Shown here: positions 1 to 64,000 of the stretch, piece after piece | Position numbering within the stretch: the stretch's first letter is position 1 | Layout: each line of letters opens with the position of its first letter | From: Haplodiscus bocki | Taxonomy: Eukaryota | Direction of reading: 5' to 3' | Assembly: GCA_965655095.1 (NCBI GenBank) | Contig: OZ296650.1 | Location: forward strand, 133,982,001-134,046,000 | Length of the DNA stretch: 64,000 nucleotides | Position numbers and translations under genes: made by a program | Notes under the pieces: generated by a model | What the model was told of the DNA's origin: nothing | The model's database searches: none | What the model saw: the letters and a program-made list of their open reading frames with translations, nothing else

Positions 1-1113
1 TCTTTAATCGCTGCAAAGAAGTACATAGTGGTGAAACACTTCAATTCACAAAAGTAACGATAATAAAAAAGCTTCTCATAAAACAAATGATAGAGCGTTT
101 AATGACTTGAAAGAAAAAGTGTTCACAGCTTCCGTAACAAGGAATATGGAATGGATTTGAAAGGTGCCGCGCTACAAATGAACTCCGCTGCTATCTCTTT
201 ATGTTTCCAGGCCAGTTTGTAGAACATGGGTTGCTGGACAACCAACTCATATACGTTCATCTAACAAACAACATTCTAATTGAGAACTTGCGTCGGCGGT
301 TGCTGAGCAACCAGCAAAACAAAACATGAAAGCTAAATTGCCTCCGTCAGCTATAAAAAAAATAAATCATTATATGAGTCAGAATTAACATCTAAAACAG
401 CTCACAGTCAGTGATACAATCACAAAACATAAACAGCAATGTCACATTGTAGAAACCCCGTCACATTCTCTTGCAGTTGACAATTTTTTCAATAAATTTC
501 TGCACTGATTACCGAACAAAAAGTTAAACCCCTATAGCGTCTGAAATATTGGAAACAATCTCCCAAAAACATCAAAACAGCTCCTTCAGTGTAATTACAG
601 ACACATGTCAAAACAAATTATGGCGGAAAAGGATTGTATGATTCTTTCAATTACCGTGTGATATAATTGTGTACGTTATTCCATAAAGTATCATAGCATA
701 AAAGTTCGATCACGAATCTAAACAAAGTTACTCAGTGAGTCCAATGAAAAGGTGATAAAAATGAAAACGACATCCCGTTACAAAATTAATCTTCCAACTA
801 TTACAACACATCCTCTTTTTCAAAGGTTGGCTCAAAACCAACAGCAAACAATGGCAAAGAATCAAATCAATCAACATGATTGGCTACAAAAATTATTTGC
901 TGAAAAGTTGGTTTCGGACAAACCAATGTTCAGGAATACTTTTGAAATACAATCGGTTTTCTCGATGGCAGTTTTACAAAAGTCTAAATCGTTGTAGACA
1001 ATTACATATGAACAATCAAATAAACACTAAAAATTCTGCATGCAATCACATTCCAGGGCTGTTTCGATACCTGTAACTTTATACAAATCCATAAGAACAT
1101 GGCATTCTGACAA

Positions 1114-4100
1114 CTAATCTGCAAGCGTTAGCATCACATTCGAATATTTGTGATTAACCATTGCTCTTTGCCAATCCTGTTCGAAAGAGTAACGGCTTCG
1201 GGAAACAGCGTTGGAAAACCCCGTCACGTAAGCAACTAAAGCCCAGGGTCTTCTTTCAACAGGCTTTGTAAATGCGCTCCCATTTCCCGAATTATGCTCC
1301 TGCAATCGTCGCCGCAACGTCTTACAGCTTCCAATGTAAAAAAGTTCCCTGCGTTTAACGCTCACCAACAAATAACAGTAACCAATTGCCGAAAGGGGTA
1401 CATCAAAAACACGTAAGGGAAAGGGATAAAATGTCTGGATCGCTGAAACACCGGAATTACAACTGCCACGAGACGACAAAAAGTTATCTATCAAAGGTAC
1501 CAAATGGCTATCTTTGCGGCAAAGAAGATTAATTGCATCAAGTGTACGCTGCTTGTCACCGACAAACGTTATATGGGAAAGATCAGTGACCCGACTAACA
1601 ACTACATAAAGCTGCTCTTTCAGCCAGTAGGAAAATTTTTTACCACCAACAATCTGTGTTGCCAAGCTTGGAACAGTGTCACCCATTATTTTGTGAACCG
1701 TTGACGCCACATACATTTTCAAAGGAAACTGAACACGTCTGCAAACGGTAGAATTGCTATACTTATGGAGAACGCCAATTCTTTTACGAACAACTACAAG
1801 TCTCCAGGAATTAACGTCCGGGTTATTAGATGACACAGACCTTACTCCGGCTGGTGCAACTCTCACAACAATATGAGGATCATTTTCATCGAACGATTCA
1901 ACTAAACACAATTGTCCCTGGAACAGTTTCAGCGATGGCAAATTGCAAGTTAAGCGCAATACACACCCAACATGTATAAACAAAGACTCTGGCTCAAGGC
2001 AACTTCGGTTGAGGAACTTGCTGACGGGTGCTGTTGCGGTAACCCAATTCTGGGTTCCTGTATTTGACATTTCATCCTTGCAATGGAAAGACACACTCTG
2101 TATGTTTTGATGTGTTGTCACAAACGATATTCTCTCTTCCACGGCCTCTTTTTCCGCAACTCGCGTACTGAACACTCTCAAAATATCCAGAGGGACTTCC
2201 GTCCACGTGCTTACAAAAATACAGAACTTGTCAATGATCTCACAACACTCCTTAATACATGCTTCTGTCACAGGATATTCAGACAGCAAATCCAGAAGTC
2301 TCTTTCCTTGCTGGTTCTGCATCCTCACATAGTGCTTCAAATACCGAACCTCGAAATTAGCTAACACCGAGTTGCTCAGCAAAAGGAACGTTCCCGTAGG
2401 AGGCGGAAGTTGACGAAAATCACCTGTGCAAATAACAATCTTTCCTCCAAAAGGAAGATTGTTTTCAGACACGGCTTGCAACACATTGTCCATTGCGGAC
2501 CAAAGTTCAGCTGAAATCATTGAGACTTCCTCGACAAATAAAACATCCAACCTCTCCAAAAAAGTAAATTTTAGAGGATCTCGGGCAAGAGTGTTCAATG
2601 TATGCGAAACTAGATGAGTCACCGTTCCATTTTGAACGACAGGGAAAGGGATTAAAGCGTTTATGTGTCTTCCGCCGAAAAGTGAAGCTCTCTCCGCAGC
2701 GACACTAGTTATGACGCATCTCAATCCCCTAGCTAGAGCCGCGATCACACAATGGATCAACACATGGCTCTTTCCTGTACCTGGTGGACCAACTATGAAC
2801 TGATGTTTAATAAAGGCAGTCGTACAAGAACAATAATTATCGTACAAAGAACAAACGTAATCCAAAATATTCTGTTGATCATGCAATGATTCGTCAGTCT
2901 GGTTGCGCGCTTTATGTATCTTCTGGCTCCAAGTAAAAGGACGTGCTAAGGTGGCGTTCATCAATTCTGCATACGTTGGTAAACCAACATAACCCCCATT
3001 GGCAATGGCACACAGAAGACTCTCTTTCTGCGCATTTAATTCGTGTGAAATATTGCTGTCACTCTGCTGCACAATACTCTGTTCTAAGACGCGAGGTGTT
3101 GAGCACGGAAAAACGACCGAATTATTTTGTGCTGCTTGCTGGATGCACAAATAGGCACTCGTAACAAATCGATCTAGTAAAGTAGATGATCCTGGATAAT
3201 AGCGTAATTGTTCAAGCACAAAGCGCCGAACAACATCAATAACTTCGGAATCTTCGCATCCCAAATGAGACCTCGCTAAAGAAGCCTCAAAGAACGCAGA
3301 TTTCATATTCGATTGAGAAAAAATGTCAAGTTCGGTTACGTATTCTCCAAGAGACAACAGAATGTGGGTCAAAAAATTGGTTGTGTTCCTCGGAACAACG
3401 TTCGATAAAACTACTTGAGTTTGACAAACCTTTTTGTCATAAATGAACTTGTGACTTGAACTGCTCGTTGTACATGCAATGGCTTCATGACATTGCCTGG
3501 AGAAACGACGGACCCCACTAGAAAAGTTGCGACAGTAGTTGAAAAAAGCTTCTTTGTACAAAGCATTAAGGTATATGCAATAGCCGAGGCCATCCACCCA
3601 ATATGATTTGGTTACATTTCTCTTTAGTAAACTTTCTGGTGTCAACTTTGAGGGCTTTCGGAAGCGGCAGAACCAAGTAAAATAGTTTTCCACTTTGAGC
3701 ACAAAAGTTAGTTCAGGGGGTCGTACACCAAAAACTGTTATCTTGTCTGGAGAAAGAGAACTTTTTTCTGCATCAATTATCAGCAGCTTCTGATTAACCG
3801 TGAAGCAACGGTGAGGAGGAAAGTCCTTGCTGTGTCTAATGGAACTCTGGCGCCCAAAAAGAGGACCCTGATTGCTACTAGAAAGCCTGCATTTCGGTTC
3901 AATGACTATTCCAGCCCGTTTCTCTCGCGGGGCAGTGACAACATGAATGAATTGTATATTGGTCACCACGTAAGGAAATCGCAATGACCACCACACGGAT
4001 TCCGTTAAACTCAAAATGCGAGAGTTCAAACACTTTTTCTTTGGCTTTTCCTCCTTGCTCATATTGGTCAAGTATACCCCAGCGATTTTGTTGTTCACTT

Positions 4101-7100
4101 GTTGATCAACATGGAAGTCATACAAATCTGTTGCACTTGACGTAGAAATAGAAACTTCGGCGCGTTCCTCCACGCCTGCAACATATTTTGACAGATAACG
4201 GCTACTCATGTAAATGTCGCAAATTTGTAGATTGGTGCTAGATCGGACGAGGGCAAAAATTTTGGCGTTTGTTGGAGAAGTGTGCGTGTTACTTTCTGTT
4301 GGATAATGATGCTTGCCACCACAAAGGCGCTGATCAATGGTGACAGAACAATCAAAGTCACTCGACTCAGCTAATCCGATGTTCTTCAAAACTGCTATCG
4401 TTTCCTCAGACAGTTCTTTGTGAATACATTTGTAGGTAAAATTAGCAGAAGGAGGGTATTTGGGCACGCGGCACGTTTTTCTTTTCAATTTGTCAGTTTT
4501 TTTCTGACAACGAAATTTAGCTTTAAAACAGCTGTGTGATTGGTAACGGTTGAACAGATCTCGTAACTCGTTCAACTCATCCAAACTATAATTGTGCGAA
4601 CCAACTTCAGTCAATAAATTCCCCAGAAACGTTGTTGCCGAGCAACAAATTCTAGACCTTACTGCTTCACTAAAGCAATCTTCTGCCGTCCAAATCAAAG
4701 CATGTACATGAGGGAACCCACAAGCTTCATCTTGAAACTCATACCGATACCAAATCTTATTAACCTTTCCCAATGGCTGCTCGGGTGACGTTTCAATGTA
4801 CTTCATGACAAGACGAGAAGCTCGTTCCCACGCTCTCAACATGGTGACCATTTCAGATTGAATCGCTGATTTTCGGACCTCCTCTTTACAGACGTCTTTC
4901 GGAAACTTTGCGTCCAACGCACTAAAAATCTTCCTCAAGCCAGGATGCGTTGACTGCCCACAAGTGTAAGTGAAAAAATATGTAGCTGGTCGTTCTTTCA
5001 AAGCTGCTCCCAATTCATTGACATTCTTCCGAGAATCGCATTGATCAAAAAAAATTGCCCCTTCTCGCATGGCATGTACATTTTTTCGTTGCCGAGCGGC
5101 TTCACTCCAACCTCTGTTCAATACTATTCTGGTGTCATTGACACGCAGCTGTAGGTTAAATATTGTGTCAAATACGTATTGGACGTAACGAGGATCCGTT
5201 GACGTCAACAGAGACGAATCTTTCAAGCGCGTTTGTAAATGTTGTTCTAAGCTAGCGAAGCCGAGCAATTCGTTTTGTTTGTGATCATTATACAAAGGAG
5301 ACGGTATTGCACCCGAATAACTGCCGTCTGTATTTTGGTGCCAAAAGATGGACGGAAACAACATGGCTTCCGGCTGAAGCAAAGGGACAGAATTAGGGGG
5401 CGACGTTGCAGTGATATTCTCCAGAAATCTCTTATGTCTAGCTGCAACATACAACGGAGACCCTTTACTCCTTTTCAGTAAACCGCATTGACCATTCAAT
5501 AAAACATGTAGTGGGAGCTGAAAATCAGTGCTGTCTATTCGGAAATCACGTTCCAAAACAACAGTTGAATCTCCAGCAGCAGTTGTAACAGGCAGCGAAA
5601 CATGCGATCCCTCAGAATCTTCCTCTAAAAGGCCAGGGTTGGTAACAAATTCCGAGGACGCGACAGTGTTGGTAGGCGATGTGGACCGATTCTCTGAATC
5701 GACAGAAACACGGCTATAGCTACAATCATCTAACTGACTTGAGCCGCACGCTGAGTTTTTTGTGGACTCACCAAAGATCCTTTTTTTACCATCAAAAACA
5801 AAGTGCTTTTCCTGACTTTCATCTTCAGAATGCATCCTGCAAACACTTGCCAAACAACCAGACACTGGACAACGTAAAAAAGAACTTCTACCACATGAGC
5901 ATTTGAAACCACTTGAAGGAAAATCACGGGTGAGTAACAGAGAATGCTTTTTACAAAAGAATTTTCCTTGACCTGCCAGTGTTTCAAAATATTTCGACCG
6001 CAACTCACTAATATCGGCAAAGGTCTGTCGATAGTAAACACAGATATTCCAATAGTCATTAATAAAATGATCAACCGCTCTATCACAAGGCAGCCTCACC
6101 TGTTCAGGAAAAATACTTTTGCTTTTATACACCCAAAAACTTTGAAAGACACCACCATGCCTCAAAAGAATGTTATTACGAGTCGCTAAACCTTCAGTAG
6201 CAATAAATTTCAACTCGAAAACGGACTGAGCAGTTTGGAAGTTCAGAGGAGCTTTGAATTTAGAACGCAAAGTATTTACTCCCGCGTATGAAAAAAGTAT
6301 GACATTTACACCTTCAAATTCTTGAGCTTCCAAAAAATGCCAAATATCTTGACGGCTTGCCACGTTTTCATGGATGACATCATCACAAAATTGTGACACA
6401 CCGAAACTGAGACAACGAGATGGACTTTCCGGAAATCTTGTAAACAACTTCGACAATCCATCACTCATAGACGCATCCACAGTTTTTCTTGTGCAGCGAC
6501 GGAACCTTGGAAAAATTACAGGGTCCAAAAATTGCAGCAAAGGAAAAATCGCATTATCACCACCAGCTGAATCAGATATGGATCGACACAGTTGAGGAGA
6601 GATGCAAAATAAAGTTTGCAACAACGACAAAAAGTGAGTCTTGCAGCTCAAAATTTTTGGAGGAGAGGAACCAAACGAATTCGGAGGCTGAGCGAACGTC
6701 ACAGACTTGAATTTTGCGCATAAGCGTTGTCCATCAGTCAATCCAGGAGAACTGAATAAACGATACGTATCCGTTATAGACACACTTGTTGATGCGGAAA
6801 GAGAAGCAGCCGACTGTTCAATGTTCGGTTTACTTTGAATGCCTTGTCGGATTTCATCAGTTGTTTCGCCAGAAGACACTAAGCTATTCAAAAAATATTG
6901 AATATCGCTTCGGTAAAAACTACATTGAGATTCCGCCTTCACTAACAGATCCGAAGTAATATCCCAACGGCGTTGAGAGCTCAAGCGAATGCTACTAATG
7001 CCTGAATAATTACCGACAGCTTTCAGCAACTGGAAAGTGTGACTAGCGTAATTCGCTTTGGCATTCTTCAAAATACGCAAATTTGGAGCAACAAATGCTA

Positions 7101-9352
7101 ATCTGTCGTTGGTAGGAACACTGAGACGTCCCAGAGACGGGTGTGCAGGCGGGTGAAGATACTGCAGGTGAGACCCATTGTTATGCTGCACACAAGTTCC
7201 GATAACAAGGCCATATGCCCCATTAACACTGACAAAGCCGGAAACATCAAACGCATCCAAAACTTTCATTGGTTTCAACCAATCGTCTCTTGCACCTCGC
7301 AAATGGTACAAGTAATCAGAGCTGAACGATGTGAATGAAGGCAAAATCCCATTTACAAGGTGGTTGAAACCGATTCGACCTGTTTCTTCAACAAATGTGA
7401 AACAACCGAAGGGACATCTACAATTTGGATAACATTCATTATCTAAGGCTTCCTCCAAATCAGTGAAATTACCCGAATTTATTTTGTCCAGAAAAACTTC
7501 CTTCCGTTTTGTTATATCAACTAGAACAGATGGATCACCCATAGAAACAGCAGGATGCAGATGTTGACACATAGCCCAACTGTCGCGTATTTCGGGAGGT
7601 AAAAAAGAAACAAATTTTTTCATAGTACAATCTCGAATGCTGAGATCCTTCAGTAACGAATGAATCACGGAAGGCCAAGCGTACCGCCAACAATTTCCGC
7701 CATTATTGTAATTGAAACAACTTTGGCAGACCAGACAGGTAGCAGTAGGTCGCAAACCAAATCTCCTTCGTTTGATTGCTGTTTTTTCAAGAGTTTGCCA
7801 TTGCAAAGGATAAGCAGGAGTTGAAATTCGACAACATTTACCGCACATTTCTCTGTTTTGTGCTTTGTCGGCTGAAAAAGTGGACGTCAAAACACAATTG
7901 TCACTCGAGGCATCCTCATTACGACAGGCGTTATCTTTCTTCATAATCATTGTGGCTGTGCCATTGTGTGCGGATTGCGTGGATTGAATCTCCTGAGGCA
8001 GGGCATTGAAGCAAACACCTGGGCTCAACGGGTCACACTTAGAACCATTTTCTTCACATTCAATTGTCGCTAGGCTTAAACAACTGTTGCTGGGCAACAA
8101 AAGGTCGTTGTGCATACCGCCCAATCCAACAGAGGGTGATGTGAGGCCTTCATCGCACAAATGAGGCAAAACTTTAAATTCAGAACACGCACTACCTTTT
8201 GGATCAGAAGTGTTCGCATGAAATGACATTGCATTGTGATGCCGTATCTGGGAATGAACTCTGGACGCAACCATGAGGCAAACTTTGCTGTGAATTTGGA
8301 TTTTCTGCCGACAACACTGCTACCGTTTCAAAATGGTTACCTGTATGAGTATGTACCAGGAAGACAGATGGAACGTCCATTGAAGCACGATCTCCGGCAT
8401 AGCTATAAACTATCCACAATTTTGTCATGCAATGGTAAACGTAAACATCAGCCACCGCAATTTGGGCGAAAGCATAGATCTCTACACAAGTGCCATACAC
8501 ACCATTCGATCTCATTCCGGAACGATTCAAATATTCGTTCACGTTTGAAGCTGTCTCTACCACAACATTTCCATCAATGGTTGTGTAAATTTCCAGAAAA
8601 TGCGGAGCAATATCTACGGAGGGTAAAGCCAAACAAATACGCTGGCGTAGTTGTGAATGATACCAATATTGTGACCCAATTGACACCGCTAAAGCAGAGA
8701 ACAAACAATTACCGTCACCTGGAACAGGATGAGTTTGTGATGGATGCAAACTGTTCAAAGATTTGGCACCCAACAAGTGTGTGTTCAATGGTTTTGCCAC
8801 AAACGGTATTCCAAACACAATGCAAATTCTCGTCAAATTAGCGATTGTGCATGAAAAAGCTGTTGAATTCGGCACGTTCGAGAAAAGACTCATGGTATTG
8901 AATGGCGCAGAAAACAGCGACCGATCAAAATAGTCTTCACCAACTGAGGCTTTTACCATGGATGATTGGAAACAGGAGTAGTCTTTGCTGCCATAAAAAC
9001 ACCCACATGTTACGCATTTCCTGGGCTCTCTGCACAATTTCTTTTTTTTTGGCGGGCCAGGGTTGGTTTCTATACCACTTCTCAACAGAAACAAAAGTAA
9101 CATTCTGCGAGTCATCGAAACCTCATCAGAATTGCCGATCCTCATAAACTGCAAGTGATCCTGAAGACACAAAGAGACACAAAATTCCCCAACGGTGACG
9201 TCTGAGCTGAAGACTTCTCCGACATTGTTCACATAAACAATTCCATCTTTTTCCAAAACTGTCCATAAAGAAGACCAAATCATCAACAAAGTTAAACAAA
9301 GTGAGTAAACCATTTTCTGAAAATGAGATTCGTCAAAACTCTGTACACCCAT
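1114..9352 (-). pseudogene. Disrupted OTU/HUH-Rep/PIF1/GIY-YIG gene, copy A1 (ORFs 8204-9358 and 1114-8274)
   Basis: Motifs: OTU GDGNCLF...NHFE; Rep YFFTYTC, EFQ...PHVHALIW, YLSKY; PIF1 GPPGTGKS, PFGG...GDFRQLPP, QLYVVVSR; GIY-YIG CYLL...YIG...RRLQEHN. Relative to A2 it has an 11-nt deletion after 8227 (frameshift) and TAC>TAG at 1114-1116, which removes the last 29 aa. Confidence 0.85.
9053..9115 (-). other. 2A-like StopGo peptide motif (MTRRMLLLFLLRSGIETNPG|P), copy A1
   Basis: ExNPGP core preceded by a Leu-rich helix; followed by PKKKK and a CxxC knuckle. Confidence 0.65.
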
Positions 9353-10319
9353 CAACACTCAGTGGCGGCGCCTACATCTATAAAACTCAGTCAATGAAGG
9401 CTTTGAAACAGCCACATGCGTTACAGAAAAATCTTCTATCGAAAGGAACTTCAAAAACAGTTGGATCATTTGAATTCAAAAGATTCACTGCATTGAATAT
9501 TTGAAGTTCACCAGTTGAATTTTTAACTGTCTCTTCAGTGACTTTTCGTTTTTAATGCCGAAAATACCATGCTTGTGTGATTTCAGCAAGACTTGCAGTA
9601 CTTGAAAAAATGATTAGTTAAATACGATTCAAATTCAAAACAATGAGGACTGTTAGCGTTGTACACCAAACAAAACAAACTGCTGAGTAAGTATACTCTC
9701 AAAATATTCCTTGTCGAATGCCAAAGTGGTGCTTGTTGAACGCCAACCATAAACTGACCAAAAAAATTAACAATTACATAACACACTCCAACTTACAAGG
9801 CATGAAAGAGGTTCAACTCTCGTAATGCAAACGTGGAAAGTTCCAACACTGCTGATTTCTACAAAAAAACATAACAAGGAAAACGAAAGAACCTCATAGA
9901 TGCTCAGAACAATAATATAACAAACTTAAAATTTCTGGCAAACAATTGAAATGGAATGCAAAACTTATTGCCAAAACTTTTATTTTTATTTTTCAAAATG
10001 AATGACACGTAATGGAAGCATCTATTGCATTCTACAACCAACAAAGAGCCCTGATCCAAGATATAATTTATGTATGCCATTATACTTGATGAGAAAAAAT
10101 GTAGGATTATAAAATATAACTTACATAAGTAACGCCTAACTAGATTAAATTTGAGTTTAGCTGAAAAAACTGTGTCATATGAGACAAAATACTGTCAAAG
10201 TGTCAACGACCACTTGTGTAGAAGCTGCGAAACATTGTTAGCCGCATTTTACGCGCAAAACGATCAATTCCAGCGTTTTTAGGCGCTTTTTACGCGCAAA
10301 GCGATCCTTTCCCGGGAAA

Positions 10320-10925
10320 TTTTTTTTTTCTCACAAAAATATCCGTCATTTCCGTCATTTTTTTCCCGTCATATCCGTCATTTTTTTTCGGCATTTCGAT
10401 CGAAAATTTCTGGTTAACCGAAATCAATTGCCGGTTCAGTTTTGGCATCCTTAGCGAAGGCTAGCATACGAGAAAAAGTTGGTTTTGGCGATCAAAAATG
10501 ACGGAATGACGCATTTTTTGCAAAAATTTACAAATTCATCAGCGCCTATCTCCCGAACAAAAAAAGCTGGGCCAAAAATTTTTGGCATGCAAATTGTTCA
10601 AATCATTTGTGCCTCACACACAAAATTTGGGCCAATTGTATCGGGTAGATGTGGAACTAAAGCGATGAGAAGTCAAAATCGGGACAAAAAACACGATCAT
10701 TCCGTCATAACTCATCACGTTGTGAATGGAAAAAGTTTTTTCCCTCCTCCCCTTTCTCACCTCGCCATTTGAGGACCGCATGCAAATTATGAATAAATTC
10801 TATCGGGTAGGACCCGAGATCGGCTTCCCAGACCCCTAGTGCACCTAGATGAAAATTTATCGACTAATATTTAACCTCGGCAACGGGACCCTACCCGGCC
10901 TCGGATTCTAAAAAGGTTACATCCC
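10320..10925 (+). repeat. Right-terminal module (A type) with CGTCAT repeats and subterminal GC hairpin (10876-10903)
   Basis: Shares blocks CGTCAT...TTTTTTCGGCA, AAAATTTTTGGCATG, CACACAAAATTTGGG, CATGCAAA and GAGATCG in the same order with the ends of the other units. Confidence 0.8.
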
Positions 10926-10943
10926 TGACCACCCAGTGGAGGC
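10926..10943 (+). repeat. Invariant junction 18-mer TGACCACCCAGTGGAGGC (A1/A2)
   Basis: Exact match; 1 of 7. Confidence 0.97.
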
Positions 10944-12089
10944 AAAGGTACCGTTCGCTAGAGAGGCCCAGTGAATGTTGGATAGGTATCTGTGGACACC
11001 AACTGAAATGGAGTTTTGTCATAAAAGTAAAAAAAATTAACTCTCAATCTCAACAGAACAGAAGCTAAAACCGTTCAAGAAATGAACAACAATAGCCAAA
11101 ACGGAAAAATAGATCCGACTTTATCAAAGAAAAACCCCTGAGTAAAAGAACTTTTTCCAACTCCTATTGAAAAAACCAGGTCCAAAAATAACAATTAAAT
11201 TTTGAGAAGAAACATAAAACTCAAAACAGCTGTTTATGAAAAATTTCAAAGCTCCTACACGTTTTCCCATTTATAAATGTTCCTAAAAGATCGATATGTC
11301 TACATAGCAAAACGAGGCTCACACACTGCAAAATTCGCTCAACCTTCTTTACTGTCTTATTTTAAACGAGAATTTCATCTCCGTTTAATCACTGCGACAT
11401 TTTGAACAAAGACAACATAGACTTCTGTGAGCGTACCACTGACTTGGGACATCGAAATGACTTCACGGCTCATGCAAACTATAAATCGTTGCTATTCACA
11501 GTGAATCTCTTTTAGAACTTTGAACACTTTCAAAGTATTTTCATTTGTTCCTCCAACTTTATGAGTAAACTATTTGAACACGAGGCAAATCGCGAACCAA
11601 AAGTTCCTATCTAATTTGAGTACGTTAAATTTATCAATATCTTGACAAATTGGAGCAAATATATCTTCTAATACTAATGATAGCATCATTATTGAGAGGC
11701 CACTGACTTAAGAAAATTACTTCCAAAGTGCTTTACTAACATTGAAAAGCGTAGTGAAAATTTCATAAAACCTTCAACGTGGATTATTGAAGTAAATCGA
11801 ACTACTTTACAGAGAATAATGCAGGGTACTGCCATAACGAAACAAGATTTATTTAGGTGAGAGAAAAACAGTTGTTTGTTTCATTGTAAAGTTTGTGGAA
11901 AGAAGGTTTAAATGTAAAAGAGACCATGTAAAGTTGAGTTGCTAAGGCAACTGCGTTGAATTCATCGACGGCACTACAGAATAACAATAGATGTGAAACT
12001 TTCAAAAAGGAACATCCTTCTATATGTTCATTCTCATTCGACTTCAAAAAGCACATATCCGTAGGGGATTTTGAAAAATCCATAACAAA

Positions 12090-13082
12090 TCAATCGTGCT
12101 GAACATTCGGGTTGGCATGCTGTAGTGGAGGTGGCCGATTGGGCGGTTGCCGAGCATTACCAATAGTGTACTTCAAGTTGTTCGGGATTACCGAAGCTGG
12201 CATAAGACGACAAATTCGCACATGATGAACAGCTTGAGTAATTGACTCATCACTGACACTGGATTTGCTGTAGCCAGATATTCTCCAACCACCATTATCG
12301 TTGACATATGCTGTCACCCTAGTCATTGATTCACGCAACAGATTCAATTCAACCGAGCTAGCTGGCAATCGAAGAACGTCATTGCTGCAAAAGAACGATG
12401 CCAACTGATGACTTTGGGTCATGTCTCCGCTCAGGGGATCGTCCGCTTCTTCTTCCACGTCCCTAGAAATGATGCGTGCGGCGACAGTCCACGACGAAAC
12501 TGAATTCTTGTGTAAGCAAGCGCACACCGTTTCATTTCTGAGAATACGACGGTCGCACATACTTCCAGAACACGTAGGTGATATAATGTTTCCATGCAAA
12601 AACAACAAATTTCTACTGTTCAGAGTGTAATGGAACATTGCGGGCGTGCTCGGTAGGGAAATAATTGGAATTGGCGGAAAATCCTCATTGCTTACGTTAT
12701 TGATAACAACGATCGCCTGATGAGTTTCAATAATCGGATTATTTTTGTCATTCCCTAAACACGTGTTCGAATATATAGGCTCTGTAACCTCTACAACAGA
12801 ACCAACAGTCAGATGACGATCCGAAAACAGTTTAGCAGACTTCTGCGCGGAAACTGAGATGACGACAAAACAATCTTTACTATTCCATTGACCAATAATA
12901 GCCATTCTGTCATATGTCCCTTCAGGAAGTGGTCGTTTCAATTTTGTAGCTTGAGGTCTAAACAACTGAAGTGGCCGATCACTTTTTTTCAGAACCAAAA
13001 CTATCCCCCTTATTACAGTGTTCTGGCTGTTGCGCAGGAAACCTTCGCCTGTAACTTCAGCAACAGTTACTTGTCTATTCAT
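12090..13082 (-). CDS. Conserved 330 aa accessory protein (ORF2); possible OB-fold plus Cys4 zinc site
   Basis: Clear full-length homolog of 42356-43366 (RGIVLV, PLQLFRPQ, LTVGS...EP, CLGND, PTCSGxMCDRR...CxC, NGGW). The fold is an inference. Confidence 0.85.
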   Translation of the reverse strand: MNRQVTVAEVTGEGFLRNSQNTVIRGIVLVLKKSDRPLQLFRPQATKLKRPLPEGTYDRMAIIGQWNSKDCFVVISVSAQKSAKLFSDRHLTVGSVVEVTEPIYSNTCLGNDKNNPIIETHQAIVVINNVSNEDFPPIPIISLPSTPAMFHYTLNSRNLLFLHGNIISPTCSGSMCDRRILRNETVCACLHKNSVSSWTVAARIISRDVEEEADDPLSGDMTQSHQLASFFCSNDVLRLPASSVELNLLRESMTRVTAYVNDNGGWRISGYSKSSVSDESITQAVHHVRICRLMPASVIPNNLKYTIGNARQPPNRPPPLQHANPNVQHD

Positions 13083-14025
13083 TTCTTAAAAAATGCAAAA
13101 GGATGTGTTTCAAACGAGGAAGTACACGATAAAAAACACAAGTCAAGATTTGCAGTCTGATTTCTCTCAAACGGAAAAACGCCCAATGAACAAAGAAAAA
13201 TTTTTGATGAAAGAAAACTTTAGAAAATCCGTTTTTTTATTAAAGCCTAGCAACTCTTCAGTCCCGTCTATGGTACACTTTGTCTGGAATCAACTGAATC
13301 TGCAGTCATTTATCGGGTGTGTCCTCAAAACAGTTTTCCACTCCAAGTCAAAAATTGGTCGCATACCGAAAACATATAAATTGAAACACAGATAGTACAT
13401 TAAACTGAATTTCCTCTGAACTATTTCTATTTCCAAAAACAAAACAATTTACAACAGATTCCAGTAAAAAAACCTGCATGCCAAAAGGATATAAACAAAA
13501 TGCCAAAAAAGCGTTCAGCTTCAAATAACATCATCAAATGTAAAATCATAGTTCAACTAAATGAATGCAATATTGCCAATTCATTTTTTACATTTAAAAA
13601 CCATATGGCAGCACAAATAGTGCAATTAAACAATAACACCAAAACATGACAGAAATGACCGCATTACAAATATTCACGCGGTGTTAAAACACCGACGGAC
13701 TTCCTAATCATCAAGTTATCTTCATGGAGCTTGCGGTAATTGATGCCTATGCCGATTCGTGAAACTCACATCTGTTTCTTTTGACCTGCAAGAAACAGAT
13801 AATCTTGAAATAGTTCGCAGAGGACTTGCTTGTTTTCACGATGAATCGTGAAAACAAGCAAGTGCTGTTATTGAAGCATAAAAAACTCTCCAGTTAACTC
13901 TTCCAACTCCGGATTTGGTTACCAAAAACTTTAAACTATTGACACTGAGTAAAATGAATATGTTATGCACGAAATTTGTATCTACTCACTTGGTTCGGAT
14001 GTTAAATGCATCAACCGTGTAATCA

Positions 14026-14679
14026 CTAACGTTCCGGTTTTCTTTCAAAAATTGTGGCAAAAATATGTTGCTGCTTATCTTCGAAATTGTCAATAAAACA
14101 GAAACCAAAAACTAAAACACTAACTTTGTTTCGGAGATTATTGCGTCTATTGCGGCACCGACGCAAAGTCAAATCCTGCAAACCATTGTTCAACAGTGTT
14201 CTGGATAGCATATGATTCTCTAACAAGCTATTCAGGTGCAGATCGTTACTTTCATCAAGTAAAAGTTTGTACCGTTTTGATAGAATCGATTTCATTTTCA
14301 AAAAAATAATTCCTGTTGGACAATTTTCCAAGAGCTCGTTTAAATTATGCGCTCCTGATCGTGGTAAGTAGGAAAAAGCCACGACATTGAATTTTCTCAA
14401 GTACGCCAGTTTACTGAAAAAAGCCTCAGGACTCATTGCCGGATTCTTCTTGCTTGACAAAGAGTTATTGACAGCATCATGCCAAATGATAACCTTTCTT
14501 CCATTAGTGTTGCAGGAATTCGATTGAAGAAGATAACAAATGTTTTTTTCTGGTTGGTAGTTATTTAGCGAAGCACCAGAAATTGCACAAAATTGTGACT
14601 TGAAAGGATCAAAGAGGTAAGGTTTCTCCTGAGCTGCCCAATAAAGGGAAGAGGCCGCCAAAACAAAATATTCAGACAT
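14026..14679 (-). CDS. 217 aa protein, probable divergent SGNH-hydrolase-like
   Basis: ATG-started ORF in the same position as the SGNH gene of element B. Block-like motifs FVLAASS, ISGASL, IIWHDAVNN and DLHLN are in SGNH order. Confidence 0.5.
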   Translation of the reverse strand: MSEYFVLAASSLYWAAQEKPYLFDPFKSQFCAISGASLNNYQPEKNICYLLQSNSCNTNGRKVIIWHDAVNNSLSSKKNPAMSPEAFFSKLAYLRKFNVVAFSYLPRSGAHNLNELLENCPTGIIFLKMKSILSKRYKLLLDESNDLHLNSLLENHMLSRTLLNNGLQDLTLRRCRNRRNNLRNKVSVLVFGFCFIDNFEDKQQHIFATIFERKPER

Positions 14680-16020
14680 AACAACCGGAAACCGAAAGAC
14701 AATGTATTATGAAAACAAACAAACGAACGAAACATACTTTATATTGTTTACTTTGCAATTAGAAAAACCTACTCAAACTCCAGAATCTCCTTTCATTCAT
14801 GTCATTTGCTTATTAGAACAAAAACGAAGTCAAACAAAAATTCACAACGGCCACACAGCTACAGAGTCGTCAATACGGTCAAAAATCAGAAATGTTCTTT
14901 GAGGAAAGGAAATTTTATAAAAAATACAATAGCCACATACCCGAAGAATGAAAATCTCACTCAAACAACTCGATATGCACGAAATAAGAGCCCCTCTTTA
15001 ATCGCTGCAAAGAAGTACATAGTGGTGAAACACTTCAATTCACAAAAGTAACGATAATAAAAAAGCTTCTCATAAAACAAATGATAGAGCGTTTAATGAC
15101 TTGAAAGAAAAAGTGTTCACAGCTTCCGTAACAAGGAATATGGAATGGATTTGAAAGGTGCCGCGCTACAAATGAACTCCGCTGCTATCTCTTTATGTTT
15201 CCAGGCCAGTTTGTAGAACATGGGTTGCTGGACAACCAACTCATATACGTTCATCTAACAAACAACATTCTAATTGAGAACTTGCGTCGGCGGTTGCTGA
15301 GCAACCAGCAAAACAAAACATGAAAGCTAAATTGCCTCCGTCAGCTATAAAAAAAATAAATCATTATATGAGTCAGAATTAACATCTAAAACAGCTCACA
15401 GTCAGTGATACAATCACAAAACATAAACAGCAATGTCACATTGTAGAAACCCCGTCACATTCTCTTGCAGTTGACAATTTTTTCAATAAATTTCTGCACT
15501 GATTACCGAACAAAAAGTTAAACCCCTATAGCGTCTGAAATATTGGAAACAATCTCCCAAAAACATCAAAACAGCTCCTTCAGTGTAATTACAGACACAT
15601 GTCAAAACAAATTATGGCGGAAAAGGATTGTATGATTCTTTCAATTACCGTGTGATATAATTGTGTACGTTATTCCATAAAGTATCATAGCATAAAAGTT
15701 CGATCACGAATCTAAACAAAGTTACTCAGTGAGTCCAACGAAAAGGTGATAAAAATGAAAACGACATCCCGTTACAAAATTAATCTTCCAACTATTACAA
15801 CACATCCTTTTTTTCAAAGGTTGGCTCAAAACCAACAGCAAACAATGGCAAAGAATCAAATCAATCAACATGATTGGCTACAAAAATTATTTGCTGAAAA
15901 GTTGGTTTCGGACAAACCAATGTTCAGGAATACTTTTGAAATACAATCGGTTTTCTCGATGGCAGTTTTACAAAAGTCTAAATCGTTGTAGACAATTACA
16001 TATGAACAATCAAATAAACA

Positions 16021-19000
16021 CTAAAAATTCTGCATGCAATCACATTCCAGGGCTGTTTCGATACCTGTAACTTTATACAAATCCATAAGAACATGGCATT
16101 CTGACAAGTAATCTGCAAGCGTTAGCATCACATTCGAATATTTGTGATTAACCATTGCTCTTTGCCAATCCTGTTCGAAAGAGTAACGGCTTCGGGAAAC
16201 AGCGTTGGAAAACCCCGTCACGTAAGCAACTAAAGCCCAGGGTCTTCTTTCAACAGGCTTTGTAAATGCGCTCCCATTTCCCGAATTATGCTCCTGCAAT
16301 CGTCGCCGCAACGTCTTACAGCTTCCAATGTAAAAAAGTTCCCTGCGTTTAACGCTCACCAACAAATAACAGTAACCAATTGCCGAAAGGGGTACATCAA
16401 AAACACGTAAGGGAAAGGGATAAAATGTCTGGATCGCTGAAACACCGGAATTACAACTGCCACGAGACGACAAAAAGTTATCTATCAAAGGTACCAAATG
16501 GCTATCTTTGCGGCAAAGAAGATTAATTGCATCAAGTGTACGCTGCTTGTCACCGACAAACGTTATATGGGAAAGATCAGTGACCCGACTAACAACTACA
16601 TAAAGCTGCTCTTTCAGCCAGTAGGAAAATTTTTTACCACCAACAATCTGTGTTGCCAAGCTTGGAACAGTGTCACCCATTATTTTGTGAACCGTTGACG
16701 CCACATACATTTTCAAAGGAAACTGAACACGTCTGCAAACGGTAGAATTGCTATACTTATGGAGAACGCCAATTCTTTTACGAACAACTACAAGTCTCCA
16801 GGAATTAACGTCCGGGTTGTTAGATGACACAGACCTTACTCCGGCTGGTGCAACTCTCACAACAATATGAGGATCATTTTCATCGAACGATTCAACTAAA
16901 CACAATTGTCCCTGGAACAGTTTCAGCGATGGCAAATTGCAAGTTGAGCGCAATACACACCCAACATGTATGAACAAAGACTCTGGCTCAAGGCAACTTC
17001 GGTTGAGGAACTTGCTGACGGGTGCTGTTGCGGTAACCCAATTCTGGGTTCCTGTATTTGACATTTCATCCTTGCAATGGAAAGACACACTCTGTATGTT
17101 TTGATGTGTTGTCACAAACGATATTCTCTCTTCCACGGCCTCTTTTTCCGCAACTCGCGTACTGAACACTCTCAAAATATCCAGAGGGACTTCCGTCCAC
17201 GTGCTTACAAAAATACAGAACTTGTCAATGATCTCACAACACTCCTTAATACATGCTTCTGTCACAGGATATTCAGACAGCAAATCCAGAAGTCTCTTTC
17301 CTTGCTGGTTCTGCATCCTCACATAGTGCTTCAAATACCGAACCTCGAAATTAGCTAACACCGAGTTGCTCAGCAAAAGGAACGTTCCCGTAGGAGGCGG
17401 AAGTTGACGAAAATCACCTGTGCAAATAACAATCTTTCCTCCAAAAGGAAGATTGTTTTCAGACACGGCTTGCAACACATTGTCCATTGCGGACCAAAGT
17501 TCAGCTGAAATCATTGAGACTTCCTCGACAAATAAAACATCCAACCTCTCCAAAAAAGTAAATTTTAGAGGATCTCGGGCAAGAGTGTTCAATGCATGCG
17601 AAACTAGATGAGTCACCGTTCCATTTTGAACGACAGGGAAAGGGATTAAAGCGTTTATGTGTCTTCCGCCGAAAAGTGAAGCTCTCTCCGCAGCGACACT
17701 AGTTATGACGCATCTCAATCCCCTAGCTAGAGCCGCGATCACACAATGGATCAACACATGGCTCTTTCCTGTACCTGGTGGACCAACTATGAACTGATGT
17801 TTAATAAAGGCAGTCGTACAAGAACAATAATTATCGTACAAAGAACAAACGTAATCCAAAATATTCTGTTGATCATGCAATGATTCGTCAGTCTGGTTGC
17901 GCGCTTTATGTATCTTCTGGCTCCAAGTAAAAGGACGTGCTAAGGTGGCGTTCATCAATTCTGCATACGTTGGTAAACCAACATAACCCCCATTGGCAAT
18001 GGCACACAGAAGACTCTCTTTCTGCGCATTTAATTCGTGTGAAATATTGCTGTCACTCTGCTGCACAATACTCTGTTCTAAGACGCGCGGTGTTGAGCAC
18101 GGAAAAACGACCGAATTATTTTGTGCTGCTTGCTGGATGCACAAATAGGCACTCGTAACAAATCGATCTAGTAAAGTAGATGATCCTGGATAATAGCGTA
18201 ATTGTTCAAGCACAAAGCGCCGAACAACATCAATAACTTCGGAATCTTCGCATCCCAAATGAGACCTCGCTAAAGAAGCCTCAAAGAACGCAGATTTCAT
18301 ATTAGATTGAGAAAAAATGTTAAGTTCGGTTACGTATTCTCCAAGAGACAACAGAATGTGGGTCAAAAAATTGGTTGTGTTCCTCGGAACAACGTTCGAT
18401 AAAACTACTTGAGTTTGACAAACCTTTTTGTCATAAATGAACTTGTGACTTGAACTGCTCGTTGTACATGCAATGGCTTCATGACATTGCCTGGAGAAAC
18501 GACGGACCCCACTAGAAAAGTTGCGACAGTAGTTGAAAAAAGCTTCTTTGTACAAAGCATTAAGGTATATGCAATAGCCGAGGCCATCCACCCAATATGA
18601 TTTGGTTACATTTCTCTTTAGTAAACTTTCTGGTGTCAACTTTGAGGGCTTTCGGAAGCGGCAGAACCAAGTAAAATAGTTTTCCACTTTGAGCACAAAA
18701 GTTAGTTCAGGGGGTCGTACACCAAAAACTGTTATCTTGTCTGGAGAAAGAGAACTTTTTTCTGCATCAATTATCAGCAGCTTCTGATTAACCGTGAAGC
18801 AACGGTGAGGAGGAAAGTCCTTGCTGTGTCTAATGGAACTCTGGCGCCCAAAAAGAGGACCCTGATTGCTACTAGAAAGCCTGCATTTCGGTTCAATGAC
18901 TATTCCAGCCCGTTTCTCTCGCGGGGCAGTGACAACATGAATGAATTGTATATTGGTCACCACGTAAGGAAATCGCAATGACCACCACACGGATTCCGTT

Positions 19001-22000
19001 AAACTCAAAATGCGAGAGTTCAAACACTTTTTCTTTGGCTTTTCCTCCTTGCTCATATTGGTCAAGTATACCCCAGCGATTTTGTTGTTCACTTGTTGAT
19101 CAACATGGAAGTCATACAAATCTGTTGCACTTGACGTAGAAATAGAAACTTCGGCGCGTTCCTCCACGCCTGCAACATATTTTGACAGATAACGGCTACT
19201 CATGTAAATGTCGCAAATTTGTAGATTGGTGCTAGATCGGACGAGGGCAAAAATTTTGGCGTTTGTTGGAGAAGTGTGCGTGTTACTTTCTGTTGGATAA
19301 TGATGCTTGCCACCACAAAGGCGCTGATCAATGGTGACAGAACAATCAAAGTCACTCGACTCAGCTAATCCGATGTTCTTCAAAACTGCTATCGTTTCCT
19401 CAGACAGTTCTTTGTGAATACATTTGTAGGTAAAATTAGCAGAAGGAGGGTATTTGGGCACGCGGCACGTTTTTCTTTTCAATTTGTCAGTTTTTTTCTG
19501 ACAACGAAATTTAGCTTTAAAACAGCTGTGTGATTGGTAACGGTTGAACAGATCTCGTAACTCGTTCAACTCATCCAAACTATAATTGTGCGAACCAACT
19601 TCAGTCAATAAATTCCCCAGAAACGTTGTTGCCGAGCAACAAATTCTAGACCTTACTGCTTCACTAAAGCAATCTTCTGCCGTCCAAATCAAAGCATGTA
19701 CATGAGGGAACCCACAAGCTTCATCTTGAAACTCATACCGATACCAAATCTTATTAACCTTTCCCAATGGCTGCTCGGGTGACGTTTCAATGTACTTCAT
19801 GACAAGACGAGAAGCTCGTTCCCACGCTCTCAACATGGTGACCATTTCAGATTGAATCGCTGATTTTCGGACCTCCTCTTTACAGACGTCTTTCGGAAAC
19901 TTTGCGTCCAACGCACTAAAAATCTTCCTCAAGCCAGGATGCGTTGACTGCCCACAAGTGTAAGTGAAAAAATATGTAGCTGGTCGTTCTTTCAAAGCTG
20001 CTCCCAATTCATTGACATTCTTCCGAGAATCGCATTGATCAAAAAAAATTGCCCCTTCTCGCATGGCATGTACATTTTTTCGTTGCCGAGCGGCTTCACT
20101 CCAACCTCTGTTCAATACTATTCTGGTGTCATTGACACGCAGCTGTAGGTTAAATATTGTGTCAAATACGTATTGGACGTAACGAGGATCCGTTGACGTC
20201 AACAGAGACGAATCTTTCAAGCGCGTTTGTAAATGTTGTTCTAAGCTAGCGAAGCCGAGCAATTCGTTTTGTTTGTGATCATTATACAAAGGAGACGGTA
20301 TTGCACCCGAATAACTGCCGTCTGTATTTTGGTGCCAAAAGATGGACGGAAACAACATGGCTTCCGGCTGAAGCAAAGGGACAGAATTAGGGGGCGACGT
20401 TGCAGTGATATTCTCCAGAAATCTCTTATGTCTAGCTGCAACATACAACGGAGACCCTTTACTCCTTTTCAGTAAACCGCATTGACCATTCAATAAAACA
20501 TGTAGTGGGAGCTGAAAATCAGTGCTGTCTATTCGGAAATCACGTTCCAAAACAACAGTTGAATCTCCAGCAGCAGTTGTAACAGGCAGCGAAACATGCG
20601 ATCCCTCAGAATCTTCCTCTAAAAGGCCAGGGTTGGTAACAAATTCCGAGGACGCGACAGTGTTGGTAGGCGATGTGGACCGATTCTCTGAATCGACAGA
20701 AACACGGCTATAGCTACAATCATCTAACTGACTTGAGCCGCACGCTGAGTTTTTTGTGGACTCACCAAAGATCCTTTTTTTACCATCAAAAACAAAGTGC
20801 TTTTCCTGACTTTCATCTTCAGAATGCATCCTGCAAACACTTGCCAAACAACCAGACACTGGACAACGTAAAAAAGAACTTCTACCACATGAGCATTTGA
20901 AACCACTTGAAGGAAAATCACGGGTGAGTAACAGAGAATGCTTTTTACAAAAGAATTTTCCTTGACCTGCCAGTGTTTCAAAATATTTCGACCGCAACTC
21001 ACTAATATCGGCAAAGGTCTGTCGATAGTAAACACAGATATTCCAATAGTCATTAATAAAATGATCAACCGCTCTATCACAAGGCAGCCTCACCTGTTCA
21101 GGAAAAATACTTTTGCTTTTATACACCCAAAAACTTTGAAAGACACCACCATGCCTCAAAAGAATGTTATTACGAGTCGCTAAACCTTCAGTAGCAATAA
21201 ATTTCAACTCGAAAACGGACTGAGCAGTTTGGAAGTTCAGAGGAGCTTTGAATTTAGAACGCAAAGTATTTACTCCCGCGTATGAAAAAAGTATGACATT
21301 TACACCTTCAAATTCTTGAGCTTCCAAAAAATGCCAAATATCTTGACGGCTTGCCACGTTTTCATGGATGACATCATCACAAAATTGTGACACACCGAAA
21401 CTGAGACAACGAGATGGACTTTCCGGAAATCTTGTAAACAACTTCGACAATCCATCACTCATAGACGCATCCACAGTTTTTCTTGTGCAGCGACGGAACC
21501 TTGGAAAAATTACAGGGTCCAAAAATTGCAGCAAAGGAAAAATCGCATTATCAACACCAGCTGAATCAGATATGGATCGACACAGTTGAGGAGAGATGCA
21601 AAATAAAGTTTGCAACAACGACAAAAAGTGAGTCTTGCAGCTCAAAATTTTTGGAGGAGAGGAACCAAACGAATTCGGAGGCTGAGCGAACGTCACAGAC
21701 TTGAATTTTGCGCATAAGCGTTGTCCATCAGTCAATCCAGGAGAACTGAATAAACGATACGTATCCGTTATAGACACACTTGTTGATGCGGAAAGAGAAG
21801 CAGCCGACTGTTCAATGTTCGGTTTACTTTGAATGCCTTGTCGGATTTCATCAGTTGTTTCGCCAGAAGACACTAAGCTATTCAAAAAATATTGAATATC
21901 GCTTCGGTAAAAACTACATTGAGATTCCGCCTTCACTAACAGATCCGAAGTAATATCCCAACGGCGTTGAGAGCTCAAGCGAATGCTACTAATGCCTGAA

Positions 22001-24358
22001 TAATTACCGACAGCTTTCAGCAACTGGAAAGTGTGACTAGCGTAATTCGCTTTGGCATTCTTCAAAATACGCAAATTTGGAGCAACAAATGCTAATCTGT
22101 CGTTGGTAGGAACACTGAGACGTCCCAGAGACGGGTGTGCAGGCGGGTGAAGATACTGCAGGTGAGACCCATTGTTATGCTGCACACAAGTTCCGATAAC
22201 AAGGCCATATGCCCCATTAACACTGACAAAGCCGGAAACATCAAACGCATCCAAAACTTTCATTGGTTTCAACCAATCGTCTCTTGCACCTCGCAAATGG
22301 TACAAGTAATCAGAGCTGAACGATGTGAATGAAGGCAAAATCCCATTTACAAGGTGGTTGAAACTGATTCGACCTGTTTCTTCAACAAATGTGAAACAAC
22401 CGAAGGGACATCTACAATTTGGATAACATTCATTATCTAAGGCTTCCTCCAAATCAGTGAAATTACCCGAATTTATTTTGTCCAGAAAAACTTCCTTCCG
22501 TTTTGTTATATCAACTAGAACAGATGGATCACCCATAGAAACAGCAGGATGCAGATGTTGACACATAGCCCAACTGTCGCGTATTTCGGGAGGTAAAAAA
22601 GAAACAAATTTTTTCATAGTACAATCTCGAATGCTGAGATCCTTCAGTAACGAATGAATCACGGAAGGCCAAGCGTACCGCCAACAATTTCCGCCATTAT
22701 TGTAATTGAAACAACTTTGGCAGACCAGACAGGTAGCAGTAGGTCGCAAACCAAATCTCCTTCGTTTGATTGCTGTTTTTTCAAGAGTTTGCCATTGCAA
22801 AGGATAAGCAGGAGTTGAAATTCGACAACATTTACCGCACATTTCTCTGTTTTGTGCTTTGTCGGCTGAAAAAAGTGGACGTCAAAACACAATTGTCACT
22901 CGAGGCATCCTCATTACGACAGGCGTTATCTTTCTTCATAATCATTGTGGCTGTGCCATTGTGTGCGGATTGCGTGGATTGAATCTCCTGAGGCAGGGCA
23001 TTGAAGCAAACACCTGGGCTCAACGGGTCACACTTAGAACCATTTTCTTCACATTCAATTGTCGCTAGGCTTAAACAACTGTTGCTGGGCAACAAAAGGT
23101 CGTTGTGCATACCGCCCAATCCAACAGAGGGTGATGTGAGGCCTTCATCGCACAAATGAGGCAAAACTTTAAATTCAGAACACGCACTACCTTTTGGATC
23201 AGAAGTGTTCGCATGAAATGACGCGGAAATCACATTGCATTGTGATGCCGTATCTGGGAATGAACTCTGGACGCAACCATGAGGCAAACTTTGCTGTGAA
23301 TTTGGATTTTCTGCCGACAACACTGCTACCGTTTCAAAATGGTTACCTGTATGAGTATGTACCAGGAAGACAGATGGAACGTCCATTGAAGCACGATCTC
23401 CGGCATAGCTATAAACTATCCACAATTTTGTCATGCAATGGTAAACGTAAACATCAGCCACCGCAATTTGGGCGAAAGCATAGATCTCTACACAAGTGCC
23501 ATACACACCATTCGATCTCATTCCGGAACGATTCAAATATTCGTTCACGTTTGAAGCTGTCTCTACCACAACATTTCCATCAATGGTTGTGTAAATTTCC
23601 AGAAAATGCGGAGCAATATCTACGGAGGGTAAAGCCAAACAAATACGCTGGCGTAGTTGTGAATGATACCAATATTGTGACCCAATTGACACCGCTAAAG
23701 CAGAGAACAAACAATTACCGTCACCTGGAACAGGATGAGTTTGTGATGGATGCAAACTGTTCAAAGATTTGGCACCCAACAAGTGTGTATTCAATGGTTT
23801 TGCCACAAACGGTATTCCAAACACAATGCAAATTCTCGTCAAATTAGCGATTGTGCATGAAAAAGCTGTTGAATTCGGCACGTTCGAGAAAAGACTCATG
23901 GTATTGAATGGCGCAGAAAACAGCGACCGATCAAAATAGTCTTCACCAACTGAGGCTTTTACCATGGATGATTGGAAACAGGAGCAGTCTTTGCTGCCAT
24001 AAAAACGCCCACATGTTACGCATTTCCTGGGCTCTCTGCACAATTTCTTTTTTTTTGGCGGGCCAGGGTTGGTTTCTATACCACTTCTCAACAGAAACAA
24101 AAGTAACATTCTGCGAGTCATCGAAACCTCATCAGAATTGCCGATCCTCATAAACTGCAAGTGATCCTGAAGACACAAAGAGACACAAAATTCCCCAACG
24201 GTGACGTCTGAGCTGAAGACTTCTCCGACATTGTTCACATAAACAATTCCATCTTTTTCCAAAACTGTCCATAAAGAAGACCAAATCATCAACAAAGTTA
24301 AACAAAGTGAGTAAACCATTTTCTGAAAATGAGATTCGTCAAAACTCTGTACACCCAT
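16021..24358 (-). CDS. 2A-like leader/OTU/HUH-Rep/PIF1/GIY-YIG protein, copy A2, split by one +1 frameshift (ORFs 22832-24364 and 16021-22842)
   Basis: Same motifs as A1. A6 at 22869-22874 versus A5 at 7875-7879 in A1; removing one base gives a continuous ~2778 aa ORF from the ATG at 24358. Confidence 0.85.
24059..24121 (-). other. 2A-like StopGo peptide motif, copy A2
   Basis: Identical to 9053-9115. Confidence 0.65.
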
Positions 24359-25931
24359 CAACACTCAGTGGCGGCGCCTACATCTATAAAACTCAGTCAA
24401 TGAAGGCTTTGAAACAGCCACATGCGTTACAGAAAAATCTTCTATCGAAAGGAACTTCAAAAACAGTTGGATCATTTGAATTCAAAAGATTCACTGCATT
24501 GAATATTTGAAGTTCACCAGTTGAATTTTTAACTGTCTCTTCAGTGACTTTTCGTTTTTAATGCCGAAAATACCATGCTTGTGTGATTTCAGCAAGACTT
24601 GCAGTACTTGAAAAAATGATTAGTTAAATACGATTCAAATTCAAAACAATGAGGACTGTTAGCGTTGTACACCAAACAAAACAAACTGCTGAGTAAGTAT
24701 ACTCTCAAAATATTCCTTGTCGAATGCCAAAGTGGTGCTTGTTGAACGCCAACCATAAACTGACCAAAAAAATTAACAATTACATAACACACTCCAACTT
24801 ACAAGGCATGAAAGAGGTTCAACTCTCGTAATGCAAACGTGGAAAGTTCCAACACTGCTGATTTCTACAAAAAAACATAACAAGGAAAACGAAAGAACCT
24901 CATAGATGCTCAGAACAATAATATAACAAACTTAAAATTTCTGGCAAACAATTGAAATGGAATGCAAAACTTATTGCCAAAACTTTTATTTTTATTTTTC
25001 AAAATGAATGACACGTAATGGAAGCATCTATTGCATTCTACAACCAACAAAGAGCCCTGATCCAAGATATAATTCATGTATGCCATTATACTTGATGAGA
25101 AAAAATGTAGGATTATAAAATATAACTTACATAAGTAACGCCTAACTAGATTAAATTTGAGTTTAGCTGAAAAAACTGTGTCATATGAGACAAAATACTG
25201 TCAAAGTGTCAACGACCACTTGTGTAGAAGCTGCGAAACATTGTTAGCCGCATTTTACGCGCAAGACGATCAATTCCAGCGTTTTTAGGCGCTTTTTACG
25301 AGCAAAGCGATCCTTTCCCGGGAAAAATTTTTTTTCTCACAAAAATATCCGTCATTTCCGTCATTTTTTTCCCGTCATATCCGTCATTTTTTTTCGGCAT
25401 TTCGACCGAAAATTTCTGGTTAACCGAAATCAATTGCCGCTTCAGTTTTGGCATCCTTAGCGAAGGCTAGCTTACGGGAAAAAGTTGGTTTTGGCGATCA
25501 AAAATGACGGAATGACGCATTTTTTGCAAAAATTTACAAATTCATCAGCGCCTATCTCCCGAACAAAAAAAGCTGGGCCAAAAATTTTTGGCATGCAAAT
25601 TGTTCAAATCATTTGTGCCTCACACACAAAATTTGGGCCAATTGTATCGGGTAGATGTGGAACTAAAGCGATGAGAAGTCAAAATCGGGACAAAAAACAC
25701 GATCATTCCGTCATAACTCATCACGTTGTGAATGGAAAAAGTTTTTTCCCTCCTCCCCTTTCTCACTTCGCCATTTGAGGACCGCATGCAAATTATGAAT
25801 AAATTCTATCGGGTAGGACCCGAGATCGGCTTCCCAGACCCCTAGTGCACCTAGATGAAAATTTATCGACTAATATTTAACCTCGGCAACGGGACCCTAC
25901 CCGGCCTCGGATTCTAAAAAGGTTACATCCC

Positions 25932-25949
25932 TGACCACCCAGTGGAGGC
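25932..25949 (+). repeat. Invariant junction 18-mer (A2/N1)
   Basis: Exact match; A1/A2 identity ends 2 nt after it. Confidence 0.97.
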
Positions 25950-26988
25950 AACGGTGAAATTCACCAGTTGGCGGCCACTGGTTCTTTTTTTGTGCCAGTA
26001 CATGTATTTTCTCTGTTCCTATGAAACGTTCCATGTTAGGTACTTTCCCCAGTTTGATTCAAAAACTACATTTTTAGAGACTTCTGTCATAAAACTTACA
26101 AAAGTGGATAAAAAAACTTATGTCGAAATGTTTTATGCCCCGATTTTCCTCCGAAACGCTGCGCTAATCTACGGAAAAACGGGGCGAAGGTAATGCTATT
26201 TTTGGTTCTCAATTTTTGTCCTTTATTAATAGGTATTTCAACCGTTTATTTGTTTTTTGAAAGAATTTCAGGAAATTTCTTCTACGTGAACCTTCTACTT
26301 GATCTTCACCTCTTTCAAAGGGAGGAAGATATTGGGCGAAGAAATCGCGCAACTTAACATCGGAAAATATTCTACTGTCAAAAATAAATTTTTCTGAGTT
26401 TTTTGTTTTTTTTTCCGGGAATTTCGTCATAACCGTCATTATTTTTGGCAATTTGACCAAAACTGTTTTTTTGTCGGAAAATTATCTTTCATTTGACACA
26501 GGTCCCGTCACGTTGTGACGAAAGCTCACATCACCTTTTTTAACATCAACGTGGGAGAAATGACAAATTGGTCGATTTTGGCCTATTTTTGACAATTTTG
26601 AAAGGTCATATCTCCTAGGGCAAAAGGCCCTGGCCGAAAATTTTTGGCATGTAAGTAATCCACAACAATTGTGCTTCACACAAAAAATTTGGGTCCAATG
26701 CTATGGTTAAAGTGTGGAGATATTGCGATAAAAAACATCGGAACCTGCCAAAAAACAGGATCATTGCGTCATATCTCCCCAACGAAAAGAAACAAAATGA
26801 TGTAAGTCCCAAAAATGTTCATACATCGGCAGACTCTATCCACATGCAAAGTTTCAACAAAATCGTATGGTTAGGTTTCGAGATCGTCTCCTTTTCGGGG
26901 GGGTCCGGTTAGGTGTAAACTTGATTTATGAAACTCGGCATAGGGGCCCCTACCCCGCCTCGTAACAGTTTTCTGTCGCTAAAAAGCT

Positions 26989-27006
26989 TGACCACCCAGT
27001 GGAGGC
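26989..27006 (+). repeat. Invariant junction 18-mer (N1/N2)
   Basis: Exact match. Confidence 0.97.
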
Positions 27007-28045
27007 AACGGTGAAATTCACCAGCTGGCGGCCACTGGTTATTTTTTTGTGCCAATGTATGCACTTTCACTGTTCCTATGAGACGTTCCATGTTGCGTAC
27101 TCTACCCAGTTTGAGTCAAAAACTAGAGTTTTAGAAACTTCTGTCATAAAAAATTAAAAAAGTAGATAAAGTAAAGAAAAGTGGAATTCTTTTTTGCCCC
27201 GTTATTCCTCCGAAACGCTGCGCTAATCTACGGAAAACGGGGCGAAGGTGATGTGAATTTTGATTCTCGGTTTTTGTCCTTTCTTTGTAGGTTTTTCAAC
27301 CGTTTGTGTGATGTTCGAGAAAACTTTCGGAAAACTGTTCTACGTAAACTTTCTAGTTGATCTTAACCCCTTTCGGATGGGAGGAGGATTTTGGGCGGGG
27401 AAATCGCGCAAATGATCATCGGGATTAATTCTGCAGTCAAAAATTAATTTTTTGGAATTTTTTTATTTTTTTTTCGGAAATTTCGTCATAACCGTCATTA
27501 TTTTCGGCAATTTGACCAAAACTGTTTTTTCGTCGGAAAATTATCTTTCATTTGACACAAGTCCCGTCACGTTGTGACGAAAGCTTACATCACTTTTTTT
27601 ACATCATCGTGGGAGAAATGACAAATTGGTCAATTTTGGCCTATTTTTGACGACTTTGAAAGGTCATATCTCCTAGGGCAAAAGGCCCTGGCCCAAATAT
27701 TTTGGCATGTAGGTAGTCCACAACAATTGTGCTTCACACAAAAAAATTGGGTCCAATGCTACGGTTAAAGTGTGGAGATATTGCGAAAAAAACATCGAAA
27801 CCTGCCAAAAAACAGGATCATTGCGTCATATCTCCCCAACGAAAAGAAAAAAAATGATGTAAGTGCCAAAAATGTTCATACATCGGCAGATTCTATCCAC
27901 ATGCAATGTTTGATCAAAATCGTATGGTTAGGTTTCGAGATCGTCTCCTTTTCGGGGGGGTCCGGTTAGGTGTAAACTTGATTTATGAAACTCGGCATAG
28001 GGGCCCCTACCCCGCCTCGTAACAGTTTTCTGTCGCTAAAAAGCT

Positions 28046-28063
28046 TGACCACCCAGTGGAGGC
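28046..28063 (+). repeat. Invariant junction 18-mer (N2/B)
   Basis: Exact match. Confidence 0.97.
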
Positions 28064-31000
28064 GACGGTGAAAATTACCAGAAGGCGTGAGGTTTGAATC
28101 GGTGTTTCTTTCGTGTTCAGATTTATTTTCTGCGACAAACGGGCGTAGTCCTGTCATTGTGCGTCAGTCAACGTGAAGCCGTGAAGCAGTATGTTGTCAA
28201 TTTTTGTGACGAAGACGAAAAATGCCTTTTGGGCGGCAAATATTGACAAAATTATCGTCGTCAATCCTTATTTCAGATTGTTGTTCTAACTTCTCTGTCT
28301 CCTGCATGAGAGGTAACTTTGTTTTCCTGTAGACGCACTGGATTTGCCGATGCAGTTTGGGAAAGGTGCAGTTAGGCGGTGAATACGAAGGGGCCGGAAG
28401 TATGCTGAGCAATGAACAGTTGTTATCTTGGAACAAAATATGTTTTTGTTAAAATTTAAGTTTAACAGTTACTTTTTAATCTTTCCTTCAGCTACCAAAA
28501 TTCTGGGTTTTTGTCCAATTCATTAGTAAAATTTATCTGTACTTAAAATATGAAAGGTGAGTAAAGTTTTGTTTTAACTCTAAGTTTTTATCCATACTTC
28601 TGCTGTTTCTTTTGGAGCTGTTCCCAGAAATTTTTTTGTCTCATTGCTGTTGTTGTTTCTTTAAACAAAGAAAAAACTTGACTGGTGTTCAATTACGCAC
28701 TCCAAAGTTATGTTTGGATTCTGCCTTCGTGGAAAAAACAATAATTGTTTTGTTGTTTCTAATGTTTTCTGCAGGGATGAACTTGACAATGCAGCTTTGC
28801 AATGGGATACTAACATTTAGTGAACAAAAATCAGGATATTGGAAGCGGGTGGTCTCCACGAACCTTAAGCGTTGTTTGAACCTCGAAAATCACGAGCAAG
28901 TTTCTCCAGTTTCTCATACCTATGAGATTCATTTTCAAGGTTTTCAATGATTGTTATAACTTACATTGGTTTTTTGAAAAATGTGTCTGATTAATATCAA
29001 CCACCCATTCCGCCGCTTTCGAAAATGAATTTCTGAATAGTTTTGTTGAATGAAATTTTAATGTTCAAAAAAAAAGAGGCAACGGAATGATGACTTGTTT
29101 TTGATCGACACCAGATGCTATTTTTTTTCCGGGCTCAGGTGGAGTTTTTTATTGGAAACGTTGCACTACGCATCTGGTAGGTAATTTATTTTTTTGTTGT
29201 TTTGTATTTTAATGGATAACACGATTCATCACAATCATTTCTTCAATTAAGGCTTCCTGCGCTGTAGCTGCTTCTTTTTGTTTGAATCAAGCGTTTCTTG
29301 ACGGGAAAGGTCCGGTTTCCCCTTGTGTTGGCATGAAGTTTCACTAACCAATAATGTTTTTCAATCAGCACATAAGTAGAAAAGTAAAGATGGCTACTGC
29401 ACGCTTCCTCGTGGCTTCATGTTTTCGCGTTAATTCGCTTTCTTCATTTGTTTACAACGTTGTCCGAGCCAATTTTCCCTAAATAATTACGTTTTTTATT
29501 CATGGCTTCCCATTGACATGACTGTCCTGCTTTTACGGTCAACATTTTTAAGAAAAGCACCCAACCTTTTTTTTTCCGCAATAATGTCTTCCTAAAAATA
29601 ATTTCCTTTTTTGAAGACTGTACTGACAATTCGAAATTTCCGATATTTTCGCGAAACTAATAAGTTTCGTTAGTCCAGATTGAGTAACGAACGGGGCATT
29701 TCCTCAGCTATTTAATTCCATCACTTGTTCAACATTTTACCGAATTTCAGATTCGTCCTTCCCTTCTTTGACGTTTTCTTCCTGATTTTAAATTATAGAA
29801 TTTCCAGAAGCAAATTATTGTTTTTTATTGTAGAGCTTATTATTTTATTCACAATGTTTTTCTAATTTTGCTAATTCCCATCCTGATACTCTGATCCCCC
29901 AGAGTCATTTGGAATTTTGGTGGACGGAAGGCAATTCACTTCTGCAACCTTATGCTAGTTCTCTTACGACTGTTCACATTAGCATATGTTTCTCCGCAGA
30001 CATATATAAAACATCGTTAATGTTTGTAAAGTGATTGAGTAAAAATAAAAACCTATTTCATCTTTAACTTCATAAATATCTTTTATATGCGTAACTTTTT
30101 CTCACACGCAATGGCTGGCTTTGGCAGCCTTTTTCTGCGGAATAATATTTCCGTTAACTGCCAATTTTCTCACTTGGACTAGCCTGGTTGTTTAAAAGTC
30201 AATGCTTTCGAATCTTAAGGTCCACTTTGAGGCTCTTTCTTTCCTGCAGTGAAGATTTTATGAAATGGCTCCACTGCCAGAAATTCAAAATTTCAAATAT
30301 GCTTTACTTGTAAAAGATCATCGGGAAGTGGATGTTCATCTAATTGTCAGTAGACGGAATCAAGACAATAAGAAGCCAAGGCGGGATAGCCATATTGATC
30401 AATGACTTTAACCGATTCAATTTTTCAAGTTCAATATGCAAACTATATCACAACGATTAACTGTGTCTGAATGATGCTAGGCAGTTGGAATTGCACACAA
30501 CTATGGCACTTTTTGAACATCCTTGATCCATTCTTTTTATGTTTTCATCAAGAGATTTCGTATCTGGAGCCTTGAAATTTTCCCCTCTGTTCCATCAACG
30601 TGCCTGTTCATCTATCACCGTTAACGAAAGGACATGAAATAAAACAACGAATAGAGTTTGCGGAATTTGTTACTAAGCTCTTGATTTCAAGAAGCTTTCC
30701 AACGTTGAAGTAATTTAAAAAAAATACTAAATTCATTTTTATGACGCCTAAAGACTGTCAGTAGTGGTTTACGTTGTGTATTTCAATGAAATAGGCCGTG
30801 AATATATGATTTTGAGAATTTGTCGGAGAGAAAAGGTGAATTCGACGGAGAATGATGGAAATGTAGAGCTTCCCATTGTTCCTCCCAACTGAAACAAAAT
30901 TTGTACCAACAATTATCTGTACCCCCTTATTTGTATGAAAGTGTTATTGGATGCTTTTTTTAGACTGTCAAATTCTTGAGCTTTTCCGTATCTTAAATCT

Positions 31001-31226
31001 GGTCTCTTTTCGTCTTCTATACGACATTTTCTTCGAAACCTAGATTGATGCCTGGTTTACACCAGTGAAAAAGACTACGAACCTCTGAAAACTTTGTTGG
31101 GTCTTAATTTACCCAACTTCAGTTACTTGGTGCCATTTTTTGCAAAAAGTTTTCAAGTTCCTAAGTGTTTTGTGAAACTGAAAAATTACGTTGTGTTCGA
31201 TTGAAGTCAATACAACTGCTGAGGAA

Positions 31227-31264
31227 GCCTTGGTTTTGCTCCTGTGCGTTCGCAAAACCAAGGC
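31227..31264. promoter_or_regulatory. 13-bp perfect inverted repeat GCCTTGGTTTTGC-N12-GCAAAACCAAGGC upstream of the Rep-helicase gene
   Basis: Same stem with a different 12-nt loop at 47948-47985 in unit C. Regulatory role is inferred. Confidence 0.6.
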
Positions 31265-31525
31265 GTCTGGTTTATGAATGGTTGGAATTGAATTATGATT
31301 TTTTACAGTACTGCCTTATCTTTTTCGCGGCATCGAACCTGAAATTTAATTAGGCAGGCAACGGTTTGTAATTGAACCGTAAAAGACTTCGCTCAAACGA
31401 CAATTTGATGTATTTACCTATTATACGAATTTCCCTGCTAATTCTTCAACGTGTGTTTGTATTGTAACATCTTGTTTTTTCATATAGTCATGATCCCACT
31501 GAATTAATGTCTGTTGTGTTTTACA

Positions 31526-34500
31526 ATGTCAAAACAAAACAACAAAGGAAACTTGAAGCGTCGTCGTTGTACTTCCTGTGGACAATTTGTTGGAGAACAT
31601 CATGTGTGTGCAAAATCAATTGAGCTGGAACTTCAGGTCAACGAGCCTTTAGGAATTTTATACGAAATTCCCGATGCATCAGTTGCTGTGTCACCTACCG
31701 CGAGAACGGAGATACACAGCTCGCTGAACATTTTGGGGTTGATGGACTTTTTAAAGCCTACAAAAACAGCTATCGGAAACGATACAGTTATCTGCTCCAT
31801 GCAGCCAGTCCGGGTAACAGCAGTGCTTGGGGACGGTAATTGCCTTTTTTCTTCTCTGGCAGTTGCTCTGGGACTGTCACATGAATGTGGCCCAATCATA
31901 CGTAACATTATTGTCAGCCACATGAATTTAATCAGTTTCCCCCCTAATAGCCTGCAAACATCTGTTTACTCCGATGACTTTCCCAACCAACATCGTGTTT
32001 TGAGTTGTACTTCCGTCGATGAGTACCTCCGCGAATCTAGAATGGCAGAAAATGGTGTTTTTGGAAGCTGTGTAGAAATATATTCATTTTGCCAAATCTT
32101 CAAAGTAGATGTTTTTTTGTACCATGTTCCATTCAAATCCTGGATGATTTATGAATGTTCCTCCAACGTAAATAGAAAAGGAATTTTCATTCAACAAAAC
32201 CGGAATGCAAATCACTTCGAGGTGATAACAGAGCTGGTTTCAATTGGTCCTGAAAGCTCCAGCTTATCGCAAGTTGCATCAATTAATCGCCCTCCTTCTC
32301 AATCAAGCGAAACTAATCATTGGAGTCAAGCCTTGCAGAACTGCGAAGGAACTGAAACTGAACCAGCTTCGAAAAAAAGCAAAGTCAATTCTGATTACAC
32401 CTGGGAAGAGCACCCTGACCCGCTCGCATTAAGTCTCTTCGCCAATTCTGTATCTACCAAAATGAAGAAACTTTCGGCCTTGGAAACATTATCAACAAAT
32501 TCAACGAACCTCCCAAAGAACGATTGTTCACAAATGCTGGAACCCCCATGTTTTGACTTTTCCCCAACAGATAGTGTTTCAGGAAATATGCACACGAACG
32601 GCGAGTGCCCAAATTTGGGCGGATGTGACTGTTGCGCAAAATGCATGCGCCAGTCAACAGTTCTTTACCCTTTAAAGTTGAAGTGGAAGAATAAATTTGA
32701 TCTTAAAAACCGTGTGTTTGGAAACAAGCTAACGGAGCCCATTGTTGTTTTATGTAAGCTCTGTCTTCTCTATTGCACAACCGAAAGTTATGATTGGTAC
32801 AATGCTTGGCCGTCTGTGTTTTTCAGCCTATTGAGTGATCAAGACATGCCAGTTAGAACCCAAATGGATATTTTGTCTTTGTTACCTTGGGAATTGAGAC
32901 AGCAGTGGATGACATCCATGCACTACTTTCCCCTGTGCGTTCAAAGATGTCTAAGTCGGAAACGGATTGCTGGGAAATGTTCCGTTGATGGGACGCTTCG
33001 TTTGCGTCGTTTCCACGAACTCATGAAAACCTTGAAGCAGACTAACATTGCTCTTGCCCTGGACAATGAACCTTATCCCAACGTCCGCTGCCCATATGGG
33101 TGCTGGTGTTTCATTGAAGAATCAGGTTGGATACCCGCAAATCACTTCATCAATCTTTTTGAAAGAAACTTTACCTCGTTTCAGTCCTCCAGCTTCCTGC
33201 ATCTAAGAGGAATTAGGTCCGACTTTTTGACACCATTTGTGTCCCTGCGCCAGTTCTTAGTAGCGACTACAGTGCGAGTTGATGAAAAAGCGGGACTCGT
33301 GGTTCAGGCTTGCTCCAGGCACTCAAGAGGCTCCAGTTTGCAGTACTTTCATCCGCCATCACATCCTTCGCTGGTGCGAACTACAGTGAATTATGAAGAA
33401 CGTCTTAGTGCCATCGCACCCACATTGTCGTTCATCTCAAGCATAAAAGCCAACTTCACCAGTCATACGTACCAATTGCTAAGAAGTGTTGGCTCTTACA
33501 GTGGAATGAGCACAGTCCGATTGAAGCGGAAAACGCGCTGGGATTTCACTAGTGACATTTTGTATCATGCTGAAGGCGTCGCTTGTCATTTCAGAGAAGA
33601 CATCAAAACAATGATTCGTGAGTGGGTAAGACAGGGTAAAATCCTTGATGACGTAGCTTCGGGAATGCTGGATTATGTACCGGACAAAAAGAAAGTCAAC
33701 AGTTGTTTGTCACAGGCCACTTCAATAGACTTACAAACATGCCTGAACCTCACGAAAATAGTGGAAATGAATGAAAAAGAATATCTCAACAATGTTGAGT
33801 CGTTGAGTTGTTACACTCTCGTTCATGGGAATGATGATTACGGCTGCTCTCCACCTCCTCTGGAAAATAGAGTAAGCATAGTATCGTGGATTGTGCAGGC
33901 TGCAGTTTGTGTTTCCCCAATACTTTGTCGATCCTTAGTGAACTCATCAAAATACAGTGTGACACTTAGGCCTTTGTTCACTTTACTCAGGAAAGTGTTG
34001 CTTGGCACCGCAAGAATGAATACAGCAAAAGTTTTATGGCTTGTTAGAAAATCCGAACAAGCAGTCTCAGCTGTCATAGAACAAACTAACACTGATGACA
34101 AAACAGAGGGAACAACCGACTGTTGTTGTTTTGTAGGAGCAAGGTTTCTTTCAGATTTTTGTGACACCATTCAACACGTTCCCTTAAACAAACGGAAGAA
34201 TATCGGTTCACCCACAACAGAGCAAGTTTCGTACAACATGACTCATGCCATTTTTACGACAGGTTCCCCAAAAAATTTGCGGAACAAGGTGAAACCACCG
34301 TTAACCCTGATTATTTCCGACAATGAATTCGAATTGATTGCAGTTGGAACGAAGGATGGAAGCAGCAAGGGAGAATCGAGGTGGTTAGTTAGACATGGAG
34401 GGAGGTTTCAGGGGTTTTGGCTCATTGAGAAAAGTAAAAAATTTGCCACAAAAACAGAAGGCTCTCCGACTGATGCCCTGGAAACTTTCATTCGGGGTTA

Positions 34501-37500
34501 TTGGACAATTGCAATTTATCAAAAGTCAAGAAATGTTGAATTGATTGATTTGAAGTGGAAATTTCTGAGCACTTTGACAGGTCAGGGTATTTTTATTTGT
34601 GCACATCACACAATTCCTTTAACAAGAGATTTCAGAAACAGTGGTTTCCAATGTAGATGTAATCGTGCATCGTTTTTGCGCTGCCCGCATTTGCAGTGCT
34701 ACTCTTGCGTTTGCAAGCGTCACTTCAATGAAGGTCTACAGCAGCAACACAGACGTATTTTAATTGATTCAGTACCGTTGGAGAAGTTAAATAAAACTAA
34801 TTCCCCTTCTCTGGTATCGGAATCATCTTCGTCACGGGATTTTATTGAGCCCAACAGCATGCCTGCAAATGAACCAATTCAACCAGATGCGGCAGCAGAA
34901 ACGCTTGACATTGCATCAAGCAACAGTTCGTCCGTCAGTTATATTGTTCATCCGGAAACAAATGACGAAGAATTCGAAGATGACAACTTGAGAATAATGG
35001 CTACATTAAAAACCAACTCAGATGAAAAACTGATTTCCGTGGATCTTGAACGAAAAGAAGATGCCTTCAAACTACCGCTCCATATTCTTTTAAACTCACA
35101 ATGCAATCTTCTTTATCGACGTAACGGGAATCCAATCAGCCTTTCTCTGAAAGAAAAACGTTTCCTGGAAAATATTTCAGCTGTTTCGACGTCTGCATTA
35201 CCGCTCATTCAACCCGAAGCTCTTCTTTTTCCATCGATTTTTTGGTGTCAAGCTAGCAGCGGCAGTTTTCCAGGAGCAATACCAACGGCTTTATACAATT
35301 CATCCAAGTACAACAAACAGCTGGGTTTCGCCGGTTTGGATGACATGCTTCGAACTCGAATCAAGGACGGCTCTCTTTTGACATCTTGCAATCCTACTTA
35401 TTTGCAGTATGTGTTTGATTGCCTCTTGAACATGCAGCTTCATAAAAGTGACATTAGGATAATACTAAATCGAGGATGGCAAGAAGTTAATTCGGTTCCT
35501 CATAATTGCTCTTTTCTTTCGACTCAAACTTTCAAGTTTGATTGTGCCGAAAGTCGAAAAAATGTCTGCGAACTTGCGGCTTTGATTAGAGACAAAAATC
35601 CAACCTACTTTGTGACATACACTTGTAGTCAATCGACCCACCCGGGGATTCGCAAAATCTTTGAAGCACTGCATGAAATGTATCCCGCAGAAACCACTCC
35701 AAAGGAAGTACTTGCAGCAGCAATTCAAGCTGAGCTCATGCCCATGCTCAGGTCTTGGTACCGCGCCTCTCAATATGTAATGGAATGGGTGAAAAATTCA
35801 CCAGAAGAACCACTTGGTCCTGTGTCTCATATTTGGATGAGGTACGAATGGCAAGAAGAGACAGCTGGCTTTCCACACTTGCATGCTATATTGTGCACAC
35901 CAGAAGATAAATTTAGTGATGATGTACGATCTCGAGTTTGCTGTTCAAAACAAACGTTTTTGGGTGGCTTAGAAGTCAGTTGCCCCGAATTGAACGCAGT
36001 CGAACGTTTCCAACTGGGTGAACTTTACCAAAAGTATCAAACCCATAACTGTTCGAAAGGCCGTAAACGTTGCCATAAGAAGACAGACAGGCTGGACAAA
36101 CCAATTTGTCGTGTACCTAAATATCCTCCTTCGAATTGTTTTTCTTTCAAGGAAATTCCTGTGAACTTTTCCTGCGAAACAATGGGACTTCTGCGAGAAA
36201 TGGAACTGGCAGACATAGATGAAAACTCGCTATTCCCAAAAGTGAAAGATCCTTTAACGGCCGGAAAACATCATTATCCCACTGTTTCTAACGAACATTA
36301 TTCACCAACGAACGCTGCTCTTTTTGCTTTGACACAATCCAGCACCAATGTTCAAATATGTGACGACTACATGGCCCCCCGCTACGTTGCAAAATATGCA
36401 GCCGGCATTGAATCTCGAGCAGTTGCCAAAATTGTTGCTGGTGAAACAGAAAATAGTGTCACAGTTTTAACAGAACCAATCGCACATGAAAAAATAGCTG
36501 GGGTACAGGCTTCGCAAAAGAAAATGAGAGGCGATGAAAAACAAAAATCGGTAACTGGTCGTGTGGTCAGCATAACAGAGTGTCTCTGGTGGTCCTTACA
36601 GCTTCCTTATGTCTGCACAAATGTCGATTTTGTTCACGTGCCAACTGTTCCCAAAGAAAATCGATCTGGAATTATCACTGAAAAACGCTTTAGCAATAAA
36701 ATTAAGTTGGGCGCCACGTTTATGGAAGGAATCCGAGTTCGGAAACACGTTTTACAACTTCCAAAGCACCGGCAATTCACAAGAACACAAAGTTTTCTTC
36801 TTGCAGATGTTGAAAACAGCTCTATTTCGCCAGACAAAGTAACAGTTTTTGGACTCCGCCCACCTGAACTTTTGTTTGTCTCGAAGTTAAAAAATTACTA
36901 CAGTTGGTTTGTTCGTTGTAAACCGCAAACAAAAAAATCCATCAGCAATCATGAAGTGTTCTTGAAGAGAAGCTTCCGCAGAAGTTGTTGGGTTGATGCA
37001 TTGGGGTATTTGGTTAAACTACGCCCTTGTTCAGTGGACGCTTTCGTAAATTTCTGTCGTGCAAATGGTACCGATGGACGGGATGGGATTCTGAAACGCG
37101 AAATGAGAATACACATTGTTCCGTTGCTTGTGACGAAAAAAGCATCACAATTTGTTGCTCACTGGAAGCAGTTGTCCGAAGAAGATGCCGTGGTTGTTTT
37201 CAGTAACGTTTTGCCGAATAACCCAACTAAATTTCTACTACATGTGCTCTTGACTAATGGAGAATTTGACACAGAGATGGACATTCTGAACGTGCAGTCT
37301 TTCAAAGAAGCTTTCACAACAGCTAAAATTATTCCAAGCTGTAACATAAACGCCAAGACCGTGCAAAATTTAACACGGAATTATTTGCTGAAACAGCTGC
37401 GTTTTGTACCTGGGTCCTCGAAACTAATTGACAAATACCTTTTAATGGCTCACAGTGTTCTTTCAGAGGCTCTGTTAGTAAACAGCCTTTATTTCGCTGC

Positions 37501-39583
37501 TGCGCTACCGCCTGTGCTGGACAGAAGTGTCATTGAAGAATACGAAGAATCACTAGCAGTGCAAATCAGTATGGAAAAATGCAAAATGGTAGCTTTTCTT
37601 CACACTTGTCAGAAACAATTACCTACTGAGCAGGCGATGCTAGATGCAACCATCACCGTCCCTTTACCTTGGAAACCAGTCATTCAGAAAAGCCCGGATC
37701 AATGTCGAAACTCTTATACGGAACAGAAGAGTGTATTAAACAAACTGTTGAGTTCCATCGACATTTATAAAGAAGGACTTTGCAGTTTCATCAGGCATCA
37801 AATTGTCTTTGGACCTCCAGGAAGTGGGAAAACTTTCGTTGTGCTAAAATCGCTTGCATATGCTTTATGCCAAGGTCTCAACTGTGTAGTGACATCTTTG
37901 GCTGCTGAAAGATCTGCCGCTTTGGCTGGAAAACATCTGAATGCCCTCATCCCATTTCCAGTGGAAAAACACGCTTCTGCAGAATCGCTCTCGAGAACAG
38001 CCCTGTCCAACCTACAACGATCTCCTATTAAGAGCCGCTTTCTGCAAAATCTACACGTTCTTTTCGTGGAGGAATTGTCAATGATTTCTAGCGAACTTTG
38101 GGCTGCCACGGATTATGTGCTTCAGGTTATCACAGCAAATTATGTTCCATTCGGTGGGAAACTTGTTATTGCAACCGGAGATTTCTTCCAACTTCCTCCA
38201 CCATCAGGATCTTGTTTGATGAGTTCTTCTTTTCCTCTCACAACGTTCACTTTTCTCAAACTGGAAAATTTCGTTCGCATGCAAAACAAAAATGGCCAAG
38301 AACTGTTGTCTTTGTTGTCAGCGACTCCAAAAACGGACGGCAATGCGAGGCGTATCTGGGAAATTATCGGTAAAGGTTGCAATTTTGTCCATTCATGGAA
38401 AGACGTGCCGAATGATAGAATTCGAATTTTTGCCACTCGACAAGCAGAACGTAAAGCAACTGAAGACAAAATAATCGATGTTAAAAACAGCGGTACCCAA
38501 TTTTATGAAAATGCGGCAATTGATGAAATGTGCGTTTCAAGCACTGACAACTGGACCGAGGCGTCGCCAAGTACATCAAAATTTCTCAACAAAAAGTGTC
38601 TTGAACCCCAGTCGTTGTTTCTGTACCCCGGAGCCATTTTACGACTAACAGTGAACATGCCATCTATATCCGCGTATCAGGGTCAACTCTGTGTTCTGCT
38701 TTCTTTGGATACAATTGAGAATGGCTCTGTGACAATTGCTCTAGCACCAGCTGGTTGCCGAAGTATTCCACCGCTTGTTGTGATCAAAAACAAATGGCGT
38801 TGTGTTGTTATCGGCAAAGAAACTGGTGTTACCTACCGATTAAACCACAAAACGGTTTGCAGACGAATCCAGTTTCCACTAAAATTATTTGTTGCGTCAA
38901 CCATTCATAAGACAATGGGTGAAACGCTTCCGATGGTCGCAACCCAAATAGTTGGATCGAAAGACTTCGCTTTGTGGCTTCCCGAACAACTCTATGTTGT
39001 AATGAGTCGAGTAAGAAGTCTGAATCAGGTGACTTTTGTTGGATCGAAGGAATCTAACAAACGAGCAGTCTTGGATTTAGTCTGCAAAAATTCGCAATGG
39101 GCTGAACTCACGAATGAAATTTTGACTAAAAGTTCCGCTGGTGACCCTACAATTGATCATGCAAGAGCATCTCCTTTTCCCCCTTCAATGAGAGAACTAC
39201 CCGTTCAAAATGTGGGCTTCTGTTACTTGCTCCAAAGTGAACCACAGCAGCACCTTCTGTACATTGGCTCCACTATGTCGTTAGTGCGTCGTTTGCGAGA
39301 GCACAATGCAGGACTGGGTTCCTCCTTCACCAAGGTACAAAATCGTTTGCCCTGGATGGTTTGTGCTTATGTTACTGGTTTCAATTCGATTAATGCTTCA
39401 GAGAGAATCCGAGCATTCGAGAAGGAGTGGCTGAATGCGGCAACACACTACGTCAACGCAAAAAAGAAAAATGTGTCACTTCCCACAGCTATCAATTTGG
39501 GGGAAATTGTCGCAAAAAATTGGCTATACAAAGAAGATGATTTGAAACTAGTAGTGTGCTGCAGGTCATCAACTGTGTCTTGA
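31526..39583 (+). CDS. ~2685 aa protein: Zn knuckle, OTU cysteine protease, Cys-rich region, HUH Y2 Rep, PIF1-family helicase, SLX1-like GIY-YIG endonuclease
   Basis: OTU Cys codon 31841 and His 32213; PHLH 35873-35884; YVAKY 36383-36397; Walker A GPPGSGKT 37811-37834; PFGG...GDFFQLPP; CYLL...YIG from 39221. The first ATG is 31526 (the ORF track starts at TTG 31514). Confidence 0.93.
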   Translation: MSKQNNKGNLKRRRCTSCGQFVGEHHVCAKSIELELQVNEPLGILYEIPDASVAVSPTARTEIHSSLNILGLMDFLKPTKTAIGNDTVICSMQPVRVTAVLGDGNCLFSSLAVALGLSHECGPIIRNIIVSHMNLISFPPNSLQTSVYSDDFPNQHRVLSCTSVDEYLRESRMAENGVFGSCVEIYSFCQIFKVDVFLYHVPFKSWMIYECSSNVNRKGIFIQQNRNANHFEVITELVSIGPESSSLSQVASINRPPSQSSETNHWSQALQNCEGTETEPASKKSKVNSDYTWEEHPDPLALSLFANSVSTKMKKLSALETLSTNSTNLPKNDCSQMLEPPCFDFSPTDSVSGNMHTNGECPNLGGCDCCAKCMRQSTVLYPLKLKWKNKFDLKNRVFGNKLTEPIVVLCKLCLLYCTTESYDWYNAWPSVFFSLLSDQDMPVRTQMDILSLLPWELRQQWMTSMHYFPLCVQRCLSRKRIAGKCSVDGTLRLRRFHELMKTLKQTNIALALDNEPYPNVRCPYGCWCFIEESGWIPANHFINLFERNFTSFQSSSFLHLRGIRSDFLTPFVSLRQFLVATTVRVDEKAGLVVQACSRHSRGSSLQYFHPPSHPSLVRTTVNYEERLSAIAPTLSFISSIKANFTSHTYQLLRSVGSYSGMSTVRLKRKTRWDFTSDILYHAEGVACHFREDIKTMIREWVRQGKILDDVASGMLDYVPDKKKVNSCLSQATSIDLQTCLNLTKIVEMNEKEYLNNVESLSCYTLVHGNDDYGCSPPPLENRVSIVSWIVQAAVCVSPILCRSLVNSSKYSVTLRPLFTLLRKVLLGTARMNTAKVLWLVRKSEQAVSAVIEQTNTDDKTEGTTDCCCFVGARFLSDFCDTIQHVPLNKRKNIGSPTTEQVSYNMTHAIFTTGSPKNLRNKVKPPLTLIISDNEFELIAVGTKDGSSKGESRWLVRHGGRFQGFWLIEKSKKFATKTEGSPTDALETFIRGYWTIAIYQKSRNVELIDLKWKFLSTLTGQGIFICAHHTIPLTRDFRNSGFQCRCNRASFLRCPHLQCYSCVCKRHFNEGLQQQHRRILIDSVPLEKLNKTNSPSLVSESSSSRDFIEPNSMPANEPIQPDAAAETLDIASSNSSSVSYIVHPETNDEEFEDDNLRIMATLKTNSDEKLISVDLERKEDAFKLPLHILLNSQCNLLYRRNGNPISLSLKEKRFLENISAVSTSALPLIQPEALLFPSIFWCQASSGSFPGAIPTALYNSSKYNKQLGFAGLDDMLRTRIKDGSLLTSCNPTYLQYVFDCLLNMQLHKSDIRIILNRGWQEVNSVPHNCSFLSTQTFKFDCAESRKNVCELAALIRDKNPTYFVTYTCSQSTHPGIRKIFEALHEMYPAETTPKEVLAAAIQAELMPMLRSWYRASQYVMEWVKNSPEEPLGPVSHIWMRYEWQEETAGFPHLHAILCTPEDKFSDDVRSRVCCSKQTFLGGLEVSCPELNAVERFQLGELYQKYQTHNCSKGRKRCHKKTDRLDKPICRVPKYPPSNCFSFKEIPVNFSCETMGLLREMELADIDENSLFPKVKDPLTAGKHHYPTVSNEHYSPTNAALFALTQSSTNVQICDDYMAPRYVAKYAAGIESRAVAKIVAGETENSVTVLTEPIAHEKIAGVQASQKKMRGDEKQKSVTGRVVSITECLWWSLQLPYVCTNVDFVHVPTVPKENRSGIITEKRFSNKIKLGATFMEGIRVRKHVLQLPKHRQFTRTQSFLLADVENSSISPDKVTVFGLRPPELLFVSKLKNYYSWFVRCKPQTKKSISNHEVFLKRSFRRSCWVDALGYLVKLRPCSVDAFVNFCRANGTDGRDGILKREMRIHIVPLLVTKKASQFVAHWKQLSEEDAVVVFSNVLPNNPTKFLLHVLLTNGEFDTEMDILNVQSFKEAFTTAKIIPSCNINAKTVQNLTRNYLLKQLRFVPGSSKLIDKYLLMAHSVLSEALLVNSLYFAAALPPVLDRSVIEEYEESLAVQISMEKCKMVAFLHTCQKQLPTEQAMLDATITVPLPWKPVIQKSPDQCRNSYTEQKSVLNKLLSSIDIYKEGLCSFIRHQIVFGPPGSGKTFVVLKSLAYALCQGLNCVVTSLAAERSAALAGKHLNALIPFPVEKHASAESLSRTALSNLQRSPIKSRFLQNLHVLFVEELSMISSELWAATDYVLQVITANYVPFGGKLVIATGDFFQLPPPSGSCLMSSSFPLTTFTFLKLENFVRMQNKNGQELLSLLSATPKTDGNARRIWEIIGKGCNFVHSWKDVPNDRIRIFATRQAERKATEDKIIDVKNSGTQFYENAAIDEMCVSSTDNWTEASPSTSKFLNKKCLEPQSLFLYPGAILRLTVNMPSISAYQGQLCVLLSLDTIENGSVTIALAPAGCRSIPPLVVIKNKWRCVVIGKETGVTYRLNHKTVCRRIQFPLKLFVASTIHKTMGETLPMVATQIVGSKDFALWLPEQLYVVMSRVRSLNQVTFVGSKESNKRAVLDLVCKNSQWAELTNEILTKSSAGDPTIDHARASPFPPSMRELPVQNVGFCYLLQSEPQQHLLYIGSTMSLVRRLREHNAGLGSSFTKVQNRLPWMVCAYVTGFNSINASERIRAFEKEWLNAATHYVNAKKKNVSLPTAINLGEIVAKNWLYKEDDLKLVVCCRSSTVS

Positions 39584-39681
39584 AAAGTCGTACTTTAGGA
39601 GAAAGCTGCCCAAAAACTTATGGATTAGTTTGAGATAATTGTTTTACTTGCACACAAACTTCCTTGCCTTGACAGCCATAC

Positions 39682-39828
39682 GCATCGACAGCATAGTGAT
39701 GCAATGGTGAATTTCTCTTTATGTTATGCTGCAACCGCATCGGCTGCAGAGTGATGTACCAAGTAGCACGTGCAGCAACATCAACCTTTTTGCTGGAAAA
39801 TATAATGCCTCGACTGCATAGTGTTGCA
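39682..39828 (+). repeat. Three copies of a ~22 nt bulged-hairpin motif (consensus GCATCGACTGCAnAGTGATGCA) downstream of the large ORF
   Basis: Copies at 39682, 39737 and 39807; counterparts at 56253, 56311 and 56381. Confidence 0.65.
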
Positions 39829-40160
39829 TTATCTATTTTGCAGTTGAGATTATTTGTTGCTAATCACTTGTCTGTGTCTGTTTAATTCATGAGTTTGATG
39901 GGATTGACTTTCACTGAACCTGATTTGATGGACTTTGATTTTGGAAGCACTAGAAAGAGTCCATTTAAAAAAGCGCCGTTAATTTTGGACAATAGAAATC
40001 AGCTAACTTTCAAGTTTTTTCGGGAAAAAAATATAATCATACGTTAAATGACGAATTTTGACATTGTTGATTGAAGCACTCTTGTTACTGTATCCCCGTA
40101 TTCGGGGATGATACCTGAAGCTGCAGAAACCGACGTTTTTCACAGTGCTTCCAGATCATT

Positions 40161-40913
40161 ATGGCTCATTTGATCATAACCGACTCTCTGGGCGTACAAC
40201 TGGAAGGTGTGCTTGAAAATTTGGCAGTTAAAAGTTTTCCTGGCGCCAGAGCGGCGGACCGACGTGTAACGAGTTTCCTGGAAAATTTGCGGCGCCGCTT
40301 CCAATCCATTACAATTTTCATTGGAGGGAATGGCCTTTCCAATTGGGGCCGGCGTCCAGCTGAAAGTCCAGAACAGGTAAAGCTTAAGTGATGGTTCATG
40401 GGGTTACTGTTTGCAAAATCAAATTAGACGCTAGTAAAATTTGGAACGTTTTTGTGTATTGTTAAACCCTTTATTGAAGTACGTTTAGTAAAAATCTAGG
40501 AAAACGTTGTTTTCAATAGTAAGTCTTTCTACTGGTACTTTAACTGGTGCTACTTGCAAACTATAATTGAACCGTAACTTTGTGTTTTTAATATCTCAAC
40601 AGTACTTCATTTGCTTTTGTTGTTTTATTATTAGGTGTTCCATGATATCTTGAACCTTGTGAGAATTGCCGAGAGAAAATGCGACAAAGTATACTGCCTG
40701 GGCTTAGTAATGCGAAGCCGACCGTGCTTCCTTGCAGTGAAAGAAATAAACCGAATGCTGCGAACATCCATTGGACACTACACTTACGTTTCCGTGTCAT
40801 CTAAGATGTCATCTGAAAGAAATCTTAAAGACGGAGTGCATCTGTCTCAGCACGGCGTGACGAACATCCTGTGGATTATAAAAAGACGGATTTTAGGTAA
40901 CAAATGTGTGTAG
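40161..40913 (+). CDS. Two-exon SGNH/GDSL hydrolase-like protein (164 aa; exons 40161-40376 and 40635-40913)
   Basis: Blocks IITDS, SFPGA and FIGGN in exon 1; DGVHLS in exon 2. Phase-0 intron CAG|GTAAAG...TTATTAG|GTG (258 nt) joins them in frame. Confidence 0.85.
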
Positions 40914-42355
40914 CAGTACATTAAGATGTTGAAAAACAGTATTGATTCCAGTAATTTGCGGTTGATGTCAACTTTCCAGCAATTGAATGTTTCTAGCTTT
41001 AAACTCTTTGGAATTTACCTATAGAAGGTTTACGTTTTTTCCATAAACTTCCATTCTAACACCAATGTCGTTTAGGACACTCAATCAGGAGACTCTCCCA
41101 TCGCAAAAACCGCTACGTCCACTGGAAGTGGTGAAGATCCGGCCCTGTGTTGTTGTAGGCTTCATTTGGACATTTCTGGAAAATGGAATTACAATCTTGG
41201 TCGTTGCACCTATGTTTCGAATACTCTTGGTAGTTTTTTCATGATGACACAATTTTGAAACTTTTTTTGGTGGTACCATTAAAAACAAACAAAGGTGCTT
41301 TTTTGGTTTCCAATAATCTTGGCCAATTGACGCCGCTAACAGTGTTTTAATTTTGTTTTCGTGTCCTCTTCGATTTGTAATTTGTCAGTGATAAAATTGT
41401 AAAAAAGCTCGACCGCATGGTGGCCTCTACTTCTTTGAAGTTTTGAATTTTTTTTGTTCCACACACCTTGCATTTTGGCGTACATTACAACATATTTATT
41501 ATTTTAAACTTTGTCTTCATGCCTCATTCAATTTAAAGTTGGTTTGTGATGACGTTGTAAGGAGTTCAACCGCATGGTGATCTGTACCTCTTTGAATTTT
41601 TGATGCTTCGTTGTCATTGGAACATTTTTTTAATGGTCGCCGTCCGCTATTAGTCGTCACAATTCCTTCATGTTTTCGCTGAAATAGTGTACTCCATAGT
41701 TACATTGTTTGTTAAAAACTTTTGGTAGTTTAAAATTTCGAAAGTGATCAACTGACCTCGGCCATACTGTTACAAGGATTGTTCATATTATTTTGAATAA
41801 AGTTTTCTTTTGAAATGTTTGTTCTTATATTCGCAAAAAACGTTATAGCAAACATTGTGCAGCTTTGAGCTCGTATTAAACTTCAGTTGTCGAACATCTG
41901 CAATGAAGATATAATTTATAATCCTTAACTTTCTACAAGTTTTGTAGACAGGAAAAAAACCGATGTAATAACGATGTATTTGAATGCATTGCTCACCATT
42001 TTTTTTCTTTTGCCTTGAGTGTTACTGATCGATAAAGCGTGATGCGTTGAACAGTAAGATAACTGTAAATGTAACATAACATTTCGATGAAATAAACTTA
42101 ATGATAAAGAAGATTTGAGAAATGTGAATAATTGAGAAACTTGTCATGCTTTTTTGAAAAACAGGTTGCTTTACTTGAAGCAATAGCGCTAATTCACTGG
42201 ATTAAATGCTTGAAACCAAAATTACTTGCCTGTTGACTTCATTGAACCTTATAGGAAAATGCGTTCACAGAATCTTTAAAAAAGGAAAAAGCATGGTTTT
42301 GAATGTTCCAATTGTTCAATTCTCAGGCAGCTTCAACCACGTTTGATTTCAGACT

Positions 42356-43366
42356 ATGACAACTCAAGTGAACACCTCCCAAGTAACAGCACCAAATTTT
42401 TTGCGTCGAAGCGAAAATACATTCGTCAGAGGTATCGTTCTAGTAATTAAGAAATACGACAAACCTTTGCAGTTGTTTAGACCGCAAAATATCAAAAACA
42501 AGAGAGGTGCCCTCGATACCAGCTGTGATCGATTAGTCATACTAGGCGAGATCAATTCAAAAGAATGCTTTGCTGTGATTGCGGAGTCTGCACAGAAAAG
42601 CTATTTTTTGTTCGGGGACACTCTGTTAACAGTAGGGTCAATTGTGGACGTAAAAGAACCTGTGTTCTCGAACTCTTGTCTCGGCAATGACCGCAGTAAT
42701 CCAATTTTTCATGTCTTTCTTCCTTTGGAAGTCGTGGTTAACAATATTCCATTGTTGCCAATTCCCATAGATCTCCACCCATCAACGACAGCAATGTTTC
42801 ACTTTTGCTTGCCAAACAGACCCCTCACCTTCTTACAAGCAGGTGCTGTAGCTCCAACTTGCTCAGGCTTCATGTGTGACAGACGAGAAAAACGAATTGA
42901 CTCTGTATGCCCCTGTATACAGAAATCTCCTGTTTCAGCTTGGGTAATGTGCGCCCGAATTGTCAGTCGTGACATCAAAAATGAAGACGAAGATTCCCTC
43001 ACGGGAGAAATGATACAAAGTCTTAACCTGACAAAACTGTTTTGCAGCGAAGCAATTATTAGAAGTTCATATGCATCAATCGATTCGCAACAACTGCGGA
43101 TTGCTGTTAACCAGGTGTCCCAATTTGTAAATGAGAATGGTGGTTGGCAGGTATGTGGATTTTACAAAAGTGGATCCACAGACGAAAATCTTGCACAAAA
43201 CGTACAACGTGTCCGCATTTGCAAAATTACGCCTGCCGTTGAAGTGCCTTTTAACTTGAAATACAACATTGTGCCATGCAACGCCAATATTGGCAATGAG
43301 CCCCCAGCTTTGCAACATGCGAATACTAACGTCGGTGCTCCTAACAATCCGAACAACGTACGATAG
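42356..43366 (+). CDS. Conserved 336 aa accessory protein (ORF2 homolog)
   Basis: Full-length similarity to 12090-13082 and same position in the gene order. Confidence 0.85.
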   Translation: MTTQVNTSQVTAPNFLRRSENTFVRGIVLVIKKYDKPLQLFRPQNIKNKRGALDTSCDRLVILGEINSKECFAVIAESAQKSYFLFGDTLLTVGSIVDVKEPVFSNSCLGNDRSNPIFHVFLPLEVVVNNIPLLPIPIDLHPSTTAMFHFCLPNRPLTFLQAGAVAPTCSGFMCDRREKRIDSVCPCIQKSPVSAWVMCARIVSRDIKNEDEDSLTGEMIQSLNLTKLFCSEAIIRSSYASIDSQQLRIAVNQVSQFVNENGGWQVCGFYKSGSTDENLAQNVQRVRICKITPAVEVPFNLKYNIVPCNANIGNEPPALQHANTNVGAPNNPNNVR

Positions 43367-44339
43367 CTGATCTAGACTTACTCCTCAGATAACCGTTCTT
43401 TCTCCACCGCATGAACTGCTTGCTGGTTTTCAAAACCAATCTCTCCTTTCGCAATCGACCGCAAGGTGGTTGCTGAAAAAAACATGCACAAATTAACAAG
43501 TTTCGGAAAAAAAGTCAACTGATAAAGTTGTCCTCGTTCTTTCATACCACAATTTGTTCTCCCCCTTTTCAATCTTGAAACCTATGCTTCAATTTTCTTG
43601 TTAATGATAAAGTTTAACTTTCCAGTACTTATCAGTACCCAAAGGTTAATTGTTGGTTTTTGTGGAACTGTAAACACTAATGTCAAATTACAAATTAGTT
43701 GTAGTTGAACAATGGAAATTAGTTTGCAACTGCCGACGACTTGTCTCTGTAAACCTACGTTTTTCAGTAGCTTAGAACATTGTGCTAATTCGTGTGGCTT
43801 TTGAGTGTGGTTTATTGGTTCGTGTAGAAGTTGTGAACTTTTTATGTTATGCAATTAACTTCTTTCTTGTTATGTTAAACATTACTATCCGTTCATGACC
43901 GAACGTTTTGAACTTTGAAACGCTGGCTTGCTCTTCTATCGGTCGAAGTGCACGCTCTCAGTTCGTTGCTTGACGTTTGATACAGTGTTGTAATTTTCGC
44001 TAACAGAAGAATGGGATCAAACTTTCATACGAAATTTTAGGGAAATTTTTTTCTGAAGTCTATACAGGTTCATTTGGTTCATTCGGGTTGTTTTCACAAA
44101 GTAACAGCTGGGAACCTACTGCCTACAAATTGACAACATTGATGCGAAACTTTTTGAGAAAGTTAAAACACTTTCGCTGGTCAAATTTTGAAAGTATTCG
44201 TTCGGACAAAAATTTTAGTTTTCCTTCCCAGAAACTCATCAAACTTGAAGTTGTTTGTTAAAGGAACAGTTGCTCTCCGAGAATTGCGGGCAAAAATTCC
44301 TGCCGACGTTTCACCATACGCCTGTTTAAGTGTTATATT

Positions 44340-44961
44340 CAAATTCTACAGCAAAAATTGATTTTTTTCTGATTTTTGTTTTTTTTCCAAAAAATTCGTC
44401 ATAACCGTCATTTTTTTCGGCAAAGTGGCCGAAACTTTTTCATCTTCGGAAAATTGCCTTTGAAGTTATGGAGTCGATTTCATACTGGAGCCACTCCAGA
44501 GGGCAAACTATGCACTTCAATGTGGGAGCTATGACGAAATGGTCGATTTTCGGCATTTTTTTCCAACTTTGATCCGTCATATCTCAACACCTATGACGAG
44601 TTGGTAGAAAATTTTTTGCATGTGTGTAGCCCTTAGTTATACTGCTTCACACGAAAAGTTTCGGCCAAATGCATGTGGTTCCTTGCAGGGCTGTCGGTAA
44701 AAAACTGCAAAATGAGGCCAAAAAACAGAATCATCTCGTCATAATTCCCCAACCATTTTTGCTAGAATGATCTAACTTGCACCATTGTTCTTAGAATTGA
44801 AAGTTATGCCCGCATGCAAAGTTTGATCAAAATCGTATGGGTGGGAGCTGAGATCGTTATTTTCCTATACCGTATTTGCATAGAGTTATTTCTTATATTT
44901 TAACGCGAGGCAAAGGGGCCCCTCCCCCGCCTCGCCAGGACCTATGAGGGGCGTAATCCCG
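44340..44961 (+). repeat. Right-terminal module (B type) with hairpin GCGAGGC...GCCTCGC at 44905-44935
   Basis: Highly similar to ~59555-60178 and ~60655-61226; more distant to the N1/N2 and A ends. Confidence 0.85.
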
Positions 44962-44979
44962 TGACCACCCAGTGGAGGC
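44962..44979 (+). repeat. Invariant junction 18-mer (B/C)
   Basis: Exact match. Confidence 0.97.
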
Positions 44980-46767
44980 GACGGCGAAAATTACCAGAAG
45001 GCGGAAAGTGATTACTCCTGAAATATTCATTTTGTGTTGTCAGTTGTCTTTGTTATATGCTTTTCAGTTTTTGGCGCATACAAAACGATGTGCCCTATGT
45101 CTTTCTGAAGGACCCATTTTAAATCACAGCGTAAATGGCGCGAAATAATTGAACTCAGTTGCAGATTCTAACGGATTTCTGCGAAAATTTCAGTATAGAG
45201 AATTTTTTACCACTGTGGCGGAACAGCATTGAAGTTTCGCAACCCTAAGTTATAGTCTTTTTCCAACAAAAATACGCTCTTAACAGTAAAGAGCATTTAA
45301 CAATGTTTGCGCTATTTCAGCCTCAAAAACATCTTTATCTCTGCTGTTACATGAACGAGCTACAAATGGTTGACGCGATTTTCCATGCAATAAGCAAATT
45401 GTTGGATAATTTATAAAAACCTAACTTTTCAAGCTTTTCAACTTTCAATAATTGAGAAATGCTCCGTTTGGAGGAGCCCTTTCCCGGTTGTTCTTTTCCA
45501 TTGCATTTTCCGGTTGTTCAGATGTATAATTTATCAGTTTTTCGGAATGTCATGTAATTGGTGTCCTTTCATGTTTGTATTTGTACAGATGAATGCTTCA
45601 ACTTGCCACCTCCAAAAAATCTTTGTGAGAAAACACTGTGTTGAATACAGTTGACATTTAATTTGAAACGAGTCGCCTGTGTTCAAAAAATCGACTGAAA
45701 CAAGGAGGAAATCATAATCAGTGGGAAAACAGCAGTCATTTTCGATCACAACCAGTGTCATGTCACAAAAATTTCCTCGTAAAGCATCACATCTTACAAC
45801 TGCATCTGATGTTGCCTGAGCAAACAAAAGTTTAGAAAAAAAAATAAAACCATTGCCATTGCCAAAAACATAACAATTCAAATGGAGTACTTTTATAACT
45901 TTGCAAATTCTGTCATTTTTGAATTAAACAAACGACCCCATGGTACACTGCTATATTTCGTTTATGCCGCTACCATATATTGAGGCTGGTTTCACATAAT
46001 TATTATCTATATAACTGCTCTGCTTCCAGTTAAATTTCCCCCAATTACTGTTCATGGTCTTTTTAAACTATTTTCAGGTAGTTTTAATAATGATTCTCAC
46101 TGGTCACTTCTTCAGCGTGTTTATTTTACTTTCTGACATTTGTTTTCAATGTATGTTTTTGCTTATGGAGACTTTGAATTGCATACAAAATCATTAGAAT
46201 AATCAATGATCGACAACAATCTTGACATGATTTGCTTCAAAGCACATGTTTGAAGCAGCTAAGTTTTCCTTTTTTTCTCTTCTTATGCACTTCATTTGTT
46301 CTTTTATGTCATTGACAATTTCAGAATTGTCAATCCTCGAAAAACTGCGCTCAACGTTTAACTTTTCCTCATGGTTCTTTCGTTTGGATTCAACAAAACT
46401 TGCATCAGTTATTTTTCGGGTGAACCGTTAGAGAATAATGCAACGGCTGCTTTGAAGTTTTAAGCGAATCGTCTCTGGAAAACTTGTTTTTGTATTATCC
46501 CTCTTCAAGAAGACTGCTGGTACTAGTTAATCTGGTTTGTTCACTGCTCCATAAATTTCGACAATTCTTATTTATCGAAGACAGACAGTGATATCATACA
46601 GAATGTAATTTTACATTTCATTGAATAGCAGAAATAAGTCTTCAAAATAAATTGAATGTTGCAAATGATGTTGCCAATGCAAAAATCTTGCATTTGTTTC
46701 CAAAAACGACCGAGGTAGAAGCAGCAGCGTCAAAAGGCATTTGTTTAGTTTGAAGTACCGATGCTAG

Positions 46768-46807
46768 TCCCTGGCTGTGCCTAGGGACTCCCTGGCTGTG
46801 CCTAGGG
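46768..46807. repeat. Short tandem duplication, TCCCTGGCTGTGCCTAGGG x2 (21 nt period)
   Basis: Read directly from the sequence. Confidence 0.85.
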
Positions 46808-48264
46808 GGCTGCCTCTCTCAATTCATTTCCGAGAATCTTTTTGTTATAGGATGTTCAAGTAACGTTGCACCTTGGCGGATATCTAGTTCGGTTGCTAGG
46901 AGCCATCTGCTAGCAGGCAAAATTGAACAGAAACCAAAGTTCCGTCTCCACCTGGAGCCATTTTGCTATAGTTTCGAAATGATAATAAACGTACTTTAGT
47001 ACGTGGTAATCAATTGAGGACTTCGTTGCGGTCAAGCTAGCACTAATAACATTTCCACCTGTTTGTTGTACTTCCTTTTTCTCGCTACAAGTTCGACGTA
47101 AAATAATCATTGTCACTTAAAGTAAAGGTCAGGAGTTGGAGAAGTGGAGTAATCGGTTGTGATTTTAGCTCCTGTATTGAAATGTTTTGAAATCAGCGGT
47201 TTCGAAACAATTAATATATACTGACTGAATATAAATAGTCGAAAATGAGATTTTGTTGGGACGAATGACGAAGTCTTGTTGATTCCCATAATTTAAAAAA
47301 TACTAGGCTATTCGGACTGCTCGGGAAAACAAACCATCATAACTGTAATGGCGAATCACACTCAGCAAGGGCCTACAGATTGTTTCGATGTGACCACATT
47401 ACCTACTGATACGGAATGGAAGGGTTCCTTGCTTTTTACTTTTGACACTATTTACGTCTAGTTTTTTCTTTTCATGTTTTGTGGTCTTCTATGTTTTCAT
47501 ATTCCTATGCCAAGTCTGAAAAATTTCTCTGCGTCTGTTAGTAATGAAACTTCTTTCTTTGGGCGCTTACAGTATCATTATTTTCTTTTCTTGCTTTTGC
47601 GATGAAGGTTTTAAACTTCAAAACAGTCAAGTATTCAAAATAATTGCAAATATTTTCCAGTGAAACTGTGTTTGTGAAAAAAAATTGATACGTACCAATT
47701 TTTGCTGCACTTTGTCAGCTCGCTTTGCCTTACATAAAATCTCAGTGGAAGGGAAGAAAATTTAGACTGCTTTTGTCTGCTTCTTTTAACTGAAAACCTT
47801 CGTCACTACCTCAGAAATTTTTCCATCAGACCTGTGCAAATGTTGGGAGACTGTTGCTTTGAGCTTTTCTGTAGTTTGCAAATATGATATTTGCAATTTC
47901 ATGAGCCACGTGGCGGAAACCATAAGTAAAATGGGAGAGCTGCGAAAGCCTTGGTTTTGCTCAGAAGCCCTCGCAAAACCAAGGCTCCTTTGTATTTTGT
48001 AATTTTAATAGGAACAAAAATTGGAACCAATAGGGACATGCGTCTTTTTTGAACTGTGGAAAGGTTGGCAACATACAAATGATTTGATTCCAGAGCTTGC
48101 AGGTCAAAGTGCTAGCATCCATTGCAATTGTTTATGACGCAGATAATTTACTACCAATTTTTATTGAACTGTGTCATGGTGTTTTTTTTTCAAATAGTTA
48201 TGGCGCCCTTTGTCGTCCCAGTTTTCACTTTATTGCAACTTGGCATGAAAGAAGAAACGAAAAT

Positions 48265-51200
48265 ATGAAGCGTCGTCGTTGTACGTCGTGCGGACAGTTT
48301 GTGGGTGCAAGTCATGCTTGCTCGAGAGACATTGATAGAGAGCTTCAATCTGATGAGCCGCTGGGTATCTTATACAAAATTCCCGACATTTCAATCTCCG
48401 TTTCACCAGTTACACGAAGTGAAACTCTCAAGTGTGTCTGAACTTTAGGCCTTATTGATTTTTCAGTCTCTCCAGACATTTCAATCGCAAATGACAGTAT
48501 CATTTGTACTTTGCGTCCGGCGCGTGTTAGTGCAATTCTCGGAGATGGTAATTACCTATTTTCATCTTTAGCAGTTGGTCTTGGTCTGAGAGAGGACTGT
48601 AGAGCAATTATACGAAACATAATTGTTAGCAACATGATTTTTATCAACAATCCGCAAAATAGCTGGCAAACATCAATTAACTCCAATGATTTCCCGAACC
48701 AACACTGTGTTTTGAACTGTTCGTCTGTTGAAGATTACCTCCGCATCTCGAAAATGAGTGAAAGTGGCATCTATGGAACTTGCGTTGAACTCTATGGATT
48801 TTTTTGAGGTTTTCCAAGTGGATGTGTAATTATACCACGTTTCCCTGAAGTCTTGGTTGGTTTATGAATGCTCTTCCAACATGAATTGACGAGGATTTTT
48901 CATCCAGCAAACCTGGAATGCGAATCACTTCGAGGTAATCAATGAGTTGGTTTCAATCACTAATGAATGCATCGTAAGCTCACAAAAACCATTGTGCCTT
49001 AGTTCCATTGCAAAGAACTTTTCAGTTTCAATTTCTGGGGATGAAGTTGACCTTTTCAAACACCATCAGAGCAAAACAGAGGTTCCACCTACGAAAGAAG
49101 TAAAACTCAACACTTATATTTGCTCCTCGAAAAGAGACCTTACAATGATGACGCCACCTTGGCGCGAAAAAGTCCCTAACGTTTCTTTCAATAAGGATTT
49201 GCCAATGTGAGTGCTTCCGGAAAAAACAACAAACGAAGTGAACTGCAAAGACATACAAAACTTCATTCCGGTTCACAGTAGTCCCATTACGTGAACAGAG
49301 AATGATGCAACATCAACACAAACAAAAGATGACAGCTGTAGTTCGGCTGCTGGAGCATTCTGCGATGAAAGCCTGCGACACTCCACGCTTCATTATCCTT
49401 TTAGCCTTATAAAAAAAAAGAAGTCAGATCTTAAGAACAGAATGTTTGGAACGCGATTTAGAGCGCTATTTGTCAACTTATGCAATCTATGTCTCGAATA
49501 CTGCACATCCGACCGTGTTGGCTGGAAGCACGCATGGCCATCCGTTTTTTTCACACTGTTGAGTGATCAAAAGATGTCCATGGAGATGCAGTTGGACGTT
49601 TTAACCTTGTTATCTTTCGAAATCAGACAACAATGGCTAGGAGCCCTTGATGAATTTCCTTCGTGCGTGCAACAATCTTTGGACCAAAGGGAAATCAATG
49701 GGAAAAGTGCCGTTGATGGAAGCCTTCGTTTGCACCGTTTTCAAACACTGATAAAAATTTTGGATAGGGAAAATATTGCGCTAGCCTTGGATAACGAACC
49801 CTACCCGAACGTTCGATGCCCGTTCGGTTCATCGAGGAGTCCGCGTTTATCGCTGTTAAGCAATTTTTGAACTTTATTGACACAGAGTTCAAATCTTTTC
49901 AAGCCTCTGGGCACTTGCATCTCAGAGGAAATAGGTCAGATTTCCTGGTTCCAACCTTCTCCTTGCGACAATTTCTAGTTGCAGTTACTGTGCGCATGGA
50001 TAGCGAAAAAGGGTTGGTGGTTAATGCTTGCTTTATGCCTTCCAAGGGATCATATCTACAGTACCTTCAATCGCCATCACGTCCGGTCTTAACAAGAAAT
50101 GCGGTAATTCATGATGAACGTTTGAGTGTGGTAGCTCCAACAATTTCCTGGATAACAAACATCACAGCAAATTTCGCGAGTCATACGTATCGATTATTGA
50201 GAAGTGTTGGCTCATACGGTGGAATGAGTACAGTTCAGTTGAGGCGACAAACGCGTTGGGACAATACTAGTGGTTTCCTGTACCATGCAGAAGGCGTCGC
50301 TTGCCGCTTCCCAGACGATATTAAAACACTGACTTGCCAATGGGTCAGAGAAGGCAAAATTGTCGAAGATGTCGCTTTAGGAATGCTTCAGTATGAGCCA
50401 CAGATGGAAAATGTGAAAATTTACTTGTCCCATACCTCTTCAACAGACTTGGAAACGTGTGTTCAGTTAACAAAAATAGTGGAAAAAAAGAACAAGATTA
50501 TTTCAATTATTTGGAAGCTTTGAGTTGTTACTGTTTTGCGCATGTCAATGACATTTTTGGGTGTTCGCCCCTCCTCTGAATATTAAAGGCACTAAAGTTT
50601 CCTGTTTGATAGAAGCTGCAGCCTGTGTGTAACCACTGATTTGTCGTTTTTTGGTTAACTCGGCCAAGTACTCTGTGACCTTAAGACCTTTGTTCTGTTT
50701 GCTGAGAAAAACTTTCATTGCCTCGACAAAGAGCAGAAAAACGAGTGGTTCATTCCTTGTGAAACGTTCTCAGGAAGCAATAACGAAAAAATATCAGTTG
50801 TTCTACGGATCCTCAAACTTGTGATGAAACAACTCACGCTATATTCACCACCACTTCTCCTAACAATTTGCGCAACCAAAGCGAACCTCCGCTAAAGTTG
50901 GTTTTCTGCGGGATTAACTATGAATTAATTGCAGTAGGAGAAAAAAGTGAAGGTCTTGACTGCGAACCAAGGCTACTGGTTCGATATGGAGGTGATTACC
51001 AAAAGTTTTGGCTTTTAGACAAAGGTAGCAAACACGCTAGAAAGATGACAGCATCTCCACTTGAGGCTATAAAATCAACTCTTCGTGAATATTGGGTAAT
51101 CGCGATTTACGAAAAATCAAGAAACCTTGAATTAACTGACTTGAAATGGCATTTTCTGAGCACTCTGATTGGTCAAGGTGCGTTCATCTGTTAAACTCAT

Positions 51201-54200
51201 GGAGTAACACTGACCAAAGTCTTCAGAAAGAGTAGTTTTCGCTGCAGGTGCGGCCTTGCTTCTTTTTTGCGCTGTCCTCATTTGCAATGTAACAGTTGCG
51301 TCTGCAAACGTCACTTCAACGAAGGTCAGCAGCAGCCAAACAGACGTGTTCTGATAGATCCAGTACCGATGAGAGAAATTGGAACTAGGAAGCGTTTTTC
51401 ACAATCTTCTTCAGAGTCTTCTAACTCGGAGGTTCTTTCGGAAAATTGCTCTAGCATACAATCGAATGTATGCGAACCTGACGCTGCCATGGAAGCTGTT
51501 AGCATTGAGCGAGGCGAAATTTCTTCTGCAGTTGGTTTTGTTTTTCACAGAAACGACAATACTGGACTTTCTGAGGAGAATACTGAGGTAATGCGTCGAC
51601 TCCAAACTTCGGCGGATCATATGGCAATTTCGATTGATGCAGAAAGAGAAGATCTTTTCAAATTGCCTCTTCATATTCTGCTCAATTCCCAATGCAATCT
51701 TTTGTATCGGCACAAAGGGAACCCGATCAGTCTTTCACTTGAAGAGAGACGTTTTTTAGAACACATCGCAGCAACTTCCACGGCAACTTTGCCTCTAATT
51801 CAAACAGAATCTCTTTTGAAGAACCAAATTTTGGTGTCCAGCTAAAAATGGCATTTTTCATGGAGCAATACCAGCTGCACAATATAACTCATCCAGAAAT
51901 AACAGGCAACTCGGTTTCGCTGGTTTTGAAGACATGCTTCGTACTAGAATCAAAGATGGTTCCCTACTGACATCATGTAATTCAACATATTTGCAGTACG
52001 TTTTGGACAGTCTCTTGAATATGCGACTTCATACAACTGATGTTAGGTTGGTTTTGAATCGAGGGTGGCAAGAATTTAGTTCTGTCCCTCAAAACTGTTC
52101 ATTCGTTTCGATACAAACGTTCAAATTTGATCGTGCCGAAAGTTGTAAAAAGGATTGCGAGCTGGCAGCTCCAATTCGTGATAAAAATCCGACATATTTT
52201 GTGATATAAACCTGCCGCCAGTCAACCCACCCCGGGATTCGAGAAAATTTCAAAGCCCTACAAGACCTGTATCCCCCTGAAACTACTCCAAAGGATCTGC
52301 TCTCAGCAGCTATCCAAGCAGAACTGATGCCAATGCTCAGGTGTTGGTATCGAGCTTCACAATACGTTATGGAGTTGGTGAACAAGTCTCCAGAAAAACC
52401 ACTAGGACCAGTTTCTCACATTTGGATGCGGTATGAATGGCAAAACGAAACAGCTGGGTTCCCTCATCTGCATTCGATACTTTGTACACAACAAGACAAG
52501 TTCTCAATTGAAGTCAGATCTACAGTATGCTGTTCGAAAGTAACGTTTTTAGGTGCTTCAGAAAAAAGTTCCCCTGCATTGAGCACAGATGAACGGTTGC
52601 ATCTCAGTGAATTATTCTAGAAATATCGAATTCATAGCTGTGCCAAAGGGCGTCGAAGGTGCCATAAAAATCAGATCGTATCAATCGACCAATATGTCGT
52701 GTGCCCAAATATCCATGATCAAATGCATTTACCTTAAAAGAAGTTCCTATTAACTCTTCATATGAAACAATGGACCTTTTACAGGAGGTGGATTTAGCTG
52801 AAATTGATGATAAAACTTTGTTACCGAAATTGAAGAGCTCCCTACTTGCTGGGAAGCATCACTATCCTACTGTGTCGAACGAGCATTTCTCACCAACTAA
52901 CGCACCTTTGTTTGCGTTGACCCAATCGAGCACTAACGTTCGAGGTTGTGACGATTACATGGCACCCCGTTATATTGCGAAGTATGCAGCGGGTATTGAA
53001 TCTCGAGCAGCGGCTAAAATTGTCACTGGTGAGACAGAAAACAGCGTTAAAGTTTTGACGGAGCCAGTAGAGCAGGAGAAGGTAGCAGGAATCCAGGCTA
53101 GTTTGAAGACGTTGCGACAGGAAGAGAAACAAAAATCATTGACGGGCCGAGTTGTCAGCATAACTGAATGTCTCTGGGGGTGCTTACAACTTCCTTACGT
53201 TTGCACAAACGCAGATTTTATCCACCTGTCTACAGTACCCAAAGAATATCGTTTTTAAATGAGAAGCCTTTTATCAAGGCTCCGAAATTTTGGAGCCACT
53301 TTCACTGATCGCGTCCAAATACGATCGAGGTACTACGTTTTCCGAAACAGAGACAATTCACAGAAAATCAGGTCCTCCTCCTTGCAGATGTTGAAAGCAG
53401 CTGCCTTTCCCCTGACAAAATAACTGTTTTGACTCAGGCCACTGGAACTTTTGTTCGTATCCAAGTTAAAAGACTACTACAGCTGGTTTGTTCGGTGGAA
53501 ACCAAAAAGTACCAACAGCATCAGCAGTCATGAAAAGTTCTTGAAACAAAGTGTCAATAAAAGTTGTTGGGTTGTTGCAATTGGATATCTGGTAAAAATG
53601 CACCCTGGCTCTTTCATTAATCTTTGTCAAGGAAAAAAAAGATGGAGGACGGAATAGCATTCTGAAACGCGAAACGAGGAAACACATTGTTCCAGTTCTT
53701 CTGAAGGAAAAAAATCTCAGTTTTTTGCACTCTGGAAACACTTGTTTGAAGAAGAGGCCTTAGTGGTTTTCAGTAGCATTTTACCGAATAACCCAACGAA
53801 GTTTGTACTTCACCTGTTACTAACCTTCGGTGATTTCGAAACGGAGCAGGATATGTTGAATGTTCAAACTCTTAAAGAAACCTACATAAAAGCAAAAGTT
53901 TTGTCAGACCAGACGGTCAATGAGGAGACGGTCAAGGAATTGACAAAGAAATATTTGCTTGAGCAACTTCGCTTCACTCCAGGGTCTTCTAAGTTAATTG
54001 ACTCATTCCTACTAATGGCCCAAATTGTTCTTGGAGATGCCCTTTTAAGAAATAGCCTTTATTTTGCAGCTGCCCTACCAGTTGTGCTGGACAAAAGTGT
54101 GCTTGAAGAACGCGGGGAAACGGTGACAATTCAACTGGTGATGGAAAAAAGTAAAATGGTGGCTTATCATCAGACTTGTCAGACACCATTACCCATTGAG

Positions 54201-56147
54201 CAGACGATGTTGGATGCAACTGTCGAGAACGCAGTGCCTTGGAAGCCAATTATACGGAAAAGTTCCGATCAATCTAAAAACTCTTATCTTGAACAAAGTC
54301 GACTTTTAGACAAACTCATCAATTCAATTGATAAGTACAAACAGGGGCATTGCACCTTCACAAGACATCAGATCATTTTTCGTCCACCAGGAAGCGGCAA
54401 AACATTCGTCATGCTGAAATCTCTTGCATATGCTATTTGTCAGGGATTGAATTATGTGGTGACAGTTCTAGCAACTGAAAGATCTGCCGCCTTAGCAGGG
54501 AAACATTTATATGCTCTAATCTCGTTTCCAGTTGAAAAATCTCCCTCAGCCGGATCACTTTCGAAAAAAAGCTTTGTCTAATTTACAACAATCTCCTATC
54601 AAAAGCCGAATTTTGCAGAATCTAGATGTTTTTTTCCAAAGAATTGTCGATGATTTGTAGCGAGCTTTGGGCAGCAACAAATCACATTTTGCAGGTAGTC
54701 ACTTCAAATTATGTTCCTTTCGGCGGAAAGCTGGTTGTTGCAACTGGTGATTTCTTTCAACTTCTTCCGCCGTCGGGCTCCTACTTGATGAGTTCCTCTT
54801 TCCGTTTAACAACCTTCGCCTTCTCCCCCTTGGAAAGTTTCGTTCAAATGCGCAACAAAAACGGGCAAGAACTGTTGTCATTGTTATCAGCAACACCAAA
54901 AACAGATAAAAACGCGGAACGTATTCGGAAAATAATCGAGAAAGATTGCACTTTTGTACAATCCTGGAACGAAGTGCCCAACAATAGAATTCGAATTTTC
55001 GCAACTAGACAGGCGGAACGGAAAGCAACTGAGAGTAAAATTGCTGAAGTGAAAAGCAGTGGAACTAAATTTTTTGAAAGTGCATCGATCGACGAAATGT
55101 GCCTTTCGAGCATCGACAACTGGACAGAGGCGTCCGTAACAGCTTCTAAATTCCTGAAAAAAAGTGCCTTGAGCCCCAATCTTTATTTCTGTACGCTGGT
55201 GCCATTTTGCGTTCACCTGTCAACAAACCATCTTTATCAGCATATCAAGGTCAAAATTGCGTCCGTCTCTCTTTGGATACCATTGAAAGTGGCACTGTAA
55301 CAATTGCTCTTGCTCCAGCTGGATGCCGAACGATCCCACTGCTATCTGTGATCAGGAACAGTTGGCGGTGTGTTGCAATCGGCAAAGAAACCGGTGTTGC
55401 ATTGTGATTGAATCATAAAATAGTGTGCAGAAGAATTCAATTTCCTTTAAAACTGTTCGTTGCCTCCACTAGTCATAAAACTATGGGTGGAACTTTGCCG
55501 ATGGTAGCGACGCAAATAGTGGGTTCAAAAGATTTTGCTTTATGGCTTCCTGAGCAGTTGTGTGTGGTAATGAGTAGGGTAAGGAATTTAAACCAAGTCA
55601 CTTTCGTAGGTACGAAGGAGGCCAAGAGAGCAGCAGTTTTAGGATTGGTCCGAAAAAGATCACAGTGGAGTGAGTTGACAAGTGAAATTTTGACAAAAAG
55701 TTCTGCTCGTGATCCTACTTTTTTTCTTGCCAATGCATCCCCCTTCCCTCCCACAACTCGAGACTTGCCAACCCAAAACTTGGGCTTTTCTTACTTTCTA
55801 CAGAGTTTCCCACAAAATGAGCTCTTATACATTAGGTCCACCATGTCTTTGTTGCGTCGTTTAAAGGAACACAATGCTGGATTAGGTTGCTCCTTCGCAA
55901 AACTTCAAAATCGATTCCCCTGGAAAGTTTGTGCCTATGTAACTGGATTCATCTACCCTAATGCCTCTCAAAGAATCCGTGTTTTTGAGGAAGAATGGCT
56001 GAATGCTGCATCGAGCTACGTAAACGTGAAAAAAAATGTCTCACTGTTCACAGCCTCAGCTTAGGCGAAATTATTGCAAGCAACTGGCCGCACAAAGATG
56101 ACGATTTGAAATTTGTAGTAAGTTGCAATGATTCCACTACCTACTGA
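48265..56147 (+). pseudogene. Degenerate OTU/Rep/PIF1/GIY-YIG gene
   Basis: Many colinear ORF fragments match element B (KRRRCTSCGQFVG, RYEWQNETAGFPHLH, YIAKY, RPPGSGKT, EHNAGLG). Numerous stops and frameshifts; OTU Cys>Tyr (GDGNY); YIG>YIR. Confidence 0.92.
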
Positions 56148-59100
56148 AAACCTTCTGAAAGACTGCATTCATTTAATTAAAGATGGCGAAACTTTTCTCA
56201 CGGTCCACCTGCTGCTCTGTAGAACAATTTCAAGAATGCGTTGCTGCCAATCACTTCAACTGTACAGTGGAGTGTTGGTAGACTTTGCTATTGTGCGTCC
56301 ATGATTACTTGCATCGACTGCACAGTGATGCAAAATTTTAGCCTGGGCGCCTTATTCAACTTCCAACCAGTGGAACGATTGCTTCGACTGTACGTGTTGC
56401 ACTCTGAAGCAATACCTCGACTTTCATGTACTACCCCTAATGATATGGATTGGTGTAATTTTTGATTGTTCTGAATACTGTGTTAGTTAAGTGTTTAAGT
56501 GTTTTAAAGTAACCTTGTAATTTTGATAATAAACTGAAAACCTTCCTTTTCAAAATTTGTTCTCAAAGCATTCAGTCTATCTATTCAATTTAATGGTTTG
56601 TGCTGACTTCTGTTTTTCCGGTTTTCTTTTTTTCAGTCTGTGAAATACAATTTTTGCTGCATTGATCAACCTGGGCAGAGGTTTCATCTGAAACTTTTCT
56701 CGAGAAATTTCCCAGGAACATTTTTTCCAGCAGAAACTTTGCATGTCAGTCATCTTTTCCAACACTCTTTTTAAAAGTACCTTTTGATGTGTTTCCCAGG
56801 ACGGCTGCTCTCTTTTCCACCTTTGCGACTTGCATCGTTAACCTTAAAGGACGTGGCTGAAGAATCTTGCATTGTAAAGAAAAACGGATTTGAAAGGTTT
56901 TCCTCGTTTTGGGTATGCTAATCAGGACATTAGAACCGCTTTTGGATTTCTGGACCCTTTATAATGTCAACTGTAATATCCATATTTGCCAAAGGTGTGG
57001 CAATAAACTTTCTGCAAACTTCACTTTTGGGAAAGTGATTGCGAAACTACGTAAAATAACAATAGAAACGTGTGATGTTAGCTTTTCCGAAGTCAGTACT
57101 CCAGTGAAAGGTTACTCGGTAGGCTTCTGTTTGGATCAAAATATTTGTTCAAAAACATTGTGAGGTTTTTTTAAAAACCCGAAGGCTATGCAAGTTTAGG
57201 AGGTACTTAATAAATGAAGAAAGTTTGACTGCCTTAAAGCTTGTACCTGCCGATAACGGATGTCGTACAGAGATGAGGCAATTTTGGATCAACTTCGCCA
57301 GCAGGTTTTTGCTCATTGCATTTCATACGGCCGAAAGTCAGGTTTTTCCAGGAGTTTTTGCACAGGTTCCATTCAATATTTCACTTGAGCAATAGAAAAC
57401 GTACAATGTGTAAAATAAAGAAATTTTAAAAGTTTTTGCTTCTCAGGACTGCGACTATACGTTGATGATGATAACGTCTCACGGATTTTGTTAGCTGCAC
57501 ATGAAATATTTTTGGAATGCAGAAATGCAATGAACGCAGGGTGTTAGCCCGACATTTGCTGTAGTAACTACGTGAAGTTTCCCCAAACGAAATACATGGG
57601 AATACATATGCGTGGAAGTATGTTTTTTTTTTGAAATACATGTAATGATTTCCGCACTGCCACGCACATGGTTACGGTAAAAAAAATAGGCTTTCAATGC
57701 AGCATGCTGCATAACTGTTCACTGATAACCTGTGACCTAAATGTGAATTTAGAGTGTCCCTGCATTTTCCTTTGGGTCCTGTTATTTGGAAATTATACAT
57801 TTTATTACGTCGTCTGAGTACAGTAGACTTTTGAGTAATTCCTTTTTGATTTTTTCCGAAATTTTACCGAGGTAAATGCCCCAAAATTAGCAGTTCGTCT
57901 ACCGAGGAATGCGTTTTTGCATTCTCGTCAAAGTGTTAGCCCATTATAATGTGTCTTCATACGTCATTACAAGTGCTGGCAATGTCCATCGCTTTGGAAA
58001 CGATATGACGGAGAGAATGCAAAAGGTGTTGAATAAAAATGTTCTTGAAGACATAATTTTGTACGGTTCACTTAGTATAAACGCGAAACGAAATTTCTCT
58101 TATTTAGGAAGATATCTCGATGTATGCGTATTTGTAGAATTGTTACTGCTTTTGATTAACCCTCGCAATACGTGGCTTACAATTTCTTCTGAACCACTTC
58201 AACATTTCATTGCAAAGGACTTTCCACCGAGCAAACCCAACAATATCCACTGAGTGAAAACATGTAACAGAAGAAACAACGAAATTATTGTTGAAGTCTA
58301 CAGTTTTTTTCATTTTTCACTTATTCGGTGCCTTGGAAAATTTTACAATTTTCCATTCATTGACTCCACACAGCCCTTTAATGTATACCAGTAAAACATG
58401 TTCCTGTCTCAACACTTGGTTAGCAGTGACTTCTTCAGATTCAGGGCTTAAATTAATCGGTTGCCTGAATATGAGTTGACACAGAACGTCGATGGTTTTG
58501 CTTAATATGACAAAAAGTACGCTTTTCCCCTTATATGCTTTCTGGTTATCGTCATACTGCTTGATTAATGGATTGTTTTTGTTCCGGAAAGAACTTAATT
58601 GAATTGAGATGAATTGATTCGTTTTCAGTTTCTTTGAAATGCTAATGTACTTCGAAAAAACCCTAAATTAAACTGTTCCCATCTTTTTACACCCTCATGG
58701 ACTGCGATCAAGAAAAAGTTCTTTACGAAAACTTCTTGAGGGTGTTGCTTTTCTGGAGCTGTAGCGAAGTATTTCGTTTCTAATAATTTAAATCGAATCT
58801 TTCATGAACCATAAAAACAACTTGCAGCTAAGTATGAGTTTTCTGTGGTACAGCAAACAATCCCGCGCCGAAGTAACATGAATTTTTTTACCATGCCTCT
58901 AAATTTTGCCCCTGTTTTCTTCCACATTTGTCAACCTTCAGGATCAGTGCAAAGGGAGAGCAGTTCAATTGAAATGATCTTCCTGGGAATGACAACAACA
59001 AGATAGTTTTTTAAATGCACCGAAAAAAGCAATGATGAAAGTACTAGTTTTCATTTGAAAAGGATTTATTGGAAACTGTACGACGCATTTTGAGTGTGCA

Positions 59101-60178
59101 GCTAGATTTTTTTGAACTTTTTCGTTGGTTGAACTGTTCGTTTGAACTGAATATCTTCTGAAATTTGTGCATCCCAGTAAATATAGCGGTGACCAGTTGT
59201 GCACAAAAACCCGACTTTTTCGGTGATTTTCATGACTTGAAGCAGTTAAGTTCGTCTTGCGTCTTGTTTCCCGTTTCCTGAGCGAAATTTTCTTTTCTCA
59301 TTCTCTTTTCTTCGAATCTTCCAATATATCGGGAATGTTTTTGGTCAGCATCCTTGAAAGTGGTTCTTGCGGGAACATAAACATATTTTGCTAATTTAAA
59401 AAACAACGGGTCGGAAATCGTGGTATTGAATATTCAGCTTTGTTTCCAAACATATTGACAAACAATTAGATTTTTCAGATGAGTCCTTTCCGAATGGAGA
59501 ATTTGTGCCACCAGTAGATTGTGGTTTGCTTTTGGAAGGCACAATTGTGACAATTGAATTCTACTATAAAAACTAATTTTTTTGTGAGTTTAATTTTTTT
59601 TTTCAAAAAATTCGTCATAACCGTCATTTTTTTCGGCAAACTGGCCAAAATTTTTTCAACTTCGAAAAATTGTCTTTCAAGTTATGGAGTCAATTTCATA
59701 ATGGAGCCACTCCAGAGTGCCAACTATGTACTTCAAAGTAGGAGCTATGACGAAATGATCGATTTTCGGCAATTTTTTCCATCTTTGATGCGTCATATCT
59801 CCACACCTATGACGAGTAGGTAGAAATTTTTTAGCATGTGTATAGCTCTTAGTTAATCTGCTTCACTCGAAAAGATTCGGCCAAATGCATGTGGTTACTT
59901 GCAGGGCGGTTGGTAAAAAACTGCAAAAAGAGGCCAGAAAACAGAATCATCCCGTCATAACTCCCCAACCAAATGAGCTAGGAAGATCAATCTTGCACCA
60001 TTGTTCTTAGAATTGAAAGTTATGCCCGCATGCAAAGTTTGATCCAAATCGTATGGGTGGGAGATGAGATCGCTAATTCCCTATACCGTTTGTGCATATT
60101 TGTTTTTTCATATATTTTAACGCTCGGCAAAGGGGCCCCTCCCCCGCCTCGCAAGGACTAATGTGGGGCGCGATCCCC

Positions 60179-60196
60179 TGACCACCCAGTGGAGGC
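60179..60196 (+). repeat. Invariant junction 18-mer (C/N3)
   Basis: Exact match. Confidence 0.97.
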
Positions 60197-61226
60197 ACCG
60201 GTGAAAATCACCAGGTGGCGGTCACTGGATATACACCTCTGAAAAAGGAAAAAAAACTACTAGTCTTTTCCTCGAACACAGTATTGATTTTTGCAAACGC
60301 ATGTTTTATACATTGAAATTGAGCCGTTGAAATCTTCGTTGATATCAAAAAGACATCGATGATGAAACTTGCGAACGCTTTGGCCCCGTTGTTTCTCCGT
60401 GCCGCTTCGCTAATCTACGAAACAACGGGGCCGGGCAATTAACAATTTGACTTTTGAGATTTTCCCCCTCAATTTTAGACCAAATTAAATATTACTTTTT
60501 TCCCAGAAAAACTTCAAAACTTCAACCAACGAAAGATGCTAAACTTCAAAAGGCTGCACATTAAGACAATTCTGAAGGACAACTGGCGGAATAAATGCCA
60601 GATTTGAATTCTTGAATTAAAACTGGGTTTTTGTAAATTTTCATTTTTTTTCTGAATTTTTCGTCATAACCGTCATTTTTTTCGGCATACTGGCCGAAAA
60701 TTTTTTATCGTCGAAAAACTATCTTTCAAATTATGGGGTCAATTTCATACTGGGGCCACTCCAAAGCGCAAACTAGGTAATTCAAAGTTGGAGCTATGAC
60801 GAAATGATCAAATTTTGGCATTTTTTTCCAAATTTGATGCGTCATATCTCCACACTTATGACGAATTGGTAGAAAAATTTTACATGTGTGTAGCTCTTTG
60901 TTATTCTGCTTCACACGAAAAGTTTCGGCCAAATGCATGTGGTTAATTGCAGGGCTGTTGGTTAAAAACTGCAAAAAATGGCCAAAAAACAGAATCATTC
61001 CGTCATAATTCCCCAACCAGTTTTGCTAGAATGATCTAACTTGCACCATTGTTCATAGAATTGTAAACTATGCCTGCATGCAAAGTCTCGTCAAAATCGT
61101 ATGGGTGGGAGCTGAGATCGCAAATTCCCTATACCGTATGTTCGTATTTGTTATTTCTTATATTTTAACGCGAGGCAAAGGGGCCCCTCCCCCGCCTCGC
61201 CAGGACGTATGACGGGCGCAATCCCT

Positions 61227-61244
61227 TGACCACCCAGTGGAGGC
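61227..61244 (+). repeat. Invariant junction 18-mer (N3/D)
   Basis: Exact match. Confidence 0.97.
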
Positions 61245-64000
61245 GACGGTGAAAATTACCAGAAGGCGGGATTTTTTGCATCCAATTTTTTTTGCTGCAT
61301 CATTTCTGGTGATTGGTTCTTTTTTCTAAAGGGTTGTTTTTATGAAAGGAAACTGTTGTTTTTTTATTTACGATACCTAATTCCAGGCTGAAGATTAGCT
61401 CACACGACGCGGTACAACTGATACATGGATACATGGACAGTTTGTCTCACACCGTAAGATTGGGTTTTTTCCGCAAAACCTATAGTTTTCTTGACTTTTT
61501 TAAAAGTTGACAACAGCAGCAATGAAGGATGGCAAACATACTTTCTGGTCGATTTTTACACAACCTCCGGTCAAAACGGCGCTAAGGTAACAAATTTTTG
61601 AAGTTGTCAGCTGCAAAAATAATATTTAACTTCACCCACTTACCCGTGACCGACCTACATAACAATGAACGTTTTCATTGGATATCCTTCCCATTTATTT
61701 AATCCGGAATTTTTCAAAGAAATCATTGGCTTGCAGAATGGGTGATGTACCTGAAGCATTTCTTGGTGGTCCTCCATACCGTTTTTTGTTCTTCAGAGAA
61801 ACAATATTGGTGTTGCGGGCTCGTCCACGTCATTTGGCCTTTTTCATACATGAAAAAGTACAGTTAGGTGTTCTGTACCAGAGAAATTCATGAACAAAAA
61901 GTTCCGCGCCAAAGCATTTCATCCATTATGTAACTATTTTATTCATGCACCGTTCAAAACGCATTAAATACGTTTAATGCGTCCAGAAGCAGAACAAAAG
62001 GATTAATGGTAACTAGCCATTTTCATCATTGACTTGAGACACTTGTCTCCATTGTCTCCATCAAGTCATCGTCGGCCATAGATTATGACAAGTTAAAGGC
62101 CACTTTGATGACGTATCAGTGCTGATAGTAGACTAAATGTGTGTCTTTCTTTTGTCAAGTGGTGAAATTTGTGCTTTGATTTTCCTGATTTTCAGCTTTT
62201 ACCAACAATAAACGTGGTTAGTGAAAGGAATCGAATCAGTTTCTGAAGGTAACATGCTGAGTTAAAACGATGCTTCTTTACTATTGATGTCTTTCAAGAG
62301 TGGTTTCGATTTTAATAATTTTTTTCTTCTACAGACCGAACCAGAACTGTCGCGTTTCACAAACGTTTTTGCGTGAGGTTCTTGGAAGAGGCTATTCGGT
62401 CGGTTCCGACGCATACATAACGGAGTTTTACACTTATTCCAAAATAACTTTTGAATTTTGTGTAAAAAATTACTTGTTGTCAGATAAAATGATCAGCGAA
62501 CGAGCATGTTATGGATACGTTTTATTCCTGTGAAGTTTTGTCGAGGTTTCTTTTTGGATATTGCGTTTTTATATCAAATCATAAATTGTTTCACTTGAAC
62601 TCGGCATCGCCAATTTCCAATCCCGCATTTGAACCCTTTCATGTAGATACTTTTTCGTATGTGATAGAAACGTATGAACTGTTCATCCTGTAATTCCTGA
62701 CTCACTGAAGTCTCAACTGATTTTGGTGAACAATTTTTGGCTTGTGTCGATAAATTCGGCGCATTAACTTTGGTAAATTACTTTGCTAACGTTTTCCTGG
62801 GAGAAGAGTGCTGTGTAACGCTTGTCAGAATCGCTGGCTGACTACTAATACTCTTCAATAATTTCTAAAACTAAAAGGGGACCACGCTGTTATCATCGTA
62901 CATGAAATGTTGAAATAGTTAATGGCGCATTGGAGACGTGGGAAATTGAAAAGTAAACAAAATAATCGTTACTTTTAATGTATCCCCTTGGTTGCCAACG
63001 TTGACTGGCATTAGAGGAACAATTTCTACAGGTTCAACAAAGTTGAGCATATTATTGGTTTTGCTTAGGAGGAGAACTTGCTTTCATTTACTTTTTAACC
63101 GCCTGCGGCCTAAACACCGGTCACGTAACATTTAGTGTTCGCCATTCGTTAGCTGGTGAGTTTGGTGTCAGTCATGCGGTAAACTGAAAACAAGGGATAA
63201 TTTCTTAGACAAACAGACCGTTTCCGCTGTCAGTGCGGGAATGAAAGATTACGTAACGTTCTTGTTTCACGCTTTTGAAATAAGGGTTTTATCTCTTTTC
63301 AACTGAGCAGTAAAACGCTGTAACATGATATCCTACTTTGTTCAACAGTTCAATGTCAGTTTAATTTAAGCTAATTTTTCATGTTTATTGCTTTCGATAT
63401 ATTTGCTGTTCTTATCGCCAACTACAGGACAGTTAAGTTTCCAGCAGTAAAAAGCAAGCTTCAGATTGATTGCCATTGTAGTCAGCTTGAAGTAAAGGCA
63501 GATAATTGTGTAGTCTGTGTCATTATAGGAAAATTCTTCATGATTTTCGGGTGCTCATTAAAAATAACGTTCGAATATATGAAAGGCAGAATAAACTTGA
63601 GTATTTTTTTGTTTTTGGTTGTGCTGTGCTGGCAGGGAAGAAAATGATGCATTTTTGCGTGTATCTGCAAAAGTTTATTTTCGTTTTTGTTTGTGTTTGC
63701 CAATTGTCACCATATTGAGTAAATTAATGACAAAAAGTTTGTTTCTCGTGCAGTTGTGTGAATGGTCTCTGTTTCATTCCACGTCAAAAGGGGGAAGTAA
63801 TTGGCTGGTACCAATTATCGCAAGTGAAAGTTTTTGGGGAATTTTGACATACGCCTCCTTCCTGTAGGAGTTTGCTGGTTTTTGTTGCAGACCAAAACTT
63901 GCGACCTGAAGCCAAAGATTTTATATCGGCTTCTCTTTCTTGAAGGGTTAATTTGGAAAGTAGTTTATTGCTTCTTGTAAATGTTTAGAGACTTTCATTG
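61227..64000 (+). mobile_element. Unit D: left part of a further B-like element (runs off the window)
   Basis: Starts with the same GACGGTGAAAATTACCAGAAGGCG as B, then unrelated sequence; no gene recognised. Confidence 0.55.

Follow-up and report, generated by a model that had tools for sequence, protein, structure and literature searches.

A candidate StopGo (2A-like) peptide under purifying selection heads a Helitron-like transposase in Haplodiscus bocki

The 64,000-nucleotide stretch of Haplodiscus bocki contig OZ296650.1 analysed here (GCA_965655095.1, positions 133,982,001 to 134,046,000; hereafter the window) raises the question of what a peptide resembling the 2A or StopGo signal is doing at the head of a rolling-circle transposase. 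StopGo is known from RNA viruses, certain LINE retrotransposons and a small number of invertebrate genes. The window holds two head-to-tail tandem copies of a 15-kb unit, referred to as family A, and on the minus strand both (9053-9115 and 24059-24121) encode LLLFLLRSGIETNPG↓P, the arrow marking the skip site, in front of an OTU–Rep–Pif1–GIY-YIG transposase (Table 1). A preliminary description had placed the motif at 9053..9352 and 24059-24358; both are present, the ORFs start at 9352 and 24358, and the 99 codons from the first ATG to the Gly contain VYSLCLTLLMIWSSLWTVL, as it had read. Since the copies are in tandem and 99.65% identical, the two motifs count as one observation. The sequence analysis confirms the motif as real, selected and wider in distribution than that description had seen; it points to a recoding signal of known type in elements of a class for which we found no report of one.

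Table 1. Positions in the window of the family-A features and of the family-B element used for comparison
Feature	Position	Strand	Remark
Upstream in-frame ATG extension, codons 1-13 of the earlier reading	9314..9352	-	ATG lost in 3/5 subfamilies
Splice-acceptor-like pyrimidine tract and CAG (TTTTCAG), 3 nt before Met14	9317..9326	-	kept in 5/5 subfamilies
Variable leader from Met14, 66 codons ahead of the 2A	9116..9313	-	stop- and indel-free in 5 subfamilies, dN/dS 0.62
Hydrophobic stretch of the family-A leader	~9254-9310	-	Kyte-Doolittle 11-mer 2.3
2A/StopGo-like peptide MTRRMLLLFLLRSGIETNPG, 20 codons, copy 1	9056..9115	-	six-frame scan
Core octamer GIETNPG↓P, copy 1	9053-9076	-	
Predicted skip-site Pro, residue 1 of the downstream product, copy 1	9053..9055	-	aligns with start Met of 2A-less relatives
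Basic NLS-like patch (PKKKKL) and CxxC knuckle, immediately past the skip site	9002..9052	-	putative NLS role
OTU-like cysteine protease domain, copy 1	8348..8722	-	PF02338, E 3.4e-4
11-bp deletion breaking copy 1 past the OTU domain	8219..8236 (near 8225)	-	
Rest of transposase frame, copy 1	1114..8274	-	
Helitron_like_N; Pif1; GIY-YIG, copy 1	~4693-4992; ~2401-2808; ~1162-1383	-	
2A-like peptide, copy 2, identical to copy 1	24062..24121	-	skip Pro 24059-24061, Met14 at 24319
Transposase frame, copy 2	16021..24358	-	broken by 1-bp insertion at 22869
Entire unit of family A (copy 2), ~15.0 kb, arranged head to tail with copy 1	10937..25942	-	
Accessory ORFs of the copy-2 unit	14026-14679 and 12090-13082	-	
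Family-B transposase, 2,685 aa, same domain order	31526..39583	+	without 2A; comparison point

A six-frame scan finds NPGP at only these two places in the window. The family-A core, GIETNPGP, fits the expanded octamer (D/G/C/N)(V/I)ExNPG↓P defined by Li et al. 2026 (PMC12846837), which is expected by chance about 7e-4 times per window over six frames. Neither window copy is intact, owing to the 11-bp deletion in copy 1 and the 1-bp insertion in copy 2, both past the OTU domain. Of 81 candidates from a search of the genome, 66 match, seven of them in open frames of 2,780 codons in which the 2A lies in frame within a single ORF and the junction carries no stop. The intact protein has all four domains (OTU, Helitron_like_N, PIF1 and GIY-YIG). 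The HUH Rep and the fused Pif1 helicase score above cut-off (PF14214 and PF05970), with HVH and YLSKY motifs; the OTU call falls slightly short of the Pfam cut-off, and its predicted structure matches solved OTU domains (best E 8.8e-6).

The same single ORF, with an HUH Rep (HVH, YxxKY), Pif1 and an upstream OTU, is found in the HLE1 and HLE2 elements of the HELIANO study (Li et al. 2024, PMC11417382), where a GIY-YIG domain, as in family A, is noted in one Sphagnum family of HLE2. The ends differ: those of family A are GGTGGTC... (5') and ...CCACTG (3') with junctions CT(A/G/T)↓GGTGGT, not TC...CTRR at A↓T nor an insertion at T↓T. They fold weakly (-7.3 kcal/mol over 110 nt), and the 3' junction can be read through as CTGG. 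The 5' TC, 3' hairpin with CTRR and A↓T insertion of HLE1 are thus not found at the family-A ends, nor is the T↓T insertion of HLE2/Helentron, and unlike the latter the intact family-A protein has no AP endonuclease (Exo_endo_phos) or DUF6570 match at E<=0.01. Because ends and junctions fit neither group as delimited in the relevant part of PMC11417382, the element is filed as Helitron-like without assignment to HLE1 or HLE2; that part of the paper mentions no 2A in either of them. Family-A junctions often abut the ends of other families (window 10923-10942 and 25942; L050, L051 and L086-L105), and the shared CT(A/G/T)↓GGTGGT sequence suggests site-specific rolling-circle insertion building mixed arrays.

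The Gly at the position of the canonical Asp, which had been taken for a non-canonical variant, is a known working form: it belongs to the expanded core and is commoner than Asp in RNA viruses (1,096 against 688 sequences in the RNA-virus set of PMC12846837). Across 19 lineages recovered with a pattern that fixed positions 14 and 16-19 only, leaving 8 and 12 free, position 12 is Gly in 14, Cys in three, Asn in one and Asp in one, exactly the four residues of the expanded core; position 8 is Leu in all 19, positions 3-9 are mostly hydrophobic, and position 13 is Leu, outside the (V/I) core, in 3/19. The 2A of infectious flacherie virus (IFV; placed in class A by Rao et al. 2025 and resembling motif 5 of Li et al.), ...ELIRAGIESNPGP (PMC12338488), shares the register L8-x-R-(A/S/G)-G12-(I/V)ExNPG↓P, reading L8-I-R-A-G12-IESNPGP in an L-rich upstream context as in family A. 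Likeness to RNA viruses is also seen in the entries FLLRSGIESNPGP and MLLRSGIEPNPGP of the Li et al. dataset, which holds viral LLRSGIE(S/P)NPGP entries (PMC12846837). The short form of the IFV 2A is about 63% active (PMC2885027) and the long form, with AGIESNPGP, about 99% (PMC8623073), and the peptide is listed at 0.45 in the table of Rao et al. (PMC12338488); the upstream class ending in (A/G/S)G (L-rich G-type, motif 5) lies outside the assays of Li et al. (PMC12846837). In contrast to the IFV type, which stands between capsid and replicase domains, the family-A peptide belongs to a chromosomal DNA transposon and lies near the ORF start, before a basic patch. The 19 natural variants, with G, C, N or D at position 12, provide a test set for the L-rich G-type class.

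The preliminary description had proposed looking for NPGP in other relatives of family A; it is conserved in five subfamilies and under purifying selection. The 21 codons from MTRR to NPGP show no extra amino-acid states and seven silent ones, against 36/15 (amino-acid/silent) in the leader, 36/17 in the linker and 30/31 in the OTU domain (Fisher p 6e-4, 9e-4 and 0.015, respectively). Silent sites in the motif have diverged about as much (pS 0.19) as those elsewhere (0.12-0.21), so the constraint acts on the peptide; an overlapping RNA signal as the source of the conservation was rejected, silent sites varying freely. These counts exclude copies that are not intact, namely L016/L017 (Ser to Ile), L033 (Pro to Ser), L146/L147 (Pro to Leu) and L149 (Glu to Val); decayed copies lose the motif. 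The 30 codons past the skip site have a dN/dS of 0.07.

The predicted skip falls at the homologous N-terminus, as had been claimed. The downstream product, PPKKKKL...CVTCG, and the family-B start, MSKQ...KRRRCTSCG, read as described, and the basic patch and CxxC lie 9-18 residues past the skip Pro (34 in the metagenomic contig L114). Relatives without a 2A have the same patch after their start Met, with a Met-Pro start in 6/17 (e.g., MPPRKRR). Since this register is shared, skipping would recreate the normal N-terminus of the transposase family, and the basic patch presumably serves as a nuclear signal. The run of A straight after NPGPP (window 9035-9052; L024, L027 and L031-L035) is a recurrent indel site at which many copies are broken, leaving a leader-only frame of 113-140 codons. 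A programmed -1 frameshift at this run was considered and rejected, as the run is missing in family C and the copies differ there by indels, which fits a homopolymer mutation hotspot.

The motif is not specific to family A: it is also present in families C, D and E, in L114 and in 13 database proteins. In the same genome it heads family C (RGGLELNPGP), D (RSGVEWNPGP and RSGIELNPGP) and E (RSGIEWNPGP). Families B, F and G have intact frames and no 2A, so the peptide is not needed for transposition. Four of 16 further genome loci, intact or decayed, carry it. Among full-length homologues it is found in 6/51 (P0002-P0007, whose starts rest on gene calls); its absence from other database proteins may reflect truncated gene calls, as in P0001, a family-A copy whose call starts past the motif. 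A profile search listed 150 proteins, 147 of them new, and 12 match a loose pattern: four resemble copies of this genome's families, one has NPGPP only, and seven are further cases with an OTU-like match, all fragments judged apart from the Rep part. Because the Rep part lies outside these fragments, P0089 and P0093, both without the basic patch, and their fellows may be other elements. Three of the database proteins, P0004, P0054 and P0106, were compared with this genome, and none has a near-identical match there. In metagenomes, one of 39 loci (L114) matches through to the N-terminus and reads LLLGGIERNPG↓PPRKKVR; viral contigs gave one distant locus, helicase only.

On a quick Rep tree of 44 rows, which omits 17 of the 51 database proteins (near-duplicates, distant or long branches), the motif needs three changes. 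A, C and P0002-P0006 form one clade, with P0007 placed next to the B group, which lacks a 2A; a second, distant clade comprises D, E and L114, whose identity to A is about 33%. An earlier tree of 59 rows needed four changes, one of which stems from the truncation of P0001; both are quick-search trees supported by SH-aLRT only. The simplest reading of the tree would be two gains and one loss, the alternative being one gain and several losses. The 2A is retained across lineages about 33-58% identical in Rep. P0016, a homologue with 42% identity in the Rep region, carries the source label Perkinsus olseni, hinting that the transposase lineage reaches protists.

The leader had been read as 99 aa. 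An 86-aa leader from Met14 is more likely, because a 6-nt gap takes out the first ATG (9352) in three of the five family-A subfamilies, and Met14 (9313) is retained in all five behind TTTTCAG. Acceptor-like sites also precede the starts of families C, D and E by 6-9 nt. Families D and E (L041, L043, L056 and L067) have GT-AG-bounded breaks past the OTU domain and are broken again ahead of the helicase; these breaks are likely introns. Families A, B and C are uninterrupted. From the acceptor-like sites in C, D and E together with the intron-like GT-AG break in D and E, a spliced transposase mRNA is likely. Contigs from four sequencing runs of one study cover 30/30 bins and show no joint at the acceptor; as none of the runs is on record as RNA, expression is not inferred from them.

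Across the five subfamilies the 198 nt of leader show no gap event and no stop, against seven gap events in the 450 nt upstream, which speaks for a coding leader; but its dN/dS (0.62) is not significantly below neutral (p 0.13), and the family-A leader is only weakly constrained. Leaders in the first clade measure 53-160 aa and have a hydrophobic stretch in 6/8, those of P0002 and P0004 lacking a hydrophobic start. The hydrophobic N-termini are alike in A, C, P0005 and P0006, and of 28 pairwise leader comparisons only six reach p<0.02 (uncorrected). In family A, 50 residues separate the stretch from the 2A. The leaders of D, E and L114 shrink to 19, 20 and 31 aa, barely more than the 2A itself. 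The proposal of a membrane-targeted leader thus stands, as to hydrophobicity, for part of one clade and falls as a general feature; hydropathy makes an ER-targeting leader plausible for that clade only. The conserved unit, judged from these comparisons, appears to be the 2A rather than the leader. No fold is claimed for the leader, which has no usable atlas match and lies within residues 1-141, modelled by AlphaFold at pLDDT <50.

In the reading we prefer, to which we give a probability of roughly 0.6, the 2A ends an 86-aa leader, and StopGo would both free a nuclear transposase and act as a throttle or sorting switch. Translation would begin at Met14 behind the acceptor-like site. The L-rich G-type peptide would cause StopGo as the IFV 2A does, the ribosome releasing the 86-residue leader and resuming from the next Pro, and the predicted nuclear OTU-Rep-helicase-GIY-YIG product would begin PPKKKK. 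Only the skipped product would have a free basic N-terminus and reach the nucleus, and ribosome drop-off, or an unskipped product tied to the hydrophobic leader (predicted ER), would yield no working transposase. A translational throttle has been proposed for 2A-bearing LINEs (PMC3894237), and skip-dependent targeting has a precedent in sea-urchin NLR proteins (PMC4981915).

What the leader shows bears on an account in which StopGo works and translation starts at the Met of MTRR, the leader being the 20-residue 2A alone and the hydrophobic stretch incidental T-rich sequence. In family A a Met lies exactly 20 codons ahead of the skip site, and in D, E, P0054 and P0055 the distance from start to skip site is 19-20 codons, with a stop two codons upstream in E; the non-significant dN/dS of the leader agrees with it, and 7/216 non-coding windows of the element translate stop-free and equally hydrophobic. 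This start nevertheless seems rather unlikely, given 66 codons without indel or stop over five subfamilies, when just 3/216 non-coding windows are open for that length, the acceptor-like site before Met14, and the lack of a Met at -20 in C and P0002-P0007, which need an upstream start. Taking both start-site variants together, ribosomal skipping at Gly↓Pro is likely from the sequence evidence. A peptide that does no more than pause the ribosome, or that seldom skips, and is retained as a signal for pausing or drop-off while most transposase stays fused to the leader, would accord with a HEK293T reporter screen in which 139/1,969 single-position core variants were highly active and most were low (bioRxiv 10.64898/2026.09.24.754024), and with LINE 2A-like sequences, several or many of which are weak or inactive yet conserved in position (PMC3708506); the Leu at position 13 in three lineages points the same way. 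We consider it distinctly unlikely: the changes at position 12 remain in the known functional set, a hydrophobic leader still attached to the transposase would work against import into the nucleus, and the site coincides with the natural N-terminus of the relatives.

The C-terminus of ubiquitin is LRGG, and removal of the leader by a protease instead of the ribosome, with LLRSG or LLRGG as a ubiquitin-like site cut by the element's own OTU, or with signal peptidase as the enzyme, would draw on the OTU fold with Cys and His motifs about 110 residues downstream and on the readings LFRGG in family C and LLRGG in P0002. A SignalP cut is, moreover, predicted at VET↓NPG in a sea-urchin 2A (PMC4981915). 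Such cleavage would leave the conserved ExNPGP past the Gly unexplained, that Gly is replaced by C, N or D in 5/19 lineages, and the same motif heads LINE and Polinton-like ORFs, with no OTU found in the ORFs scanned; we hold it to be highly improbable. That the same 2A subtype is common in the genome and heads LINE and Polinton-like ORFs would also suit a relic without function that was acquired from a LINE or Polinton carrying a 2A in this genome, a view largely refuted by the dN/dS result and hardly compatible with retention across lineages so far diverged in Rep, so that it can be given next to no credence.

The preferred reading, a 2A that ends the 86-aa leader, has parallels in other hosts of the peptide. 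In the 2A-bearing LINEs described in 2013 the 2A likewise lies within about the first 100 residues of a single long enzyme ORF, and down-regulation of the downstream enzyme was proposed, as here; here, in contrast, the 2A is carried by a rolling-circle DNA element, which lacks an RT and has no ORF1 that the 2A could replace. The published LINE cases were found with a GD(V/I)ExNPGP probe, and the LINEs of this genome carry the G-type. The sea-urchin NLR 2A signal sequences (Roulston et al. 2016, PMC4981915) likewise tie a hydrophobic N-terminal leader to a 2A, skipping deciding between cytosol and ER, and families D and E have a similar layout of 19-20 aa. The 2A at the extreme N-terminus that marks this type is found in D and E, with their 19-20 aa leaders, and not in family A, which has 66 codons before the 2A and a transposase as cargo.

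The preliminary description knew of no 2A in rolling-circle DNA transposons, and a full-text literature search, whose scope did not extend to subscription journals, theses or Repbase Reports, agrees: it returned no paper linking Helitrons with 2A-like or NPGP, none joining DNA transposon, 2A-like and translational recoding, and none on Polinton/Maverick with a 2A peptide, and the parts of the supplements of Rao et al. (PMC12338488) and Li et al. (PMC12846837) covered contain no 'Helitron'. A selected 2A heading a rolling-circle transposase would extend StopGo to DNA transposons, which have neither RNA genome nor polyprotein and so isolate the question of what an N-terminal 2A is for. As one genome holds close relatives with and without the 2A, and with long and minimal leaders, the throttle and targeting hypotheses are testable.

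Across the genome, the pattern (V/I/L/M)ExNPGP has 205 matches, against 11 for the reversed control. Thirty-four loci, picked for distinct codons among 100 matches listed of the 205, comprise three more RepHel families, four LINEs (Pfam RT), seven Polinton-like loci and 20 unclassified, many of them chance-like. The LINE-type loci L052, L055, L059 and L062 have the layout 2A, PHD, endonuclease and RT, three with a G-type and one with a D-type 2A. In the Polinton/Maverick-like loci (L054, L058, L070, L071, L083, L084 and L085) a G-type 2A heads a PHD-like/integrase ORF, with the order 2A, PHD-like finger and rve integrase and a type-B polymerase nearby; one example reads LLIRAGVEKNPG↓P behind a leader of 35-40 aa, and the sampled copies all look broken. 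By their layout these loci appear to be a second class of DNA element with the 2A motif. Since the G-type 2A is common in the RepHel, LINE and Polinton-like classes, capture between co-resident elements is plausible, a donor being beyond proof from 20 residues. More tentatively, and with the balance of probability against the whole, StopGo may have entered DNA transposons repeatedly, at least twice in the site-specific, Helitron-like OTU-Rep-Pif1-GIY-YIG lineage and again in Polinton-like elements, which would share one G-type 2A with the LINEs of the same host. In the family-A clade the 2A would then be coupled to an ER-targeting leader; skipping efficiency would set the dose of transposase reaching the nucleus, and skipping would release a short, rapidly evolving peptide, secreted or membrane-bound, that has its own role.

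Several further features of the window were noted. An accessory ORF of 330/336 aa (12090-13082, minus strand; 42356-43366, plus strand) is common to A, B, D and L114 and has a conserved C-x-G-xx-C-D...C-x-C motif and no Pfam match. Its atlas neighbours are the OB-fold ssDNA-binding proteins POT1, CTC1 and MEIOB (0.91-0.93; low recognition), and its structure model (pLDDT 42.5) is too poor for a structure search. The 217-aa ORF of family A (14026-14679, minus strand), also without a Pfam match, is still open in the diverged copy L047. Repeats of terminal regions, 650-1,450 bp long and 65-88% identical, lie between elements (25576-28087, 44342-45004 and 59554-61269) and are probably non-autonomous units or duplicated 5' ends. 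A third, B-like element without a 2A, decayed and with several breaks, occupies 48248-56127 on the plus strand.

Follow-up and report, generated by a model that had tools for sequence, protein, structure and literature searches.

How do very different Helitron-like elements come to stand head to tail on one strand, joined at the same short sequence? The window (the whole 64,000-nt stretch of Haplodiscus bocki DNA that was analysed) holds seven exact copies of TGACCACCCAGTGGAGGC, all on the + strand, starting at 10926, 25932, 26989, 28046, 44962, 60179 and 61227. This gives spacings of 15006, 1057, 1057, 16916, 15217 and 1048 bp, as a sequence-only reading of this DNA had described. A search of the window that allowed up to three mismatches returned no further copy. 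Shuffling predicts 0.02 copies by chance, and seven were reached in 0 of 100 shuffles. Every copy is the gap-free joint of two neighbouring units, in the order A1, A2, N1, N2, B, C, D and E.

Unit A1, 1..10933, + strand: autonomous; 5' part left of the window; gene block inverted relative to the termini; 99.65% identical to 14995-25955
A1 RepHel ORF, 1114-8274, - strand: Helitron_like_N, PIF1 and GIY-YIG
A1 second ORF, 8204-9358, - strand: weak OTU match
Unit A2, 10934..25939, + strand: complete, 15,006 bp; 5' start CAGTGGAGGCAAAGGTACC, 3' end ...CCCTGACCACC
A2 ORFs, 22832-24364, 16021-22842 (RepHel), 14026-14679 and 12090-13082 (ORF3-like), - strand
Unit N1, 25940..26996, + strand: 1,057 bp, non-autonomous; a scan for ORFs of at least 150 aa found none
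Unit N2, 26997..28053, + strand: 1,057 bp, 83% identical to N1
Unit B, 28054..44969, + strand: 16,916 bp, autonomous; genes co-oriented with the termini
Unit C, 44970..60186, + strand: 15,217 bp, decayed autonomous element; RepHel in at least six ORF pieces, 49816-56064
Unit D, 60187..61234, + strand: 1,048 bp, non-autonomous; N-like 5' start and B/C-like 3' 660 bp (85-88% identical)
Unit E (partial), 61235..64000, + strand: B-like 5' start; reaches the window end

Alignment of 200 nt on either side of each copy, together with self-BLAST of the window, separates the two flanks. Sequence upstream groups by the left unit (copies 1 and 2 with A, 3 and 4 with N, and 5 to 7 with the 3' ends of B, C and D), and sequence downstream groups by the right unit (copy 1 with A, 2 and 3 with N, 6 with the N-like D, and 4, 5 and 7 with B/C/E). 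At all seven junctions the homology switch falls within the 18-mer and spacer is absent. The earlier statements that each flank tracks its own unit, and that the crossover lies in the 18-mer with neither spacer nor target duplication, are borne out by this comparison. By self-BLAST, identity is 99.65% between A1 and A2 (over 10.9 kb), 83% between N1 and N2, and 66-73% between B and C. Beyond the 18-mer, about 25 nt downstream are common to six of the seven junctions, and a 3' region of 150-660 nt preceding it is also common to units. The decayed unit C is flanked by intact sites, which had been offered as further evidence. The weight of this is slight, because a handful of mutations can disable an 8-kb ORF while overall divergence stays low. 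The exact 18-mer and the same junction architecture also occur in another assembly (L126).

The autonomous units (12-19 kb) encode an OTU domain, an HUH/two-tyrosine Rep, a PIF1 helicase and an SLX1-like GIY-YIG nuclease; the remaining units, of about 1-5 kb, are non-coding. Unit B has two main open reading frames.

B polyprotein ORF, 2,689 aa, 31514..39583, + strand: OTU-like, Cys-rich region, Rep, PIF1 helicase and SLX1-like GIY-YIG (Pfam)
ORF3, 336 aa, 42356..43366, + strand: conserved in relatives

In the polyprotein the HUH motif reads PHIHAL, the tyrosines lie in RYxAKY and the helicase carries GPPGTGKT; the alignment columns H1455/H1457, Y1624/Y1628 and G2100-K2106 are invariant. The HUH, YxxxY, Walker A and GIY-YIG motifs are unchanged across proteins only 24-53% identical to it, and the B-type protein is predicted to have this catalytic equipment. 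Against PDB, the B protein matches SLX1 (E 4e-9), and the family profile matches PIF1 (1e-21), Helraiser 7lcc (4e-13, helicase part only), SLX1 (2e-11) and OTUD3 (2e-5). All full-length RepHel proteins in the clade carry a fused SLX1-like nuclease. ORF3 has no Pfam domain match; its tblastn identity is 62% in L001, 42-43% in L003 and L004, and 49% in unit A, where the counterpart is the A2 ORF at 12090-13082 (- strand). The RepHel domain content upholds the identification of the units as Helitron-like rolling-circle elements, and on sequence grounds they appear to form a divergent lineage of that group.

To place the crossover, we compared 73 junctions, drawn from the window and from 11 loci in other assemblies, comprising 25 3'-end types and 24 5'-start types in 48 distinct pairings. 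All 73 lack spacer and keep to one strand per locus, and only CCACC and the AG of YAG are invariant. Sequence to the left of CCACC goes with the left unit, whereas Y and all beyond go with the right unit. Specifically, positions -6/-7 are variable inside no more than 1 of the 15 left types having at least two partners, against 5-6 such right types; position +1 (Y) is variable inside 4 of 15 left types, against 0 of 11 right types. The crossover therefore maps to CCACC. In other words, the 18-mer consists of a 3' terminus, TGACCACC, and the 5' start that follows it, CAGTGGAGGC. The latter happens to be common to the families of the window; other families in like arrays start with TAG-CGCTGGAGGC, TAG-ACGTGCACGG, TAG-CTGAGGACTG and so on. 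The comparison thus rejects a single 18-bp site, and the view of the 18-mer as the functional unit falls with it. The junction between B and C and the hairpins preceding it illustrate the arrangement.

Junction B/C, 44962..44979, + strand: 3' terminus TGACCACC at 44962-44969, then 5' start CAGTGGAGGC at 44970-44979
Large GC-rich 3' subterminal hairpin of B, 44905..44935, + strand: stem GCGAGGC with GCCTCGC, inner GGGG with CCCC, loop CCCCT
Small 3' hairpin, 44948..44960, + strand: GGGG-N5-CCC, ending 1-2 nt before TGACCACC

A unit runs from 5'-YAG to a large hairpin, a small hairpin and RACCACC-3', and a 3' end joined to a 5' start gives the 9-nt core ACCACC/YAG (the slash marks the joint). 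The outer stem of the large hairpin differs among families with pairing kept (GCCGC with GCGGC, CGCGGCC with GGCCGCG, GCCAT with ATGGC), and the 5' terminal sequence is complementary to subterminal 3' sequence directly upstream of the hairpin, as in ATIRs. The same core is also where a B-type 3' end meets an N-type 5' start in a Logan unitig from a different organism. Upstream of the autonomous copies of L001 and L127, neither a core nor a 3' hairpin was found, which leaves their 5' boundaries undefined; three related families (L003/L130 and L004) have no such termini within 10 kb.

Several loci bear on the movement of single units into junctions. At L002 23932, unit N(a) directly adjoins unit N_x. 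The same flanks surround an autonomous element of 12,072 bp at L002 21064/8992 and, at L133 20555/19296, the 1,259-bp derivative of that element, with 70 of 70 nt identical on each side; the site is paralogous, not allelic, and precise Rep-mediated excision or deletion would look alike. L001 23070-24145 matches L005 26611-25536 at 99.26% from one core to the next, and the neighbours on either side differ. The young P0009 family occurs as a solo in L128, in an array in L129 and in another array in L131. The junctions are not all independent, as a four-unit block (L002 21064-26810) repeats 394-6132 at 89.6%. The paralogous site, seen both empty and filled, and the three neighbourhoods of the young family support precise insertion at resident junctions.

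The L128 solo is surrounded by non-element DNA, and each of its ends carries one part of the 18-mer: AAATCATC directly precedes CAGTGGAGGC, and TGACCACC directly precedes CAGCAAACTT. Its host site, ATCATC/CAG, agrees with the core in 7 of its 9 positions (chance about 0.001-0.002), a pseudo-core that rests on one solo. No second 3' end was found in the 28 kb around it, its host flank has no hairpin, and neither this solo nor the empty/filled site shows a target duplication or repair scar. Insertion at junctions is thus supported, but a restriction to existing junctions is not. The sample is skewed towards DNA lying no more than 10 kb from an autonomous copy.

We consider it probable that the polar head-to-tail array in which the window lies was built by core-targeted, Rep-mediated insertion of Helitron-like elements at resident junctions. 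The Rep, the presumptive cutter, would nick and rejoin single-stranded DNA within or beside CCACC, the exact phosphodiester bond lying somewhere there, and would act on the element's own joined ends, perhaps in single-stranded circles, as well as on the target. The core would arise wherever a 3' end meets a 5' start, in circle or array. If the Rep recognises the same core in both roles, the best genomic target is a resident element's junction or 3' end. A founder would land in a host pseudo-core, AYCAYC/CAG, and its 3' end would create a perfect core, on which later insertions of any core-sharing family would pile up in the same orientation, with neither spacer nor target duplication. The GIY-YIG domain may open or nick the duplex target. 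That such arrays form 'without a recombinase', as was suggested, is a matter of wording, because the HUH Rep would itself be the recombinase.

Alternatively, mixed arrays may form off the chromosome. The Rep could join ends of different elements, or rolling-circle replication could read through a terminator or switch template, and the mixed multimers would integrate as blocks at non-specific sites; the joints would then reflect Rep chemistry, not chromosomal self-targeting. Tandem Helitron copies arising by termination bypass are well documented (PMC4067079; PMC5148889; bioRxiv 10.1101/2021.06.02.446622), and the near-identity of the neighbours A1 and A2 (99.65%) and the recurrence of multi-unit blocks (L002) fit this scenario. 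We nevertheless find it unlikely, given one flank pair seen empty, 12-kb-filled and 1.26-kb-filled with identical flanks, a solo whose host site mimics the core, and 48 pairings that would require very many independent multimer integrations. A different division of labour, in which the GIY-YIG enzyme acts in a homing-like manner, cleaving the duplex at the core or at extruded hairpins so that the element is copied or ligated into the break while the Rep serves replication only, seems quite improbable. It would suit the structure-specific nuclease on every full-length RepHel and the two GC-rich hairpins directly upstream of the core, and an endonuclease role in Helentron target choice has been hypothesised (PMC4067079). 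Counter to this, junctions carry no target duplication or repair scar, the host flank of the solo lacks the hairpin, and HUH enzymes alone suffice for sequence-specific nick-joining in IS608.

Loose insertion into a repeat-rich region, with unequal crossing-over or gene conversion in the 3' regions making and homogenising clean joints, is more doubtful still. The 150-660 bp of common 3' sequence and the higher-order duplications would allow it; however, the homology switch is confined to the 5-nt core, left and right flanks track different families, and polarity is strict in 73 of 73 junctions, with spacer in none. Crossovers in the 3' region would yield chimeric units rather than precise end-to-start joints. 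Least credible is an assembly artefact in which collapsed or mis-joined repeats mimic arrays. Copy number is very high (summed unitig depth 1e3-5e4) and several relatives lie at contig ends (L126), but the same architecture appears in 0.1-1.5 Mb contigs of two other assemblies, the junction sequence is present in short-read unitigs of other runs, and the units within an array differ by 2-35%, which collapsed copies would not.

Core-targeted insertion sets these elements apart from their nearest known counterparts. Like HLE2 (Helitron2/Helentron), they combine a two-tyrosine HUH Rep with PIF1, an upstream OTU and an extra nuclease after the helicase. They also share a 3' subterminal hairpin, ATIR-like 5'/3' complementarity, a transposase gene that may point either way with respect to the termini (PMC3627910), short non-autonomous derivatives with the same termini and the absence of target duplication. 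HLE2 insert between T and T in T-rich DNA, however, whereas the array elements join at ACCACC/YAG; Helentrons carry an APE-type endonuclease in place of the SLX1-like GIY-YIG, a domain noted once, in a moss HLE2 family (PMC11417382). The array elements measure 12-19 kb, with extra conserved genes, and near-exclusive mixed arrays have not been described for HLE2. In sequence comparison (no tree), APE-bearing Helentron-type proteins resemble theirs only remotely (E 2e-8 to 4e-4). Canonical HLE1 Helitrons (Helraiser, Helibat, maize) share RepHel, the 3' hairpin and the lack of target duplication, but their 5'-TC/CTRR-3' ends and targets between A and T are absent here. Tandem copies are known, and distantly related Helitrons sometimes directly adjoin in bat and maize (PMC4067079; PMC5148889); known HLE1 arrays are mostly same-family and ascribed to terminator bypass, unlike many families on one long core. 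According to the available portion of PMC13085455, the 'third clade' Helitrons of Paramecium are likewise divergent, with large ORFs of variable orientation, many non-autonomous derivatives and strict orientation. They lie at chromosome ends and have an inferred specificity for telomeric repeats, a host repeat as opposed to the element's own end junction, and that portion reports no GIY-YIG.

Functional parallels come from IS200/IS605 (IS608 TnpA) and IS91/ISCR, which work in a similar way, with HUH enzymes on single-stranded DNA and subterminal hairpins, but are bacterial and have no helicase fusion, the IS608 enzyme being single-Tyr. IS91 shows rolling-circle behaviour and tandem products. 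In IS608 a single tetranucleotide serves as both target and left cleavage site. Integration takes place 3' of this short sequence, which comes to border the left end and must be present for the next excision; the target is not duplicated (PMC5934647, PMC3201880). Because the right end of IS608 is cleaved at a sequence other than the target (TTAC), the element does not target its own ends, whereas the array element's own 3' end rebuilds the target half-site. Integron cassette arrays offer an analogy only: they too are polar, with heterogeneous discrete units and a short core beside folded single-strand structures, but they use the tyrosine recombinase IntI with attI/attC instead of an HUH Rep carried by some units, and their promoterless genes under a common promoter contrast with short array units that appear non-coding.

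Thus, very different elements would stack head to tail as each newcomer inserts into the short sequence at a resident end/start joint. Such sequence-specific targeting is rare for the Helitron class, and the branch in which it would occur, with its extra SLX1-type nuclease, is little known.

The 18-nt sequence TGACCACCCAGTGGAGGC occurs in seven exact copies in the window, all on the forward strand, against a chance expectation of 0.02, and no further copy with three or fewer mismatches was found there. The seven perfect same-strand copies reported by the sequence-only reading thus recur where it had placed them. That reading also held that upstream sequence tracks the left unit, that downstream sequence tracks the right unit, and that the crossover lies in the 18-mer. 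Alignment of the 200 nt on either side agrees: the switch in homology falls within the 18-mer and there is no spacer. Beyond the 18-mer, conservation between families extends for about 25 nt downstream and 150-660 nt upstream. Unit boundaries, as resolved by self-comparison of the window, define a polar array with the following members, in order:

A1 (partial) and A2: 99.65% identical to each other
N1 and N2: each 1,057 bp, 83% identical to each other
B: 16.9 kb
C: 15.2 kb, its ORF in fragments, identity to B 66-73%
D: 1,048 bp
E: partial

N1, N2 and D contain no ORF of 150 aa or longer and are non-autonomous elements. The last 660 bp of D are 85-88% identical to B and C, whereas N1 and N2 reach only about 65% over the same stretch. 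In D the 5' start is N-like and the 3' end is of the B type; a 3,175-bp unit at L126 1636-4810, in a locus from another assembly, has an N-type start and the 3' end of A. Some non-autonomous units are therefore chimeric, their origin being end shuffling or deletion across a junction.

The gene block of A is wholly inverted relative to its termini. This has a precedent in Helitron2 (PMC3627910), and an account of Paramecium Helitrons describes variable ORF orientation relative to the termini (PMC13085455). The frame encoding the OTU domain, the two-tyrosine HUH Rep and the PIF1 helicase is broken at different points in A1 (1114-9358, minus strand; 2386 + 384 aa) and A2 (16021-24364, minus strand; 2273 + 510 aa), so each has a separate frameshift or stop codon, or contains an indel from assembly. 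Within A, tandem repeats of two 22-23-nt units lie in the 3' part (9700-9746, 10343-10387, 24706-24752 and 25349-25393); within C, 21 nt are perfectly duplicated in tandem in the 5' part (46768-46807). Rfam and tRNA scans of the window gave no matches.

The proteins of A and B are encoded by ORFs of about 2,400-2,700 aa. Pfam recognizes Helitron_like_N (32.0 bits in A, cut-off 28.9; 27.1 bits in B), PIF1 located C-terminal to Rep (E = 3e-13 and 6e-11) and a C-terminal GIY-YIG domain (E = 2e-9 to 4e-9) whose nearest relative is SLX1. N-terminal matches to an OTU-like domain are weak (Pfam E = 3.5e-4 and 2e-3; family profile against OTUD3, 2e-5). When compared with the PDB, the family profile matched PIF1 helicases (1e-21), Helraiser in its helicase part only (4e-13), SLX1 (2e-11) and OTU (2e-5); the Rep region alone had no match among PDB sequences. 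The transposase has no match to Exo_endo_phos, the APE-type endonuclease, and carries GIY-YIG in its place. Across an alignment of nine clade proteins, with 24-53% identity to the B protein, the HUH motif PHIHAL (H1455, H1457), the motif RYxAKY (Y1624, Y1628), Walker A and the GIY-YIG residues are invariant.

An ORF of about 330 aa (ORF3) has no Pfam domain. Copies lie in the window at 12090-13082 (minus strand) and 42356-43366 (plus strand), and in loci of other assemblies at L001 7411-8385, L003 21894-22832 and L004 26517-27470. They share 42-62% amino acid identity in elements whose Rep-helicase proteins are only 40-53% identical to that of B, and ORF3 is likely to be a functional accessory gene of the lineage. 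The ESM Atlas contains PIF1 plus GIY-YIG clusters from other eukaryotes, including one in which diatoms (Bacillariophyta) are the taxon recorded most often, so fusion of the helicase to SLX1 may extend beyond the present host group.

Full-length relatives (24-96% identity) were found in ENA assemblies only, and 14 loci around them were retrieved, a sampling centred on autonomous copies. The same polar, gap-free arrays occur in ten of these loci (L001, L002, L005, L126, L127, L129 and L131-L134), and L128 holds a solo, a lone element copy in non-element DNA. The exact window 18-mer is present in L126, with A-, N- and B-type ends. Right-hand starts in other array loci include TAG-CGCTGGAGGC, TAG-ACGTGCACGG, TAG-CTGAGGACTG and CAG-GACTGCGGG.

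Together, the window, the ten array loci and L128 yield 73 end-to-start junctions, some of them copies made by block duplication, which comprise 25 3'-end types, 24 5'-start types and 48 distinct pairings. When numbered from the bar of the 9-nt core ACCACC|YAG, the junctions show no variation at CCACC (-5 to -1) or AG (+2, +3). Positions -6 and -7 vary within at most one of 15 multi-partner left types, compared with five to six multi-partner right types, and the Y at +1 varies within 4 of 15 left types and none of 11 right types. In other words, -6/-7 follow the left unit and Y follows the right unit, which places the exchange in or at CCACC. On these alignments the left unit reaches at least to -6 and the right unit starts no later than Y. 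The 18-mer reads as the 3' terminus TGACCACC followed by CAGTGGAGGC, the 5' start common to all right-hand window units. Its proposed role as functional origin and target is not borne out, and it was rejected as a single recognition site, because families with other 5' starts join at the identical CCACC|YAG. A Helitron1-type CTAG-3' end, which 50 of the 73 junctions would show if read with the left unit, is disfavoured because Y tracks the right-hand unit.

At the 3' end lie, in order, a large GC-rich hairpin (loop CCCCTNCCCC) with an outer stem that is family-specific yet still paired, a spacer of about 12 nt, a small GGGG-N5-CCCC hairpin and [G/A][A/G]CCACC, with the next unit following directly from YAG. 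RNAalifold recovered only two pairs from 20 3' ends aligned with MAFFT, their stems being out of register. Single-sequence folds of the 3' ends did not have significant z-scores relative to mononucleotide shuffles, so the case for the hairpins is made by their conserved position and by stem differences that preserve pairing. In several families the first 10-15 nt of the unit are complementary to a stretch immediately 5' to the small hairpin at the other end, as AGTGGAGGC is to GCCTC-G-CACT. In a single strand, such pairing would enclose the small hairpin and leave TGACCACC looped beside the stem. The effect is modest: across 27 unit types, the duplex between a unit's own 5' and 3' ends has an energy of -8.8 kcal/mol, compared with -7.6 in mismatched units (p = 0.006) and -7.2 for shuffled 5' ends (p = 1e-4).

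Units behave as discrete, mobile entities. L001 and L005 share a 1,076-bp unit (99.26% identity) whose similarity extends precisely from one core to the next, and its neighbours on both sides differ between the two loci. The autonomous element of family P0016/P0042 and its 1.26-kb deletion derivative adjoin at least five left and at least four right neighbour types. At L002 23932, unit N(a) abuts unit N_x in what is a paralogous empty site; at L002 21064/8992 a 12,072-bp autonomous element lies between these flanks, each of which is unchanged over 70 of 70 nt. The 1,259-bp derivative lies between them at L133 20555/19296, where the left flank is again identical and the right flank differs at one position. 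Filling of the empty site adds solely the element and one copy of the core. The paralogous empty site would be explained equally well by precise excision. Entry of new elements into resident junctions, as the sequence-only reading had proposed, is supported by the empty/filled site and by unit mobility.

Family P0009 is represented by the solo in L128 and by copies in two different arrays, those of L129 and L131. The L128 copy is 94.7% identical to that in L131 and 98.5% identical to that in L129, and its 3' end is the only one within its 28 kb. The sequence across the left boundary of the solo is ...AAATCATC|CAGTGGAGGC... and that across its right boundary ...TGACCACC|CAGCAAACTT..., so the host site is ATCATC|CAG. 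Seven of its nine positions agree with the core, with a chance probability of about 0.001-0.002 for this one solo. Neither the solo flanks nor the empty/filled site show a target-site duplication; the gain is just one core copy. Predominance of dispersed copies with the 18-mer split between their ends in unrelated DNA would have argued against a self-targeting system. Such a copy does exist in L128, but it is the exception in this sample and its host site mimics the core. The 3' end of the solo at once generates a perfect core, ACCACC|CAG, which suggests a route for the seeding of arrays and a cause of their polarity.

Repeats border some of these elements. In L128 a 1,265-bp tandem repeat (1557-4093; 99.6% identity) adjoins the element, and L005 1-3699 holds a tandem repeat of about 900 bp (85-91%) with a 160-bp piece resembling internal 3' sequence of autonomous elements. 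Both may be satellite-like derivatives. Just past the ORF in L003 and L130 is a long array of tandem repeats of about 50-100 bp.

The GIY-YIG families of L003, L130 and L004 (Rep-helicase 40-44% identical to B) lack a large-hairpin/CCACC terminus within 10 kb on either side, as judged for L003 and L004 by strict perfect-hairpin and hairpin-motif scans; the L003/L130 pair, at 79% identity, is too diverged to define ends. For the autonomous copies in L001 and L127, no 5' end was found by the core motif or by homology to the 5' start of the derivative. Both loci have, within 1-10000, an intact gene resembling ORF3 at a distance of 1.5-2.4 kb upstream of the Rep-helicase gene, with no core or 3' hairpin ahead of the element. 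Either these families have a different gene order, or rearrangement or 5' truncation has affected the copies.

Scans of metagenome contigs for GACCACCYAG-N0-3-TGGAGGC returned only isolated chance matches in unrelated soil and gut contigs, and no relatives were found in viral contigs. A search for homologues of Rep and helicase alone reached no canonical Helitrons, only fragments of the same clade, and word-based protein searches also reached remote APE-bearing proteins. Logan unitigs have summed depths of 1e3-5e4, indicating that the families are highly repeated; at 100-650 nt they are too short to bridge units, check long-range assembly or reveal allelic empty sites. One unitig, from a different organism, contains this core with the 3' end of a B-type unit on its left and the 5' start of an N-type unit on its right. 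Sequencing runs labelled as coral or coral-reef metagenome contained 5-19% of the words sampled, which makes a coral or some other reef animal the probable host.

The units belong among Helitron-like elements, with which they share the two-tyrosine HUH Rep, the fused PIF1 helicase, the 3' subterminal hairpin and the absence of target-site duplication. The canonical Helitrons (HLE1) have 5'-TC...CTRR-3' termini and insert between A and T, whereas the present units start with YAG and variable sequence, end in ...RACCACC, and are found at CCACC|YAG junctions or, for the solo, at ATCATC|CAG. The Helitron2/Helentron group (HLE2) inserts between T and T in T-rich DNA, from which the junctions, the solo and the empty/filled site all differ. 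Helentrons carry an APE-type endonuclease after the helicase where these proteins carry an SLX1-like GIY-YIG, and the OTU domain is common to both. The 5'/3' complementarity resembles the asymmetric terminal inverted repeats of HLE2, although the effect is small. By feature comparison, the lineage has the OTU domain of HLE2 without its T|T target or APE nuclease, and departs from HLE1.

IS608 integrates 3' of a tetranucleotide that later serves as its left cleavage site (PMC5934647, PMC3201880). By analogy, and not as membership, the IS200/IS605 target rule resembles the present pattern: CCACC precedes every 5' start in the 73 junctions and ATCATC precedes that of the solo. IS608 is the closest mechanistic analogue, with the difference that here the element's own 3' end would rebuild the target half-site. 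The TnpA proteins of IS200/IS605 are small and have a single tyrosine, whereas here a two-tyrosine Rep and a helicase lie within a protein of about 2,700 aa. Integrons use the tyrosine recombinase IntI, attI and attC gene cassettes; no recombinase domain was found in the six scanned of the window's 16 ORFs of at least 150 aa, and the short units lack ORFs of that size.

Tandem Helitrons or adjacent distant relatives have been described in bat, silkworm, maize, rice and Drosophila, with terminator bypass as the usual cause given (PMC4067079; PMC5148889; bioRxiv 10.1101/2021.06.02.446622). For Helentrons, terminal sequence, endonuclease and target preference have been hypothesized to be connected (PMC4067079). 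A GIY-YIG domain has one prior mention, in a moss HLE2 family (PMC11417382), and the Paramecium study reports a third clade of Helitron-like elements with telomeric-repeat specificity (PMC13085455). Our literature search found no description of a Rep-helicase-GIY-YIG lineage in which the families have a 9-nt end-junction core in common and form mixed arrays by insertion there.

Direct observation covers the anatomy of the elements, where the crossover lies, the discrete and mobile nature of the units, a single empty/filled site, a single solo at a pseudo-core and the intactness of the catalytic motifs. In the mechanism that we consider most likely, the Rep would nick and rejoin single-stranded DNA in or beside CCACC, at the target as well as where the element's ends are joined, so that resident junctions would become preferred targets. 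The SLX1-like nuclease may help to expose or nick the duplex target near the hairpins; we know of no established function for the accessory nucleases of Helentron-type elements. A further-reaching reading, which falls somewhat short of probable, is that a eukaryotic HUH-Rep/helicase/SLX1-nuclease transposase has true sequence-specific integration at the roughly 9-nt ACCACC|YAG between hairpins, acting at its own joined ends and at the target. Units would then be cassette-like and junctions self-propagating landing pads, which would add a third mode of Helitron targeting to A|T and T|T.

Target specificity in Helitron-like elements is usually described as almost absent, being limited to A|T or T|T. 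The lineage described here, as defined by protein architecture, termini and 73 junctions, appears to integrate at a 9-nt sequence that is its own end-to-start joint. With its short oligonucleotide length, its two hairpins and a Rep whose catalytic residues can be identified, the junction offers a concrete substrate for studying HUH-mediated sequence-specific single-strand integration in a eukaryote, one that also suits the GIY-YIG fusion. For genome annotation, such arrays are transposon stacks and not satellites or segmental duplications. If true, the targeting would also account for the way in which very different families form long, strictly polar mixed arrays.
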